Under the pieces are notes generated by a model that saw nothing but the letters and a program-made list of their open reading frames with translations, was not told where the DNA came from and made no database searches. From an uncultured virus (IMG/VR IMGVR_UViG_3300037067_003729) (taxonomy: Duplodnaviria; Heunggongvirae; Uroviricota; Caudoviricetes), in IMG/VR virus record IMGVR_UViG_3300037067_003729: a stretch of 64,000 nucleotides of DNA; one strand, 5' to 3'. Made by a program: the position numbers and the translations under genes. Within the stretch, counting starts at the first letter, position 1. Each line of letters opens with the position of its first letter. This document shows positions 1 to 64,000 of this stretch, piece after piece.

Positions 1-92
1 TAACTCCATACAATTTTATTATAGAAGTAAATAAATTTCGATTTCGCGATACTGTTAATTCAAACAGAATAAGGTAAATTTAGCACCCATTC

Positions 93-119
93 AAGCCCCC
101 ATCCGGGGCTTTTATTTTT
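93..119 (+). terminator. Rho-independent terminator
   Basis: AAGCCCC-ccatcc-GGGGCTT hairpin followed by a T-rich run. Confidence 0.6.
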
Positions 120-294
120 ACCCTGCTGTATACCTATACCATAGTACTTTATACCTAGTCTACCCCCTAGGACCGTAGAATTATTGTAAAAATATGGCTT
201 AAGTAATACAATAAGCTTGTGTATGTTATTGACATTTTACCATAATTCGACAAAGCATGTCATTTGGTGTCGAATACTTGAGGAAGGAGTCATT

Positions 295-489
295 ATGGAT
301 AGACGTAAACGGCTCTGGGACAAGTATACGGAGGTATACAGCAAGCTCGAAGATAAGCTTGATAGATCGGATGTACTGCTCTTACGGGATTTAGTCGATG
401 CACGGGCACGTATAGATGTGTATGACGCGCAGTGCAGAATCGACAGTTCGTTATGGAAAACGGGAAATAAAAAAGTAAGGGAGAATTGA
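295..489 (+). CDS. hypothetical protein
   Basis: ORF 217..489; AGGAG RBS precedes ATG at 295. Confidence 0.55.
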   Translation: MDRRKRLWDKYTEVYSKLEDKLDRSDVLLLRDLVDARARIDVYDAQCRIDSSLWKTGNKKVREN

Positions 490-490
490 T

Positions 491-703
491 ATGAAAGAGG
501 AAAATAGTAAAGATGTTGAGACTATCCAACAAGATATAGATGCTATCGAAAAAATATTTAAGAGCAATTCACTTGATGATATGCCTTGCAATTTAGTAAA
601 TCATATAAATGAGCATTTCAATAAAATTTATAAACACTCTTTAGGTGGAACAATGGGCATCTATTATCTTGGGTATATCCATGGTTCTAGGGATAGAAGG
701 TAA
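491..703 (+). CDS. hypothetical protein
   Basis: 70-aa ORF with GGAG RBS, directly after previous ORF. Confidence 0.5.
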   Translation: MKEENSKDVETIQQDIDAIEKIFKSNSLDDMPCNLVNHINEHFNKIYKHSLGGTMGIYYLGYIHGSRDRR

Positions 704-708
704 ATACA

Positions 709-730
709 TGACGGTATTATTGACGGTTTT
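709..730 (+). repeat. Integrase arm-type sites, left pair (TGACGGT x2, 12-bp period)
   Basis: TGACGGTAttatTGACGGTTTT; a near-identical pair lies on the other side of the tRNA fragment. Confidence 0.7.
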
Positions 731-874
731 ATACTGTTTCGTATTAAAAATATTTACCTACGTTAACAAATGTTATACCGCTGAAATATAAAATAGGTGG
801 AAAACCTAATAATATAAGCGATCGGGGGAATGTGCATTTACTGCGGATTTCCGTAAGTAAATAAATAGCCAATA

Positions 875-936
875 CACAGGACTTAAAATCCTGCGGAGTT
901 AAATCCGTACCGGTTCGATTCCGGTCTCCGGCACCA
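875..936 (+). tRNA. 3' fragment of tRNA-Leu(TAA), attP core (not a complete tRNA)
   Basis: CAGGA-CTTAAAA-TCCTG anticodon arm, long variable arm, GGTTCGATTCC T-arm and GGCACCA end; the 5' acceptor strand and D-arm are absent upstream. Confidence 0.88.
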
Positions 937-937
937 A

Positions 938-966
938 AGGTTTCTAGTAATTAGGAACCTCTTTTT
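938..966. terminator. Terminator hairpin between tRNA fragment and convergent integrase
   Basis: AGGTTTCTAG-taa-TTAGGAACCT then CTTTTT. Confidence 0.65.
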
Positions 967-975
967 ATTGCAAAA

Positions 976-2088
976 TTAGAACTTGACGGTATGCTTGACG
1001 GTTTTGTTTTTAGACTTTTTTGATAAAACTTTATTTAGTTTATCAGCGCTCTTTTTATCCATATCTTCAATGATGTGCTGGTATTTTTTTATTTGTGTAG
1101 ATGTTGAATGACCGCTGCGTTCCATTGCTTCTCTTTCGGATATACCGTGTTTTAACATCATTGTGCAGTTAAAATGACGTAAGTCATGTAACCGTATATG
1201 AGGTAAACCATTTGATCTTAAGAATTCACTGAACGCTTTACTTACGCTTCCTGGGTGATATTCAGATCCATTAATGCAAGTATAAAGTTTTCCTATTCCT
1301 CTAATTCTTTTCAATTCTGGCATTATCACACTGGGTATTGTAAATATTCTTGTACTTTTTTTAGTCTTTGTTCCTTTTTCTATAACACCGTTCTCATGTG
1401 TTGGGACTCTGTTTTTGTGGACATTAATAAGATTGCTCTCAAAATCAATATCTTCCCACGTTAAGCCTAATAATTCACCCCGTCTTAAACCACACATCCC
1501 GGCTATTAATATTATGGATTCCATACGGTGGCCATGGAGCTTATTCAATAATTCTATAAATTGTTCTTCATTGTAAACCGTTGGTTCATAATCCTCTGGA
1601 CTGGGAGCGTCTACTCCATCACATGGATTTTTTGACATCAAACCATCTGACATAGCTTTTTTAAAAGCTCTATGTAAAATTCGGTGTTCCTGAAGAATTG
1701 TTTTCTCACTAAATTCTTTATCGCGTTCGCTATTATAAAATCTTTCTATGTCAACAGGTTTTATGTCTTTAACAAGAAGTTTACCTATACGAGGGTTTAT
1801 GTGTTTTTCTATATACCTTTTATATCCTTCTTTTGTGGTCTGTTCTAGTTTTTTGCAATAAACTTCTAAAAATTTCTTTAAGCATCCTTCAACCGTTACT
1901 TTTTTAATATCTGAATAATCTCCGTTTTCAATTTTCCCCATGAATTCAGAAACTTGTAACTTAACGTTTTGCCCATATCTACCCTTTTCATAAAAGCTTT
2001 TCTTGCATTCTTCACCCGTGTCAGGGTCATTGTATATCACATATCCTTCCCATCTTCCATCTTTTCTCTTATATATACTATGCTTCAT
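976..2088 (-). CDS. int: Tyrosine recombinase / phage integrase
   Basis: N-terminal RKDGRWEG arm-binding motif; GLRRGELLGL (R), HDLRH (HxxR), GHS and terminal Y catalytic residues. Confidence 0.96.
   Translation of the reverse strand: MKHSIYKRKDGRWEGYVIYNDPDTGEECKKSFYEKGRYGQNVKLQVSEFMGKIENGDYSDIKKVTVEGCLKKFLEVYCKKLEQTTKEGYKRYIEKHINPRIGKLLVKDIKPVDIERFYNSERDKEFSEKTILQEHRILHRAFKKAMSDGLMSKNPCDGVDAPSPEDYEPTVYNEEQFIELLNKLHGHRMESIILIAGMCGLRRGELLGLTWEDIDFESNLINVHKNRVPTHENGVIEKGTKTKKSTRIFTIPSVIMPELKRIRGIGKLYTCINGSEYHPGSVSKAFSEFLRSNGLPHIRLHDLRHFNCTMMLKHGISEREAMERSGHSTSTQIKKYQHIIEDMDKKSADKLNKVLSKKSKNKTVKHTVKF
984..1005 (+). repeat. Integrase arm-type sites, right pair (inside 3' end of int)
   Basis: TGACGGTAtgctTGACGGTTTT, same spacing as 709-730. 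Confidence 0.7.
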
Positions 2089-2425
2089 AAATAACACCAC
2101 CTTGTTTTATTGTTTCGCTGTTCAGAAGGAATAATGCAAAATCATATACCTGTTTTTTGCTCGTCTCGGAAAGTTGTTCATAGATATCTACTATTGTTGA
2201 TTGAATAAAAGGTTTTTGTTCATCAGTCAATCCGCCAAGCCAATTGGGATCAACGTTTAAAAAGAAAGCAATCTTTAAGATATATTCAAATTCGGCCTTT
2301 TTGTTTTCATTTGAGAGATATTTCGATATTGCACCGGCACTTATACCAGTAGCCCTAACTATATGAATAGCCTTTACATGTTTGTCATCCATTGCCTTTT
2401 TTAATCTTGCTTGAAATAAAGTCAT
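2078..2425 (-). CDS. XRE-family HTH repressor (cI-like)
   Basis: ARLKKAM..TGISAGAISKY..IAFFLNVDPNWLGG; GGAGG RBS; divergent from cro-like gene. Confidence 0.88.
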   Translation of the reverse strand: MTLFQARLKKAMDDKHVKAIHIVRATGISAGAISKYLSNENKKAEFEYILKIAFFLNVDPNWLGGLTDEQKPFIQSTIVDIYEQLSETSKKQVYDFALFLLNSETIKQGGVIYEA

Positions 2426-2497
2426 TCGTCTTTCCTCCAGTATTATATATTGTGACATATTTTAGCACTTTTGTTTTCGCAAGTCAACTAGTAATTT

Positions 2498-2571
2498 ACG
2501 GAAGGAAAGAATATTTATTAAAAATATTGACGGAAGGAAAGTTTAGTGATAACATTGTTTACGGAAGGAAA
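2498..2571 (+). promoter_or_regulatory. Lysis/lysogeny switch: three direct ACGGAAGGAAA operators overlapping a sigmaA promoter
   Basis: Copies at 2498, 2530, 2561; TTGACG(2527)-17 bp-TAACAT overlaps copy 2. Confidence 0.75.
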
Positions 2572-2596
2572 TATTTTCATGACAGGAGGAATAAAA

Positions 2597-2917
2597 GTGG
2601 TAACAGACATTAAAAAAAGAAAAGTAACAATCGTGAGTACAAACAAGGAATTAAGGCCGGAGAGCAAGACATTGAAAACATTATTGTTTGATTCAAGCAT
2701 TACATATGTTCAGTTAGCCAAACGCCTTGGGATATCGGAAAATAATCTTACTTTTAAAATCAATGGCAGACGAAAATGGTGGATAGATGAATGTGTGGCA
2801 ATTGTCGGTGTTTTAAATTCTATAAAAAAGAAGGAAACGGATTTAGAAGGCGAAACGTTTTTGTTGCTAGACCTTAAAGCCGTGTTTCCTGAGACATTCA
2901 AGAAAGTATTGGGATAA
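2597..2917 (+). CDS. Cro-like HTH protein
   Basis: TYVQLAKRLGISENNLTFKINGRRKW HTH; AGGAGG RBS before GTG. Confidence 0.8.
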   Translation: MVTDIKKRKVTIVSTNKELRPESKTLKTLLFDSSITYVQLAKRLGISENNLTFKINGRRKWWIDECVAIVGVLNSIKKKETDLEGETFLLLDLKAVFPETFKKVLG

Positions 2918-2976
2918 ATCCAAGTCAGTTTAACCTAGTACATGAACCTTGAAAACCTAAAGGGAGGAGGTCAAGT

Positions 2977-3705
2977 ATGTCTAATCTATTAATTATCGAA
3001 AACGGTTTAGTGCCTATCTACCAATCCGACAAAGGAACAAATTTGGTTAATGCCCGCGAGCTTCATGAATTTCTCGAAGTCAATTCAAAGTTTGCAGACT
3101 GGATAAAGAATCGTATTGAAAAATATGAATTTATTGAGAATCAAGACTTCTTAACGGTTTCTAAAAATTTAGAAAACGGCGGCAGGTCCATTGATTACAT
3201 ATTCAAACTTGAACCAGCGAAAGAAATCGCCATGGTTGAAAACAATGAGAAGGGCAAGGAAATCCGCAGATACTTCATTAAAGTAGAAGAAAAATTCAGA
3301 CAGCAACCCATGACTCCACAAGTACTCATAGCAACCGCCCTAATCGAAGCGCAGAAGCTCATTGAATCCAAGGATGAAGTAATAGCCCTCATGAAACCTA
3401 AGGCTGATTTTTTCGACGCAGTAGCCAACAGCAAGGACGCTATCGAAATGTCTCAGGCTGCAAAGGTTCTGAACTATGGTAAGGGCAGGAATGTACTGTT
3501 CAAGATTTTACGAACAGAGAAGATTCTCAGGGACAATAACGAACCGTATCAGGAATTCATTGATCGCGGATACTTCCGGTTACTCGAACAGAAATATACG
3601 AAGCCAGACGGAACGACCTGCATCAACACAAAAACCTTAGTGTACCAGAAAGGGTTGTCGTTTATCAAGAAAGTTCTGGACAGACAAAAGGCTATATCAG
3701 CCTAA
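2977..3705 (+). CDS. Phage antirepressor (AntA/AntB N-terminus + KilA-C)
   Basis: VNARELHEFLEV..F.DWIK.RI; KPKADFFDAV; QEFIDRGYF..KTLVYQKG. Confidence 0.92.
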   Translation: MSNLLIIENGLVPIYQSDKGTNLVNARELHEFLEVNSKFADWIKNRIEKYEFIENQDFLTVSKNLENGGRSIDYIFKLEPAKEIAMVENNEKGKEIRRYFIKVEEKFRQQPMTPQVLIATALIEAQKLIESKDEVIALMKPKADFFDAVANSKDAIEMSQAAKVLNYGKGRNVLFKILRTEKILRDNNEPYQEFIDRGYFRLLEQKYTKPDGTTCINTKTLVYQKGLSFIKKVLDRQKAISA

Positions 3706-4088
3706 CACAATGAGATAAATCCAAGTCAGTATAGAAAGCGAGGTGAAAACCAAAATGGATTACAAATCAGTTATAGAAGAACAGATCAGAGAATTGCAGA
3801 AAGTTCAGGACTCAATAGTAAATTTTTCTGATGGTAAAGAAAATATAGCGTGCAATGTTGCAAAGACAATAAGCGACCTTGTGATACACGCACAGAATAT
3901 TCGTTAAAAATGAGGGGGCGTAAATCTTTATTTCGGGTAGGGATTGCTAACTATATTGTAAAATTCTGCATAAGCCTTTGTTAGAAATTTTATTATGTCT
4001 TCATCAGTACAGCAACGTCACTGTGCAGGTCACATTCGGTGGACATATCGGAGATTCTGACAAAGTACAAAAATTAACGGAGGTCATT

Positions 4089-4853
4089 ATGAAAATTCAA
4101 AATAGCATTTTAAACATTTTGGATAAATGCACTGTAGAAGGTAACACGGTATTCCTTACATGTGGACAACTCGATCGGAAATCATATGAGGATGTAAATA
4201 AATGCCTTGAAAACATCGGAGGCAAGTGGAACCGTAAGGCAAAAGGGCACGTGTTTGAAAGTGACCCAGTAGAATTATTGGACAATCTTATTTTGACAGG
4301 TGAAACCATTAACCTGAAAAAGCAGTATCAGTTTTTTCCTACTCCGCGTGAAATCGGTGACTTAATGTGTAAAATGGCTGAAATCAATCGTTACTGTCGT
4401 GTACTTGAACCATCGGCAGGTAATGGTCAGTTGGTTGACGCAATCCTTGCAAGCGACCCCGAAAGCGTTTATATGGTAGAACTCAATCCGGCAATGTGTA
4501 ATGAACTCAACAGGCGTACGTCAAACCTCAGACCTGTTGTTATTCTTGACGAAAGTGATTTTCTTTCAAAGGGTTTGCCTGAAAAGATACAGGTTGACCG
4601 TGTTGTTATGAATCCCCCGTTTTCGAAGCAACAGGACATAGACCATATTTATGAGGCTTTCAAATGCCTTGTGTCTGGTGGAATTCTTGTTTCTGTAGTA
4701 AGCGAAAGCCCATTTTTTAGAGAGAACAAAAAGTCTGTAGCATTCCGGGAATGGCTGGATGAAAACGGCGCAGAGATAATTGACAACGATCCGGGAGCGT
4801 TCAAGGATAGTGGAACCATGGTTAAAACAAGGATAATCAAAGTTAGAAAATAG
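4089..4853 (+). CDS. SAM-dependent amino (N6-adenine-type) DNA methyltransferase
   Basis: QFFPTP, VLEPSAGNG (motif I), VVMNPPF (motif IV). Confidence 0.88.
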   Translation: MKIQNSILNILDKCTVEGNTVFLTCGQLDRKSYEDVNKCLENIGGKWNRKAKGHVFESDPVELLDNLILTGETINLKKQYQFFPTPREIGDLMCKMAEINRYCRVLEPSAGNGQLVDAILASDPESVYMVELNPAMCNELNRRTSNLRPVVILDESDFLSKGLPEKIQVDRVVMNPPFSKQQDIDHIYEAFKCLVSGGILVSVVSESPFFRENKKSVAFREWLDENGAEIIDNDPGAFKDSGTMVKTRIIKVRK

Positions 4854-4977
4854 CGTGGACATATCGGAGATACTCAGCAAATACCAGCAGTAAAAAAATA
4901 GCCCCGGAGGGCTAAAGGAATTTATCTACATAATCATATCACAAATTTATTTAAATTGAAAGGTGGAATTTATCAAA

Positions 4978-5721
4978 ATGAAAACTTACACATTGGAGGA
5001 ATTGAAAGACATCATTTCAAAGCATCTAAAGTATTTGACCGACGAAGAAGGCGGCGAACGTGCCGACCTGAGCTATGCCAACCTGCGCAATGCCGACCTG
5101 CGCTATGCCAACCTGAGCAATGCCGACCTGCGCTATGCCGACCTGCGCAATGCCAACCTGCGCAATGCCGACCTGCGCAATGCCGACCTGAGCTATGCCG
5201 ACCTGAGCTATGCCAACCTGAGCAATGCCAACCTGCGCAATGCCGACCTGCGCTATGCCAACCTGCGCAATGCCGACCTGAGCTATGCCAACCTGCGCAA
5301 TGCCGACCTGCGCAATGCCGACCTGAGCTATGCCGACCTGAGCTATGCCAACCTGGAAGAAATTAAAGGTTTGTGTAAAATCATGGGCGTACTTGCCGGA
5401 AATCGGTATTGGAAACGTTTTGGTGCAGGGCTAATAGATAAACATTATCAATTTAAAGTAGGATTAAACGAACTACGCCCAGGCGAAGTATTCGCAGATG
5501 ATGAAAGGGTTTTGTGTTCTTATCCTGGATTCCATTTTGCAAGCCGTTCATGGTGCGCACTGAATTATAGCGAACGTCCGCTTGAAGCACTCATCCGCAT
5601 CCCTGACGATGCAAAAGTTAATGAACCGTGGGCCACTGACGGTAAAGCGAGTGCTGACAAGATCGATATATTGCAAATATTTGATGTTTCCACCGGTAAA
5701 GATGTAACGGAAAAGTATTGA
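4978..5721 (+). CDS. Pentapeptide-repeat protein
   Basis: About 19 A(D/N)L(S/R)(Y/N) repeats followed by a globular C-terminal domain (GFHF motif). Confidence 0.9.
5062..5355 (+). repeat. 15-bp tandem repeat array GCC(G/A)ACCTG(A/C)GC(T/A)AT
   Basis: About 19.5 near-perfect units read directly in the sequence. Confidence 0.95.
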
Positions 5722-5747
5722 GTAGGTATATCAGCATAGGAGGGCGT

Positions 5748-6345
5748 ATGAAAATATTGGTAGCATGTGAGTTCAGTGGAATAGTAAGGGACGCATTCAG
5801 GAAGCGCGGGCACGATGCATGGTCCTGTGACATCCTTCCCACAGAAGCAGACCCGGCGTATCACATCCAGGGTGATGTACTTGAAATACTGGACGATGGC
5901 TGGGACATGATGATCGCTCACCCGCCGTGTACATATCTAAGTAATGCAGGAGCAGTATTTTTATATCCCAAAGGTTGTTTAAACCATAACCGATTAGCAA
6001 AAGGTATGGAAGCAAAGTTACTTTTTATGAAGCTATGGAATGCTGATATATCTAAAATTGCTATTGAAAACCCTGTTCCAAGTACCGTTTATGAGCTTCC
6101 GCAATATAGCCAAACAATACAACCATATCAGTTTGGGCATCAATTGCAGAAAAAAACCTGCTTGTGGCTGAAAAATCTTCCTCTGCTTGTACCAACAAAT
6201 ATTGTTGAAAATGCACAGAGCACAAAGATTGCAGGCAATTGGTTTAACAAAGGTGGTAAGGACAGACAAAAAAAACAGGGCTAGAACATTTCAAGGTATA
6301 GCTGATGCAATGGCAGAACAATGGGGAGGTCCCTTATGGACATAA
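5748..6345 (+). pseudogene. C5-cytosine DNA methyltransferase, frameshifted in an A8 run near the 3' end
   Basis: ILVACEFSG, AHPPCT, IENP motifs; the family C-terminus RARTFQGIADAMAEQWG continues in another frame after A8 at 6268-6275. Confidence 0.8.
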
Positions 6346-6629
6346 ACGACATAGCCCAACAAATGATCAACAACGACATAACCGCAAACTGGACAGCATT
6401 CGGCAAAATTCCCACAGAAGCAGAACGTCAGGCGATATATGATACCTGCCTTAAAATAGCACAACATGACTGCGAGGGCAGCCTTGTACGCATAAAGGGC
6501 ACGTATGAGGGCGGGCTGATCGAACACGTCCACGGCGACACCGCATATTTAGCAATGGTGAAAAGGCCGGGTGAGAAGGTGCCGGTTAAGTTGGAGGATT
6601 TGGAACTGGTGGAGAAGGGTGGAATATAA
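6336..6629 (+). CDS. hypothetical protein
   Basis: GGAGG RBS, ORF in early operon. Confidence 0.6.
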   Translation: MDINDIAQQMINNDITANWTAFGKIPTEAERQAIYDTCLKIAQHDCEGSLVRIKGTYEGGLIEHVHGDTAYLAMVKRPGEKVPVKLEDLELVEKGGI

Positions 6630-6652
6630 AAAGTAGGCGAAGGAGGTTATCT

Positions 6653-6835
6653 ATGAAATTTGAAGTTTTAAACAAAGCGGTAGAAGCGTGCCTGGTTGCA
6701 AAAATAAGTTCATCTGAAAAAGCAGAATGTTATAAAAGGCTTGGCAAACCAGACATTGCAAAAATTTATGAACAACTAGCAAAAGAGTTTGAAGACTGTA
6801 AAGATGAATTAAACAAAGAAAATTTTAAATATTGA
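6653..6835 (+). CDS. hypothetical protein
   Basis: AGGAGG RBS, 60 aa. Confidence 0.55.
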   Translation: MKFEVLNKAVEACLVAKISSSEKAECYKRLGKPDIAKIYEQLAKEFEDCKDELNKENFKY

Positions 6836-7412
6836 TTTATTCGTATTAGAAGGATAGTTCGCCATAGCATCCCATTCCCCACCCACAATTCACATAAATA
6901 AATCGAAAGGAGGTAACTGTGTGGATAAAACAGAGTTTAGCAAACAGAGAATGGAGGCATTCGAAAAACTAAAGGAACCATTGGAAAATTTTGTAAACAA
7001 ATGGTGTTGTCCGCATGATACCTTGATTGTCACGCAGGGACACATGGAGTTGCTGAGTGGTGAGATGGCAATTCCGCTAAAAATTTTGGATTAGGCAAAT
7101 TAACCATCAGCCGGGCGGTTCCCGGCCCAATATTGCGCGGACTATCAAAAAACGAGAATGGCGCATGGGTTATAGGAAGTCCTGAACGAAGCCCCCGAAG
7201 CTCGCACCGGTTATAGTGTCGCTGGGAATAAACGGCAAGCAGCGAGACATGAACCTTTCCCCGCCCGCCGGAGCGTATCCGGCCCAAAACCCACATAACA
7301 GGCCGTAATGGCCGACACGCGAAGGGTATTAAGTCCCGGGCACATGTACAAATGATGGGGAGGCAGGTCGCGACTGTCCTCTCCAAAACTAAATAAATTT
7401 AGGAGGTCAATT

Positions 7413-7619
7413 ATGCAAACATCATCAAAAGTATCAAGTGTAAAGAAAGTGGGTATTCTCGCAGGTTTATTTCAAGCTTTATTAGATTCAAAGGCAATAA
7501 CGGAAACGTACGAGACAGCAGGAGGCAGAGGTCACTACTTTGACGGCAACGGAGCAGCAGGATACAACTTCCGCAGCAGCCAGCATAAACGCAGGAAAAT
7601 GGAGAGGAGGAGGGGCTGA
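7413..7619 (+). CDS. hypothetical protein
   Basis: AGGAGG RBS, 68 aa. Confidence 0.5.
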   Translation: MQTSSKVSSVKKVGILAGLFQALLDSKAITETYETAGGRGHYFDGNGAAGYNFRSSQHKRRKMERRRG

Positions 7620-7809
7620 AATGAACGAATGTAAAATGGATTTTTCATCAGCAATGCCAAGTATTTCAAAGGCCACAAAGTTACTTATGGGAACAAAAGG
7701 TAAAAGGATTACTGTGTTCAGTGAATGGCGCCACAAGAAGGGATTGCCGCATGAACAGTGTTATGTAAGCCAATATATTAAGGCGTGGGCGTAAAAAGGC
7801 GGTGATCAC

Positions 7810-8031
7810 ATGGATTGGTACAGTTTATCACCTTTGACACGTCTTGGATACTTCTTGCTGGGTTTAATCATAATCGCGGGTAACTTGTATATCGCTAAAA
7901 TCCTCACTGATGCAATCTGGAAACGCTACATGGAGCCTAAGCCTAAAAAGGTAATAGAGAAACCTGGATATGTCGAGGTGCTGGCATACGACCGGAAGGG
8001 AAGGCCAATTTATCAGGGAAGAAGGGAGTAA
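7810..8031 (+). CDS. small membrane protein
   Basis: One hydrophobic segment; GGTGA RBS. Confidence 0.55.
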   Translation: MDWYSLSPLTRLGYFLLGLIIIAGNLYIAKILTDAIWKRYMEPKPKKVIEKPGYVEVLAYDRKGRPIYQGRRE

Positions 8032-8037
8032 AGGGAA

Positions 8038-8310
8038 ATGAAAACTACAGTTGATACATATCATATGTCAAATCAATCCGATTTAAGAGAAGTCATTTCC
8101 AAGTTACAAGAATTTGTTCCAGAATTTGAAAAGTTGGAGGATGAATTAGGTACGACTAACGATCGCATTGAGGAATTGCAGGCGAAAATTCAGGAATTGC
8201 AAGAAATTGTTGAGGACGAGGATATCCCCTCTCCTACAATTCCGGAATATGTCGAACATCATGCGAGCATTCAGAAGATACTAAATTTTATTGGCAAAGA
8301 ATTATTGTAA
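8038..8310 (+). CDS. hypothetical acidic coiled-coil protein
   Basis: 90-aa ORF with heptad-like E/L pattern. Confidence 0.55.
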   Translation: MKTTVDTYHMSNQSDLREVISKLQEFVPEFEKLEDELGTTNDRIEELQAKIQELQEIVEDEDIPSPTIPEYVEHHASIQKILNFIGKELL

Positions 8311-8359
8311 CCTTTCCCCGCCCAACCGTATCGGGCATCTGCGAACGCGTCGGGTACGG

Positions 8360-8459
8360 NNNNNNNNNNNNNNNNNNNNNNNNNNNNNNNNNNNNNNNNN
8401 NNNNNNNNNNNNNNNNNNNNNNNNNNNNNNNNNNNNNNNNNNNNNNNNNNNNNNNNNNN
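8360..8459. other. Assembly gap (100 N)
   Basis: Run of n characters. Confidence 1.
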
Positions 8460-8822
8460 ACAAATTATGCGACGACCGAGAACTACATAAAAAAATAATC
8501 GAAATTCTGCACGATAAGCGTCAGCAGAGACAGGACGAAATTTCTATGTTACAGAAAGCGGAAATCTATCTAGCTGAATTTATGCGAATTTATGATGACG
8601 CAAAGGAGGTAAATCAATGAAATGGTATATAAGGCTATTTAACTTTTTATTCAACAGGCGCGGCAGATATGCGGTTGTAGACATAAAATGGCGTGTAAGG
8701 GAAGTTTACATCAATGGCAATGAAGTTGCATACGCGGCTTATAGGGCTATCACAGGGGCAACGGTGCAAGAGAGTCATAAGGCAGTAAGACCTTGGCTGA
8801 ATGAATGGGAGGGGAAGAAATA

Positions 8823-9689
8823 ATGTATAAAAATTTTGAATGCCCGTCTGGGGCAAAAATAGAGATACAGGCATGTTTGAAAGAATGCTTTCACTGTGAC
8901 AGATGTCTTTCATTGCCGACTCTGCGAATGATAGCGGAGCAAAGACCTTGGACAGGTAAGCCAAGCACAACACAGCTTTTGAAAGGCACAAGAGAAGCAT
9001 ACTTGGAAATCGTGCATGATGATTTGACCATGAAACCCAAAGATCAGGTTTTTAGGCTTTTGGGAACCAAGGCACACGACATGCTTAATAAATTCTCAGC
9101 AAATGAACTGAGTGAGGACAGGTTAGAGGATGATAATGCAACCGGCGCATTTGACTTGTATGATGCAGAAAATGAAACCCTATATGACTACAAGACATGG
9201 GGAAGTTACAAGGTTATGAAGGCTCTTGGAATTGAAATGGTTGACGTCGAAACCGGAGAATTTTACAAGTCAGGTGAGAAAAAAGGCCAGCCCAAAACAC
9301 ACAAGGAACCGCACCAAGGCACTCCAGACATGAAAGATACCGAACTACAGCTGAACCACTACAGGACATTAATAGAGGCTGCGGGATTCCCTGTCAAGTT
9401 TATGTTGATCGAAGCAGTTGTGAGGGATGGCGGTACATATTCAGCCACAGGCAGGGGAATAACCGAAAATGTTTATCTAATCCCTGTTAAGCGTTTACCT
9501 GATAATGAAGTTTACACATATTTCAAGGCCAAGGGTGATGCGCTGACTAATGCCCTTGAAACCGGAATAACTGAACCTTGCACGGCAGAGGAACGATGGG
9601 ACGACAGGAAGTGTAAAGACTATTGTGGTGTTAATCTCCATTGCGATTATTATTTGAATTTAACCACTGAATGCCGTGAGGTGATTTAA
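8823..9689 (+). CDS. Cas4-like PD-(D/E)XK exonuclease (phage recombination)
   Basis: LGTKAH, GAFDLYD..LYDYKT, QLNHY motifs; C-terminal C..C..C Cys cluster; adjacent to ERF. Confidence 0.82.
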   Translation: MYKNFECPSGAKIEIQACLKECFHCDRCLSLPTLRMIAEQRPWTGKPSTTQLLKGTREAYLEIVHDDLTMKPKDQVFRLLGTKAHDMLNKFSANELSEDRLEDDNATGAFDLYDAENETLYDYKTWGSYKVMKALGIEMVDVETGEFYKSGEKKGQPKTHKEPHQGTPDMKDTELQLNHYRTLIEAAGFPVKFMLIEAVVRDGGTYSATGRGITENVYLIPVKRLPDNEVYTYFKAKGDALTNALETGITEPCTAEERWDDRKCKDYCGVNLHCDYYLNLTTECREVI

Positions 9690-10421
9690 ATGAGCCTTTA
9701 TGTAAAGATGTTCAACGTAATGAATGATTCTGAAGCGATAGAAAAAAACATGGAGGTCGGCACGGGAAAGAACGCATACAAGGCAGTTTCGGAAGCAACT
9801 ATCTTGAACATGATAAAGCCGTTGTTTAAGAAATATGAGCTTATTATATTCCCCATTAGCGGAGATATAAAAGACCATTGCATGACCTGGGATAAAACAG
9901 ACTATGATGGGAAAACCTCCCAGGCCTTGCGAGCAATGACGGAATTAAAAGTTACATATCGAATTCTTGACGTTGAATCGGGAGAATTTCAGGATGTTGT
10001 CGGCTTCGGAAATGGCGCAGATACGCAGGATAAGGGCGCAGGGAAAGCCTTTACATACTCATTGAAAAATGTACTTAGTAAAACTTTCATGTTGTTTTCA
10101 GGTGAAGATACAGACAATGAACATAGTGACGACATAGGAAAGTCGCATAAAACCCCACAACAGAGCAAACCAAGCACACCACTAGCAGGGGATAAACCTG
10201 AAAAATCAAAAGTCCATGCAACGCTACCACAGATAAAGGAACTGGAAGTGCTGGCAAGTACAGAAAAAGGACTTGAGAAAGCTACGTACTGGGATTTTCT
10301 GAAAAAGCTCGAAGTTGACCACAAAATAAGTAGTCAGTACCCTATGAACAAAGAGAAGCATATCCAGTGGACGGTAGACGATTACGAGACAATTAAGGCA
10401 ACGCTTGAATGTCCGTTTTGA
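9690..10421 (+). CDS. ERF-family ssDNA annealing protein
   Basis: YKAVSEA.IL..IKP; G.GADTQDKGAGKAFTYSLK..L...F....GEDTD signature. Confidence 0.88.
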   Translation: MSLYVKMFNVMNDSEAIEKNMEVGTGKNAYKAVSEATILNMIKPLFKKYELIIFPISGDIKDHCMTWDKTDYDGKTSQALRAMTELKVTYRILDVESGEFQDVVGFGNGADTQDKGAGKAFTYSLKNVLSKTFMLFSGEDTDNEHSDDIGKSHKTPQQSKPSTPLAGDKPEKSKVHATLPQIKELEVLASTEKGLEKATYWDFLKKLEVDHKISSQYPMNKEKHIQWTVDDYETIKATLECPF

Positions 10422-10423
10422 TG

Positions 10424-10825
10424 GATACATATACACCGGCATACCCTAAGCCAGCACAAAAGAGACAGAGAGTACATAAGCATCCCCCTAGAAACAAGGT
10501 GCCAACGATAAATGATCTATGTTATGAGTGCTTGCAAAATGGAATTACAACGCCGTATGCGGCCATGCATGAAGTATTTTACGGCACCGGATACAGACAA
10601 CTGTCTCAAAGATACAAGATGCAGATACGGCTTTGTAACTTCCACCACCAAGATAGCAAACATGGAATACATTTTAATCGTGATTTTGATTACCGGATAT
10701 CAAAAATGTATCAGCAGGTATTCACTGAAAAACACGGGACAGAACTATTTAGGCAAAAGTTTGGTGACAATATGGCAGCAAAAGAACTGAAATATGAAAG
10801 GAGCCTTTATGAAAATCCAACTTAA
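10424..10825 (+). CDS. HNH-like Zn nuclease (Ref/NinG-like)
   Basis: CYEC..HEVFYG...R..S...LC.FHH....GIH. Confidence 0.65.
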   Translation, partial: DTYTPAYPKPAQKRQRVHKHPPRNKVPTINDLCYECLQNGITTPYAAMHEVFYGTGYRQLSQRYKMQIRLCNFHHQDSKHGIHFNRDFDYRISKMYQQVFTEKHGTELFRQKFGDNMAAKELKYERSLYENPT

Positions 10826-11123
10826 CGACAGATTTATGATAACTGGCATACCGATGAACTTTGTTCTTAACGAGAAGAAAGTTTATGACAAAGGTGAAAA
10901 AGCCGGTCAGGAATATTGGACAGTCGCAGGATATTATTCCAATTTTGAATCGCTGTTATCTGGACTGTTTAAACGAGGCATACAGGAATCGGAATGTGAA
11001 GATGTAAATTTACTCATTCAAGAAGTTAAAAACGGTGCACAGGCTATTGCGACACAAATAAAGATACTCAGTGACGTTACAGTCAAGGAAAACATTGAAC
11101 TGGACATAGAACGCGAAGAATAA
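10809..11123 (+). CDS. DUF5405-like phage protein
   Basis: K.GEKAGQEYW...GYY.NF..L pattern. Confidence 0.55.
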   Translation: MKIQLNDRFMITGIPMNFVLNEKKVYDKGEKAGQEYWTVAGYYSNFESLLSGLFKRGIQESECEDVNLLIQEVKNGAQAIATQIKILSDVTVKENIELDIEREE

Positions 11124-11201
11124 TCTGTTTTTGGAATTATCTGTAGTACGGAATATAAAAAATATGTTGAACCGATTATGGTTCAGAAAGAGAGTACAAA
11201 A

Positions 11202-11627
11202 ATGGAAAATACAATGTTAAGTCTAAAGATCAGCGAAGATATGGTAAGGGAGATTGTTTCAAAGCAAATCCAGCAAGCCATTGTTAAGGAATTAGGTAAT
11301 GCCGAGGAATACATGGGAGCTATTATTAATGTCGCCCTTCACCAAAAAGTCAGTTCAAGCGGAACAGTAAGTACATATTCATCTGACAACAAATATGATT
11401 ATCTCGACATTGTACTAAAAAATAATGTGCAAGAAGCGGCTAAAAAAGCGATAAGGGAATTTATAGAAGAAAATTCAGAGAAACTAAAATGTGCGCTCAA
11501 AAAAGAACTTGAAAAATCAGCCACTAAAGATAAACTCGTGGATACTTTTATTAATGGCGCCGTAAATGCCTTTACTAACAGCTGGTCATTTAATTGCAAT
11601 GTAAATTTTGTAACTCCAAAGGAATAG
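11202..11627 (+). CDS. hypothetical protein
   Basis: Long ORF in the early operon. Confidence 0.6.
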   Translation: MENTMLSLKISEDMVREIVSKQIQQAIVKELGNAEEYMGAIINVALHQKVSSSGTVSTYSSDNKYDYLDIVLKNNVQEAAKKAIREFIEENSEKLKCALKKELEKSATKDKLVDTFINGAVNAFTNSWSFNCNVNFVTPKE

Positions 11628-11635
11628 GTATCCAC

Positions 11636-12190
11636 ATGAGATCCATATCAAAATCTATCCGCCTGCAATACGACGAATCCGGTCACCCTGAACTCACCCT
11701 ATCCCTTAGCCTGTCCAAGCAGGAGGCTATGATCGCAACTGCAGAGCTTAGGGATATATTGGTGAAAGGGAAGGAACTGGTTGTAGAGGTCAAGCAATAC
11801 CGGCAGAAGCGCAGCCTTGATTCTAATAGTTACGCATGGGTATTGATCGGTAAAATTGCTAAAGCTTGGCAACCTCCAGTACCAGCGGATGATGTTTATA
11901 TCGAAATGCTTAAACGGTACGGGCAACATGAATCTGAGTTATTATCCGTAGTTTCCGAAGCTGCACCCATGATCTACCGCGCAACAAATAACCATTGCTC
12001 CGAGGCCGGTGAAAGTGAACTAAACGGTAAAACCTTTAAACATTTTAGAATCCTAATCGGATCCTCGCAGTACAACAGTAAAGATATGGCGACTTTGATA
12101 GACGGGATTGTATCTGAGTGCAAAGAGCTGGGAATAGAGACTATGCCGCCGGATGAAATAAAGAGAGTGAATGAACAGTGGGGCAGGTGA
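11636..12190 (+). CDS. NinB/Orf-like recombination accessory protein
   Basis: KRSLDSNSYAWVLIGKIA...GSSQYNSKDMATLIDGIVSECKELGIET. Confidence 0.75.
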   Translation: MRSISKSIRLQYDESGHPELTLSLSLSKQEAMIATAELRDILVKGKELVVEVKQYRQKRSLDSNSYAWVLIGKIAKAWQPPVPADDVYIEMLKRYGQHESELLSVVSEAAPMIYRATNNHCSEAGESELNGKTFKHFRILIGSSQYNSKDMATLIDGIVSECKELGIETMPPDEIKRVNEQWGR

Positions 12191-12891
12191 TGCCATTGGA
12201 CGGATGGATAAAACTTTATAGATTGATCATTGACAAACCAATATGGAAGCAGTCAACACCTGAACAAAAATCCATCCTCATTACTCTCTTATGTATGGTC
12301 AACCATGAAGCTGAGGAATGGGAATGGCAAGGCAAAAAGTATGTGTGCAGGCCTGGGCAGAAGATTACAAGCCTTGAAAAAATACGTAAAGCCTGTGGGA
12401 AAGGTGTGTCAATACAAAATATTCGTACTGCCTTTGTTAGATTTGAAAAACTCGAATTTCTAACATACGAATCAACAAAGGAGTCAAGGCTTGTAACTGT
12501 ACTGAATTGGGAGTTGTACCAGTCGGAAGAAAAAAATCAACAAAGCAATCAACAAACGGGTAACAAAGACCTAACAACTAACAAGAATGATAAGAATAAT
12601 AAGAATAAAACATATAGTGCATTTTTTGAAAAAGTATGGTCACTTTACCCAAACAAAAAAGGTAAAGCACAAGTTAGTGACACCACTAAAGAAAAGTTAT
12701 ATGAAATAGGTTTTGAACAATTAATAAAATGTATTGACAGATATAAAACATCTAAGCCGGATTGGCAGCAATACCAAAATGGAAGCACATTTTTTTATAG
12801 CGGCTATGTTGATTACCTTGACAAAAATTATCAAGAGCAAGAAGAAACCAGCACATACCGTAACATGACAAATTATGAACCGGGAGAGTGA
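12190..12891 (+). CDS. Phage replication initiator / replisome organizer
   Basis: GWIKLYR..W N-terminus, N/K-rich linker, FEKVWSLYPNKKGK..GSTFF C-terminus; directly upstream of DnaB. Confidence 0.85.
   Translation: MPLDGWIKLYRLIIDKPIWKQSTPEQKSILITLLCMVNHEAEEWEWQGKKYVCRPGQKITSLEKIRKACGKGVSIQNIRTAFVRFEKLEFLTYESTKESRLVTVLNWELYQSEEKNQQSNQQTGNKDLTTNKNDKNNKNKTYSAFFEKVWSLYPNKKGKAQVSDTTKEKLYEIGFEQLIKCIDRYKTSKPDWQQYQNGSTFFYSGYVDYLDKNYQEQEETSTYRNMTNYEPGE
12470..12610 (+). repeat. Probable replication origin (iteron-like AATCAACAAA/TAACAA repeats inside initiator gene)
   Basis: AATCAACAAAG..AATCAACAAAGCAATCAACAAAC, TAACAA repeats and AAGAAT repeats; lambdoid-type placement. Confidence 0.55.
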
Positions 12892-12895
12892 GAGT

Positions 12896-14146
12896 ATGAT
12901 ATTCAATATTGAAATCGAAAGAGCCATGATAGGATGCATATTACTTGGAAAAACGGAATACATTAACAAACTTACGGAACGCGATTTTTCCGTTGCATGT
13001 TATCAGGCAGCACTACGAGCAATGAAAGATTTGTATAACACTTCGAAAGCCATTGACATAATAAGCGTAGCAGACGAACTGCCTAAAATAACAAATATAC
13101 TCAATATCCTCTGTGCCACAACGGATGTACCTACAGAGGAAAATGTAGGATATTATTATCGGACCTTGAAAGAATATTCCGCACGAAGAAACATATCAAA
13201 GGCAGCGCACACGATTATTGAAATGGCTGAAAGATACGAATATGATAACGTCGCAAGTTTTAAGTCAGACATTATGAAATTGGTGGATATCCCGATAAAC
13301 GACTTTCAAAAAAAGAGTTTTAAATTCCAGGACATCATCAACGATACTTTGCAGAATATAGAGGATGAATATAACAAGACTGATGAAAATAGGCTTATGA
13401 CAGGATTTTATGACCTTGATAAGCTCACTGCCGGACTGCACCCTGAAGAATTGACAATAATAGCAGCGCGTCCCGGAGTTGGCAAAACTGTAATGGGCGT
13501 AAATCTTATTATAAATCTATCGCGTAAAGGTAATAAATGCCTACTTGTATCTCGCGAGATGTCATCAAATCAACTCATGAAACGCTTTATAGCAAATTAC
13601 GCTCCTATGGACGGACAGAAACTAAGGCTGTGTAAAACCTTGTTGAGCACAGATTTTCAGCAACTTGCACATGCAGCCGGCGAGATGGGAGAATGGCCTA
13701 TAATCATCAATGATAAACTTTCTACAGTTCAAGAAATTCGCGCATACTGCCGGGATGAAAAGCCTGATGTACTGGTAGTTGACTATCTCCAGCTTTGTAG
13801 GAGTGCAGGGAAAATTGAATCACGCAGGCAAGAAATTGAGGAAATCAGCCGACAGTTTAAAGAAATATCAATGGAATTTAGCATACCGGTTATCGTGTTG
13901 AGCCAGCTAACCAGGGAAAATGCAAAAACAGGCCGTCCGCCCGAATTACATGATCTGAGGGAATCTGGGAGCATAGAACAGGACGCAGACAACGTAATAT
14001 TCCTCCATATTCCCAAGGATACCAATGAAACACAGGACATTTACGACCTACAAGTTATAGTAGCTAAACAACGCAATGGACCGACCGGATATATCTATCT
14101 ACGGCACTATAAAAAGACGTTCCACTTATACAATATTGGGAGGTGA
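12896..14146 (+). CDS. dnaB: Replicative DNA helicase DnaB
   Basis: AARPGVGKT Walker A, SREM, VVDYLQL, LSQLTR, LRESGSIEQDAD, KQRNG. Confidence 0.96.
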   Translation: MIFNIEIERAMIGCILLGKTEYINKLTERDFSVACYQAALRAMKDLYNTSKAIDIISVADELPKITNILNILCATTDVPTEENVGYYYRTLKEYSARRNISKAAHTIIEMAERYEYDNVASFKSDIMKLVDIPINDFQKKSFKFQDIINDTLQNIEDEYNKTDENRLMTGFYDLDKLTAGLHPEELTIIAARPGVGKTVMGVNLIINLSRKGNKCLLVSREMSSNQLMKRFIANYAPMDGQKLRLCKTLLSTDFQQLAHAAGEMGEWPIIINDKLSTVQEIRAYCRDEKPDVLVVDYLQLCRSAGKIESRRQEIEEISRQFKEISMEFSIPVIVLSQLTRENAKTGRPPELHDLRESGSIEQDADNVIFLHIPKDTNETQDIYDLQVIVAKQRNGPTGYIYLRHYKKTFHLYNIGR

Positions 14147-14337
14147 TACCATGTTAATTTTATTAATCCTGCTGGCGATCGTAATAATTGTTTGGTTCTG
14201 CGAAAAGCCAGAGCCAAAGTCCCATAAATGCGAACACTGCCACTACGCACACTTGAATTACATAGATGAACCCTGTTTTGATTGCAATAACGGAGATAAG
14301 TTTATAAAGAGTGAAATGTATGGACAAGAGGGGAATT

Positions 14338-14646
14338 ATGAAAAAATTAATATGCCTTGATGATTTAGAAAGACGTTGCGGATATTCCAGCACAACGCGA
14401 AATGGCGAAGCAAACAATAATGGATACGGTTGCACACATCGAGGGAATAAAGAAACTCCAGGAGAATGCCATTCATATTCTTGTCCCGTAGCGGTTGAGG
14501 CAGATTACGAAGAAATATTGGAAATTGATCCTGAGTTAGCTAAAGAGTATGAGAATGAGCAACAAGAGCATGGATGGATAGAGAGTGATTGGATGGTAGT
14601 ATGGAGACCTTATTATATTAAAAAAATATTTGGGGAGGTCACATGA
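14338..14646 (+). CDS. hypothetical Cys-rich protein
   Basis: NNGYGCTH..GECHSYSCP motif, GAGGG RBS. Confidence 0.6.
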   Translation: MKKLICLDDLERRCGYSSTTRNGEANNNGYGCTHRGNKETPGECHSYSCPVAVEADYEEILEIDPELAKEYENEQQEHGWIESDWMVVWRPYYIKKIFGEVT

Positions 14647-14918
14647 AAAAACTCGAATGGGTGTTCGCTTTAATCATAACCCTGGCAATCATTTTTATGG
14701 TTTATTCCGCGAATCAGACACAAAAACAGGTACTTTTACATAATCAGCAAAATAATGTCTTAAAAAGGCAAATAGAGGCCTTGCCATTGAAAATTGACAT
14801 TAACAAGGAACTGGTTACAGAAATTAAGAGTTTGACCCGCGAAAATGAACAACTCATCACGGAAAACCGGGCACTGAAAGATTATATAAAGGGATTTGAT
14901 GGATTTTGGAAGGAATAA
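14643..14918 (+). CDS. membrane-anchored coiled-coil protein
   Basis: N-terminal TM segment then heptads. Confidence 0.55.
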   Translation: MKKLEWVFALIITLAIIFMVYSANQTQKQVLLHNQQNNVLKRQIEALPLKIDINKELVTEIKSLTRENEQLITENRALKDYIKGFDGFWKE

Positions 14919-14931
14919 GGAGGGGTGAGGG

Positions 14932-15444
14932 ATGAAACTGACAGATGAAAATATCAAAATACTGAAAGAAAATGACATATTAATTAATGGGCGATCTGTG
15001 TTTGACACCATAGAAGCCTTACAGCAGGAGACAACAAAACTCCGAGCTGAGCTCGAAACCATTAAGCACATTGCCAACGAGCAAACCGAGGCTGCTATAG
15101 ATTTGCAGCAGGAGAATGAGCAACTACAGGCACAGAATAGGGCAATGACAGAGGCAATAAAATATGTCCTATACCACCTTAAGCGTGGTGGGGAATCGTG
15201 TATAATAGACAGATTGGAATCAACTCTCTCCACTACACCCACCACCTACCAGAAAAAACAATTTGCAGAAATACATCCAGCATATATCAGGGAAATATTT
15301 GCAGAGTGGGCGAGATTAAAAAGTTTAGATATAGGATGTGCTGAATATCAAGGTATGCAGCGCGAATTTTCTTGTATAAACAGTTTACGTGAACAAGCCC
15401 TAGAGCAGATAGATAAAGTAGGAGGACAGGAACATGTCAGATAA
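14932..15444 (+). CDS. hypothetical coiled-coil protein
   Basis: Strong RBS, 170 aa. Confidence 0.6.
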   Translation: MKLTDENIKILKENDILINGRSVFDTIEALQQETTKLRAELETIKHIANEQTEAAIDLQQENEQLQAQNRAMTEAIKYVLYHLKRGGESCIIDRLESTLSTTPTTYQKKQFAEIHPAYIREIFAEWARLKSLDIGCAEYQGMQREFSCINSLREQALEQIDKVGGQEHVR

Positions 15445-15850
15445 AATGTCGCATGAATCATATTTACAACGAATAGAGGATTGCCAGAAAACATTAAGTG
15501 AAATTTCTGAAAGCAAAATACTTGGCGACGGAACACAACAAACATGGGCCTGTGGCATTACAGCCCATCATCTTTTAACTGACTTGACGGAGTTTGCCAA
15601 GGCTAAGGCAGAGGGACGGCTTGTGGTGCTGCCGTGCAAGGTAGGGGATACGGTGTATGCTGTTACCAAACGAGAAATTGTCCATTGTAAAATCGTGGAG
15701 TTCACTGTAAAAGAAAACGGTATATCGTTTGTGCGGTTATTTTCTTCCGACGATAGACTTGCAGATTTTCAATATTATCACTTTTGCAAAACCGTATTTC
15801 TCACCCGTGAAGCCGCCGAACAGGCACTGGCAGGAGGTGGGGAGAAATGA
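15434..15850 (+). CDS. conserved phage protein
   Basis: EGRLVVLPCKVGDTVY...KTVFLTREAAEQAL motif typical of Bacillota phages. Confidence 0.7.
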   Translation: MSDKMSHESYLQRIEDCQKTLSEISESKILGDGTQQTWACGITAHHLLTDLTEFAKAKAEGRLVVLPCKVGDTVYAVTKREIVHCKIVEFTVKENGISFVRLFSSDDRLADFQYYHFCKTVFLTREAAEQALAGGGEK

Positions 15851-16344
15851 ACAAACAAGGTAAAGACAAGATTGAATTAATCAAGTGCGCGTGCGGCTGT
15901 GGAAATTATATTCCTGCATTTGATAAAAAGAATAGACCTAGAAGATTTTGCAGAGGACATAAACACAGCAACGGACATTTTGATAAAAAGGGTTATAAAT
16001 GGATTCAGATACCTGGAACTGGAAAGAAAATTCAAGAACACAGGCACATTGTAGAAAATAAACTCGGAAGAAAACTCAAGCCAGACGAAAGAGTACATCA
16101 TGACAATGAGATGAAGCATGACAATGCGCCCGATAATCTTGTGCTCATGAACGTAAATAGGCATAACCATTTTCACAGGCCACCTTTAGAAATCCCTATA
16201 GAAATTATCGAATGCGCTTGTGGATGCAGAACGAAGTTTAATAAATTCGATAACCGAGGCAGAGAAAGAAAATATATATCGCCAAGCCATGCATGGAAAA
16301 AGCCACATGGCAGAGGAAATCCAAACAGAAAGAGGGTGTCGTAA
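15847..16344 (+). CDS. HNH endonuclease
   Basis: CACGCG repeats; EHRHIVE..LGRKL..ERVHH.N..KHDN..DNL. Confidence 0.88.
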   Translation: MNKQGKDKIELIKCACGCGNYIPAFDKKNRPRRFCRGHKHSNGHFDKKGYKWIQIPGTGKKIQEHRHIVENKLGRKLKPDERVHHDNEMKHDNAPDNLVLMNVNRHNHFHRPPLEIPIEIIECACGCRTKFNKFDNRGRERKYISPSHAWKKPHGRGNPNRKRVS

Positions 16345-17045
16345 TGCCGACGGGAATAGAATGGTGCGATGAAACAATAAATCCGTTAGGACACGGCTGT
16401 TATGGTCCGGGTGGAACAAAAGAAAACCCCAAAATATGTCCATACTGTTATGCTCATAGATTAGCAAAGCGAGGCATGAGGAAGTGTGAGTTGTGCAAAA
16501 AATTTATACCGCATACGCACTTTGAGCAATTGGAAAAATTGAAACAATGGAAAAATCCAAGAAAAATATTTGTCCAAAGCATGGGGGATCTATTCCATGA
16601 TGAAACGCCGGATGAGTGGATTCAGGAAGTGTTTAAGGCTTGCGAGGCAGCTCCACAGCACAAGTATTTGTTTTTGACGAAAAACTTTTTAAAAGCAAGC
16701 GACTTTAGATATCAGGATAATTGGTGGATAGGCAGAACAATAACAAATAAAGAGGATTCAAGCAAGCTTTGTACTGGCGATCCGTGGAGCATTGATGGAA
16801 TACACAGGGCAAATCATTTTTTATCAATTGAGCCGCTATTAGGTGATGTAGAATACTTAAAATATTACCTTTATTCTTTTAAGTGGGTTATCATCGGACA
16901 GCAGACCAATCCAAATAAGCCGCCTAAAGACGAATGGGTACAGAGTATTATTGACCAATGCAGGGCGGCAGGGGTGCCGGTATTCGTCAAGAGCCCATTA
17001 TATCAACAGTTTCGAATTCAGGAATGGCCGGAGGGATTGAAATGA
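16344..17045 (+). CDS. DUF5131 (phage Gp37/Gp68) family protein
   Basis: IEWCDETINP..GC..C.YCYA, IFVQSMGDLFH, FLTK, SIEPLL, WVIIG, VPVFVK. Confidence 0.88.
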   Translation: MPTGIEWCDETINPLGHGCYGPGGTKENPKICPYCYAHRLAKRGMRKCELCKKFIPHTHFEQLEKLKQWKNPRKIFVQSMGDLFHDETPDEWIQEVFKACEAAPQHKYLFLTKNFLKASDFRYQDNWWIGRTITNKEDSSKLCTGDPWSIDGIHRANHFLSIEPLLGDVEYLKYYLYSFKWVIIGQQTNPNKPPKDEWVQSIIDQCRAAGVPVFVKSPLYQQFRIQEWPEGLK

Positions 17046-17395
17046 GTGAATCCACCGAACAGCAAGCCTTATTCCAATGGGCTGCAATTGCCGCAAAGAA
17101 AACGCCGGAACTGAAACTACTTTTTGCCGTACCGAACGGTGGCAAGCGCAACATTACAACGGCGGCGCGACTGAAAAAGGAAGGTGTCAAGTCAGGCGTT
17201 CCAGACATCTGTCTTCCTGCTCCGCGCGGCGAATTTCACGGGTTGTACATCGAAATGAAAATTGACAAAAATAAGCCATCCGCAAATCAAATATGGTGGA
17301 TTGGACAGTTACAAAAACAAGGATACAAGGTAGATGTGTGCTATAGCTGGGGTGAGGCGGTAAAGGTTATTACGGAGTATATGATAGGAGAGTGA
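17042..17395 (+). CDS. VRR-NUC domain nuclease
   Basis: VPNGGKR..A.RLK.EGV..GVPD...GLYIEMK...Q..W. Confidence 0.92.
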   Translation: MSESTEQQALFQWAAIAAKKTPELKLLFAVPNGGKRNITTAARLKKEGVKSGVPDICLPAPRGEFHGLYIEMKIDKNKPSANQIWWIGQLQKQGYKVDVCYSWGEAVKVITEYMIGE

Positions 17396-17572
17396 GTCTA
17401 TGAGATCACTAAGGCAACATAAGTTACTCGCAAAATTTTTAAACGATAATTGCATAGATAAGCAATGTGCTCAGTGTGATTATTATATAAACTCCGACGT
17501 ATCCGACCATAAAATATGCGCACATCCCAATAGACCTAAAAGGTATAAAACTAAAGCGCGTGAGGTGAGCCA

Positions 17573-18169
17573 ATGAACATAGAACAAGCACTAAAGAATT
17601 ATAAAAAACGCAAGTCCATTGTAGAAACAATAGAGATACGCATAGAAGCCTATGAACGTATGCTTGCAGACTTTGATGATGATTGCTTTGAAATATCCGA
17701 ACCCCAGGAGCCGGGAATGCCACACTCACCCAACAGGAGCGGATCACCAACAGAACGCGCTGTAATGACAATGGAGTGCAGCAGGGAAGACGTGAAGGAA
17801 CTTATAAAGTCAGACAAATCAAGGCTGTTCTGGCCCAAATTAGAGATCGAACAGATAGAAAAAGCACTGGAGGGACTGACTCCGTGGGAAAGATATGTAG
17901 CGGGGGTAAAGTACTTTGATAGACTCAGCTGGAGGAATATCGAAATAAGTTTTAACAAGCAGTTTCCACAGAAAAACGATATCACAGAGGGAAGAATAAG
18001 GCAGATAAATGGTGAAGCATTAACAAAGCTCATTGAAATATTGAATCCATTTTATCTACAATATGAATCCATGTTAAAATTAGCAGAAAACTCACAGAAA
18101 ATTAGCAGAAAATTAGCAGTTTCACGCAGTTCAAAGGTTTATACTTATAACATGAGAAAAACTGAATAG
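17573..18169 (+). CDS. ArpU/RinA-like late transcriptional activator (1)
   Basis: GMPHS..SPTER.V; IEKALEGLTPWER....KYF..LSW sigma4-like C-terminus; at end of early operon. Confidence 0.75.
   Translation: MNIEQALKNYKKRKSIVETIEIRIEAYERMLADFDDDCFEISEPQEPGMPHSPNRSGSPTERAVMTMECSREDVKELIKSDKSRLFWPKLEIEQIEKALEGLTPWERYVAGVKYFDRLSWRNIEISFNKQFPQKNDITEGRIRQINGEALTKLIEILNPFYLQYESMLKLAENSQKISRKLAVSRSSKVYTYNMRKTE
18076..18119 (+). promoter_or_regulatory. Four tandem 11-bp repeats AAAATTAGCAG (probable late-activator binding site)
   Basis: AAAATTAGCAG AAAACTCACAG AAAATTAGCAG AAAATTAGCAG upstream of a TATACT -10-like hexamer. Confidence 0.6.
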
Positions 18170-18527
18170 TACATTTTCCTCCTCACAAAAATACATTCCC
18201 CTTTCAAGAGCCCTGCTAAATGCAGGGCTCAACTTATTTAGAATCCTCTTTTTTGTGATGATCGACAAGATAATCAATAATAATACGGCTGGCCTGCTGG
18301 CTGCGTGTGAAAAAGTGATCGGCGGCTTCTTTGTCGAGTAGATCAACGATTATTTGGGGGAGAACAACAGATATTTGTTTGTTGCCTGGTGATAACGGCA
18401 TATAATCAACTCCTTTACACTATTATACACCGACATGTAAACTACTGCAATAAAATATTTTACGAAAGTAGTTGACAAGTAAGTGACATGTAGTGTACAA
18501 TAAAGTCAAGAAATGATTGAAAGGGGT

Positions 18528-18902
18528 ATGGATATGACAAGAGAAATGCTGAAAATGGTTAAGGAAAGCAAACAAAGAGCCGCTGAACTTGTTAGATATG
18601 CAAATCCGAAAAGCAAAAGTAAGCCGTCCATAGAGCACATTACAGAAATTTTGACAGCAAGTATTCCGTATAAATACAGCGAAGGAAAGCCTGTTATAAC
18701 AAGTTTTAATGTAACCAGATGGAATGTAAACCACATCATAAGGTCAGCAAGGTTTCAGGTTGAAACATCAAACGGCAAAACATGGAAGATTGATGCATAT
18801 GAACAACTGAAGGGTCGGACAACAGAAGAAAAGGAATATGATAAAACCGCGACATTCCCGAGTGGATTATTTAACATCTATCATTCTGAAATCGCAGTTT
18901 AG
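18528..18902 (+). CDS. hypothetical accessory protein with own sigmaA promoter
   Basis: TTGACA(18473)-17 bp-TACAAT upstream; AGGGG RBS. Confidence 0.65.
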   Translation: MDMTREMLKMVKESKQRAAELVRYANPKSKSKPSIEHITEILTASIPYKYSEGKPVITSFNVTRWNVNHIIRSARFQVETSNGKTWKIDAYEQLKGRTTEEKEYDKTATFPSGLFNIYHSEIAV

Positions 18903-19259
18903 AGGGGTATAAAAGCCCCTTCAGGGAAGGGAAAGGGATATGAAGTGCTGGGAATGTAAATGTTCTGTACATAAAGTACATGTAGTTCATTACCTTAGTG
19001 AAAATCAAAACAACGAAGCTACCCGACATGTTTGCCCTGATTGTTATAAGAAACTACAGTTTAATGCAGGAAATTATATAGAGGTAAACAAAATTACACA
19101 ACGCAGTTTATAGGAGCCTAGTAAGCTCCTTTTATTATACAGATAAAGGAGTTAAGATCATGACAATAGAAAAGTACCTTGATATATTACTAAAGCCTAT
19201 TTGGAAATGCAACCTTGGAGAACAGTTTATAAGGCAGCAGGACAAATAAAAAAGACCTC

Positions 19260-19424
19260 CTATTTGGAGGCCTTATCTATTTCCTGCCTTATTAATTTTT
19301 CTAGCCAATTTGATAAGGTTCGACCCTCTTTTTCGGCGAGTGCGACTGCGGATTCCTTAAGTTCTTTAGTGGTTTTAACGTGGATGTCATCATCCTTGAG
19401 TTTTTGCCTTCCCCTGATAGCCAT
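19260..19424 (-). CDS. Ribbon-helix-helix (Arc/CopG-like) regulator 1, absent from ORF track
   Basis: Hand-translated MAIRGRQKLKDDDIHVKTTKELKESAVALAEKEGRTLSNWLEKLIRQEIDKASK; GGAGG RBS. Confidence 0.78.
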   Translation of the reverse strand: MAIRGRQKLKDDDIHVKTTKELKESAVALAEKEGRTLSNWLEKLIRQEIDKASK

Positions 19425-19428
19425 AGAT

Positions 19429-20019
19429 TTATTCCTCCGTTTCTTTAATATTAAAGGTCACGCGCCGTGTAACGTCACAATCAATAGCTGTGCGATATTG
19501 TTCTAAAGTCCAATTGTGTTTAGGGAGGTTTTCCGATAAACGTGCGCTTTTTTCGATTTGATATTCAGTATTAATGGCGGCATTGGTCAGCATTTTAGAT
19601 AGTGGCTTAAGGGATTTGATATCAAGCACGGGTTCGCCATCTGAGCCGTAATTAATAATTGTGCCGGTAATTTTGTACCCATAATTGTAGCCCTGGCAAC
19701 TGTATCCCCTGTGAATAGCCACGGAAAGTCCATTTTCAAGTTCATTGGCGGCAAAATTCTTTGAGCAGCGAATAGTTCCGGACTTGATTAATGCGATCTC
19801 GTTTTTATTATTGGTAAATCTCCAAAAGTAATCGTTTGATTCTGCATTAAAAGCGGCTTTTATGGCGTCTGATACGTCCGATAAAATAAGGTTATAGCCA
19901 TCTGTGGCATGGGGACTATATAGCGAGGCGTGTACTTCGACGATACCATTTTCCTTAATTGTAACTACGTTACTACTGTAGCCTCTTTTATAATAGCAAT
20001 TTACGATTACTTCACTCAT
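19429..20019 (-). CDS. hypothetical protein (accessory cassette 1)
   Basis: 196-aa ORF, GGAGG RBS, TTGACA..TATAAT promoter at ~20052-20081 on minus strand. Confidence 0.75.
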   Translation of the reverse strand: MSEVIVNCYYKRGYSSNVVTIKENGIVEVHASLYSPHATDGYNLILSDVSDAIKAAFNAESNDYFWRFTNNKNEIALIKSGTIRCSKNFAANELENGLSVAIHRGYSCQGYNYGYKITGTIINYGSDGEPVLDIKSLKPLSKMLTNAAINTEYQIEKSARLSENLPKHNWTLEQYRTAIDCDVTRRVTFNIKETEE

Positions 20020-20144
20020 TTTGCCGCCTCCATCAATTAGTTTATGCTCAAATTATATCATAGCATGTACACGTTTGTCAAGAGGTATTTAAAATATTTT
20101 TATGAAATAAATAAACTATTATAGCAGGACAAATAAAAAAGCCC

Positions 20145-20285
20145 TCACTTGGAGGCCTTCTCTATTTCCTGCTTAAGCAGATATTCAATCAGATTGCCGA
20201 GCGTTCGGCTTTGAGATTCTGCCAGTTGCTGAGCCTGGGATTTAAGTTCTGAGTTAATTCTGATAGTAAGTTGAGTGTCCTTCAT
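20145..20285 (-). CDS. Ribbon-helix-helix regulator 2, absent from ORF track
   Basis: Hand-translated MKDTQLTIRINSELKSQAQQLAESQSRTLGNLIEYLLKQEIEKASK; TAAGGAGG RBS. Confidence 0.8.
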   Translation of the reverse strand: MKDTQLTIRINSELKSQAQQLAESQSRTLGNLIEYLLKQEIEKASK

Positions 20286-20418
20286 GGATTGACCTCCTTA
20301 TATTGACAAATTGGTATATGTATTATATTATAATAAATGTCCGGCGGTTTATAACCGTAACGCGGTGGATTGAAATTTTAATATTATCATTTGGGAAAAG
20401 GCTGATTTATTCAGCCTT

Positions 20419-20757
20419 TTACTCTGCCATAAAATATGTGCCATAATCATTTTGCACTAACACGCCGTCATTTTCTAGTTTTGATTGTGCAAGGTGGATA
20501 AATCTGCTGAGATTTTCGCTCCAAGTACCTGCGAGTAAAAACGAGTGAACAATTGTAATTGTACCTAAAATTTCAGAGCTGTTATATTGTGCTAATTCAA
20601 GAGCTTTTTCCCTAGTAACAACTCCAATGTCCTCTGCGCCCAATATACTTTTAGTAATATATAATGTTGTTTTCTCGCTGTCATCGTGCCCTGTAGCCGT
20701 GCGCTGTGTTACTGTGATATCCCCATAATGTTTTAATCCCTCTAATAATTTACTCAT
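20419..20757 (-). CDS. hypothetical protein (accessory cassette 2)
   Basis: GGAGG RBS; followed by AAAGGCTGA/TCAGCCTTT hairpin. Confidence 0.7.
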   Translation of the reverse strand: MSKLLEGLKHYGDITVTQRTATGHDDSEKTTLYITKSILGAEDIGVVTREKALELAQYNSSEILGTITIVHSFLLAGTWSENLSRFIHLAQSKLENDGVLVQNDYGTYFMAE

Positions 20758-20805
20758 GATATCCTCCAAGATTGTTCGTGGGCTGTTTGCCCTGCCGACA
20801 ATTTA

Positions 20806-20834
20806 ATTATACATCAATGCAATTGCAATGTCAA
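20806..20834 (-). promoter_or_regulatory. Consensus sigmaA promoter with palindromic spacer
   Basis: Minus strand reads TTGACA-TTGCAATTGCATTGATG-TATAAT (17 bp spacer containing TGCAATTGCA). Confidence 0.85.
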
Positions 20835-21237
20835 TGCATATTTTAAAATATATGCAAATGTCCATAAAATAGTCTATAAAGGATAGGTGAGTAAGGATGT
20901 ACGACACAATAGACGGATTAAAGGCCGGCATATTAAAAGATATGCCTTGTATATATAGCAATACAACAATCCAACTCCATAATCTTAAATCACATCTACC
21001 ATATAAATTTACATGCAAGTGCGGTAATAAATGGCATGATACAGGAGATGGATTTTGCGATGAATGCGGTAAATATACAACTAACGCGGTAATGGTAAGG
21101 TGATTGGATAAGGATATAAGAGGGAGTTACGACAGTTTGCAAAAGATAGGACTAATGGCCTATGTACTACCACTTAGATTCGCAGTAAACTAAAAATGTC
21201 AGCAGGGCAAACGCCCCTGAACAATTGGAGGTTTATT

Positions 21238-22191
21238 ATGGGGGAGTACATTTCGAACCAGGAAACAGGTAAATTAGAACTACATTTTAGCAAAGTGGAA
21301 TATCAGGCATTAAGCGAAAGTTTAAAATCAGAAATTAAGTCAACGTTTTTATTCTCAGGTAAAGCTGGAGCATGGGTAAGCAGATCAACAAACAACCATT
21401 GGAGAGCTGAACAGGTGGCAAAGAAATTAGGACTCGAAGATGGTGGCAAGATAGGAGAAAGACTCTCGTATGCTGAACAGCTAGAAGTTAAAGCAGAAAA
21501 GGCAGAAGCAAGAGCGGAACAGTTTGAGGAATACAGCGACAATGCAGAGAAAAGAGCAGTAAGCTTACAAGCACAATTTAACGAATGTCGTAAAGACTGG
21601 GCATGGTTAACTCAGCCGATCATTGCAGGTCATTCCGGGAGTAAGGCTTTCGCAAATCACAAAAATAAAGTCATGGCAAGATATGAGCGTGGTTTTGAGG
21701 AATATGAGAAAAGCGAATACTACCAGGACAGGGCAGCAACTGCTAGAGCCACAGCAGACAACGCAAAACTGAAAGATAAGGTTTATCTCGATAATAGGAT
21801 CAAGGAATGTAATAAATCAATTAAGGCTTTTCAGGGGCACATTGTAAGTTACGAAGAACAAATATATAGAATACAAAACGGCGAAGTAATAAAAAGCTGG
21901 CGCACAGACGAACCGTTGACAGCAGAAAGGCTTGAAGAATGTATACAAGAAAGACTTGATAAATACGAATACGAACAAGATAAACTAAGTTTCTTTGAAA
22001 ATTGTCTAGCTGAATTAGGTGGAATCGGATATAATAAAAGCAACGTTAAAAAGGGTGATCTTGTAAAAATCCGTGGAAGTTGGGGGAAAGTGTTAAGTGC
22101 AAATCCAACAACAGTAAGAATATTAAACGACCTCGGCTGGGACTGGATGAAATACCCTTATAGCGAAATACAAGAGTATAAGGCGGTGTAA
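21238..22191 (+). CDS. DUF3560-like protein
   Basis: KAEARAEQFEEYS.NA..RA, QPIIAGHSGS..F, SEYYQDRAA.A; C-terminal SH3-like KKGDLVKIRG.W. Confidence 0.7.
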   Translation: MGEYISNQETGKLELHFSKVEYQALSESLKSEIKSTFLFSGKAGAWVSRSTNNHWRAEQVAKKLGLEDGGKIGERLSYAEQLEVKAEKAEARAEQFEEYSDNAEKRAVSLQAQFNECRKDWAWLTQPIIAGHSGSKAFANHKNKVMARYERGFEEYEKSEYYQDRAATARATADNAKLKDKVYLDNRIKECNKSIKAFQGHIVSYEEQIYRIQNGEVIKSWRTDEPLTAERLEECIQERLDKYEYEQDKLSFFENCLAELGGIGYNKSNVKKGDLVKIRGSWGKVLSANPTTVRILNDLGWDWMKYPYSEIQEYKAV

Positions 22192-22192
22192 G

Positions 22193-22372
22193 ATGTTTAC
22201 ACCAACAGAATTAAAAATATACAACCTAGTGGTTGAAGGCAAGCGCAACAAGGAGATAGGGCAAGAACTAGGGATAAGCGAGCGAACAGTAGAAACACAC
22301 ATGAGAAATATATTGGTAAAGATACGATGCAGGAACAGAATAGAATTAATCATTAAGGAGCTTAGAAAATAG
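22193..22372 (+). CDS. Stand-alone LuxR/GerE-type HTH protein, absent from ORF track
   Basis: Hand-translated MFTPTELKIYNLVVEGKRNKEIGQELGISERTVETHMRNILVKIRCRNRIELIIKELRK. Confidence 0.85.
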   Translation: MFTPTELKIYNLVVEGKRNKEIGQELGISERTVETHMRNILVKIRCRNRIELIIKELRK

Positions 22373-22559
22373 GCTCCTTTCTTTGTGGATAAATACTTTA
22401 AGGGAGTTGATATTATGCCAGCAGATAAGAGACAAAACATTAAATGGATTAGTATAAGTTTAATATGGATTGCAGCTATTATGTTACACATCATTAACAT
22501 AAGCAGGTGATAACATGAATGAGATAGCAGTTAAAGAGCCTACAGAGGGGTGATATATA

Positions 22560-23102
22560 ATGGCAACTGATAAATTGACTATAAAGCAAGAAAAGTATGC
22601 ACAAGGTTTATTTGCAGGATTGAGCCAAAGAGAGGCGTATAAGCAGGCGTATAGCTGCGAAAACATGACAGACAAGAGCGTTGACGAGTGTGCCTGTGTG
22701 TTAGCAGCTGACCTCAAGGTCGTATCAAGGATTGACGAACTGACTAATGAGCTTAGATTACGTAATATGGTAACCGTTGAGAAGGTAGTATCAGAGTATG
22801 CTAAAATAGGCTTTTTTGACCCTAGAAAGCTATTCCATGATGATGGTAAGCCCAAGGATATAACTGAGCTTGACGACGAAACAGCGGCATCTGTGGCTGG
22901 TCTGGATATGCAGGAAGTATACGAGGGAACCGGTATAGATCGTACATTTGTGGGATATGTCAAAAAGTATAAACTCACAGATAAAAAGAGCGCACTGGAT
23001 AGCATGGCTAGATACCTGGGAATGTTCACGGATAAGGTTGAGCTGCAAGGTACCGTCACCTTTGAGCAACTCCTGAAAAATGCCCTTAGTTCGGGTGAGT
23101 GA
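22560..23102 (+). CDS. terS: Terminase small subunit
   Basis: LTIKQEKYAQ...GLSQREAY..AY, KIGFFDPRKL, K.KLTDKKSALD..ARYLGMFTDKVEL. Confidence 0.92.
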   Translation: MATDKLTIKQEKYAQGLFAGLSQREAYKQAYSCENMTDKSVDECACVLAADLKVVSRIDELTNELRLRNMVTVEKVVSEYAKIGFFDPRKLFHDDGKPKDITELDDETAASVAGLDMQEVYEGTGIDRTFVGYVKKYKLTDKKSALDSMARYLGMFTDKVELQGTVTFEQLLKNALSSGE

Positions 23103-23189
23103 TCTATTTGCTATACAAAGCATAGATTACGATTGTACATATTATGTATTTATGTTACAATAGATATATAATATGTGGAGGTGTAATGT

Positions 23190-23663
23190 ATGGCTAAAAA
23201 GATTGCGGTTGAATTAGTGGAACTTATCAACTTGGTAAACGGAGAAACCGCGACAAAAGAAAAGTATAAATTGTACATTGAGAGCTTAAAAAGGAAATGC
23301 GGTCTATGCGGAAAACCTTTTATTCCCGATGGTAGACCTGATACAAAGTATTGCGATACGTGTCAAGAAGCTGGCGGCGTAAAATTAGCTTACAAGAAAA
23401 AGATTTCAGAAAATGACTGTTTAAAACTTTATGCTCGCGAATATCAAAGACGGTATGCTCATATACGAAATTTGAAAGGGAAAGAAAGACAAGAAAAAAT
23501 GTCTGAATTAAAATTGTGGGTTAAAAACCAAAAAGCCACAGAACAAAAACGAGAAAGGGTAGAAGATAAACTCGTCAATATAATTCAGACATTTGAAAAG
23601 AGACCAATACCACAAGAAAAACCGAAACAGCAGAGAGAGTTCAAAACATTTTTCAAGAAGTAG
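23190..23663 (+). CDS. Zn-ribbon protein (DUF6076-like)
   Basis: KCGLCGKPF.P..RPDTKYCDTC. Confidence 0.6.
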   Translation: MAKKIAVELVELINLVNGETATKEKYKLYIESLKRKCGLCGKPFIPDGRPDTKYCDTCQEAGGVKLAYKKKISENDCLKLYAREYQRRYAHIRNLKGKERQEKMSELKLWVKNQKATEQKRERVEDKLVNIIQTFEKRPIPQEKPKQQREFKTFFKK

Positions 23664-23914
23664 ACATAACAACATTTCAGGAGTCTTAACAAGGCTCCTT
23701 TTTTCATGCAATTTTACCGATCTTGACATTTCAGCATACAACATATTGTGTTTACGCCGTGAAATATTACGCGAAATTTCACCCGAACCCTGTAACGCAG
23801 TGGTATCAACAAAATGGATTACACCACACCAGAATTTCGCGTCTAGTGACATAACATTTCAGAATTGAAACTTATCAAGTATTATAACCTGTTAATAAGA
23901 TTGTGAGGAATCAT

Positions 23915-24250
23915 ATGAAAGCCAAAGGATATGTTTATTTCATCCAATGCGATAAATGGTTCAAGATCGGCGCCACAGAAAATGTATACAGCCGCTTTAA
24001 TTCTATAAGAGTATGTAACCCGTTTGAAGTATCATTATTTCACACAATAAAAACTAATAATATGCATATAACCGAGAAATTATTTCAAGGCATGTTTGCA
24101 AGAGTCGAAGGACATGGAGAATGGTTTGAATTGTCTGATAAGAACCTCGAATATATCAAAGCGGGTAATTACACTGATAGGATAATCAAAAGCATTGGAG
24201 AAGCCAACAAGGCGATTACAATACCAGACTTGTTAAGCATTGCAGGGTGA
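23915..24250 (+). CDS. GIY-YIG / T5orf172-family nuclease
   Basis: GYVYFI..FKIG.T....RF...NP...EK.F...GEWFEL. Confidence 0.82.
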   Translation: MKAKGYVYFIQCDKWFKIGATENVYSRFNSIRVCNPFEVSLFHTIKTNNMHITEKLFQGMFARVEGHGEWFELSDKNLEYIKAGNYTDRIIKSIGEANKAITIPDLLSIAG

Positions 24251-24494
24251 TCCCATAACAGACACAGGAAGCTTGGAAGCTTCTTTTTTTATGGAATGAA
24301 AGCCATTGGCTTCAGATAATGGCATAAGACAGTTAGCTACTGCCAGGCAGGCGACCTCACACCTGCCTTTTCTTATGCCATTTTACTGTGAGGAAAAATA
24401 AAATAACATAGGTTGCCTGGCCGGGCGTAAAAGGTTATTGTTGCCCTAACGATGATAGCCTTTCCTTTTGTTGTCCTTTTAGGGAGGGATAAAC

Positions 24495-24831
24495 ATGAGC
24501 AGAAAAAACGCGCCCTTTAAGTCATATGAGGGCAAGAAGGCAAAGGATAAGCATGTTGCTTAGTAAAGCTTATTTGGAATTATCAGACAGTGCAAAAGCA
24601 GTCTACAACTATATGAAATTGTATTCATGCGGAAGTGATACTTTTGAATATCCTGTAAGTTTAGCCCTCAAATATACAAGTAAATCAACATTTCTACGTG
24701 TAAAAGATGAACTTATAGAAGCGGGTTTCATTGAATATGAGCAACACAACCAATTTTGTAGAACAAAAAACGTGTTCAAACTATCCGGGGAGTGGAGGAG
24801 TAAGAAGTCTATACCCCATGGTATTATATAA
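24495..24831 (+). pseudogene. Winged-HTH (replication-initiator-like) gene, frameshifted near 5' end
   Basis: GGGAGG RBS then ATG 24495 stops at 24563; wHTH body (AYLELSDSAKAVY..SKSTFLR..DELIEAGFI) is in another frame with no good RBS. Confidence 0.5.
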
Positions 24832-24837
24832 TATTGG

Positions 24838-25015
24838 GTGTCAAATTTAGACTAGCTTTGGGAAAGTTTCAAAAGTATAAAAAACAAGTTCAAAATGCTT
24901 ATACAAGGCCATTGTAAGTAAAATTCACTAGTATCAAATTTAGACAAGCAAGCAGGCTTTATCATACAAAGCTAGTGTCAAATTTAGACTAGATAGGTGT
25001 CAAATTTAGACTAGC
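24838..25015 (+). repeat. Four 18-bp direct repeats GTGTCAAATTTAGACTAG (iteron-like)
   Basis: Copies at 24838, 24931 (2 mismatches), 24975, 24997. Confidence 0.9.
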
Positions 25016-25142
25016 AAAATAAACCTGCCAGCATAAGGAGCACACCATGTTATTACTTATCTATCTTATCCTACTAGCCACAATCTTATTTTTCAACTAT
25101 GCCTGCCACAAAGACGATCCAGAAGATTAAAGGAGAATAGCC

Positions 25143-26228
25143 ATGTATAAAATCCCACTTTCCAAACCATCCTACCTACCCTACATCGATGAAGTATTAT
25201 CTGCCACAGAAAAAGTGTTGCGTTCTGGCCATATCGCAATGGGCCCTATTATTGAGGAGTTTGAGCAGCATATAGCTGATTATTGCGGCACCAAGTATGC
25301 CATAGCTGTATCATCCGGGACAGCTGGGTTGTTCCTGTGCCTTAAGTCTATCGGCATAGGTCCGGGTGACGAGGTTATCACCACACCGTTTTCATTCATA
25401 GCCAGTTCAAACGTCATAGTCCATGTCGGCGCGACTCCTGTGTTTATAGACATAGACAGGAGTACATATAATCTAAGCGTCCCCTCATTAATTCGTACAC
25501 AGCTAAGTGATAAGGTCAAAGCTATACTGCCCGTGGATACATTCGCAAACCCGTTCGACACAAACAGGATACACGGACTACCAATCATCCTTGATTCCTG
25601 CGAGTCATTCGGCAACAAAATGGACCGTCCTTTCGACGCAGCAGTATACGCATTCTACCCAAACAAAGCTTTGACAACGGGCGAAGGCGGCATAATTGTA
25701 ACTGATAATCAGGATATAGCTGAGTACTGCCAGGCAATGCGTAACCAAGGGCGAAAAAAAGGCGATCAATGGCTTGACTCATCTATGATAGGCTGGAATT
25801 TTCGCATGACAGATTTGCAGGCTGCTATAGGGCTGGTGCAGTTTAACCATTGGGACGAGATCAAGCGTAAACGGCAGTGGGTAGCCTTACAGTATACCGC
25901 CGAACTTAGTGAATTGTTCTGTAGCGGCCTGGTAAATTGGCAGGAGTATACGACAAATGATGTATGCCCATTCGTTTTTACCATCGAAGTCCCAAATCGG
26001 GATAAAGTAATGCGGTATCTGCTTGATCACGGGATAGAGGTTAAGCCTTACTTTCCATGTATTCACCTGCAAAAACCTTACAGAGACATGGGATATCGTG
26101 AGGGTATGTTCCCGGTGGCCGAAGAGGTTGCAAGCAGGACATTAGCCCTTCCGTACTGGAGCGATATGTCGGAGGATGAGGTTGTAGAAGTATGCCGAGT
26201 TTTGAAAGATGCATTGGAGGAAACATGA
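25143..26228 (+). CDS. DegT/DnrJ/EryC1 PLP sugar aminotransferase (LegC/PseC/PglE-like)
   Basis: AVSSGTAGL, GPGDEVITTPFSFIAS, DSCES, FYPNKALTTGEGG, GWNFRMTDLQAAIG, TLALP. Confidence 0.95.
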   Translation: MYKIPLSKPSYLPYIDEVLSATEKVLRSGHIAMGPIIEEFEQHIADYCGTKYAIAVSSGTAGLFLCLKSIGIGPGDEVITTPFSFIASSNVIVHVGATPVFIDIDRSTYNLSVPSLIRTQLSDKVKAILPVDTFANPFDTNRIHGLPIILDSCESFGNKMDRPFDAAVYAFYPNKALTTGEGGIIVTDNQDIAEYCQAMRNQGRKKGDQWLDSSMIGWNFRMTDLQAAIGLVQFNHWDEIKRKRQWVALQYTAELSELFCSGLVNWQEYTTNDVCPFVFTIEVPNRDKVMRYLLDHGIEVKPYFPCIHLQKPYRDMGYREGMFPVAEEVASRTLALPYWSDMSEDEVVEVCRVLKDALEET

Positions 26229-27421
26229 AAACAATAGCTGTCATAACTACCTGTCGGGCTGATTTTGGCTACCTCTACTGGATAATGAAAGATATTCAGT
26301 CCAGCGCAAAACTATCCCTGCAAATTATCCTTCCAATCAATCATCATGAGGTCAACAATATACTGAATGAATTTGGCTGCACCTATCTTACCAGCCCGAT
26401 ATCATCAATCAAAGATTACGGACAGTTTTATTCAGACTGCCACAAAATAATGTCGGACACAAGGCCGGACATGGTTGTAGTTTTAGGAGATCGCTTTGAA
26501 GTCCATGCAGCAGCCACAGCAGCATTATTATTAAGCATTCCCATAGCGCATATACATGGCGGTGAGACTACAACCGGAGCGTTCGACAATGAGCTTCGCA
26601 ATTCAATTACCCAAATGGCTACATATCACTTTACAGCAACAAAAGATTACGCCGAAAAAGTTGGTTTAATGTTAGGTAGTAAGCCTTTAATCAACTACCT
26701 TGAAGCAAATCCGCATTTACCAAATCCATGTATTTGGGATTGGTGTGAGGCATATGATATGTGGCTATCGGTTGATGACTGGGATAAATACTATCCTAAC
26801 CAAAAAATAAACATTTACAACGTCGGCTCTTCCGGTCTTGATTGGCTTACCCGTGCAAAGTTACTTTCAAAGGACAAACTACAGCAACACGTTTCAATCA
26901 ACTTAAACCAGCCGTTTATTATGGCGTGTTTTCACCCTGTAACAAAGGAACTAAACAAAACAGGAGAATACATCAGGGAGTTAATAACGGCGCTTTATAA
27001 AAACGATGTGCAAGTACTATGGATAAAACCAAACATTGACCCTAAATATGAAATCATAAACGAATGGATTGAATATGCCTGCAAATCTTATGAATGGAAC
27101 TTAGTTGATAACCTTGACCACCTCACCTACTTATCCCTGCTACAATATGCAGAAATTATGGTGGGTAATTCATCCAGTGGCATCATTGAATCTGCATCAT
27201 TCTACTTGCCGTCTGTGACTGTTGGTAGCCGCCAGGATGGACGTATCAAACCGGATAATGTATTTTCCTGCCCGTGCGAAACAGACGCTATTTTGACCGC
27301 CATGGGCCGTGCAAGGGAATGGAATGCGACGGTAGGAAAGTGCGAGAACCCATATGGGGACGGTAAGAGTTCGGAAAGAATCGTGAAGATATTGGAGGGA
27401 ATACCATGTATGACGGTATAG
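26225..27421 (+). CDS. neuC: Hydrolysing UDP/GDP-sugar 2-epimerase (NeuC/LegG-like)
   Basis: TTCRADFG, VLGDRFE, AHIHGGE.T.GAFDN.LR..IT, FHPVT, VGNSSSGIIE, GSRQDGR, NPYGDG.SS. Confidence 0.93.
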   Translation: MKTIAVITTCRADFGYLYWIMKDIQSSAKLSLQIILPINHHEVNNILNEFGCTYLTSPISSIKDYGQFYSDCHKIMSDTRPDMVVVLGDRFEVHAAATAALLLSIPIAHIHGGETTTGAFDNELRNSITQMATYHFTATKDYAEKVGLMLGSKPLINYLEANPHLPNPCIWDWCEAYDMWLSVDDWDKYYPNQKINIYNVGSSGLDWLTRAKLLSKDKLQQHVSINLNQPFIMACFHPVTKELNKTGEYIRELITALYKNDVQVLWIKPNIDPKYEIINEWIEYACKSYEWNLVDNLDHLTYLSLLQYAEIMVGNSSSGIIESASFYLPSVTVGSRQDGRIKPDNVFSCPCETDAILTAMGRAREWNATVGKCENPYGDGKSSERIVKILEGIPCMTV

Positions 27422-27765
27422 ATTATGCACTAAAAATACGGCTAGACAGCATAAAAGAATTAGAGGGCAACGATATTGATTTATTTTTTGACAACATAAT
27501 AAGGTTGGATAATATCTTAAGCGAGATTCGTAAAGAAATTGACTCAGGAGAAGCAAGAAAACAATGGTGTAAAACATGTACGGCTGAGAAACGTGTAAGT
27601 TTAGTTAGTTTAACCGATTGCATGGTATGTGCTATATTTTCACCATTTAAACAACCACTAAAATATACCGGACCTGAAACGAAAATAGGAGATAAAAAGG
27701 CAAAAAAAGTAATGAATCTGGTGAAAAGTTTTAATTTAATCATAAAAGAAGTAGAACAAACTTGA
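27406..27765 (+). CDS. hypothetical protein (CxxC motifs)
   Basis: 119-aa ORF overlapping neuC stop. Confidence 0.55.
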   Translation: MYDGIDYALKIRLDSIKELEGNDIDLFFDNIIRLDNILSEIRKEIDSGEARKQWCKTCTAEKRVSLVSLTDCMVCAIFSPFKQPLKYTGPETKIGDKKAKKVMNLVKSFNLIIKEVEQT

Positions 27766-27784
27766 TGTTTGAAAGGATAGAGAT

Positions 27785-28231
27785 ATGAAAACTGAAACTT
27801 TGGAAGCCATTAAAGAAATACAGGAATGGCAAGCGGCAAACAAACCGGATGAAAAATATACACCAAAAGTAAGCATAAAAGAAGAAGCTAAACTGATGGA
27901 ACGAAAGTATATTGATCTTATCTGCTCCTTGTTAACAAACAATATCAATTCATGGGAACAGGAATGCTGGCAAAAGATAAAACTTAACATAAAAAACTAC
28001 GAAATTATAGTCTGTTATCAGGGCGATGTAGATAATTATTTTGAAGTTAATGTAAATAATTTAGGGACAACAACAAGGATATTCCTTCACAGTTTACCGC
28101 TTGGGACAAATTACCGTAAATTAGCCAAAAGATCAGTTAAATATGTAGACAATTTGCACGAACTCAAAACCTTACAGCAAGGAAATGATTTGCTTATAAA
28201 TAACTACGATGAACTGCGAGGCGTTATATGA
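27785..28231 (+). CDS. hypothetical protein
   Basis: 148-aa ORF, stop overlaps next start. Confidence 0.55.
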   Translation: MKTETLEAIKEIQEWQAANKPDEKYTPKVSIKEEAKLMERKYIDLICSLLTNNINSWEQECWQKIKLNIKNYEIIVCYQGDVDNYFEVNVNNLGTTTRIFLHSLPLGTNYRKLAKRSVKYVDNLHELKTLQQGNDLLINNYDELRGVI

Positions 28232-28929
28232 AAACTTGCATCTTTTTAACCACCCGTTACGGTTCAACTCGCCTGCCAGGCAAGCACTTACTGACCATAA
28301 ACGGAGAAACATTGACTGATATACTGATAAAACGGCTGAAACACTCCAATATACCAATAATAATGTGTACACCGGATACCCCGGAAGATAATTTGCACAT
28401 GAAAGCCATAGCCGATAGAAACAATATCGGCTTTTTCAGTGGAGAAAGGCAAAATATCATAAAAAGGCACCTTGATTGCGCTTTGAAACACGAATTAGAC
28501 TTTATCATCAATATCGACGGTGATGATCCGCTGATTTGCCCCGAAACCGTTCAATCTGTCTACTACTGCGTTCAGCAATTGAAGGAACTTTCACCGATAC
28601 GCACGGTCGGACTGCCGTTGGGACTTAACGTGATAGCTTATCCCGTAAGTAAACTGGCAGAAGTCAACTTTAACACAGATACAGGGTGGGGGGCACAGCT
28701 TTTTAAAGGACAGTACGTGGAGATACCGTTCAAATACGACTACAACTATCGCTTGACAATGGATTATGACCTAGATTTTGACGTAATTATGGCAGTTCTG
28801 ACACAATGCAAGCGAAATATGATCGTCGGAGGGATATGCAACTGGTTACTCAAGCATCCAGACATTGCAAAGTCAAATTTGTACCTGAATAAGAAGTACT
28901 GGGAAAGAATGGAGGAATTATCAAAATGA
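28228..28929 (+). CDS. Acylneuraminate cytidylyltransferase (SpsF/LegF/KdsB family)
   Basis: RYGSTRLPGKHL, IDGDDPL, RLTMDY..DF. Confidence 0.92.
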   Translation: MKTCIFLTTRYGSTRLPGKHLLTINGETLTDILIKRLKHSNIPIIMCTPDTPEDNLHMKAIADRNNIGFFSGERQNIIKRHLDCALKHELDFIINIDGDDPLICPETVQSVYYCVQQLKELSPIRTVGLPLGLNVIAYPVSKLAEVNFNTDTGWGAQLFKGQYVEIPFKYDYNYRLTMDYDLDFDVIMAVLTQCKRNMIVGGICNWLLKHPDIAKSNLYLNKKYWERMEELSK

Positions 28930-29150
28930 GTTTAGAAAACGCAAAATGGATTGATGTAACTGAGAAATATGCAAAGCAGGAAAAACACTCTGACGACTTA
29001 TGCGATTGGTATCCAGGTTGCAATAGTAAAGCAAAATTCAGGGTAACACTAATAGACGGCAATAAAAGACACTTATGCAAAAGGCATTTGCCACAAAAGT
29101 TAGAGGCTTGCGACTACACTCATACGAAAGTTGAGGAACTGAGCAAATGA
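28926..29150 (+). CDS. small Cys/His protein
   Basis: CDW.PGC...LCKRH; overlapping start/stop. Confidence 0.55.
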   Translation: MSLENAKWIDVTEKYAKQEKHSDDLCDWYPGCNSKAKFRVTLIDGNKRHLCKRHLPQKLEACDYTHTKVEELSK

Positions 29151-29461
29151 AACTGAAAACGGAATGCTTTGGCTGTGATTTTAGAATTTCAGGAATGGAT
29201 AGATTCGGCGGCGGATGTGATTTGATGGAGCAAAGCAAACTTTGTATACGTGATAGTAATTTTGCAAACAACAACTTGAAACTTTGTATAATTTGCAAAA
29301 ATATAAGCAACAGACACACACCGAATCCGCATTGCAATTTAACAGAAGTATGGTTAAAAGAGTATGTTACGGGCAGAGAATGCCTGACTTTTAAATCATG
29401 TTCTAATATAAATATAAGCGGTGATTGTCCTGATTTTGAACAAATAAAGGAGTCTGTATAA
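29147..29461 (+). CDS. Cys-rich hypothetical protein
   Basis: Multiple CxxC motifs; overlapping start/stop. Confidence 0.5.
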   Translation: MKLKTECFGCDFRISGMDRFGGGCDLMEQSKLCIRDSNFANNNLKLCIICKNISNRHTPNPHCNLTEVWLKEYVTGRECLTFKSCSNINISGDCPDFEQIKESV

Positions 29462-29985
29462 TGAAAATCACATTAGCACAGGTAAAACCCAGTAACAACT
29501 GGGAGGTCGTTGAAAATCACCCCATATTCTGGCCCGAACTTGTCACACCAACATGTATAAACAGCCTGACGGGATACGGATATGAAGAAAACCTTTCCGG
29601 ACTAAAGTTCAATACATACCGCATAGGTGATTTTGTTTATCGAAAGAGCCACCTATTCCCAGAATATGATGATGACAGGACCGCAGGGGTAAAATTACCA
29701 CACACCTACATAAATGGCATGAAAACCTATGTGGTTATTTGTTATGACCTGCGCTTCCCTGAACTGTTTGCACAAATGGAAAAGCCTGATTTGATAATTG
29801 TCCCTGCTGACTGGCCCCTTAAACGTATACACCACTGGGACGCGCTGCTGAAGGCAAGGGCTATTGAGGAAAAATGTTTTGTTGCCGGCATAAATGTGAA
29901 TGGTCACAGTGCGGTATACAACTGGAACGGGGACTGTCTGAATGAACTTGATGAAACAGAAAGGTTAATTGAGGTAGAGATATGA
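29461..29985 (+). CDS. Minimal carbon-nitrogen hydrolase (nitrilase family)
   Basis: Catalytic triad motifs WPEL, YRKSHLF, ICYDLRFPE; PADWP..R..HW..LLKARAIE. Confidence 0.9.
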   Translation: MKITLAQVKPSNNWEVVENHPIFWPELVTPTCINSLTGYGYEENLSGLKFNTYRIGDFVYRKSHLFPEYDDDRTAGVKLPHTYINGMKTYVVICYDLRFPELFAQMEKPDLIIVPADWPLKRIHHWDALLKARAIEEKCFVAGINVNGHSAVYNWNGDCLNELDETERLIEVEI

Positions 29986-30878
29986 GGTTTGGAATTATTG
30001 GACGAGGTTCAATGAGTAAGAGAAGGCAACGTTGTTTGGAAGTCTTGGGATACGATGAGTATTTCACATGGGACACAATGGATGATAGCAAATATGACGA
30101 TGTAGTTACGGTATTAAAACCCGATGCATTACTTGTATGCAGTCCTCCTTTGACAAAACAAATTTACATTGATTTAGCAAATGTGCTAAAAATTCCATGT
30201 TTTTGTGAGGCTGATATAACGGAATATACAGGAACATACTACAGTTCATCTACTATGCGTTTCCATCCAGCAATACAGAAGATAAAGGAACTCATTGGTA
30301 ATGGTACGTTAGGTAAAATCTATACCTTTACTCATCATTGCGGAAATCATATCGAGGATTGGCACCCCGGTTGTGACAAAAAAACGTATTACGCCATGAA
30401 AAAGGAAACAGGAGGTTGTAAAGAGATATTACCCTTTGAATTATCATGGTTGTCTTACTTATTCGGATCCCCGATTGACTGCACTGGATTCATTGACAAA
30501 AAACTGAACGACCCGGACATATCAGCGGATGATGTATATTCTGCGTCGGTGAAATTTGCGACAGTAACCGGCACTATGCTGGTAGATATTGTTTCAAGGC
30601 CAGCAATAAGAGAATTGCGCGTTGTTTGCGAACGTGGCTTTATTGAATGGAATTGGAATGACGATTATGTATTTATACGTGGAACAAACGAACAAAATGG
30701 CATAATTTCTTTTGACAAAGGTACGGCTGCAGAAGGGTATAACTCTAATATTTGCGAAGAAATGTATCAAAAAGAACTTGCAAACTGGATTGCAGCAATA
30801 CAGGGCAAGGAACAATATTTATTCAGCCGCGAGGACGAAAAGGCTGTTATGGAAATGTTGAGAAAGGTGGAGAGATAG
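29982..30878 (+). CDS. Gfo/Idh/MocA NAD(P)-dependent oxidoreductase
   Basis: GIIGRGSMSKRR Rossmann motif, MRFHPAI..IKE.I..G.LG, DWHP. Confidence 0.88.
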   Translation: MRFGIIGRGSMSKRRQRCLEVLGYDEYFTWDTMDDSKYDDVVTVLKPDALLVCSPPLTKQIYIDLANVLKIPCFCEADITEYTGTYYSSSTMRFHPAIQKIKELIGNGTLGKIYTFTHHCGNHIEDWHPGCDKKTYYAMKKETGGCKEILPFELSWLSYLFGSPIDCTGFIDKKLNDPDISADDVYSASVKFATVTGTMLVDIVSRPAIRELRVVCERGFIEWNWNDDYVFIRGTNEQNGIISFDKGTAAEGYNSNICEEMYQKELANWIAAIQGKEQYLFSREDEKAVMEMLRKVER

Positions 30879-31201
30879 CACACAATATAAAAAGTAGGCG
30901 AAGGAGGATACTTAATGGTTATATGATTAAAAAGTTAAAGAGAAAGCTGAGAATGGTGGTAAAGCATGTAAATCTAAAACTTATAATTAACAAAAGAATC
31001 CTCTTATGTAAAAATGTAGACAGTGAGACGTATACCAAATGCGGATATTGTAAGTATACTCAAAGATGTTATAGAAAGTATCTTAACAGGGTTAAATGGA
31101 TTATATAAATAATACGCAACAGAAGTATAGTTTGAACACAGCAACTTAACAGGCTGTTTTTTTAATGCCAATTTTCAAAGATAGAAATTTTAGGAGGTCA
31201 T

Positions 31202-31573
31202 ATGCCAACAAAAGAACAGATTGAAGCAATGGTAAAAACATTTAAACTGCAAGATTGGGAAATCGACGTTCAAGAAGATGAAACGATTACTGATTGTGCT
31301 CGCACTTTGCTGATTTTTAACGATTATAAAGCTTGTATCAAACTCAAAAAGCAGAATTCTGATATTGAACAAGAAAAGTCACTAATTCATGAACTGCTAC
31401 ACTTGATTTTTAGAGATGCCTACGACATTTTTGACGCGCAGTGTAAGGATGAATTTGCAAAAGAATATTGTCAAAAGCAGCATGAACGGGCAATTGAAAA
31501 GACTTCAAAAATAATCTATTCATTGTTGCACTCAGAAAGCGAGGTCACAAATGAAACATTACGCAACATATAG
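31202..31573 (+). CDS. HExxH zinc metallopeptidase-like protein
   Basis: LQDWEI...LIHELLHL...HERAIE. Confidence 0.7.
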   Translation: MPTKEQIEAMVKTFKLQDWEIDVQEDETITDCARTLLIFNDYKACIKLKKQNSDIEQEKSLIHELLHLIFRDAYDIFDAQCKDEFAKEYCQKQHERAIEKTSKIIYSLLHSESEVTNETLRNI

Positions 31574-32840
31574 TAGAAGTGATGATTGTTTTAGCAGCAA
31601 TTGCCCGCAAGTCTTCATAAAAGGATCCGGTTGTCACGTCACATCAGATGACGGCAGGGAATTCATCGATTTTGGCATGGCACTCAGAAGTGTTATTTTA
31701 GGTTACTGCAATCCTATAGTGGACGAAGCCGTAAAGAAGGCCATAGACAAAGGCGTATGCTTTACGCGGTCTAATCCGTATGAAGGGGAATTGAAAGAAC
31801 TACTAAAGTCAATTATCCCATGTGCTGAAGAGGTCAAACTTGGCAAGAATGGTTCTGATGTAACACATGCCGCCGTAAAGTTAGCTAGGGCATACACAGG
31901 TAGGAATTTAGTGCTTATTGCAGAAGAAAACCCATTTATTTCAACGGCAGACTTTTTCATTGGTACAACTCTGGTAAATGACGGTATACCGCGCGATGAA
32001 ACAGTAAGAAAATATTCCTACAACAATATGAACGTAAACGACAGGCCATATAACGCATCTGAAGCTGATTGGAACGACAATTACATTAGCCTTGAGGAAT
32101 ACGTCGGTCAACATAACATCGCCGCAATTATCCTTGACCCTTCCACTATAGACATAAACCGTGAAAAGCTTCAGTATATCCGCGATTTGTGCGATAAATA
32201 CGGCATAATCATGATACTTGATGAGGTTATATCAGGTTTCCGTTATGGAATGGGTGGTGTACAAGGATTATTCGGCGTCAAACCTGACCTTTGTACTCTT
32301 GGAAAAGCCATGGGAAATGGATATGCTGTGTCTGCTTTGTGTGGTAGAAAGGAATTATTTGACCTTGGCTTGCGGGATAAAGGAAATGTCTTTCTGTTAT
32401 CCGGTACGTATTTTTCCAACACTCCTGACATAGCTGCAGCAATTGCCTGCGTGAGAGAATTGCAGGAAGTACCTGAATATATTTGGGAAACAGGACAAGA
32501 CTTTTCCGACAGGTTAAGGGTAACAATACACAGCGCTAAAATGAGTCCTTATATGCAAATCAACGACTGGATGCCGTGTAACCCATTGATTGTATATGAA
32601 ACCTATGATGATAAATTTGCACTGTTGGAACTTAAGACCTTGTTCGACCAGGAAATGGTTAAGCAGGGTATTTTAATGCCTTACATAGCGATCAGTGCGT
32701 CGCATACTAAAAAGGAAATCCAGCAAACGGTTGACGCTGCCGAATACGCCTTAAGTGTATGCAAAAAGGCAATAGACAGTGGGAATGTAAAGGAAAGTCT
32801 ATGTGGACATTGCGAAAAACCAGTCTTCAGAAAGGTGTGA
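31551..32840 (+). CDS. Class III PLP aminotransferase (GSA-aminomutase-like, glycan-locus type)
   Basis: GREFIDFGMAL..VILGY, KNGSDVTHAAVKLARAYTGR, DEVISGFR, PDL.TLGKAMGNG, LLSGT. Confidence 0.92.
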   Translation: MKHYATYSRSDDCFSSNCPQVFIKGSGCHVTSDDGREFIDFGMALRSVILGYCNPIVDEAVKKAIDKGVCFTRSNPYEGELKELLKSIIPCAEEVKLGKNGSDVTHAAVKLARAYTGRNLVLIAEENPFISTADFFIGTTLVNDGIPRDETVRKYSYNNMNVNDRPYNASEADWNDNYISLEEYVGQHNIAAIILDPSTIDINREKLQYIRDLCDKYGIIMILDEVISGFRYGMGGVQGLFGVKPDLCTLGKAMGNGYAVSALCGRKELFDLGLRDKGNVFLLSGTYFSNTPDIAAAIACVRELQEVPEYIWETGQDFSDRLRVTIHSAKMSPYMQINDWMPCNPLIVYETYDDKFALLELKTLFDQEMVKQGILMPYIAISASHTKKEIQQTVDAAEYALSVCKKAIDSGNVKESLCGHCEKPVFRKV

Positions 32841-32841
32841 T

Positions 32842-33306
32842 ATGATGGAAATTGATCAAATAGAGAATATCCTTCGATACCACAACCAAAACGGCTTCCG
32901 AAACGATTTAAAAATGATGTATGGCAGAATAACAGACATGAAAGGTTCACAATGCGAACTATCTGCCATAAATTATAATGTGGCGGTTCCGGCTAACCGT
33001 AACAATGTGTCAACCGTAGAGGTTTATGTCGTCAGAAACGCCACTATAACAGAAACCGAAATGGAAACAAAGGAACTTGACCGTTTTATTAATAAACTTG
33101 ATCGTGCTATTGACGGTTTGATACCGAATGAAAAAAGTATTATCATGTCAAGATATTTCACAAAAGATGGTAGCACAAAAGAGTTTAAAAATGTGGCTCT
33201 GGAATGCAATTACAGTGAAGATTGGTGCAAAGAGCTGAATAAAAGGGCTTTAGAACATATAGATGCCTTTTTGTCTGGGTATAAAATTGAATGGCAAACA
33301 TTATAG
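32842..33306 (+). CDS. ArpU/RinA-like late transcriptional activator (2)
   Basis: LDRAIDGL.PNEKSIIMSRYF....VALECNYSEDWC...KRAL; directly upstream of terL. Confidence 0.72.
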   Translation: MMEIDQIENILRYHNQNGFRNDLKMMYGRITDMKGSQCELSAINYNVAVPANRNNVSTVEVYVVRNATITETEMETKELDRFINKLDRAIDGLIPNEKSIIMSRYFTKDGSTKEFKNVALECNYSEDWCKELNKRALEHIDAFLSGYKIEWQTL

Positions 33307-33419
33307 TCCACTTTTAAGCCACTTTAAAAGAAAAAATACGATATATACTAAGATTATGGAATTCTCCTTTTTAGGGCGGGAAACCGCCTGATTTTTTATG
33401 TCTAAATTGGGGTGAAATA

Positions 33420-35150
33420 GTGGACGATCTGAAAAAACTTATAAATGGCACTAAATTATACTTTAAAACTTGTCTAAAAATACGAGACAGGGAAACCAGC
33501 ACAATAAAACCGTTTATAACCAACAAAAGCCAAGACAGACTTGTAAAAATCGTTGAGGATTGGAAAAAACAGTATCCTGACGAAACAACAAGACCTACAT
33601 TATATGTAATAATATGTAAAAGTCGTAAACAGGGTTTTAGCACATGCACTGAGGCTATTTTTTTTAAAGAATTACATTTTAGTTTAGGCAAAGTTGCAAT
33701 GATAGTCAGCTATGATGCAGATAGTGCAACTACCATAAACAACATGTCAGACTTGTTTTATCAGGAATTACCACAATTTCTAAAACCGGCAAAACGGTCT
33801 AGTTTAAGCAAAGGACTGTTACTGGAAAATCCGAAGTTTGATCCATCAAAACCAACTTCAACAAATAATGACCCGGGATTGCAATGTAAATTCCTAATTG
33901 AAACAGCAGACAACAAAAATGCCGGTTCTTCATATACGATAAATTACCTTCATTTATCAGAGGTGGCGAAATGGCCGGGAAACATCAAGGAAACAATGAC
34001 ATCATTGCTCAACTCTGTTCCACAGACGAACAGTATTGTCATTTGTGAAAGCACTTCCAAGGGCATGAACTACTTTAAAAGCCTGTGGGATGATGCGGTA
34101 CTGAGAAAAAACAGTTATATTACATTATTTGTTCCGTGGTTTGATGATGAAGGTTATAGGATGCCTTATACCGGATTTGAACTGGACGATGAAGAAATAC
34201 GTATCAAAAAGGAATATAACCTTGACAACGACCAATTAGAATGGCGCAGATGGGCTATAAAAAATAAATGTTCAGGCGACTTGGACCAATTTCATCAAGA
34301 GTACCCTGCCTGTCCCGAAGAAAGCTTCCTTTCGTCAGGCAGACCAGTATTCGACATGTCAAAAATAACCAGACGGCTTGAGTACCTAAGAAATGAATAT
34401 GATAAAAAACCGCCAGATGTCGGATACATCGATATTGTTAACGGTAAGTACGTATTTGTACCAGATAAAAACGGTTCGCTGACAATTTATGAACACCCGA
34501 AAGTTAATCGCCCCTATTGCATTGGTGCAGATGCAGCTGAAGGCATACGCGGAGGTGATTATAGCGTCAGCCAAGTTTGTGACAACACAACCGGAAATCA
34601 AGTTGCGACACAAAGGTCACACATTGAACCGGATAGATTTGCAGAAGAACAGATAAAACTTGCACGGTATTACAATAATGCCCTTATTTCTAACGAACAG
34701 AACAATCATGGGCTTACTGTTATAAAACACTTGCAGTATTTGGGATATTACAATCAATACAAACGTGAAACATACGATGAAATCTCTCAAAAGAGACAGC
34801 AAAAATTCGGATTCCTTACGACAGTTTCAACGCGCCCGAAACTTATAGACAAGACAAGGGCAATAGTGCGTGACGAAGCTTACCTTATAAACGACGTTGC
34901 TACGTTGCAAGAAATGACAACCTTTATATACGCGCATAGTGGAAAAGAAGAAGCTGAACAAGGATTCCATGACGATTGTGTACTTTCTTTCGCGATCATG
35001 CACGAAGCCCGGTCACAGCAACGCGCCTATTCCGCGCCCGAACCTGAGAAATGGGACAGCACAAAATACACACATCCAAGTATATTGATAGATTCAACCA
35101 AAAATCCACAGTTGAAACGATATTATCAAAAAAAGTATGGAAGGAAATGA
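33420..35150 (+). CDS. terL: Terminase large subunit
   Basis: CKSRKQGFST Walker A, LHLSEVA Walker B, ESTSKG, FVPWF, F.QEYP, IGADAAEG..GDYS, EQNNHG, HDDCV. Confidence 0.95.
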   Translation: MDDLKKLINGTKLYFKTCLKIRDRETSTIKPFITNKSQDRLVKIVEDWKKQYPDETTRPTLYVIICKSRKQGFSTCTEAIFFKELHFSLGKVAMIVSYDADSATTINNMSDLFYQELPQFLKPAKRSSLSKGLLLENPKFDPSKPTSTNNDPGLQCKFLIETADNKNAGSSYTINYLHLSEVAKWPGNIKETMTSLLNSVPQTNSIVICESTSKGMNYFKSLWDDAVLRKNSYITLFVPWFDDEGYRMPYTGFELDDEEIRIKKEYNLDNDQLEWRRWAIKNKCSGDLDQFHQEYPACPEESFLSSGRPVFDMSKITRRLEYLRNEYDKKPPDVGYIDIVNGKYVFVPDKNGSLTIYEHPKVNRPYCIGADAAEGIRGGDYSVSQVCDNTTGNQVATQRSHIEPDRFAEEQIKLARYYNNALISNEQNNHGLTVIKHLQYLGYYNQYKRETYDEISQKRQQKFGFLTTVSTRPKLIDKTRAIVRDEAYLINDVATLQEMTTFIYAHSGKEEAEQGFHDDCVLSFAIMHEARSQQRAYSAPEPEKWDSTKYTHPSILIDSTKNPQLKRYYQKKYGRK

Positions 35151-35506
35151 TTATGGATTACGAAAAGAATTCTGGACCGGAAATACATATTTCCCCTGAA
35201 AACAAACCAATAAAGGATGTGCCGAAACGCCCGGAAACAAAACGCCCCTCGATGATCGATATGTCCAACGATGAACTGATGGAATTTGCAGCGGAAAGAT
35301 TAATAGGTCTTCCTGCAACATTTGATGAAAAGCTTTATCGGACAGATAATGCATATAAAAATTCATTCGACATCGAATTCATGTACGGCGTTTGGGCTTA
35401 TTCAATGCTTGGGTTCCGAGATATAGGGTTCCCAATATCCCATTTTATGGAAGAATATGCAAAGTCGCTTAATAAAGTTCAAATACGAAAACGGATACTT
35501 GGGTAA
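35147..35506 (+). CDS. hypothetical protein
   Basis: ATGA overlap with terL stop. Confidence 0.6.
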   Translation: MIMDYEKNSGPEIHISPENKPIKDVPKRPETKRPSMIDMSNDELMEFAAERLIGLPATFDEKLYRTDNAYKNSFDIEFMYGVWAYSMLGFRDIGFPISHFMEEYAKSLNKVQIRKRILG

Positions 35507-35535
35507 TTGCACACTTAGATTTGGGAGATATTAAA

Positions 35536-35793
35536 ATGCTAATTAAAAAGTGTAAACAGTGCGGCAAAGAAGAAAAACTTACACAAGACCATTTTAAGGC
35601 GCTTTCCAACAATGGAGAATATACCAAAAACAATATAATACCTGCGTGTATTAATTGCAATAGCAGTAAAAATGATGCAGACTTTTTCGCGTGGTATCCA
35701 AAACAATCATTTTATAGTAAAAAGCAAGAACTAAAAATTTTAAAATATTTGAACTACGATCCAAAAACAAAATATCAACAATTAGCGATATAA
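35536..35793 (+). CDS. Short HNH endonuclease
   Basis: CKQCG..LTQDH...LS.NG....NNIIPACINCNSSK. Confidence 0.82.
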   Translation: MLIKKCKQCGKEEKLTQDHFKALSNNGEYTKNNIIPACINCNSSKNDADFFAWYPKQSFYSKKQELKILKYLNYDPKTKYQQLAI

Positions 35794-35814
35794 AGCTTGT
35801 TAGGATGATGATAT

Positions 35815-37791
35815 ATGGATATTTTAAAACCGATAAAATCACTCGTTAAAGGGGTGAAAAGAAAAATGGATGAAATTAAAGATATGGATGAAATGGTCAG
35901 GGAAGCAACTGAACTAATGGACGAGTATCTTTTAGCTGACAAAGAGAAACAACCTTGGAATGAAAAGTTTGATCGTGAGGAAAAAATCTATGTCGGCGAC
36001 AGGACGTTCGGCAATACATATTCATCTGCGGCAACCGACGATGCACGTACTCCCATAAGGATATCACAGTCCATCATAGAAGCACAGATTGACCTTAACA
36101 TCCCTGAAGCCGTGTTCAAACCCATAACGGAAGATGATGAAAGTGCCGTCAAGAAACTACAGGCTGAGGCTGACTACACGATACGGAACAGTGACCTTGA
36201 TGAAGTGAATTCATCCGCTGAAAGGGTGGTTAAAAAGCACGGTATCACCTGTTATAAGGTTTTGTGGAATCCCAGCTACCAAGGTCCGGGATTCAGGGGC
36301 AGACCGGAAATAATTGAGGTTCACCCCAAAAACATTGCATGGGCGGCGGGAACTGTAGACAAAAACAAATGTCAATGCATGTATCACATTGAAAATGAGA
36401 CTTTACGAGATTGTATTAAAAAGTATGGTGATATAGCCAAAAAACTCCCTGAATACGGTTTATGCGCAGATATCAAGTATGACACCGTAGGAGACGGCAA
36501 CAGTTCAAGGGTTAACAACACCAACGACGTAAACGCGCAAGTTGATTTAATGACTCAGCAAATGAATCACCCGCTAACAAAATATGTCATTGTTGAAAAA
36601 TGGCATCTTGACGACGATGATGAACTCTGCCTGACGGCATTCAGCGATAAGTTGATTTTGCTAAAGACACCTAAATACTACCACAGACGAAAGTATGACC
36701 CGGACAAGAAAGAGTTTGAACGGGACGAACAGGGCAATGAAGTCTTTGTCGACTCTGAGACCATTGCGGATGACTATAGTGAAGAAGAAGAATACGACGA
36801 CAACGGTGAAAAAAAGAAAATCCAAATCGTCAAGATACCCAAAGGCACGCAGGTTCCCTATTACTATCCAAGGGGGCCTAAGTCAATTCCGATAGTCATA
36901 CAGAATAACATTCCGCGTTCCAAGTCGATTGTAGGCATTTCTGATATCGAAAGGACTGCAGACTTTGAACAGACCATGAAAAAAATGGTCTACAGACATG
37001 AAGAAAAGATTCTCAAAGGAACGACCAAGATCCTGTACGACAAGCGGATAGAAGAAGAAGCAGCGGCATTGCTTGACAACGATAATCTTACCGTAATAGG
37101 TGTGCAGGATGTAAATAATTTTAAAGTTGTTGATTTTAAAGACAACGGACGTGAAGCACTGGAATTCTATACATTCATATCTGATCAGCTTCAGTACATG
37201 ATAGGTATTACCTCAGTCTGGCAGGGCATCAACAAAGGTGAGTCTCAGTCCGGGAAAATGACGGATTCGCTTATAAATCAAACGGCGGAGAAGATCGGCA
37301 TAAAGGCCAATGAAAAGAACATTGCCTATAAAAGAATTTATCAACTGTTATGCGATCATATCCTTTGTTTCTCAGACGGTGACAGACCGTACAGAATAGA
37401 TGCAAAACTGAAACCCGAATATGGAAAGTTCAACAAATTTGACATGGTGAAAATGACTGAAAATGGTGCGGTTTGGGCTGGATGGGACATTGAAATCTCT
37501 GCCGAACCGGCTATGAACAAAAACAGGAGTGTTTTGATTGAACAAACTAAAGAACTGGCTAGCGGTGGATTCCTTGCACCGACTGAACAAAACCTACTGG
37601 TCTGGAAACTCTTAGTCAAGATGAATTTCCCAAACTCAGCATCGATTTTACAGACTCTTCAGGAACAGTTTGACCAGCAGCAAATGATGCAGCAGGAACA
37701 GATCAAAGCACAGGCCGATAAGGTAAACAGCCCTGAGGCCCAGACGTTGAATACAATCGCTCAGAAAATAGGAGGCGGCAATGCTATCTAA
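35815..37791 (+). CDS. Portal protein (P22/podovirus-like)
   Basis: 658 aa after terL; helical, acidic, C-terminal Q-rich barrel (QQQMMQQEQ). Confidence 0.82.
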   Translation: MDILKPIKSLVKGVKRKMDEIKDMDEMVREATELMDEYLLADKEKQPWNEKFDREEKIYVGDRTFGNTYSSAATDDARTPIRISQSIIEAQIDLNIPEAVFKPITEDDESAVKKLQAEADYTIRNSDLDEVNSSAERVVKKHGITCYKVLWNPSYQGPGFRGRPEIIEVHPKNIAWAAGTVDKNKCQCMYHIENETLRDCIKKYGDIAKKLPEYGLCADIKYDTVGDGNSSRVNNTNDVNAQVDLMTQQMNHPLTKYVIVEKWHLDDDDELCLTAFSDKLILLKTPKYYHRRKYDPDKKEFERDEQGNEVFVDSETIADDYSEEEEYDDNGEKKKIQIVKIPKGTQVPYYYPRGPKSIPIVIQNNIPRSKSIVGISDIERTADFEQTMKKMVYRHEEKILKGTTKILYDKRIEEEAAALLDNDNLTVIGVQDVNNFKVVDFKDNGREALEFYTFISDQLQYMIGITSVWQGINKGESQSGKMTDSLINQTAEKIGIKANEKNIAYKRIYQLLCDHILCFSDGDRPYRIDAKLKPEYGKFNKFDMVKMTENGAVWAGWDIEISAEPAMNKNRSVLIEQTKELASGGFLAPTEQNLLVWKLLVKMNFPNSASILQTLQEQFDQQQMMQQEQIKAQADKVNSPEAQTLNTIAQKIGGGNAI

Positions 37792-38605
37792 AAACATTCT
37801 AATTATAGGCGCGAGCGGGACATTGGGGACTGCACTGATAACTGAATTAGTCAAACAGGATGTCACAATAAGGGCCTATTCAAGAAATGAATACAGGCTT
37901 TTTTTATTGCGTGAAAAGTTCAAGGAATATGAATCCAAGATGAGGTATTTGATTGGTGACATATGCGATTTGGAACGCCTTAACATGGCCATGACTAACG
38001 CAGACGTCGTTATAAATTGCGCTGCAATGAAAAGGGTAGAAATGTGCGACGAGAATCCCTTTGCCTGTCTTAATACGAACGTGGTCGGCGTACAAAAAGC
38101 CCTTGAATGTGCCGTAAAGAACAACATTGAAACTTTCATACAAATATCAACCGATAAAGCTGTCCTGCCTGTTAATATCTATGGGCATTCAAAAGCAATG
38201 TCGGAGTATTTGGTTTTGGACGCTGTGAATTGGTGCGGTAAGGCTAAAACAAAATTTATCGTAGTCAGGAGTGGAAATATTCTCGGTTCAAGCGGTTCGG
38301 TTCTCGAAATATGGCAAAAGCAAAAGGAACAAGGCTTGCCTTTGACCGTGTCTGACTTAAACGCGACTCGATACGGTGCATCAAAGGAGAGTATATCCAA
38401 GGCTATCTTGGACATTGCAGAATACTCTGTGCAGAGTGGCTTAAACGGCCTTGTGGTACTTGATATGAAAGAATATTCAATCAAGGATTTATTGGCTGAA
38501 TTTAGCGACTGTGACGTTATACATACAGGCTTGAAACCGTTTGAAAAACTCCATGAATTATTATACCGGGATGGAGAAATTTTTACGAAATGGAAGGTGA
38601 TTTAA
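37781..38605 (+). CDS. NDP-GlcNAc 4,6-dehydratase (PseB/FlaA1/CapD Polysacc_synt_2 family)
   Basis: IGASGTLG, YSRNE, IGDICD, AAMKRV..C..NP....NTNVVG, ISTDKA..PVN.YG.SK, VRSGNILGSSGSV. Confidence 0.93.
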   Translation: MLSKNILIIGASGTLGTALITELVKQDVTIRAYSRNEYRLFLLREKFKEYESKMRYLIGDICDLERLNMAMTNADVVINCAAMKRVEMCDENPFACLNTNVVGVQKALECAVKNNIETFIQISTDKAVLPVNIYGHSKAMSEYLVLDAVNWCGKAKTKFIVVRSGNILGSSGSVLEIWQKQKEQGLPLTVSDLNATRYGASKESISKAILDIAEYSVQSGLNGLVVLDMKEYSIKDLLAEFSDCDVIHTGLKPFEKLHELLYRDGEIFTKWKVI

Positions 38606-38606
38606 A

Positions 38607-38789
38607 GTGGCTAAAGCAATAAATGTTATGGATAAAAAGTGGCAAGCAGAAGAAGACGCAAGGACGCTTAGACGTGCAGAAGAAATAAAGTGTGATGCGA
38701 AACGCATGGAAGCCGCCAAGAAAGTTGCAACAGAAGAAATTTCCGCAATGAAATCCGTGATGAAGATGAAACCGGTTAAAAGGAAGTGA
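38607..38789 (+). CDS. small basic head-region protein
   Basis: KWQAEEDARTL.RAEEIK.D.KRM.AA motif. Confidence 0.65.
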   Translation: MAKAINVMDKKWQAEEDARTLRRAEEIKCDAKRMEAAKKVATEEISAMKSVMKMKPVKRK

Positions 38790-38793
38790 TTTT

Positions 38794-38961
38794 ATGCCTT
38801 TGAAATCAGGAAAGAAAAACATGAGTTCCAACATACATGAGCTCGTCAACAAGTATGAGGAAACCGGAAAGATAGGCACATCAAAGCCTAAAAGCAAGAC
38901 AAAGGCGATTAAACAGGCGGTCGCGATAGCCTACGATAAAGTCAGGAAAATGAAAGGGTGA
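38794..38961 (+). CDS. small basic protein (DUF6496-like), absent from ORF track
   Basis: Hand-translated MPLKSGKKNMSSNIHEL...KQAVAIAYDKVRKMKG. Confidence 0.65.
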   Translation: MPLKSGKKNMSSNIHELVNKYEETGKIGTSKPKSKTKAIKQAVAIAYDKVRKMKG

Positions 38962-39577
38962 TTTAAATGTATATTAGCAACGGAAGAAATGCGACTTCTA
39001 AGACAAAAACGGAGGCCATTTCAAAGATTGATAATAAGCCGTTAAAGAAAAAACCAATACCAAAGATTAAGCCTATTCCAAGGATTGATTATAAACCATT
39101 AAAGAAAAGGACCAAAAAGAAATAACACGCTTCCAAAAGGAAAGTGGTGATTGGCATGAACAAAGGTACTTTCATACAGCCCGGGGGCGGTGCAAGGGAA
39201 CACAGCCTGACAAAAGTACATAATCACCCTGGCGTAAAAGTCCAATATTTACACGATATGTTGGCTTCGCAAAAAGGCGAAAAAGAATCTCGCACAGTAA
39301 CAGAAGCCGAAGAGGAATCTATGTTTAACCAGATATGGAATCAAGATTATAGGGATAGGAGGTGATATATATGGGTAAGAAAATGCCGAACAAAGCCACG
39401 TTTGTACAGTCTGGTGGAGGTGGCGACAAACAGTCCTCGATACAAAAGATTACCAAGGGCAATGATTTGAGGTCAAAGCCTTGCCAGAATGGTGGGAAAG
39501 CAAAGCAGTAAGCGCCAATAGGACGCTTTATTAAATTAACCGTGAGATTCGGGTAAAAAACTCAATTGGAGGCAATT

Positions 39578-40390
39578 ATGTTTTTAAAATATTTTCCTAC
39601 ACCGTTGATGGATGAAATTGACGCAAGTGGCGGAGCCACAGGGGAATCAGTCACCCCCAATAATACGGATACCACAGGGACAGGCGCAACACCGGGAGTC
39701 GCCGACTCGGTACCTGATGGTAACAAACCTGATGCAGCATGGGCTGAGTTGAGACGTAAAGCTGAACTTGCAGACGGCCTTTTGAAAGAAAATGGTGAGT
39801 ATAAGTCCAAGTTTGAAAAGCTTGCGCAAAAAGCTCTACCTGAAGGATTCGCAACTGTTGACGAGTATCTTGAATACCTCGAAAACATGAATATGGAATC
39901 AGCAGAGCAGCCAAGCACTCAAAAGCCTGCTATTGACGAAAAGAAAATCTTTGATGTGCTGTCAAAGCAAATCGACACAAAGGTAAGCGAACACCCGTTG
40001 ATTAAAGCAGCCGAAAAGGAACGTCAGGACAGGTTCCTTGTCACCAGCTTTAAGGAAGCGCAAAAAGTGTTTAAAGACATCCAAAAAGCTGAGGACATTC
40101 CCGAAGAGGTTTGGAAGGCATGGGATGAAGGAAAAAGCAAGCGCACATTATTGAGTCACCTTAAAGAACATCGGTATGATTCTGACGTCGAAAGCGCCAG
40201 GAAATCCGGTGAAAATAAGGCGACAGCTACAGTAATGAGTACAGCACATACAGCACAGGTAAACGGCGCAAATAAACCCGCAGAATATGACAACGTCATT
40301 GTGCCGGAAGCAGTAAGGAGAAACCTTGAACTAGTTGGGGTTAAGGACCCACTGCAACAAAAAATGGCATACGTAAAATACCATAGATAA
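39578..40390 (+). CDS. Capsid scaffolding protein
   Basis: Acidic low-complexity N-terminus, AAWAELRRK coiled coil; position between portal and capsid. Confidence 0.72.
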   Translation: MFLKYFPTPLMDEIDASGGATGESVTPNNTDTTGTGATPGVADSVPDGNKPDAAWAELRRKAELADGLLKENGEYKSKFEKLAQKALPEGFATVDEYLEYLENMNMESAEQPSTQKPAIDEKKIFDVLSKQIDTKVSEHPLIKAAEKERQDRFLVTSFKEAQKVFKDIQKAEDIPEEVWKAWDEGKSKRTLLSHLKEHRYDSDVESARKSGENKATATVMSTAHTAQVNGANKPAEYDNVIVPEAVRRNLELVGVKDPLQQKMAYVKYHR

Positions 40391-40429
40391 CGGGACAACC
40401 TCCCGTTATTTTACAGGGAGGGATTTTTC

Positions 40430-40858
40430 ATGTTTGAATTCGCAAAATTTGTACAGGGTGAAGGCAACAGCCTTTATTCTGAAAAAAGATTACCTGCACT
40501 CAGCGGATACGCGCTATACAATACCCAGGCCTTGAAAGTAACGGGCGGTGCCCTTTGCTTTGCAGACAGTGCCGACACGGTATATGCGATATCCAACGTT
40601 TCCGCCGCATCATCCGTAGTAACAGCGGCATATTACCCGACAGTAACGCCGGTAAATGACAACCAGGTGTGGAAAGCTTCAATTTCCACCGCCATAACAG
40701 CCGCAACAGTAGCCGGTTCCAAGATTAACTTGGGTACGGCATCGGTTGGCACGGGTGTTAACGGCGCAGCGGCAGGTACAGGGCTCTTAGTTTACAAGAC
40801 TGCAACGGCGGATTCTCCGACCAGTTCAATCTATGTAATCTTTGCCCCTGCAATATAA
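40430..40858 (+). CDS. Head decoration/cement-like protein (Ala/Ser/Thr-rich)
   Basis: 142 aa beta-rich protein between scaffold and capsid. Confidence 0.6.
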   Translation: MFEFAKFVQGEGNSLYSEKRLPALSGYALYNTQALKVTGGALCFADSADTVYAISNVSAASSVVTAAYYPTVTPVNDNQVWKASISTAITAATVAGSKINLGTASVGTGVNGAAAGTGLLVYKTATADSPTSSIYVIFAPAI

Positions 40859-40871
40859 GGGGGTGGCATAA

Positions 40872-41831
40872 ATGATTAACTATACCGCAACAGAATTTAA
40901 CAAGCTTGTAGGTAACTATGAAGTTGCCATATTGAAGTTCATGGAGGACATAGGCACAGCCAAAGCCGACACCGGAATGATAAACGAACTGTTCAACAGA
41001 CAGGACGTTGACGAACCGGCAGTTTCCATTTTGGGAACCAGTTCAAGAGGCGACATAAAGCAGATGCACGGCACAAGGAACTATTCGGACATCAATGAAT
41101 ACTTTGCCAAGACTTGCGAGTTCACTGAATTTTCCGACACCGCATCGTTCGGCAGAAAATTCCTTGACGACAACAAACTCTTGTCCATGCAGACGGCAGG
41201 CAAGTCACTGATGGAATCAGCCTACAGGACGCAGGAAAACTTTGCAGCTGCTGTATTCAACAATGCAGATCAGAGCTCATTTGTTAAAGATGGCGATACT
41301 TACACGTGGACACTCTGTGCAGACGGTGGCTCGTTTGTCAATGATACACATACAAGCAAGAGCGGAAAAAACGTGGACTATCTTGACAACAAGACCACTA
41401 ATGTACTCGACGGTGACAACCTTGACGAAGCAATAGTGACAATGAGTGATTTCACAGATGACACCGGAAACGACGGAAGTTATTTCGGCGACACATTGCT
41501 TGTAGGTATGGCAAACGCCAAAACTGCCCTCGAACTCGCCAACAGTGACAAAAAGCCCAAGGTAGCCAACAACGAATATAACGTCTACGAAGGAATGTTC
41601 AAGGTTGTTGTGTGGAAGAAGCTCAAGAAACAGTCGGGTAAATCCAATCATCCGTGGCACTGGATTGACAGCGTTGCGGCTAAGGAAAACCTGTATTTCC
41701 TTGACAGAATCAAACCCGAAACGCAAAGCAACAACAGCTTTGAAACATTGTCATGGGCCATAGGAGTATATGCCAGATTTGGAATTTGCATATATGATTG
41801 GAAGTTTTTGGTAGGTAATATACCTGCCTAG
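40872..41831 (+). CDS. Major capsid protein
   Basis: 319 aa; DG.SF....H motif, LLVG, C-terminal YARFG.CIYDWK pattern; followed by terminator. Confidence 0.82.
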   Translation: MINYTATEFNKLVGNYEVAILKFMEDIGTAKADTGMINELFNRQDVDEPAVSILGTSSRGDIKQMHGTRNYSDINEYFAKTCEFTEFSDTASFGRKFLDDNKLLSMQTAGKSLMESAYRTQENFAAAVFNNADQSSFVKDGDTYTWTLCADGGSFVNDTHTSKSGKNVDYLDNKTTNVLDGDNLDEAIVTMSDFTDDTGNDGSYFGDTLLVGMANAKTALELANSDKKPKVANNEYNVYEGMFKVVVWKKLKKQSGKSNHPWHWIDSVAAKENLYFLDRIKPETQSNNSFETLSWAIGVYARFGICIYDWKFLVGNIPA

Positions 41832-41850
41832 GGTATATGAATTACAATGT

Positions 41851-41875
41851 GCCGCCTGAAATATGGCGGCTTTTT
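41851..41875 (+). terminator. Terminator after capsid gene
   Basis: GCCGCC-tgaaatat-GGCGGC TTTTTT. Confidence 0.75.
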
Positions 41876-41888
41876 GGAGGTGAAATAA

Positions 41889-42353
41889 ATGAGTACTGAA
41901 ACAACAAGGGTATCCTCATATATCCGGTCAGAAGGATTTTTGGACTCAGCAGGTACAATGTATCAGTATGCGTCCGCGGTCAATAACTTGGTATCAGGTC
42001 TGACGACGGCAGTAAACGCATCATCGTTGGTTAACCTCGTGAGTGGACTTACAACAGGCGTTGCCGCATCAGCTTTAACAGCCAACGTATCAGGTTTGAC
42101 AATAGGCGCAGCAATACTAAACGCAGTACAATACGCCGCAACAGCCCATATGGTAGCATACGGGTCAGCCGTCATAACAGGCACAGGCACATTTGCCCAT
42201 GGTTTAGCGACTGTAGCCTATGTGCAGGTAACACCATTAGTTTCCGCGCTTTGTTGGGCGACTGTATCGGGTGGAGCAAATATAACAGTAACACTAACGT
42301 CCGGTGCTGCTGCTGCAACAGGTGCAGTTCATTGGATGGCAATAAATGCATAG
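41889..42353 (+). CDS. Ser/Thr/Ala-rich virion protein (head fibre-like)
   Basis: Three (N)LVSGLT repeats, HGL C-terminal motif, no lysine. Confidence 0.6.
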   Translation: MSTETTRVSSYIRSEGFLDSAGTMYQYASAVNNLVSGLTTAVNASSLVNLVSGLTTGVAASALTANVSGLTIGAAILNAVQYAATAHMVAYGSAVITGTGTFAHGLATVAYVQVTPLVSALCWATVSGGANITVTLTSGAAAATGAVHWMAINA

Positions 42354-42395
42354 AGACAGGCGGTGTAAAAACCGCCTTATTCTTTTGGAGGATTT

Positions 42396-42599
42396 ATGTT
42401 TAATATCGATCAAAAGCGCGTAAATGGCGATACAACCAATATGCTTTTATCCAATATATCCGAACAGATTCAAGAGTTAATTACACTTCTGAAACCGGAA
42501 GAGGTCAAGGAAGTCAAGCAAGGATTCAAATGTTCATGTGGAAAATCTTTTGAAACTGAAAAGCAGTTAAGGGGCCACAAGATTAAATGTAAGGGGTGA
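42396..42599 (+). CDS. C2H2-type zinc finger protein
   Basis: FKCSCGKSFETEKQLRGHKIKC. Confidence 0.75.
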   Translation: MFNIDQKRVNGDTTNMLLSNISEQIQELITLLKPEEVKEVKQGFKCSCGKSFETEKQLRGHKIKCKG

Positions 42600-42604
42600 T
42601 TTAT

Positions 42605-42883
42605 ATGTCAGACATATTTAGAGAAGGCGGGTACAAATTTGGCACAGTAACGTCTATGACCGTATCAACGGTAGCAACAACATTCCCGTATAACGGTACG
42701 TTTCAACTACACAACGCCGGAACAGGTACTGTCTATATGGGCATAGCCTCGACATTGGGTTCTGGAACAGGAAGTTGGGATATTGGTGCAGGCGAAAAAA
42801 TAGGACCGTTGCATCTGACGACGGGTAACTGGTTTTTGGCAAGTGCGGCACGGACATTGAAATTCTTTCAGTATATATATTAA
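42605..42883 (+). CDS. small virion protein
   Basis: LHNAGTGTVYMG motif, Thr/Gly-rich. Confidence 0.6.
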   Translation: MSDIFREGGYKFGTVTSMTVSTVATTFPYNGTFQLHNAGTGTVYMGIASTLGSGTGSWDIGAGEKIGPLHLTTGNWFLASAARTLKFFQYIY

Positions 42884-42895
42884 GGACGTGATTTT

Positions 42896-44122
42896 ATGGG
42901 AATTCAAACAACTTATAATTGGGGACAGACCAATTCGGCTTTGGCAGATATTGCGAACTCGATAGCAGTTACAGACGGTCTTATTCGTACCCGTGGCAAG
43001 GTAATTGAAGATTTTAACTCTATTACGCCGTGGACAGGTACAAATTGTACTCCTGTACTTGATACCGCACACGTTCGCCCCGGAAGTAAGGCAGCGGTCA
43101 AGGTAGTTAATACGGCAGCAGGAACGCAGGCCAAAATTGACAGAGTAATATCAATGGCACTCGCATCTATGACAAGTATTAACATATGGGCTTATATAGT
43201 GGATATCACCAAGGTTACTAATATAACGGTATATTTTACGTCTGCTGCATGGACAAAATGGTATTCGGTTACTTTTGATGCTCCCACGCAAAGACAATTA
43301 AAACAAGGCTGGAATTTAATAGCTATACCTAAAGCTAATTTTATAACCGGCAACGGGGATAGCTGGGATAACACAATGGTTAAATTTAGGCTGGTTGTTA
43401 CCCCTGTAGCTGCGAGCGTTGCTGAAGTGACCTTTGATATGATGATTAAAGATCAAGCCTCCAAACCTTGCTTGGTGCTTACTTTTGATGATGGTTATAA
43501 AGTAGTACAAACAGGTGCCTTCCCACTGATGGAAGCATTAGGTATCAAAGGCACTTGTTGGGTAGCGCCTTCTCTTGTAAATGGTGTAGATGTTAACTAC
43601 ATGAGACTTGCAGACCTTACGGCTTTAGCAAATGCAGGATGGCTAATCAGTAATCATACTTTAAGTCACACTAATTTGTCTACACTTACAACTGATGCAG
43701 AAATAGCCGCAGAAATACAAGGTGGCATAGACTTCTTGAATGCAAACGGATTTTCAAAAGGATCTCAATTCCTAGGTTATCCTTTAGGTGGGTACAATGA
43801 TAATGTGATTAGAGTTGCCCAATCATTAGGCATAAAAAGTGCAAGAAGTATATTACAGAGATATGAAGGTAATCCGGTTGAAAACCTACTGACAGTTGGA
43901 GAATGGCCTATAGCTGCTGCAACTTCGACTGCTGGTTTTTCTGCTAAAATAGATGAAGCTATACAGTCTGGAACGTCTATAATCACAATGATTCATGCAG
44001 ATTTTAACGCTACTGTGCTGGGTGAAATTTTGACATATGCATCAACTCGGATTGAGTGCATGACATATGACCAATGGTATGAGCAAGTAGTGGGAATTCA
44101 GAAGTTTTACGATAAGTTCTAG
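42896..44122 (+). CDS. Polysaccharide deacetylase (CE4/NodB) with N-terminal beta-sandwich
   Basis: LTFDDG, GWLISNHTLSH, GYPLG, MIH motifs. Confidence 0.88.
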   Translation: MGIQTTYNWGQTNSALADIANSIAVTDGLIRTRGKVIEDFNSITPWTGTNCTPVLDTAHVRPGSKAAVKVVNTAAGTQAKIDRVISMALASMTSINIWAYIVDITKVTNITVYFTSAAWTKWYSVTFDAPTQRQLKQGWNLIAIPKANFITGNGDSWDNTMVKFRLVVTPVAASVAEVTFDMMIKDQASKPCLVLTFDDGYKVVQTGAFPLMEALGIKGTCWVAPSLVNGVDVNYMRLADLTALANAGWLISNHTLSHTNLSTLTTDAEIAAEIQGGIDFLNANGFSKGSQFLGYPLGGYNDNVIRVAQSLGIKSARSILQRYEGNPVENLLTVGEWPIAAATSTAGFSAKIDEAIQSGTSIITMIHADFNATVLGEILTYASTRIECMTYDQWYEQVVGIQKFYDKF

Positions 44123-44196
44123 GTTCAACTATGGATAATAGTACGCAAGGGGCTTGTGAAAACAGGCTCCTTTTATTATGGAAAGAGGTGATATAG

Positions 44197-45099
44197 GTGG
44201 GATATACATTAGGGGACATCCGCAACGCAACGATAAAACTAATCAACGAGTACCAAACCGTGACCGCAAACATAGATATTTCAATTTTAAACAGGTTGGA
44301 CGATTCAATCAACCTATGTTACCAAGAACTTTCCCAAAAAGATAAAATTTCCTCAAGCGTGGCAATACCACAATTCCCCATTGAAAACATGCTTGGCGAA
44401 ACATTTTCCTATAACACCCATACTACCACGTCCGTAAGTTACACAGCTGCAAGCGCATATGCGTATTACTACGAATGTGACGGACCTCATTCAATAGATA
44501 TCTTGGAAGGTTCAAGCATTACGACTATGACTACCTTATCTACCGTGACCGTCACTGCAGCAAGCACGTTTGTTGCATACAAAAACTTTGTCACTGCGAC
44601 GGTATCGTCTGATTATATCAAACTGAACTTTTACGGCAATCAGGAATACAGAATTCAAAATGTAGCTTTTTACCCGTATACTTTCGGAAGTTCCACTGCT
44701 GCAATACCGGCCTTTAAACCGTATGCAGAATACGACTTACCTTCCGATTACAGTGACATAAATAAGGTAAGATATCATAAAAACAGTGATTACGGAACGT
44801 TTACAAATTACAGGATAGACAATAAAAAACTTTTGATAAGCAGGGGCTATTCTGCTGAATTTTTCCTTGACTACTGGATAATCCCCCCGGCAGTGACAAC
44901 GTCTACAAGTACATTCCTAATAAAAGACAGAACCGCTTTGATAATTCCTTTCGGAGTTGCAGGGGATGTCTTGATTGGAAACGGAATAAATGTAACCCAG
45001 GGACAGGTTTTCAAGACTGAGTATGAAAAGAAATTCAAATCAATAGATACCTCAACAGAACACGGCAAGCAGACGATAGCAAATTCAAGAAATTGGTAA
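44197..45099 (+). CDS. Head-tail adaptor / tail tubular protein A-like
   Basis: TLGDIR...IN helix, YDLPSDY motif; position upstream of nozzle-like gene. Confidence 0.6.
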   Translation: MGYTLGDIRNATIKLINEYQTVTANIDISILNRLDDSINLCYQELSQKDKISSSVAIPQFPIENMLGETFSYNTHTTTSVSYTAASAYAYYYECDGPHSIDILEGSSITTMTTLSTVTVTAASTFVAYKNFVTATVSSDYIKLNFYGNQEYRIQNVAFYPYTFGSSTAAIPAFKPYAEYDLPSDYSDINKVRYHKNSDYGTFTNYRIDNKKLLISRGYSAEFFLDYWIIPPAVTTSTSTFLIKDRTALIIPFGVAGDVLIGNGINVTQGQVFKTEYEKKFKSIDTSTEHGKQTIANSRNW

Positions 45100-45114
45100 A
45101 AGGCGGGTGATACT

Positions 45115-46908
45115 ATGTTGCAGGAATACCCGATAACGGCGTTTATAGGTGGGCTTAATGTGACAAAACCGCCGACTGACATAGAGGACGATCAAAGTCC
45201 GGACTGCGAAAATGTAGTCAACAACGAACTATACGGAATAAATTCAAGGTACGGGTACTCAAAGTATTACGCGACCGCACTCGCAACGGCAAATGTAAAT
45301 TCATTATTTGTCTATAACTCATTCAGTTCATCAGACTTTATTTACCCGGTTGGAACCTCGCTAAAGATTGACCTTGCTGGTTCGGCCTCGACCATATATT
45401 CAGGCATGGTTTCCGGCAAGTCAAGGGCATTTGAAATGAACGGGTATATATACATGCTTGACGGTTCCGGATATATAGAGTACAACGGCGCGACAGCTTC
45501 CACAGTGTCCGGATACATACCGACTTATTATGCGGACAAAAACCCTGACGGAACCGGAGGGGGACAGATTGACGAACTTAACTATATCCAATCCGGATTC
45601 ACCGAGACATTCTCAGGAAACGCGACGGCAACAACGTTCTACATGTCATTTGGAAGCCTTACGACGGGTGACAACGTAGTTATAGTAAATAACGCAACTT
45701 TAACCTCTGGAGGGGCTACAGCAGGGTTCACGGTCAACTATGCAAGCGGGTATTTTAATCTGACCACTGCGGCGACTTCCGGAGTCGGAAACGTAGAGAT
45801 AACCGTACATAAACCTGTTCTTTCTGCGACGTGTATAACCAACTGCACTTTTTGCGAGACATACGGAGAAGGAAACGACACCAACGTTTATTTAAGTGGA
45901 AATCCGTCTTTCCCTGCAAGGGTGTTTTGGTCGGACGTCTTGGATCCGACTTATTGCCCTGCGACCTCATACGCGGACGTAGGCGTAAAGAATGACAAAA
46001 TGATGGGATTTATTAAAACGGGAAACACGCTTCAGCTATGGAAATACCGGTCGGTTCACGGTTTAGTAGGTGCGCCGCCAAACAACTCCATTACTGAAAT
46101 GTACGACGGTGAGGGACTAGTCGCGACTGACACTTTGAAACTGGTAGACGGTATTCCAACGGGATTGAGTCAAAGGGGAGTCGTTCAGTTAAAGACAGAG
46201 GGAAACGGTTACAAGCTTGACCTTATCAGCGAGGACATAAACGGATTCACAGGGATACGCGACGGACTTATGACGGAATCCGAAACAAGCCGGGCGAACG
46301 CCTTTGCAATTGTGCACGATAAGAAATACTGGCTTCATGTGAACGATCAAATTTTTATCCTTCAGCAAAACCTTATCCATCAGGGAAACGGCAGGATTGT
46401 TTATCCATGGCTTAAATGGACACTTGCGAATGAACCGACGTGTTTCAATGTCAAGGATGGATACATGTATTTCGGCGGCGCGGGGAATCTCTATAAACTT
46501 GACCCCTCCGCTGCGAGTGATGACGGAACAGCCATTGACTCATATTGGTATTCAAAGAAAATGAACCCCGGACAGGGTTATGACTTGATTAAACTATTCA
46601 CGCATTTATATTTTGAATTCAGGACAATGTTTGGCAATACCACTATAGCAATCACTGTATACATAAACGACATTGCTGGTACGTCGGCGACCGCGCCCTT
46701 TGAGTTAGCTGGCGTGTGGATACCTAACGCCTTTAACCCGAATGCGTTCGCTCCGAATGTAGCAACTTACTCCAATTTCCCCAAAAGAGTACCAATAAAT
46801 CTGAAGGGAAAGTATTTCCAGTATAAGGTGAGAAGCAACACCCTAAATCAGGGATTTACCTTGTTGAACAGCAAACTATACTATGCCATAGACCGGAGAG
46901 TGATATAA
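45115..46908 (+). CDS. Tail nozzle/hub protein (P22 gp10 / tubular B-like)
   Basis: F.GGLN..P..I.DDQSP.CENV N-terminus; beta-propeller-like; DDGTAI..YW.SK; KGKYFQYK C-terminus. Confidence 0.68.
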   Translation: MLQEYPITAFIGGLNVTKPPTDIEDDQSPDCENVVNNELYGINSRYGYSKYYATALATANVNSLFVYNSFSSSDFIYPVGTSLKIDLAGSASTIYSGMVSGKSRAFEMNGYIYMLDGSGYIEYNGATASTVSGYIPTYYADKNPDGTGGGQIDELNYIQSGFTETFSGNATATTFYMSFGSLTTGDNVVIVNNATLTSGGATAGFTVNYASGYFNLTTAATSGVGNVEITVHKPVLSATCITNCTFCETYGEGNDTNVYLSGNPSFPARVFWSDVLDPTYCPATSYADVGVKNDKMMGFIKTGNTLQLWKYRSVHGLVGAPPNNSITEMYDGEGLVATDTLKLVDGIPTGLSQRGVVQLKTEGNGYKLDLISEDINGFTGIRDGLMTESETSRANAFAIVHDKKYWLHVNDQIFILQQNLIHQGNGRIVYPWLKWTLANEPTCFNVKDGYMYFGGAGNLYKLDPSAASDDGTAIDSYWYSKKMNPGQGYDLIKLFTHLYFEFRTMFGNTTIAITVYINDIAGTSATAPFELAGVWIPNAFNPNAFAPNVATYSNFPKRVPINLKGKYFQYKVRSNTLNQGFTLLNSKLYYAIDRRVI

Positions 46909-47784
46909 ATGGTTCAAAGAACAGACGATTACCTGAGACCGAGGGGGTACTACGACAATAAAGGCAATTTGTTAAAGGTTGGATTTGATACGGTCAATAT
47001 GCTTTCGGGGTTAGCGGTGACAGCAGGGCAAATCAATTACGCAACAAGTTATCCCGCCTCATGCGCTTATGCTGCGTCAGCAAGTACTTTAGGCGGACTG
47101 GATCCTTTGCAATACGCAAGAAGATATGCTGCAATCGTATCAGTTGTTAACTCATATGTAAATATTGCTAAAATAAATGGAACTGGCCTTGCTTCGTCCG
47201 TACGCTTATTAGTAGCAGGTACAGGAAACAGCGTAGTGGTAAATGTCATTTCAGACATTTTAGTGAATCATTTTCAGGATATCCTTGTCCGTAGTACAAG
47301 CGGAGAATATACTCAATTAACCATCAAAATAACAAGTGATACTAACTGTAGTTATAATATTAGCATTAAAACCACAAGCGTAAATGCTGCCAACTTGTAT
47401 TTCACTATCTTAGCCGACCCAATTAATACAGTTACATTATATACCAATAATCCCGCACTAGATTATACCACCATTACCCACGAACACACTACACAATCCG
47501 GTTCAACCAATATCACTGCCACAGGTGGAAATGCAGCGGCTATGTATGTGGAAAATAATGTTGTATGGCACGGTGGCAATTTGAAAAATGGTAGCACGGT
47601 AGCAAGCAACGACATGGTATTAACTCACGGTCTATCATCTGGTTTATATGGTCAAGTTTCTCCGCAAACAAGCGGAATAATAGCAGGGTGCGTTGTTACA
47701 CAAACAGGGATACAGTTTTCTATAACTAACATCTCAGGTGTTTCAACAAGCGCATCGGTTTATTGGACAGTATACGGAGATTAA
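46909..47784 (+). CDS. Tail fibre-like protein (Ser/Thr-rich)
   Basis: ASTLGG, VWHGGNL and THGL fibre-type motifs. Confidence 0.6.
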   Translation: MVQRTDDYLRPRGYYDNKGNLLKVGFDTVNMLSGLAVTAGQINYATSYPASCAYAASASTLGGLDPLQYARRYAAIVSVVNSYVNIAKINGTGLASSVRLLVAGTGNSVVVNVISDILVNHFQDILVRSTSGEYTQLTIKITSDTNCSYNISIKTTSVNAANLYFTILADPINTVTLYTNNPALDYTTITHEHTTQSGSTNITATGGNAAAMYVENNVVWHGGNLKNGSTVASNDMVLTHGLSSGLYGQVSPQTSGIIAGCVVTQTGIQFSITNISGVSTSASVYWTVYGD

Positions 47785-47796
47785 AGGGGTGATTTT

Positions 47797-48312
47797 ATGA
47801 TTAGTGCAAGCGTAGTATCGACAATAACATTAACATATTCCGGTTCAAATCCGTGGACCGTGTTTGATTCGTCAAATTTAGCAACAGGTGGTGCGTTGCA
47901 AGCGAATTGGAATGATGTTGTAAGCCAAATAGACGGGCTTTACAAGCCTTTACTGAACAGTTCCGTAAATGAAATGAACTTTATCGAGGGCGCAAGCGGT
48001 GCAAGATACGTTGGCATGAGCGGAATTGATGGAATAGGCACGGGTTCAACGGTGTTTTCTGCCTTGTATGCGATCAGCACAGCCGTATCGGCTATAAACA
48101 TTTCGGCGGCTTACGCAGGTTCGGCGGGTACGTTAAGCGGTTACGGAAACATCATGACCACTACAGGCAGCCAGGTAATGACCAATAAACTTGCAGCACA
48201 GAATCATAGTTCGTATACGTCACCATATTTGAGAAATGCAATATATTCCACAACGGCAGCAACAGGCGGGGCATGTAATAGCGGCGACACATGGTTGATG
48301 TATACGCCATAG
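47797..48312 (+). CDS. Tail/fibre protein (Ser/Thr-rich)
   Basis: C-terminal LRN...ST....GDTWL.Y motif typical of fibre connectors. Confidence 0.55.
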   Translation: MISASVVSTITLTYSGSNPWTVFDSSNLATGGALQANWNDVVSQIDGLYKPLLNSSVNEMNFIEGASGARYVGMSGIDGIGTGSTVFSALYAISTAVSAINISAAYAGSAGTLSGYGNIMTTTGSQVMTNKLAAQNHSSYTSPYLRNAIYSTTAATGGACNSGDTWLMYTP

Positions 48313-48321
48313 GAGGGCATT

Positions 48322-49275
48322 ATGAGCATTCAAGTGAATATAGATGGTGCCATAAAGAATGTGGTAAATGTACAAGTGAATATAGATGGTGCTATAAAAC
48401 AAGTAGCTAAAGTATTTGCCAATATAGACGGGGTTATAAAGACCGTTTGGGATTATGTCGGCGCGTGGGCAGCGGGTGGCAACCTTAACACCGCCCGCGG
48501 TGGTTTAGCTGGAGCAGGAACACAGACGGCGGGGCTAAGTTTCGGAGGTAATAGCGGTGGACTTAGTGTTGTAACCGAGGAATACGACGGCGTTGCATGG
48601 GCGGCTGGCGGAAACCTTAATACTGCTAGAGAATATTTAGCCGGAGTTGGCACACAAACAGCAGGACTTTCGTTCGGGGGACAGACTAGTTCATATTCCA
48701 ATATCACTGAAGAATATGATGGTGCTACGTGGACGGCAGGAGGAAATTTAAGTACGGCTAGATATCAATTAGGCGGCTGTGGCGTTCAAACAGCAGGACT
48801 TTCGTTCGGGGGTATAGTAGGTGTCGCCATTTATAGTAATGTTACTGAAGAATACGACGGTTCTACATGGACAGTAGGAGGAAACCTTAATACAGCACGT
48901 GGTGGATTGGGCGGTTGCGGCACACAGACAGCAGGATTGAGTTTTGGAGGCAATGGCGGCGGGTATAGTGCTGTCACCGAGGAATATGATGGTTCTACGT
49001 GGGCGGCAGGAGGCAACCTCAATACTGCACGTAGCAGTTTAGCTGGAGCAGGTTCACAAACAGCAGGACTTTCGTTCGGGGGCGGACTTACCAGTATTCC
49101 AATAGGGTATCATGCTGTAGGTATCACTGAGGAATACGATGGTTCTGTTTGGATAGTAGGCGGCAGTCTTAATACTGCAAGGGTTGGTTTAGCCGGTTGT
49201 GGCGTTCAAACAGCAGGGTTATCTTTCGGGGGTAGTGATCCGTCTAATGTAACTGAGGAATATACAAAAATTTAG
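48322..49275 (+). CDS. Kelch-repeat six-bladed beta-propeller, probable receptor-binding protein
   Basis: Three NIDG.IK N-terminal repeats; six W..GG.L.TAR..L.G.G.QTAGLSFGG...TEEY repeats. Confidence 0.85.
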   Translation: MSIQVNIDGAIKNVVNVQVNIDGAIKQVAKVFANIDGVIKTVWDYVGAWAAGGNLNTARGGLAGAGTQTAGLSFGGNSGGLSVVTEEYDGVAWAAGGNLNTAREYLAGVGTQTAGLSFGGQTSSYSNITEEYDGATWTAGGNLSTARYQLGGCGVQTAGLSFGGIVGVAIYSNVTEEYDGSTWTVGGNLNTARGGLGGCGTQTAGLSFGGNGGGYSAVTEEYDGSTWAAGGNLNTARSSLAGAGSQTAGLSFGGGLTSIPIGYHAVGITEEYDGSVWIVGGSLNTARVGLAGCGVQTAGLSFGGSDPSNVTEEYTKI

Positions 49276-49283
49276 GAGGTCTT

Positions 49284-49967
49284 ATGAATTTCAACACGCA
49301 ATCATTCTCGATCATTGAATCATCTAAGGTACTTAAATCGGATGATTTTTTTACATTGTCTGAGTTAAAATCTGAATTGCAGGACACGTTTCTTAATGTT
49401 CAAATATTCCGCACAAGAACAGAAATGGAAACAAGCGTATTAAACGACTTGAAACATCCTACGCCTGACTCAAAGTATTGGCAGGCCATGCGCGAACAAA
49501 ACGTCATGTTTCAAGAACTTGTCATGTTATCTTATGAATATAGAAAGAATCAGGTGGAAATAAAAATCCTGGAAAGAAAACTTGCCCTTGAGAATGATGA
49601 TCTGGAGAAAGAACTTTTGCAGATTGAGATTGAAAAGAAAAAATTCATCGGGACAAATCAGGAACGCACGGCGAAAGACCGTATCAGGGAACTTCGCGAA
49701 TGGCATGAAATCAAGGAGTCCTTGAAACCTGATATGGAATGCGGTATAGACAATGTTGACACTCACCAACTGGTAAGCTATACTCTGCGCTGGATAAATC
49801 AACTTTCGGGAATGAGCGAGAACGCAAGCATATCGGAAAGGAACAATCTTTTAGGCCAGTTGGACAAAGGGATTAAGCTTTGTAAACAAAAAGGATGCAT
49901 GACCAAAGTCTTAAAGCAAATTTCTGACAAGGACACACTGGAAATGATTAAAAAAATAGGAAACTAA
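49284..49967 (+). CDS. coiled-coil protein (possible fibre chaperone)
   Basis: PTPDSKYWQ..REQ; directly after Kelch gene. Confidence 0.6.
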   Translation: MNFNTQSFSIIESSKVLKSDDFFTLSELKSELQDTFLNVQIFRTRTEMETSVLNDLKHPTPDSKYWQAMREQNVMFQELVMLSYEYRKNQVEIKILERKLALENDDLEKELLQIEIEKKKFIGTNQERTAKDRIRELREWHEIKESLKPDMECGIDNVDTHQLVSYTLRWINQLSGMSENASISERNNLLGQLDKGIKLCKQKGCMTKVLKQISDKDTLEMIKKIGN

Positions 49968-50023
49968 GACTATTGTATAAAATACCAATAAATAGTATTA
50001 TATGTTTAGAAAGAAGAATTGTG

Positions 50024-50719
50024 ATGAAAAAATATATAATACTGTTATCTGTAATATTTTCATGTATCTTTACTACGGTACACGCGGAAGATATTTCGCT
50101 AAACTCCTTCTTTGACGGACTTGGATTTGAGACGCAACAAACGGATGAATATTTCCTTGCCAGTTTATACACTGATACAAAATATGAATATTCCGTAAAA
50201 ATCGACTTAGCCGATGGGGACTTATTTATCAACGACATCCGGCAGGAAAATACATTACCTGATTGTGAACTGATAGACAATGAAACATATGGTTATCTTT
50301 CATACTTTCAACGACTGTTTGTTGATAATGAAGGGGATATGCTTGTAAAAGGATATTCTGAATTTAAGACAGCTATTTGGGATGCTTTAAGTGATATGAA
50401 AGAAAACTACCCTGACGAATACGACATTGTCACTAAAAATTTGATTAGCGTTTCGCAAGGGGAAAGGAACGGGGCATATCTTGAACATGGATTTTGTACT
50501 TTAACAATAGATATGATTTCAGACCACAAATATCTTATGGCGGCACTGCTGCACGAAGCGACACATATCAGCGACTATAAGGCTAAAACATGCGTAACGA
50601 CTGAGGATTATGAGAATGGCGTATATCCTGTAACGCATAACTTTCTTGTCAAATTGGAATATGAGAACATTCAACGGTACGATAACCAATATCAAAATAA
50701 GTATTGGGAGAATTATTGA
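50024..50719 (+). CDS. Exported HExxH metallopeptidase-like protein (moron-like)
   Basis: Signal peptide MKKYIILL..VHA; LLHEATH; AT-rich. Confidence 0.65.
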   Translation: MKKYIILLSVIFSCIFTTVHAEDISLNSFFDGLGFETQQTDEYFLASLYTDTKYEYSVKIDLADGDLFINDIRQENTLPDCELIDNETYGYLSYFQRLFVDNEGDMLVKGYSEFKTAIWDALSDMKENYPDEYDIVTKNLISVSQGERNGAYLEHGFCTLTIDMISDHKYLMAALLHEATHISDYKAKTCVTTEDYENGVYPVTHNFLVKLEYENIQRYDNQYQNKYWENY

Positions 50720-50721
50720 GT

Positions 50722-50904
50722 ATGTTGGAAGCAGCAACGGCAATGGCTAAAATGACACTAATGACTACGATTATCGGTCTACCATTAGTCATACTTGCAG
50801 TATACGTAAAAGTAAAATGCAAGGCAGATACATTTGAAAAGTTGAAGCTGTTTTACGGATTTCTCGTATTGATATTCGTTTTTTATTTATCATTTAAAAG
50901 GTGA
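50722..50904 (+). CDS. small membrane protein
   Basis: Two hydrophobic segments. Confidence 0.45.
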   Translation: MLEAATAMAKMTLMTTIIGLPLVILAVYVKVKCKADTFEKLKLFYGFLVLIFVFYLSFKR

Positions 50905-50908
50905 TTAT

Positions 50909-51472
50909 ATGATTTTAATAGGTGCAGGACAAAATAGTTTAGATGTCCTTTCTTTTATACCTCACCAAGAGGTATTTTTTATTGATGATTTTAAGGTTGG
51001 GAAATTTGAAGGATATAAGATTTTAGGAACCGTTGACGATCTGTGTCAAGGGCGAATACCTATACGATACCCTGTTTATAATGCTGTGGGAAGCGTAGGC
51101 GACAACACTACAAGAAATCGAATATATGAGAAACTGAAAAAGGCTGGCCTTCGGGTACAGCCTTTAATATTTCCATCACATATTTGCCATAACGTGCAAA
51201 TCGGTGAAAACGTTGTTATCGGATTGGGTTCTCAGATACACCATGATTGCATGATAGGTGAATCGTGCATTCTCAGTCCGAGAGTTACTTTATGCGGGGC
51301 CGTGACACTCTCTGATAACGTTTTCCTTGGAGTGGGTGCAATAATCATTCAGGGTATCACGGTGGGTAAAAATGCCATTGTAGGCGCAGGCAGTTTAGTT
51401 ATAAGGGACGTTCCGGACAATGTTACCGTTGTGGGAAATCCAGCAAGGATTATTGAGAAAACTGAGGGGTGA
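50909..51472 (+). CDS. Sugar O/N-acetyltransferase (NeuD/PglD/LegH family)
   Basis: IGAG, FIDD, VG..GDN..R N-terminal domain; HHD catalytic His; hexapeptide left-handed beta-helix; VVGNPAR. Confidence 0.93.
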   Translation: MILIGAGQNSLDVLSFIPHQEVFFIDDFKVGKFEGYKILGTVDDLCQGRIPIRYPVYNAVGSVGDNTTRNRIYEKLKKAGLRVQPLIFPSHICHNVQIGENVVIGLGSQIHHDCMIGESCILSPRVTLCGAVTLSDNVFLGVGAIIIQGITVGKNAIVGAGSLVIRDVPDNVTVVGNPARIIEKTEG

Positions 51473-51476
51473 TTTT

Positions 51477-53648
51477 ATGGCTACTGTTAAAATAAAAAGC
51501 GGCGATACATTAAGCGCACTTGCCAAAGCTAACAATACCACCGTTGCGGCTATAGTTGCAGCAAATCCAAGCATAAAAGATGCGAATAAGATACAGGCTG
51601 GTGCGGCGTTGACGATACCTACAAAGACTACTACGGTTACGCCAGTCAAAACACAGACAATAACGCCAACGATCACTAAACCAACTACAGGAACGACCAC
51701 ACAGACAAGTACACCGGTAGTAAAACCAGCAACTACTGCAGACCCCGACAGAGAACTTGCGCGTCAGATTAGAGACAATCAAATAAGCGGTGCTGCGGCT
51801 GATACAGCGGTGAGAAATCTCGCAGCAACGTCTTCCTCGACTTCTTCGACTTCCTCGACGAGTTCTACAGCACCTACAATAGACACAACCTTACAAAACT
51901 ACAAAGATCAGTATGCCGCCGCTCAAAGCACAGGTAACAAGGTTGGCATGCTTATAGCCGCCGAAGCTGCGGACAATTACAGGGTATCACAGGGGCAGGC
52001 TGCGCAAAACGCGACTCAAATCGCAAGATTGAAAAGCGAACTCTCGTCGCAGGACTATCTTGATTATTATGCCGGTTCGCTATCAGATAAAAACGCTCAA
52101 CTTACTAACTTTAACCAAAATTACGTTCCTGAAACGTCTGAAGAAGATTACATGACTAAAATTTCTGACTACGTAAATAGTATCTTGCAGGAACAGAAAA
52201 ACACGGCTGAAGCTAATGCCAAAAAGGCAAGGACTGGAATTTTATCGGATGCGGACATTACCAAGCAGGAGTTGGACGATGCATACGCTACGCAATTGGC
52301 TGAATTATCCAGCCAGGCCGATGAGATAAGAAACGCCTATTCGTCCGGGAAAAGGAACGTCGAAACGCAAAACACTGATACCATGGATAGCATAGCCGCG
52401 CAGGCCGATAAGATAATTCAGCTGTATGAACAGAGTAAAAACCAGTTAGGCGCAAACAAACAATCTTTGTCAGACGAATTGTCGGCTAACGTAGACAAGA
52501 TCAAAAATGCTTATTCGACGGCCAAGACAGGGATAGAATCCACGAAGGCCGAGACTTTGCCTACTTACGACGTAGCAATGAACCAGCAGGATATTCTCGC
52601 CCAAAGGCAGACTAAACAGCTTGAGGGTGAATTCGCACAAAGAGGATTATCTGCCGGCGGTCAAGTCACTTCCGAATTAGGTCAGGCCGGTCAGGCTAAT
52701 CTAAGCGAAATCGGCAAAATTACAGGTCAAAAGCAGTCATATGAACGGGACGTGTCCAACAAGTTAACGGGACTTGAACAGGAACAGGCTACAGGACTTG
52801 CGGACGCGGAACGTAAAAAAATACAGATAGAACAGGACTACACTAATAGTATAAGTGAGATTGAATCCAACAAGACTTTAAGCCTGGCAGATGCAGAAAG
52901 ATTAAAAAGCCAAGCAACAAGAGACTACCAAAATTCCTTGGCCAATCTTGAACAAGGCCGGGTATCAGGTTTGGCAGGTATCGCCAGGGCAGAGGGGGCA
53001 GCCGCACAGACCTTATCAAGTGGGAAAATGGCGATCATTAAAAAGGTCAACGATGCCTTAAACAACCTTACCACAGACGAACAGACCTCACTTGATAACC
53101 TTGCTGAAAAACGTTCACAGATGCTTTACGAGGCTAATCAAAAATATGGTGATTTGAGTAAAGCGGAAAAAGACACCGCCTTTAATCAATTATTGCAGGA
53201 GGCAGGTGTAGCAGCTGATTCGGTGGATACAATGAGGGCTTTGATAGATGATGTCAATAAGGCGAAAACAGCTGCATTGGAATATCAGATAAAAGAACTC
53301 GAATACGCAAATATGTCTAAATCGCAGAAACTTGAACTTGATAAGCTTAAAAATGATATCAAACTTGGCAATATATCAGCAGCACAGGCAGGAGCACAGA
53401 TCAAACTCCAGCAGGACAAGTTTAAATTCGACAAGGAACAGCAACTTACAGAAACCGAAAGAACACAGTATAACAACTACATAGACATGGTAGACAGTAG
53501 TTCGTTTATTTCCAAGGACGCTGCTGGCGTGACGCAGATCAGTGATAAAACAGGGTTACGAAAATACATATTAAGTCTTACATCTGATGATAATGTAACC
53601 GTTCCGCTGCTTGCCAGATATGGGTTGCCAACAGAACCACAAAAATAA
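51477..53648 (+). CDS. LysM-domain virion/ejection protein with long coiled coil
   Basis: IKSGDTLSALAK...TTVAAIVAANPSIKDANKIQAGAALTIP LysM; Thr/Ser linker; Q/A-rich helices. Confidence 0.82.
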   Translation: MATVKIKSGDTLSALAKANNTTVAAIVAANPSIKDANKIQAGAALTIPTKTTTVTPVKTQTITPTITKPTTGTTTQTSTPVVKPATTADPDRELARQIRDNQISGAAADTAVRNLAATSSSTSSTSSTSSTAPTIDTTLQNYKDQYAAAQSTGNKVGMLIAAEAADNYRVSQGQAAQNATQIARLKSELSSQDYLDYYAGSLSDKNAQLTNFNQNYVPETSEEDYMTKISDYVNSILQEQKNTAEANAKKARTGILSDADITKQELDDAYATQLAELSSQADEIRNAYSSGKRNVETQNTDTMDSIAAQADKIIQLYEQSKNQLGANKQSLSDELSANVDKIKNAYSTAKTGIESTKAETLPTYDVAMNQQDILAQRQTKQLEGEFAQRGLSAGGQVTSELGQAGQANLSEIGKITGQKQSYERDVSNKLTGLEQEQATGLADAERKKIQIEQDYTNSISEIESNKTLSLADAERLKSQATRDYQNSLANLEQGRVSGLAGIARAEGAAAQTLSSGKMAIIKKVNDALNNLTTDEQTSLDNLAEKRSQMLYEANQKYGDLSKAEKDTAFNQLLQEAGVAADSVDTMRALIDDVNKAKTAALEYQIKELEYANMSKSQKLELDKLKNDIKLGNISAAQAGAQIKLQQDKFKFDKEQQLTETERTQYNNYIDMVDSSSFISKDAAGVTQISDKTGLRKYILSLTSDDNVTVPLLARYGLPTEPQK

Positions 53649-53660
53649 GAAGGTGATAGC

Positions 53661-56600
53661 ATGGGTAGTAAGTACGATAAGGAACGCGAAGCGCTTGGAA
53701 TAAACGTTACGGCGAAAACGCAAGGCACTGCACAAAAAACTAAAAAGGCAAGCGTATATGATAAAGAAAGGCAAGCACTGTTTGAAACCGTTACCCCCGT
53801 ACAAAGTATTCCTGCTTATCAGAGCATTACAAAGCAACATACCCTTGAATCTCCTACACTCAACTTACCGACGCTAACCAAAAATACACAGCCGAAACGT
53901 ATTTCCGACGCTATATTCAATACACCCTTTAAGTTGTCAACAAACTTCATGGATATAAAAAACAGAATCGATCAGGAAAAGGCAAAGTCGGAAGCCGCCG
54001 CAAAAATACCCAATTACAATAGCAAGTCATCTTTTTATAACACGCCTGTAATCGGTAATATGTTGAAAAAAGACGAGGAAAAAACAAGGCAAAAGGCCAA
54101 AGAGGTGTTGACCGCTGATGAAATAGATATCTTGAGTAAAGGACTATCCTTGAGTCCGAAATCTCACAACATGGGTGGTGAAATTACCGCATACTATTTC
54201 GATAAGAAGGTGCCGGATGGGTTTACTCAGCAATTTCAGAAAGTAATGGAAAAGGTTGAATATGCTAAAAAAGGCACTCTCGGGAAAGTTTTTGACAGAA
54301 CAGGAAGGCAAGCCGTATCGGTAGGGTTCGGCGACAGCAGTGCGAAGGATTATGCTGAATCTGCCGGAATTGGCGGTGCCGGTAAAGTTGGAAACGTTAT
54401 TTCAGATGTAGGTGGGACAATAGCAGGGTTTATGGTTCCTACAGGTAGTCCCGGTGTCACATTGCCAACGGCGGCTAATACTATGGCAAAAAAAGCGGTG
54501 AATAAATTATTTCCTGTTGCTGAAAGACTAGCGAATAAGGCCGGTAAAAGAGTGGTTCAGGCTACGGTAGAATCATTGCCATATTCAGCACAGCAGATTG
54601 CCACGCAGAGGGAAATTGATACGCCTAAAAAGGCTCTAAAAACAGCGGTTGACAATGCTCTGTTTGCTATGGGCGCGGAACTTGGAATAATGGGCTTAAG
54701 TGGGATTGCAAAAACGGTTTTCAAAAAACTAAAAGGCGGTCAAAAGCTAACAGTAGCAGAAAAGGAAATAGTCAACAATACTCCTGAACTCCGCGCACTG
54801 CCGGAAGCAAAACAGTACCTTATGCTTGAAGCGCCAAAACTGCGTACGCCTGATGTAATTGAATCCTTACCTCCAAAGCCGACAACGGCAGAGATAAAAA
54901 AGCTGAATACCCCGGTAAAAACCTTGCCAAAAGAAAAGGCAATTGCAGAAAAAAAGGCTGATTTTACCGTTGACCAATATGGCAACACATTAAAAAGCGG
55001 TCAAAAAGCGCCTTTGTTGTTAAGTGAATCTAGCGCAAAAGCTAAAGCGGTTGAGCCTACAATGACAAGAGAAGAGTATTTCGGCAAGGAAGGTGATCTG
55101 CTGACTCCGGCTGAAGTAGACGAACTTTTGGGCAATGAACCCATGTATAGTAAAACCAAAGATAGCATACCATCAGAAATAGGTAGTATATCAAAAATAA
55201 ACGATGGCATTGTAAAAAAAGCAAAGTCGGAATTCGGTATAACAACAAATCCGCGCGAAGCCGGTTACATACTTGACGATGGTACAGTGCTGGATTTTAG
55301 CGGGAAACGCGAAGGTGGACCCGCAAACGAACGGTATATGGATCACAGAGAAGTACAATCTTTGTATGACGATTTGCAGCAAACGGCAGCCATGACAAAA
55401 TTTATGGATGACACAAACGCCGTAAGGATAAGCGTAGGCAAAGATGGACTTGTGCTTATTGATATTACAGGGATTAAACCGTTAAGTGAAAAGCAAGTAA
55501 CAAAAATAAAACAAATATCAGCGAGAAAAGAAAGCGTTGTTATCGACTATTACGACAACATAAATTCAAGTAAAGCGGCGGCACATAAAGAATTTGATTT
55601 TCCCAAAGTAAAAGATATTGAAGATGCACTGGATGAAATACAAAAAGGCAAGGAAATAAAAACGCCATTACAAAATGATGTAGGAAAAAAGATAACGACA
55701 AATGAAACGCCGGAAGGCGTTTTTTCTTTACCTGAAAGGCAGATAGAACGCCCATTTGCTGTGACAAAAGGCGAAATTAAAAAGTTCCGGTTACCTCAAG
55801 ACATAACAAAACAATCTGATTTAATACCTAAAGAACCTGTTACAAAATCTCAGTCAGATTGGGTGAAATCATTACCTAAAATTGATACTGCTGATTTGAG
55901 GGCAAAACAATCTATAAAAGAAAAACTCAGGATATATGGCGAAGCCGCAAACAACGTTAAATTCAATGTCCCTGAACAGTACCGCAAAGAAACGCCGTTT
56001 ACCGTGGCAAAGTCAACTGTACCGCCGAAGGTTGAAAGCAAATATGCAACAGAATCAGTAACTGGAAACACTGCACAAGGCACACGGACTTTAAAGGCAG
56101 CTGAACAAGTACCTTTGATAGAATCAACTACTAAAAACGGTGTACAAAAGCTTAAAACACCAGAAGAAGCGGTAAGCAAAGTATATTCCAACACGCTTAA
56201 AAAAACGCCGATGCTGACTGACGTTGAAAAGAAAATGCTCGATTCTAAAGATTATAAATATGATGTCAAGAGCGAAAAAGAAAGCATAGCAGAGGCGCAA
56301 CAAAGGCTTGCTAAGGATTTCGAGGGTGAAGTTAACAAACTGTCTGAAAAAGAATCGTTTACTGGTTCGGATATTGATACTATGTTTGGAATTGTAGAAA
56401 AGAATCTCGATGAAGCCAGAAAAACAGGTGACTATTCAGATGTTCATTCTATGTTAAAAAATGTTCGCAAGGGCGGAACCGAAAGCGGTAGAGGCGTACA
56501 GGCATTTGCAAAATATTCCAGAACTACAGAGGGAAAACTTGCAACAGCACAGGGCGCAATTGACGCAGCGGAAAACGAGATAAAAAAGACAAATCCGAAC

Positions 56601-58967
56601 CTAATGAAAAGGATAGACGATGAAGTTGCCGAACTTGCAAAGAAAACTGAAAAAACACCAAAAGTCACTAAAAAGGATGAAATCCGTAGTTGGCTTGATT
56701 CCAAAGAGGCAGAAGCAACGCAAAGAGTAAAAGACTTTTTTAAACCTGATACAAGTGGACTGATAAAAATGCGCGCAGGACTTCCAGGGGATGTCCTGAC
56801 TGATCTTGCAATTGTCGGAGCTACAAAATTAGCAAAAGCTTCAATGAATTTTGCTGACTGGTCTGTAGCCATGATAAAGGAGTTCGGCGACAAAATCAAA
56901 CCTTATTTGAAAGAGGTATTCGCTCATTCCAACAAAGTACTAAAAGGCGGTAGTAAAAACCTGCCGAAGCCAAGAACCATAAAAGACATAACAAAAAACA
57001 CTTCCGAGGAAGACATAAGAAATCTTGTTAAAAAGAAATACGGCGTTCCGGTTCTGGAAGAGAACGACATTAAATTTATAGTTGAGAAAATGGACGAAGC
57101 TCGGAAGTTGCCCGAAGGGAGTTATAAACAAAAAATGCTGGAAGGTAAGGTTGCTCAAATGATAGCCAATAAAATACCTTCCGACATGATAGAAAAAGTC
57201 AAAGCTGTCCAAAGAATGTTCATGCTTATAAATCCTAAAACTGTAGTTACCAGGAACCCCGTGGGAAATCTTCTACTGGGTGCTGTCGAGACTGTTAAAA
57301 ACGTTCCAGCCGCAGGAATTGACACAATTATTTCAGCAATAAGAAAAAGCGAACGCACTACCAAACTTGCGCCAATCGCAAAAGGCAAAGCGTCGTTAAA
57401 AGGTGCTGGCAAGGGACTGAAAGAATGGGCGCTAGATATCGTAAACAATGTGGACACCAATCCGACTGGTGCAGGCGTAGAAATGCCAAAAAATAAAATA
57501 TTCAGTGAGAACCATAAAATATCCAACCCAGCAGTAAAGGCCGTTGCGGACATGGGCGGGAAAGCTGCCAATTTTGTTCATTCAATAGTTGGTAAAATGC
57601 TGTCCTTGGGAGATAGGCCATTTTATGAATCTGCATACGCTTCAAGAATTGCTGAACTTAAAAAGATTAAAAAGACCAACATTATTACTGATGAAATGGA
57701 GGAAATGGCAAGAGAACACGCGCTTGAAAGAACTTTGCAGAACGACAGCTGGATATCTAAAAAAGTATCAAGTTTGGGTGCTAACAAGAATGACCCGTTT
57801 GTATGGCGCTTGTTTGTAAATCTTGTTGTACCGTTTAAGAAGACACCTGGAAATATACTTGACAAGTTTATTGACTATTCACCCGCCGGAGCCTTTAAAG
57901 CAGTAGGGCACGGTCTGAAAACAGCAGGCAAGGGAACATTTAATCAGAGGTTTTTTGTTAATACTTTGGCAAGAAGTTTGACTGGTATGGGGCTTGCTGT
58001 AACCGGGTATCTTTTGGCTAAAAACGGGTTGGTGACAAGCTCAAGAGACTCAAGCAACAAGGTTGAAAACATTGAAACTGCGTTAGGCAAACAAAATTAT
58101 GCCTTTAAAATTGGTGACAAATATTATTCATATGATTGGGCGCTTCCGGCCTCAGCTCCTATTGCAATGGGGGCAGATTTTTATTACGCCGAAAGCAGAA
58201 CAAAAGATGGTCAAAATGCATTCCTGAAAGGCACAGAAAGTTCAATCAATCTATTATTCAGATCAACAATGTTACAGGGACTGTCAAGGTTAACCGCTGG
58301 TTATAGTCCGGCCGCAAGCATAGGGCAAACCCTTTTGGGAAGTACTACACAATTTACGCCAACGGCAGGGAAACAGATAGCACAGTTAAGAGACCCATAC
58401 CAAAGAGAGACATACGACCCCAACTGGGTTATACAGACACTTAACAAGACAAAAGTGAGAATACCGGTATTAAGTGAACAACTTCCTGCAAAAGTAGATG
58501 TGTTCGGAAACGATGTAAAGGCTTTTCAAGGCAAAAACAATGTCTGGAACGTACTGTTTAATCCCGGATTTACAACTGAATTCAAGCCAAATGAAATCCA
58601 GAAAGAAATAATAAGACTGTATAACGATACAGGAAGTACAACACATATACCTGTCGCAGTTGAAAAGTACATTGACGCGACAAAAGACCATCCCAAGATA
58701 ATATTAACGGCTGATGAGTACACAAATTATCAAAAAACATTAGCCAAGTATACTTTTGACGGATGGGCGACTAAGGGCAAATTAAAAAGCTCTACAGGGT
58801 TCAATGGGATAATACCATCCGATACATACAAAAACGTAAAACCGGATAAGGAGGATACAGCAGATGAAAAAAGGATAAAAATGCTTGGAAGTATTATTGA
58901 AAATGCCAAAAAACAAGCCAAGGCAGAAATACTTGAAAGACGAGGATATAAACAAGTCGGGAATTGA
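53661..58967 (+). CDS. Large (1768 aa) ejection / polyvalent-like virion protein
   Basis: Size and position after LysM protein; internal EAGYILDDG.VLDFSG..DHRE domain; C-terminal PF..TP.N and LP...DVFG motifs. Confidence 0.65.
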   Translation: MGSKYDKEREALGINVTAKTQGTAQKTKKASVYDKERQALFETVTPVQSIPAYQSITKQHTLESPTLNLPTLTKNTQPKRISDAIFNTPFKLSTNFMDIKNRIDQEKAKSEAAAKIPNYNSKSSFYNTPVIGNMLKKDEEKTRQKAKEVLTADEIDILSKGLSLSPKSHNMGGEITAYYFDKKVPDGFTQQFQKVMEKVEYAKKGTLGKVFDRTGRQAVSVGFGDSSAKDYAESAGIGGAGKVGNVISDVGGTIAGFMVPTGSPGVTLPTAANTMAKKAVNKLFPVAERLANKAGKRVVQATVESLPYSAQQIATQREIDTPKKALKTAVDNALFAMGAELGIMGLSGIAKTVFKKLKGGQKLTVAEKEIVNNTPELRALPEAKQYLMLEAPKLRTPDVIESLPPKPTTAEIKKLNTPVKTLPKEKAIAEKKADFTVDQYGNTLKSGQKAPLLLSESSAKAKAVEPTMTREEYFGKEGDLLTPAEVDELLGNEPMYSKTKDSIPSEIGSISKINDGIVKKAKSEFGITTNPREAGYILDDGTVLDFSGKREGGPANERYMDHREVQSLYDDLQQTAAMTKFMDDTNAVRISVGKDGLVLIDITGIKPLSEKQVTKIKQISARKESVVIDYYDNINSSKAAAHKEFDFPKVKDIEDALDEIQKGKEIKTPLQNDVGKKITTNETPEGVFSLPERQIERPFAVTKGEIKKFRLPQDITKQSDLIPKEPVTKSQSDWVKSLPKIDTADLRAKQSIKEKLRIYGEAANNVKFNVPEQYRKETPFTVAKSTVPPKVESKYATESVTGNTAQGTRTLKAAEQVPLIESTTKNGVQKLKTPEEAVSKVYSNTLKKTPMLTDVEKKMLDSKDYKYDVKSEKESIAEAQQRLAKDFEGEVNKLSEKESFTGSDIDTMFGIVEKNLDEARKTGDYSDVHSMLKNVRKGGTESGRGVQAFAKYSRTTEGKLATAQGAIDAAENEIKKTNPNLMKRIDDEVAELAKKTEKTPKVTKKDEIRSWLDSKEAEATQRVKDFFKPDTSGLIKMRAGLPGDVLTDLAIVGATKLAKASMNFADWSVAMIKEFGDKIKPYLKEVFAHSNKVLKGGSKNLPKPRTIKDITKNTSEEDIRNLVKKKYGVPVLEENDIKFIVEKMDEARKLPEGSYKQKMLEGKVAQMIANKIPSDMIEKVKAVQRMFMLINPKTVVTRNPVGNLLLGAVETVKNVPAAGIDTIISAIRKSERTTKLAPIAKGKASLKGAGKGLKEWALDIVNNVDTNPTGAGVEMPKNKIFSENHKISNPAVKAVADMGGKAANFVHSIVGKMLSLGDRPFYESAYASRIAELKKIKKTNIITDEMEEMAREHALERTLQNDSWISKKVSSLGANKNDPFVWRLFVNLVVPFKKTPGNILDKFIDYSPAGAFKAVGHGLKTAGKGTFNQRFFVNTLARSLTGMGLAVTGYLLAKNGLVTSSRDSSNKVENIETALGKQNYAFKIGDKYYSYDWALPASAPIAMGADFYYAESRTKDGQNAFLKGTESSINLLFRSTMLQGLSRLTAGYSPAASIGQTLLGSTTQFTPTAGKQIAQLRDPYQRETYDPNWVIQTLNKTKVRIPVLSEQLPAKVDVFGNDVKAFQGKNNVWNVLFNPGFTTEFKPNEIQKEIIRLYNDTGSTTHIPVAVEKYIDATKDHPKIILTADEYTNYQKTLAKYTFDGWATKGKLKSSTGFNGIIPSDTYKNVKPDKEDTADEKRIKMLGSIIENAKKQAKAEILERRGYKQVGN

Positions 58968-59026
58968 TTTAAATTTACTTAATACGAGGCACTCGAAAGG
59001 GTGGCTTAATTTTTGAAAGGAATCAT

Positions 59027-59743
59027 ATGGAGATAATCGCAGAAATCGGCCTGAATCACATGGGTGATCTTAACAAGGCACTTGACATGGTAAAAATAGC
59101 AAAGGAGTGCGGCACGGACATTGTAAAATTTCAATTCTACTATACAGATATTTTGTGTGTTAACCGGAATTGCTTTGATTCATTCAAACTGCTGGATAAA
59201 ATACGTCTACGGCCGCAATGGATTCCAATACTCGCCGACGAATGCAAACGGCTGAATATCGAGTTTTTATGTACATGTTTTGATAAGTTTAGCGCAGAGG
59301 AAATAAACCCGTTCGTTGAGAGATTCAAGATAGCAAGCCCGGAAGCAACGAACATTAATTTCATAAAACAAGTTGCAGGATTCGGGAAACCGCTTATTAT
59401 TTCAACCGGCAAAATAGACGACGATCAGATCAAAGACATTCTCAATGCGGTTGATGTTCCTGTTACACTGCTTTACTGTGTCTCAAAATATCCGTCACAG
59501 CCAAGCGATTACAAACTGTCTGAGATCAAACGGCTGAAGAAAAAATTTCATGTTCCGGTTGGGTTATCGTGTCATTGCGCCGGAATTAAGAATGCGCTTG
59601 ACGCGGTTGACATGGGCGCGGACATACTGGAGAAACATTTCAAAGTTGACGAAAAATGCGTCGACGCTGCCGTATCGTTATTACCAGCAGATTTTACTAA
59701 AATGTGCGAAATTATAAGGAGGAACAATGGAAAATGGAATTGA
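59027..59743 (+). CDS. neuB: Nonulosonic acid synthase (NeuB/LegI/PseI), no C-terminal SAF domain
   Basis: IIAEIGLNHMGD, VKFQ, FKIASPE, KPLIISTG, LYCVSKYP, VGLSCH, ILEKHF, D..VSL.P. Confidence 0.95.
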   Translation: MEIIAEIGLNHMGDLNKALDMVKIAKECGTDIVKFQFYYTDILCVNRNCFDSFKLLDKIRLRPQWIPILADECKRLNIEFLCTCFDKFSAEEINPFVERFKIASPEATNINFIKQVAGFGKPLIISTGKIDDDQIKDILNAVDVPVTLLYCVSKYPSQPSDYKLSEIKRLKKKFHVPVGLSCHCAGIKNALDAVDMGADILEKHFKVDEKCVDAAVSLLPADFTKMCEIIRRNNGKWN

Positions 59744-59874
59744 TGTAATTTTTCAGTACATTACCTTTAACCCGGTGGAGATAAACGGGAAACAGACCTT
59801 TGACAATATGTTTATTGTGCTTGATGCTACCGACAAAATCGGGGCCGGCATGGTGTACGCGCAGGAGGTACAGA

Positions 59875-61479
59875 ATGTTTGAAAGGAACTGTAAGCTTTT
59901 AAGTGAGTTTCAGTCGGAAGCATTTAAAAAGATTCAAACCCCTGAAACCACATTGATATTTACGGAACAAGTCTTGTTCGGATTGAATGAAAATCAAGCA
60001 GTTGACAATTTGGTGATAAATTCAGATGATAAAATGCTGACTGTCGGAACTTCAGACAATGAAAGTTGGCTGCAAAACGTCAATCCTGACATGCATACCA
60101 TTATTGTGTACGGACTTGGATTGGGAAACCACATAGAGTCACTAATAAAGAAATATCCGGACAAAAAAATAATCGTCATCGAACCGGATAAGAGACTGTT
60201 TTACCATGCTATCCAGATACGAGACTTTGAATTCATCGTAAAAAACTGCACTATTTGGCTGGATGAACCTATTGACCTTGTCAAGGCGAAGATACATGAA
60301 ATGATAACCCATCCATTGGCAAGAGGAATCATGCTGTTGCCGTTTTATGCGAACGTCTACCAGGATTATTTTAACCTTTTGCTGAACAGTATAAAGCAAA
60401 TAATCAACGATTATGCGGTAATGGTGAATACTAAGTGGTGTCTTGTGGACAAGTGGTATGCCAACCGGATAATCAACGCCCGTAAACCCTCATACAGCGG
60501 AAAGGCTTTGATAGACGCACATAAAGGATTGCCGGGTATCATTGTCGGGGCGGGGCCGAGTCTGCAGACACAATTAGAAAAATTAAGGGAGATTCAAGGA
60601 AAGGCCGTTGTGATCGCCGCGTCAACCGCAATGGAAATTTTGCACTCTCACGGCATAAGACCAACTTACATGATCGCAATAGACCAAGACCCCATTACGT
60701 CAGGCGGGTTACATGAAAACCTCGACTCTGACGTCCCTTTGATCTTCGACACGCAGATAGCGCAAAATTCACTGAATTACACTGGCCCCAAGATACAGGT
60801 ACAACTTAATGTCAATCGATACACAACCGTTGAACTGCCTATATTTGAGTCTGGTCCCTCGGTGGCAAATGTTGCCCTTGATGTTTTACATAAAATGGGG
60901 TGTAGCCCGATTCTTATAGTAGGAATGGACATGTCTTATACAGACAACAAATTATACTGCGACGGGACAAAGTTCAATCAAGACATTCAAGAAACCAACT
61001 TATTACAAATGATCAACAATAAAGGTGAGATGTGTTTTACGGAACCGTCGTTTGTATCAATGCGAAACTGGTATGAAGATTACGTGAACCGTGTGAAACT
61101 GGAAGTCTACAATTGCACTGAGAGGGGATTGGTAATCAAGTCTATCCCGAATAAAGTTTTGGACGAATTTACTTTTGACAAAGAGGTCATCATGCCTGAA
61201 TTTGAATTAATAGATGGCGCAAAGGATGATTACAAGACTGAGTTATTGGAAATAAAGGACTTTATTGAAAAGAACAGATCTGTCAACCCTGCGTTTCAAA
61301 AGTGCAAAGCGTGGATTCTGATAGACGAATATGTTCAGCCTGACATTTATATTGCGGAAATCCGAAGTGAAGGACGCATAAAGAGGGGAATGGATATCAA
61401 AGAATCCGTCAAGATGTTTCAAGAACAGCGAATTAATCTTATTTTAACCGCTGTGGAGAAATTACTTAATTTATTTTAA
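59875..61479 (+). CDS. Maf (motility-associated factor, MAF_flag10/DUF115) nonulosonate glycosyltransferase
   Basis: IVYGLGLGNH..IIVIEPD N-terminal domain; IIVGAGPSL, IRP.YMIAID, GPSVAN, MGCSPILIVGMDMSY, YNCTE.GL.I. Confidence 0.88.
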   Translation: MFERNCKLLSEFQSEAFKKIQTPETTLIFTEQVLFGLNENQAVDNLVINSDDKMLTVGTSDNESWLQNVNPDMHTIIVYGLGLGNHIESLIKKYPDKKIIVIEPDKRLFYHAIQIRDFEFIVKNCTIWLDEPIDLVKAKIHEMITHPLARGIMLLPFYANVYQDYFNLLLNSIKQIINDYAVMVNTKWCLVDKWYANRIINARKPSYSGKALIDAHKGLPGIIVGAGPSLQTQLEKLREIQGKAVVIAASTAMEILHSHGIRPTYMIAIDQDPITSGGLHENLDSDVPLIFDTQIAQNSLNYTGPKIQVQLNVNRYTTVELPIFESGPSVANVALDVLHKMGCSPILIVGMDMSYTDNKLYCDGTKFNQDIQETNLLQMINNKGEMCFTEPSFVSMRNWYEDYVNRVKLEVYNCTERGLVIKSIPNKVLDEFTFDKEVIMPEFELIDGAKDDYKTELLEIKDFIEKNRSVNPAFQKCKAWILIDEYVQPDIYIAEIRSEGRIKRGMDIKESVKMFQEQRINLILTAVEKLLNLF

Positions 61480-61592
61480 ACGAGTAGGCCGGGAGTACCT
61501 CAATACCCCCGGCTTTGTTATGCCATCCTTCTGCCTACGGGCAAGCGAGGACGGCAATTTTTATTATAAATCAAATATACGGGAGGTGTCAA

Positions 61593-61835
61593 ATGGATGA
61601 AAAGCTTCAGGAAGTATTAACCGACATCAGAGACAGGGTAATCAGGATTGAAACTAAAATAGAGGATTACACCGGACTACGGGAAAAGACAGATAAAACA
61701 TACGGCATATCAAGGGCAAACGAAAAGGACATATCTGAAATGAAAGATAACCAAAAATGGCTATGGCGCACTGTGATAGGCGGGTTTATCGGGGCTGTAA
61801 TAGCCTTTATTGTGAAGTTTGGAGGTAAGCCATGA
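61593..61835 (+). CDS. XhlA-family hemolysin/holin
   Basis: RVIRIETKI..I.EMKDNQKWLWRTVIG plus C-terminal TM. Confidence 0.85.
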   Translation: MDEKLQEVLTDIRDRVIRIETKIEDYTGLREKTDKTYGISRANEKDISEMKDNQKWLWRTVIGGFIGAVIAFIVKFGGKP

Positions 61836-62476
61836 AACGACCAATACCAATATATCAAGCTAACTTCAGTAATGTACCCTACAGCGACAACATTCCACCG
61901 GCACCAAGAGAAACGATCAAGGAATCCGGATGTGGCATTGTATCATCAGTTATGATGTTGAATACTTTTGGAATAAATGTGTCCGTACAGGAACTTGCTA
62001 AATTGTCTATGGATCATAAATTCCGAGTCGAGGTAGGAACGTCATGGGCACTGTTCCCGTTCATCGCAAAACAATACGATTTGCAGTTGGTTCAATCCGA
62101 TGATATGCAGGCTGTAACAAAAGCACTTCAAAACGGTTCGCTGGTAATTTGCTCAATGGGACCCGGAACATTTACTAAAGGCGGTCATTTCATTCTAGCA
62201 TACGATTATGCCGGTGGACTACTGTATTTTTGCGATCCTGCAAGTTCGCTGAGAACAGGAAGAGGTTACACGCCTGAGTTAGTTCAGAAAGAGCATAAAG
62301 AGTATTTCATATTTAGCAAGAAGATAGCGCCTAAATTGACCGCACAGGAGCTTGTTGAATACGCAAAGGGAAAGATACTCACCGATGAAACCAAATGGCT
62401 CAAAAAGGCAATGGTGGACAAAGAGATATATGCCTTGTTAGATAAGTTTAAAAAATATGATGAAGGGAGGAAATAA
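61832..62476 (+). CDS. C39-like peptidase (probable endolysin)
   Basis: YQ..TIKESGCG..S..M, G.FTKGGHFI, DP. Confidence 0.82.
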   Translation: MKRPIPIYQANFSNVPYSDNIPPAPRETIKESGCGIVSSVMMLNTFGINVSVQELAKLSMDHKFRVEVGTSWALFPFIAKQYDLQLVQSDDMQAVTKALQNGSLVICSMGPGTFTKGGHFILAYDYAGGLLYFCDPASSLRTGRGYTPELVQKEHKEYFIFSKKIAPKLTAQELVEYAKGKILTDETKWLKKAMVDKEIYALLDKFKKYDEGRK

Positions 62477-62477
62477 C

Positions 62478-62654
62478 ATGAAAGAACGCTTTGCAAAACT
62501 GGTAGACGTAAAAACAATTGTAACTCTTGCCCTTGTTGCAGCTGCCATAGCTTTTGTCGCAGTAGGTAAACTGGAATCCAAGGTGATTGAAAACCTTGTA
62601 GTAATGGCAGTATCATTTTACTTAGGTACAAAGATTGCTGAGAAGAATATATAG
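62478..62654 (+). CDS. Holin
   Basis: LVDVKTIVTL, two TM segments, SFYLGT. Confidence 0.78.
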   Translation: MKERFAKLVDVKTIVTLALVAAAIAFVAVGKLESKVIENLVVMAVSFYLGTKIAEKNI

Positions 62655-62662
62655 ACATAACA

Positions 62663-62700
62663 AAGGCTCCTGTCAATCGGCGGGGGCCTTATTTTTGTTT
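62663..62700. terminator. Terminator ending the late operon
   Basis: AAGGCTCCTGTC-aatc-GGCGGGGGCCTT then T-rich. Confidence 0.7.
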
Positions 62701-63020
62701 CCGATAAAATCTGAGCAAGAATGTGACTGATCGTTATATTCTGTCTTAAGTTTACAAAACAGGTAACCTTCATTGTGGCAATATCTTGACCAAAAACAAT
62801 CCTTACAAATTCCCTTTGTCACTGCTTATCACTTCCTTTCATTCCAATCTACAACAGCTTCTTCTGGTTCGTCAAATTTGCCAGACCGTTGCGCTCCGCA
62901 ATCATAATTTGAACATCTTATCCAAACCATATCACATTCGCCATAATATTCTGCTGGGCTTCCGCAGAAAGGACACAACCTTAATTCATCCATCCCTATT
63001 ACCTCCATTATATTATAGGC

Positions 63021-63302
63021 TCAAACTAGCCCCTTTTCTGCGTAAACATTCTCAACGGAATTAATCATTGCCTTCTTGCTGATCGTTTCAAGTGGGAGGA
63101 CTTTCAAAAATCTTTCAAGCACAAACGTTGCTGAAGATACATTATTTTCCTCAGTAAAACTATTTCTCATTGCTTCCCAAAACTCCTTAAAAAATTTATC
63201 CTGTTCAGAATATTGGTTGCCCTGCAAAACCATTTCCGCAATAACAATACTTCTTATCCATTTCTTTATGTCCATCCCTGCATCTATCTCCCTTCTATTC
63301 AC
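63021..63302 (-). CDS. hypothetical protein
   Basis: Minus-strand operon ORF; start may be internal ATG. Confidence 0.5.
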   Translation of the reverse strand: MNRREIDAGMDIKKWIRSIVIAEMVLQGNQYSEQDKFFKEFWEAMRNSFTEENNVSSATFVLERFLKVLPLETISKKAMINSVENVYAEKGLV

Positions 63303-63311
63303 GCCTGCGTT

Positions 63312-63494
63312 TCACCAATTTCTATCCATAAGAGGTACTCTTCGAAGTTTACGCATCTTTTTAATAAATGCACCTTGTATTGTTAAAAATGCGTTTTTAT
63401 CACCTTTACTAAAGGCAACAACACAATCCGTTCTGAGTGCGTCTAGCTCTGGCACTGATTTGCAAGTTTTAATTTTTTTGAGTAGTTCTTCCAT
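63312..63494 (-). CDS. hypothetical protein
   Basis: AGGAGG RBS, 60 aa. Confidence 0.6.
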   Translation of the reverse strand: MEELLKKIKTCKSVPELDALRTDCVVAFSKGDKNAFLTIQGAFIKKMRKLRRVPLMDRNW

Positions 63495-63542
63495 AGTTAT
63501 CCTCCTTCTCCGCTATGTGTGGAATATCCTGCTATTGTGTAA

Positions 63543-63800
63543 TTAAGCCATCCAAATTTCAAAGGCGCCTCTGGTAAGTTTATCAACACACATATATACA
63601 CCCTCACCCTTACCAAATTCCATCTGGCTATCTTCTGTTCCGTTAGGGAAATAACGCATGTATCCATCTCCGACATCAGCAATATCAACATCCCTATACC
63701 CTTCCTCTATTACTGTTTTGACAAATTCTTCTTTGGTTTTATATTCTGACTTTTTGCCAGCAATATCGCCTGTTGGTTGTAGTGTTATTAATCCTTTCAT
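63543..63800 (-). CDS. hypothetical protein
   Basis: AGGAGG RBS before ATG 63800. Confidence 0.6.
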   Translation of the reverse strand: MKGLITLQPTGDIAGKKSEYKTKEEFVKTVIEEGYRDVDIADVGDGYMRYFPNGTEDSQMEFGKGEGVYMCVDKLTRGAFEIWMA

Positions 63801-64000
63801 CTCAATCCTCCTTCTATTCACCTATAAACCCACACTGCCTACATTCCGCATATAATCAGCATATACAGATACCACCATCCACAACAGCATTACGCCACCC
63901 TCGGCTGTGTGAGTTTATTTGAGGAAGACGGGTTATCACCCCGCATGCAGCTTGTAACCTTTCGGTATCGGGAATTTAGTGGCACGCCCCCGACAAGCGA

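Follow-up and report, generated by a model that had tools for sequence, protein, structure and literature searches.

A podophage family carrying nonulosonate-pathway and Maf transferase genes among its virion genes: a candidate system for virion glycosylation

O-glycosylation of bacterial flagellins with pseudaminic or legionaminic acid by Maf-family transferases has been described in S. oneidensis (Maf-1, Maf-2 and GlfM; 10.1101/2023.12.03.569772), Clostridium (PMC13317340) and Magnetospirillum (Maf structure 5mu5). In the accessible portions of this literature, the known Maf acceptors are flagellins, and the acceptor of S. oneidensis Maf-1 is bound by the C-terminal domain (10.1101/2023.12.03.569772). 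Among phages, the available excerpts describe mycobacteriophage glycosyltransferases proposed to shield capsid and tail proteins (Freeman et al. 2023, as cited in PMC12619734 and PMC12582341), and two nonulosonate enzymes, one cytidylyltransferase-like and one oxidoreductase, encoded by an Acinetobacter prophage (EpaA/EpaB; PMC12053666). Our literature search found no published description of a phage system comparable to the one analyzed here.

The window, a 64,000-nucleotide stretch of an uncultured virus (IMGVR_UViG_3300037067_003729), comes from a temperate phage of podophage-type layout. Its integrase adjoins an att core formed by the 3' part of tRNA-Leu(TAA) (875..936; this and the pathway, hairpin and virion-protein features below lie on the + strand), which suggests a Bacillota host. 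The family is likely one of Bacillota podophages with Clostridia-like hosts, and its nearest cultured relatives by virion protein belong to Pagevirus (29% identity in the nozzle). Four near-complete relatives, with terL 44-97% identical, were available for comparison of gene slots.

Enzyme genes and the probable sugar

The first-pass annotation had assigned seven genes to a nonulosonate pathway ending in a Maf transferase. All seven were intact and scored above Pfam cut-offs, and the HMM search that it had proposed matched every expected family. They encode a short PseB/Pen-like UDP-GlcNAc 4,6-dehydratase for step 1 (37781..38605; Polysacc_synt_2 PF02719, 208 bits), a DegT-family PLP aminotransferase for step 2, C4 amination (25143..26228; PF01041, 311 bits), a NeuD/PglD hexapeptide N-acetyltransferase for step 3 (50909..51472; PglD_N and Hexapep), a NeuC/LegG-type hydrolysing 2-epimerase for step 4 (26225..27421; Epimerase_2, 204 bits), a NeuB nonulosonate synthase for step 5 (59027..59743; PF03102, 179 bits), a cytidylyltransferase for CMP activation, found in six family records (28228..28929; CTP_transf_3 PF02348, 43 bits), and a Maf-family nonulosonate protein O-glycosyltransferase (59875..61479), whose Maf_flag10_N (37 bits) and MptE-like/DUF115 (121 bits) domains both exceed their cut-offs. 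The domain scans of NeuC and Maf were run on longer frames, starting at 26192 and 59800.

Key motifs are kept across the family. The YPNK motif of the DegT protein, which we take to be the PLP-lysine motif, GDR(F/Y)E and GNSSSG of NeuC, and Q(I/L)HHD of NeuD are each kept in 5/5 genomes; in another record (G005), NeuD is reduced to its C-terminal 54 aa. NeuB, at 238 aa, has no C-terminal SAF domain, which in N. meningitidis NeuB supplies an active-site Arg. The short length is a clade-wide trait: the protein belongs to a discrete clade of 46 proteins with 223-256 aa and 50-92% identity. Its barrel motifs are invariant, as are the residues E6, H11, K34, Q36, K101, S104, E106, S126, S181, H183, E202, H204 and D213. 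A NeuB homologue of 290 aa is represented by PDB 6ncs.

The first-pass list was incomplete, having overlooked a 51-aa ORF and three more enzyme genes in the first block. The latter encode an accessory carbon-nitrogen hydrolase (29461..29985; PF00795, 52 bits), present in the window, G002 and L244 and not found in G006-G008; a Gfo/Idh/MocA oxidoreductase, the proposed sugar-hydroxyl oxidiser (29982..30878; PF22725, 41 bits), present in G002, G006, G007, G008 and G009; and a class III PLP aminotransferase, proposed to perform a second amination (31551..32840; PF00202, 117 bits; PRK06209 at 373 bits, below cut-off), with motifs DE(V/I/M)I and GK kept in 6/6. The oxidoreductase and class III aminotransferase genes are conserved as well as the seven pathway genes, and this pair probably modifies the sugar further.

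We propose that, during lytic growth, host UDP-GlcNAc would be dehydrated, aminated, N-acetylated and subjected to hydrolysing 2-epimerisation, after which PEP condensation and CMP activation would yield a 5,7-diacetamido nonulosonate. The additional pair would most likely convert one more hydroxyl to an amine, at C8 by analogy. An amino-nonulosonate is known from Flexibacter maritimus, according to the accessible text of PMC3210612.

As to which nonulosonate is made, the legionaminic route proposed earlier holds for the epimerase and fails for the dehydratase. NeuC reached 314 bits against the 236-bit cut-off of NCBIfam TIGR03568, with 5xvs/5zlr as its best PDB matches. The dehydratase scored 199 bits for PseB against 49 for LegB (NCBIfam; below the curated cut-offs, including TIGR03589). 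It carries STDK..YxxxK, a Tyr-type triad, and its closest structures are Pen/PseB with PglF ranked lower. The tree places it apart from the Tyr-type cellular sequences, in a separate clade on a long branch that has no firm position. The LegB score, the Tyr triad and the PglF rank speak against a non-inverting dehydratase of LegB or PglF type. The DegT protein scored 232 bits for PseC against 197 for LegC, both below curated cut-offs, and neither a PseG hydrolase nor a PseH GNAT was matched among 69 window proteins searched with Pfam and 28 with NCBIfam. Because the dehydratase has a Tyr-type triad and lies closest to Pen/PseB structures, we give the stereochemistry as odds: a legionaminic-type sugar has close to an even chance, an acinetaminic-type sugar (epimeric to pseudaminic acid at C5, and expected where an inverting dehydratase works with NeuC) is a more tentative assignment, and some other stereochemistry is rather unlikely.

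Gene placement, conservation and selection

The four sites proposed for the genes inside the virion region were borne out by the coordinates. The first sugar block sits between terS (22560-23102) and terL (33420-35150), the dehydratase gene overlaps the portal stop codon (gap -11 nt), neuD ends 4 nt ahead of the LysM gene, and neuB-maf lies between a 1768-aa gene and the holin gene. Of the 21 capsid-anchored loci that extend upstream, counting duplicates, 20 have the dehydratase gene ahead of the scaffold gene, and glycosyltransferase genes are conserved among virion genes across family loci. In nearly all loci seen, neuD adjoins the LysM gene and neuB-maf is 3' of the 1768-aa gene; G009 has it after the lysis genes, and a GNAT gene between neuB and maf was observed in this record alone.

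A survey of viral records found the same nine enzyme genes, together with terL and in the same slots, in all four near-complete relatives, and dN/dS against G002 was 0.04-0.22, indicating purifying selection on every gene. On these two grounds we regard the nine as core phage genes and no captured host island, as had been suggested. The same data bear on the idea that the pathway is a decaying relic or serves DNA-base modification. In its favour, the dehydratase and NeuB are both short, G005 has a truncated NeuD, and phage glycosyltransferases can modify DNA, in the available text of PMC12619734. However, selection is purifying on every gene, short NeuB is shared by the whole clade, and both sequence and fold identify the transferase as a Maf, whose gene is distant from those for replication, so that we give this idea very little weight. 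Equally remote is supply of the sugar to the host spore surface or another host glycan, with Maf incidental. The host is likely a Bacillota bacterium, and the accessible part of PMC7439481 has the B. subtilis sps genes producing legionaminic acid for the crust; Few of the genes, however, are as constrained as maf (dN/dS 0.06), and wherever a family locus includes sequence downstream of neuB, maf is there too.

With regard to transcription, no sigma70-like promoter (at least 10/12) was found before neuB (12 loci), neuD or degT (5 loci each). Sites resembling terminators occur before terL and in the interval from terS to degT, and a conserved stem-loop with a T-rich tail (58986..59007) stands immediately 5' of the neuB ribosome-binding site. 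In nine sequences selected for showing the hairpin, five of its nine predicted pairs have compensatory changes; it is a candidate partial terminator or mRNA-stabilising hairpin. Because of this hairpin and the sites flanking the first block, a single late transcript is left in doubt.

The Maf transferase and its candidate acceptors

The phage Maf proteins form a discrete clade, and their nearest named cellular counterparts are from Bacillota. Structure 5mu5 was the top match both in the sequence search (E 1.9e-8) and for the predicted fold in Foldseek (E 2.4e-16; model pLDDT 73.6). D270 and D352, invariant in 12/12, align to acidic residues of 5mu5; in S. oneidensis Maf, D247/D261 are essential. 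Residues 1-443 align with cellular Mafs, and the C-terminal 95 aa, a shortened helical domain, gave no alignment with the cellular 178 aa (HHalign probability 1.4%). By this comparison the phage Maf has no acceptor-binding C-terminal domain of the cellular type; its C-terminus may be a remote homologue with a deletion. The 51-aa ORF (59727..59882), which overlaps neuB and maf and is always immediately 5' of maf, is a candidate Maf accessory factor with dN/dS 0.04. Its ten small representatives have 41-56 aa, no Pfam or Atlas match was found, and no convincing fusion was seen.

Outer virion proteins are the candidate acceptors. The probable head-tail adaptor (44197..45099; 24% identity to Pagevirus gp12) has about 109 family-only columns with 24.6% Ser+Thr. 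We compared Ser+Thr content with orthologues from relatives without sugar genes, controls with GC 0.28-0.67 and mostly known over at most 21 kb. The adaptor reached 18.8% (17.0-21.0, n=12) vs 12.0% (7.2-15.7, n=8), and the probable tail nozzle (45115..46908; 29% identity to a Pagevirus virion protein), which is also depleted in Lys/Arg, 17.8% (16.2-20.4, n=11) vs 13.9% (12.4-15.1, n=6). Capsid values were 16.0% vs 13.3%, and no shift appeared in terL (11.6/11.2), portal (9.3/10.0) or scaffold (11.2/10.2). The probable decoration protein, encoded with the major capsid protein at 40430..41831 (PHROG major head matches), was not enriched, at 19.8% vs 17-26% in hand-picked controls. Further candidates are a nearly uncharged Ser/Thr/Ala repeat protein 3' of the capsid gene (41889..42353; 24% Ser+Thr, about 118-320 aa in relatives) and three charge-poor probable fibre or tail-tip proteins (46909..49275; 17-26%). 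Pagevirus tail proteins likewise reach 19-22%, and since the family is one lineage, the shift is a single evolutionary contrast. This enrichment and the changed Maf C-terminus support the virion as Maf target indirectly.

The main competing explanation is that host flagellin, pili or S-layer are re-decorated, during lysogenic conversion or infection, blocking superinfection by glycan-dependent phages. The phage is temperate, the acceptors in the literature are flagellins, prophage enzymes altering a host nonulosonate are known from EpaAB, and of five att-matched genomes, all encode flagellin and two also have a Maf, which in one case is sister to the phage clade. Yet, in contrast to a self-contained conversion cassette, the genes occupy four slots among packaging and virion genes, with overlaps, and no consensus promoters were found for them; the C-terminal part of Maf has diverged from that of its cellular counterparts, Ser/Thr enrichment is limited to outer virion proteins, and the 4.1 kb visible around the closest cellular Maf contains no gene for flagellin. 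We consider this explanation unlikely. Less likely again is a target among internal or ejected phage proteins, such as the LysM protein with its Thr-rich N-terminus (18.9% Ser+Thr) or the 1768-aa protein, or an intracellular host protein. It would fit the positions of neuD and of neuB-maf beside these genes, but adaptor and nozzle orthologues show the shift most clearly, and the arrangement in G009 makes adjacency to the 1768-aa gene dispensable.

We consider the probable function to be late O-glycosylation of virion proteins, the sugar being a nonulosonate that the phage makes itself and that probably carries an extra amine. Maf and the 51-aa protein would transfer the sugar in the cytoplasm to Ser/Thr of outer virion proteins, namely the adaptor insertion, nozzle, fibres and possibly capsid, and the likely benefit would be a hydrophilic shield against non-specific adsorption, degradation or recognition. 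The phage encodes donor synthesis although three of the five att-matched genomes carry a full NeuB. A fuller version is offered only tentatively: nine phage enzymes would make a nonulosonate of unusual stereochemistry with a third amine, a flagellin Maf, redirected and aided by a new cofactor of 51 aa, would coat the particles, and the outer proteins would have gained matching Ser/Thr surfaces.

Comparison with known systems

If this proposal holds, phages are able to produce a sialic-acid-like coat themselves without borrowing host sugars, virion glycosylation extends past mycobacteriophages to the chemistry of flagella and capsules, and the family provides the first non-flagellin Maf acceptor as far as known, compact enzymes (a short dehydratase and a NeuB without SAF) and, at the level of genes, a lead towards an amino-nonulosonate.

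As far as the available text of the reports goes, the phage shares with the flagellin systems a full donor pathway, a transferase with the Maf fold and a small protein encoded beside maf. In contrast to them, its genes are scattered among virion genes, the window has no flagellin, and the Maf C-terminus is shortened and unalignable. GlfM is described there as a four-helix bundle of 89 aa whose gene usually lies downstream (10.1101/2023.12.03.569772); the phage ORF is shorter, lies upstream and lacks Pfam and Atlas matches, and in these respects it does not correspond to GlfM. With the CMP-legionaminic pathways (C. jejuni LegBCHGIF; UDP-linked PglFED-NeuC-NeuB-NeuA; B. subtilis Sps, PMC7439481, in the part available), it has in common the NeuC-type epimerase, hexapeptide acetyltransferase, NeuB and cytidylyltransferase. 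It differs in its Tyr-type PseB/Pen-like dehydratase, neither LegB nor PglF, in its SAF-less NeuB, and in the added oxidoreductase and class III aminotransferase. Pagevirus (the Bacillus megaterium podophages Page, Palmer and Pony) has a similar podophage layout, but in 40 kb genomes with no sugar genes annotated. Judged by the accessible excerpts, EpaAB are two genes altering a host-made capsule sugar, whereas here a complete pathway comes with its own protein transferase; and compared with the mycobacteriophages, where shielding by phage glycosyltransferases is likewise proposed, the present family has a Maf transferase and genes for the entire route to an acidic donor of nine carbons, and it is from these genes that we infer the virion glycan.

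Conservation of the sugar genes in the phage family

In order to verify the seven sugar-pathway and Maf genes called by the first-pass annotation, profile searches with Pfam and NCBIfam were combined with a check of gene positions, and all seven proved real, intact and correctly placed. The block between terS (22560-23102) and terL (33420-35150) additionally encodes a carbon-nitrogen hydrolase, a Gfo/Idh/MocA oxidoreductase and a class III aminotransferase, and a 51-aa ORF (59727-59882) overlaps both neuB and maf. The motifs of the sugar enzymes, which we take to have the usual catalytic roles, are kept in the window and in four near-complete records of the same family (G002, 70.5 kb; G006, 71.8 kb; G007, 59.2 kb, with maf cut by the contig end; and G008, 56.6 kb). 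NeuB has 238 aa and no SAF domain, and its barrel motifs are invariant. This short form is common to 46 database proteins (223-256 aa, 50-92% identity; next matches at 40% or less), and a pseudogene or truncation was thus ruled out, since the length is a trait of the whole clade.

A survey of co-occurrence with terL and portal, named as a check in the first-pass annotation, placed the sugar genes in the same slots in all four near-complete relatives: degT, neuC and the cytidylyltransferase, oxidoreductase and class III aminotransferase genes before terL, the dehydratase gene after the P22-like portal gene (35815-37791), neuD upstream of the LysM gene, and neuB-maf downstream of the large gene. 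We then searched with the capsid (40872-41831), independently of the sugar genes, and obtained 28 loci, 25 of them at >=47% identity; where sequence upstream of the scaffold gene was present (21/25), the dehydratase gene lay there in 20 loci, several being near-duplicates and one probably the window's own phage. The sole exception, G009, is rearranged, yet keeps neuB, a GNAT acetyltransferase gene, the small ORF and maf, along with three further enzymes of the set. The GNAT gene (L022:10695-11186, on the same fragment) lies between neuB and maf; NeuD was not found in this fragment, and just its C-terminal 54 aa were found in another family member, G005. Among distant terL loci, with at most 21 kb seen per locus, 1 of 36 matched any sugar gene, by a NeuD-like ORF. 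Measured against G002, dN/dS was 0.04-0.22 in the sugar genes and 0.04 in the small ORF. Synteny in relatives and purifying selection rule out a captured host island, in agreement with the first-pass inference. In quick trees the phage dehydratases formed one long-branch group, as did the Mafs of the phage clade, most rows of the Maf tree being called phage from sequence similarity with genomic context unchecked. Collectively, the sugar-gene system is real and conserved and is probably functional.

The window covers most of the genome of a temperate podophage and encodes an integrase (976-2100), repressor, antirepressor, DnaB, and holin and C39 endolysin (61515-62476). Adjoining the integrase gene is the 3' part of a tRNA-Leu(TAA) gene (875-936). 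Two sequencing runs containing this DNA, labelled as landfill and groundwater metagenomes, are its possible source, and no RNA dataset was listed as containing it. The exact att sequence gave zero genome matches; a relaxed tRNA-Leu att pattern matched five genome contigs, all from Bacillota or Clostridia MAGs and each with a full tRNA-Leu. Relatives of TerL at 33-46% were mostly in Clostridia, with a small number in Bacilli and other bins; among cultured phages, the nearest are the Pagevirus podophages of Bacillus. These three observations point to a host that is probably a member of the Bacillota. Several family contigs (L026, L027, L223-L225, L240-L245) sit in MAGs labelled Babeliales, Nanoarchaeia and Paceibacterota, which is probably mis-binning, by which their proteins come to be mislabelled as cellular.

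The gene overlaps indicate that sugar genes are co-translated with virion genes. A consensus promoter was not found before neuB, neuD or degT, and promoter-like sites in 22001-42000 were at chance level (53 vs 54.1). In 10 of 12 loci a hairpin with a T-rich tail immediately precedes the ribosome-binding site of neuB. It shows compensatory changes, and may reduce read-through or make the transcript more stable. The block before terL is also flanked by terminator-like sites, and with such signals present the late timing of the sugar genes is inferred. Rfam gave zero matches. A RinA-like regulator gene (32803-33389), the product of which is a probable late-gene activator, directly precedes terL and is followed by a terminator-like hairpin. 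Upstream of degT, after a 101-aa ORF, lie four 20-nt direct repeats (24837-25015; 85-100% identical; spacing 93, 44 and 22) that are iteron- or operator-like. The gap between maf and holin contains hairpin-forming sequence (61480-61590), and inverted repeats were seen by eye at the same site in G002, G005, G006 and G008.

The sugar and its transferase

NeuC scored above its curated NCBIfam cut-off and PseG was not found among the window proteins searched, which fits the legionaminic route proposed at first. The assignment in its first form was not supported: the epimerase is indeed of NeuC type, but the dehydratase is PseB-like rather than LegB-like (199 bits to PseB vs 49 to LegB), with a Tyr-type triad and with Pen and PseB ranking above PglF. 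Of 17 cellular neuB loci encoding a dehydratase of this kind, 8/9 with NeuC had a Met triad and 7/8 without it a Tyr triad, so that a Tyr triad together with NeuC is unusual. If the dehydratase is inverting and acts ahead of a 2-epimerising hydrolase, the expected product would be acinetaminic acid, the C5 epimer of pseudaminic acid. SpsM of B. subtilis is reported to have a PseB-like predicted fold, yet to feed legionaminic acid (PMC7439481), and hence sequence cannot decide the stereochemistry of the sugar. The oxidoreductase and class III aminotransferase accompany the cytidylyltransferase even in the rearranged G009. The simplest reading is an oxidation followed by transamination; alternatively, the pair could make an acyl substituent. 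An 8-amino nonulosonate is reported from Flexibacter maritimus (PMC3210612); no publication was found tying oxidoreductase-aminotransferase genes to such a sugar, and the Gfo protein had no relative in PDB.

The Maf protein matches PDB 5mu5 both in sequence and in the fold of its predicted structure. It falls in a group of 33 proteins (37-100% identity); among named cellular Mafs, those of Bacillota come nearest, at about 25-32%, and a 35% match in one att-matched genome is sister to the phage group. Profile alignment with cellular Mafs covers residues 1-443; the final 95 residues cannot be aligned with the final 178 of the cellular proteins. In Shewanella, the acceptor is reportedly selected by the Maf C-terminal domain or by a separate small protein, GlfM (10.1101/2023.12.03.569772). 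The small ORF, of a family of 41-56 aa proteins, lies directly before maf even where GNAT parts it from neuB. Its product differs from GlfM in size and position and hence is not GlfM, but is a candidate Maf cofactor. A copy of the Maf N-terminus was ruled out by the lack of a profile match, and no match was found in Atlas.

Candidate acceptors and use of the sugar

To look for acceptors, we compared Ser+Thr contents of family orthologues with those of related Bacillota phages and prophages without sugar genes in the sequence seen. The ranges did not overlap for the adaptor (44197..45099; 17.0-21.0% vs 7.2-15.7%) or the nozzle (45115..46908; 16.2-20.4% vs 12.4-15.1%), the latter also having less Lys+Arg (7.0 vs 11.1). 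The capsid was modestly higher with overlapping ranges (16.0 vs 13.3), and there was no shift in terL, portal or scaffold, nor in the decoration protein against hand-picked controls. About 109 family-only columns of the adaptor contain 24.6% Ser+Thr, and the shift also persists across shared columns, with the terL-relative control L249 left out. The contrast is limited in that the family is one lineage and differs in GC from the controls, and Pagevirus likewise has Ser/Thr-rich tail proteins; counts of conserved Ser/Thr columns were set aside, since family members are closer to one another than the controls are. The predicted adaptor structure had a pLDDT of 50, and its fold search gave no match at E<=0.001, so the model was set aside.

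Some controls carried genes of their own. In L249, which has the highest adaptor Ser+Thr of all controls, the capsid gene is closely followed by a 268-aa ORF (L249:12142-12948), beside an ORF with 29% Ser+Thr; by eye the 268-aa ORF resembles a small sialyltransferase or Maf-like enzyme, and it had no Pfam or Maf-profile match. Three distant capsid relatives (L220-L222; capsid 27%) were dropped as negative controls on account of their own glycosyltransferase or nucleotide-sugar genes: GT4/GT2 glycosyltransferases, methyltransferases and epimerases follow the capsid gene (L220 and L221 Pfam-scanned, L222 judged by eye), and small ORFs with 39-57% Ser+Thr adjoin these genes. They are a candidate separate virion glycosylation system.

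A polysaccharide-deacetylase domain (42896-44122) occupies a variable slot among the virion genes, with 25-29% homologues in G007 and locus L201, and its product is a probable receptor-binding or tail appendage protein. The region 48322-49967 encodes a glycine-rich repeat protein and, after it, a charged helical protein of 227 aa; the pair, kept in G002 and G005, is a possible fibre and chaperone. Locus L215 has a decoration-like gene in three tandem paralogues (L215:7145-8578) and an 874-aa Ser/Thr-rich repeat protein.

We favour, with some reserve, O-glycosylation of the virion as the use of the sugar and Maf, the adaptor and nozzle being among the candidate acceptors. Modification of the host surface appears unlikely, and we would give similarly little weight to action on other targets. 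The Maf had zero matches among 50,697 GenBank phage records, where NeuB had three weak ones (29%). The first-pass annotation knew of no phage using a self-made nonulosonate via Maf, and we likewise found no published description of such a system in the open-access literature. The known systems each share a part of it: reports describe Maf-nonulosonate systems for flagellin (10.1101/2023.12.03.569772), virion glycosylation for mycobacteriophages (as cited in PMC12619734 and PMC12582341), and prophage enzymes, EpaAB, that epimerise a host nonulosonate (PMC12053666).
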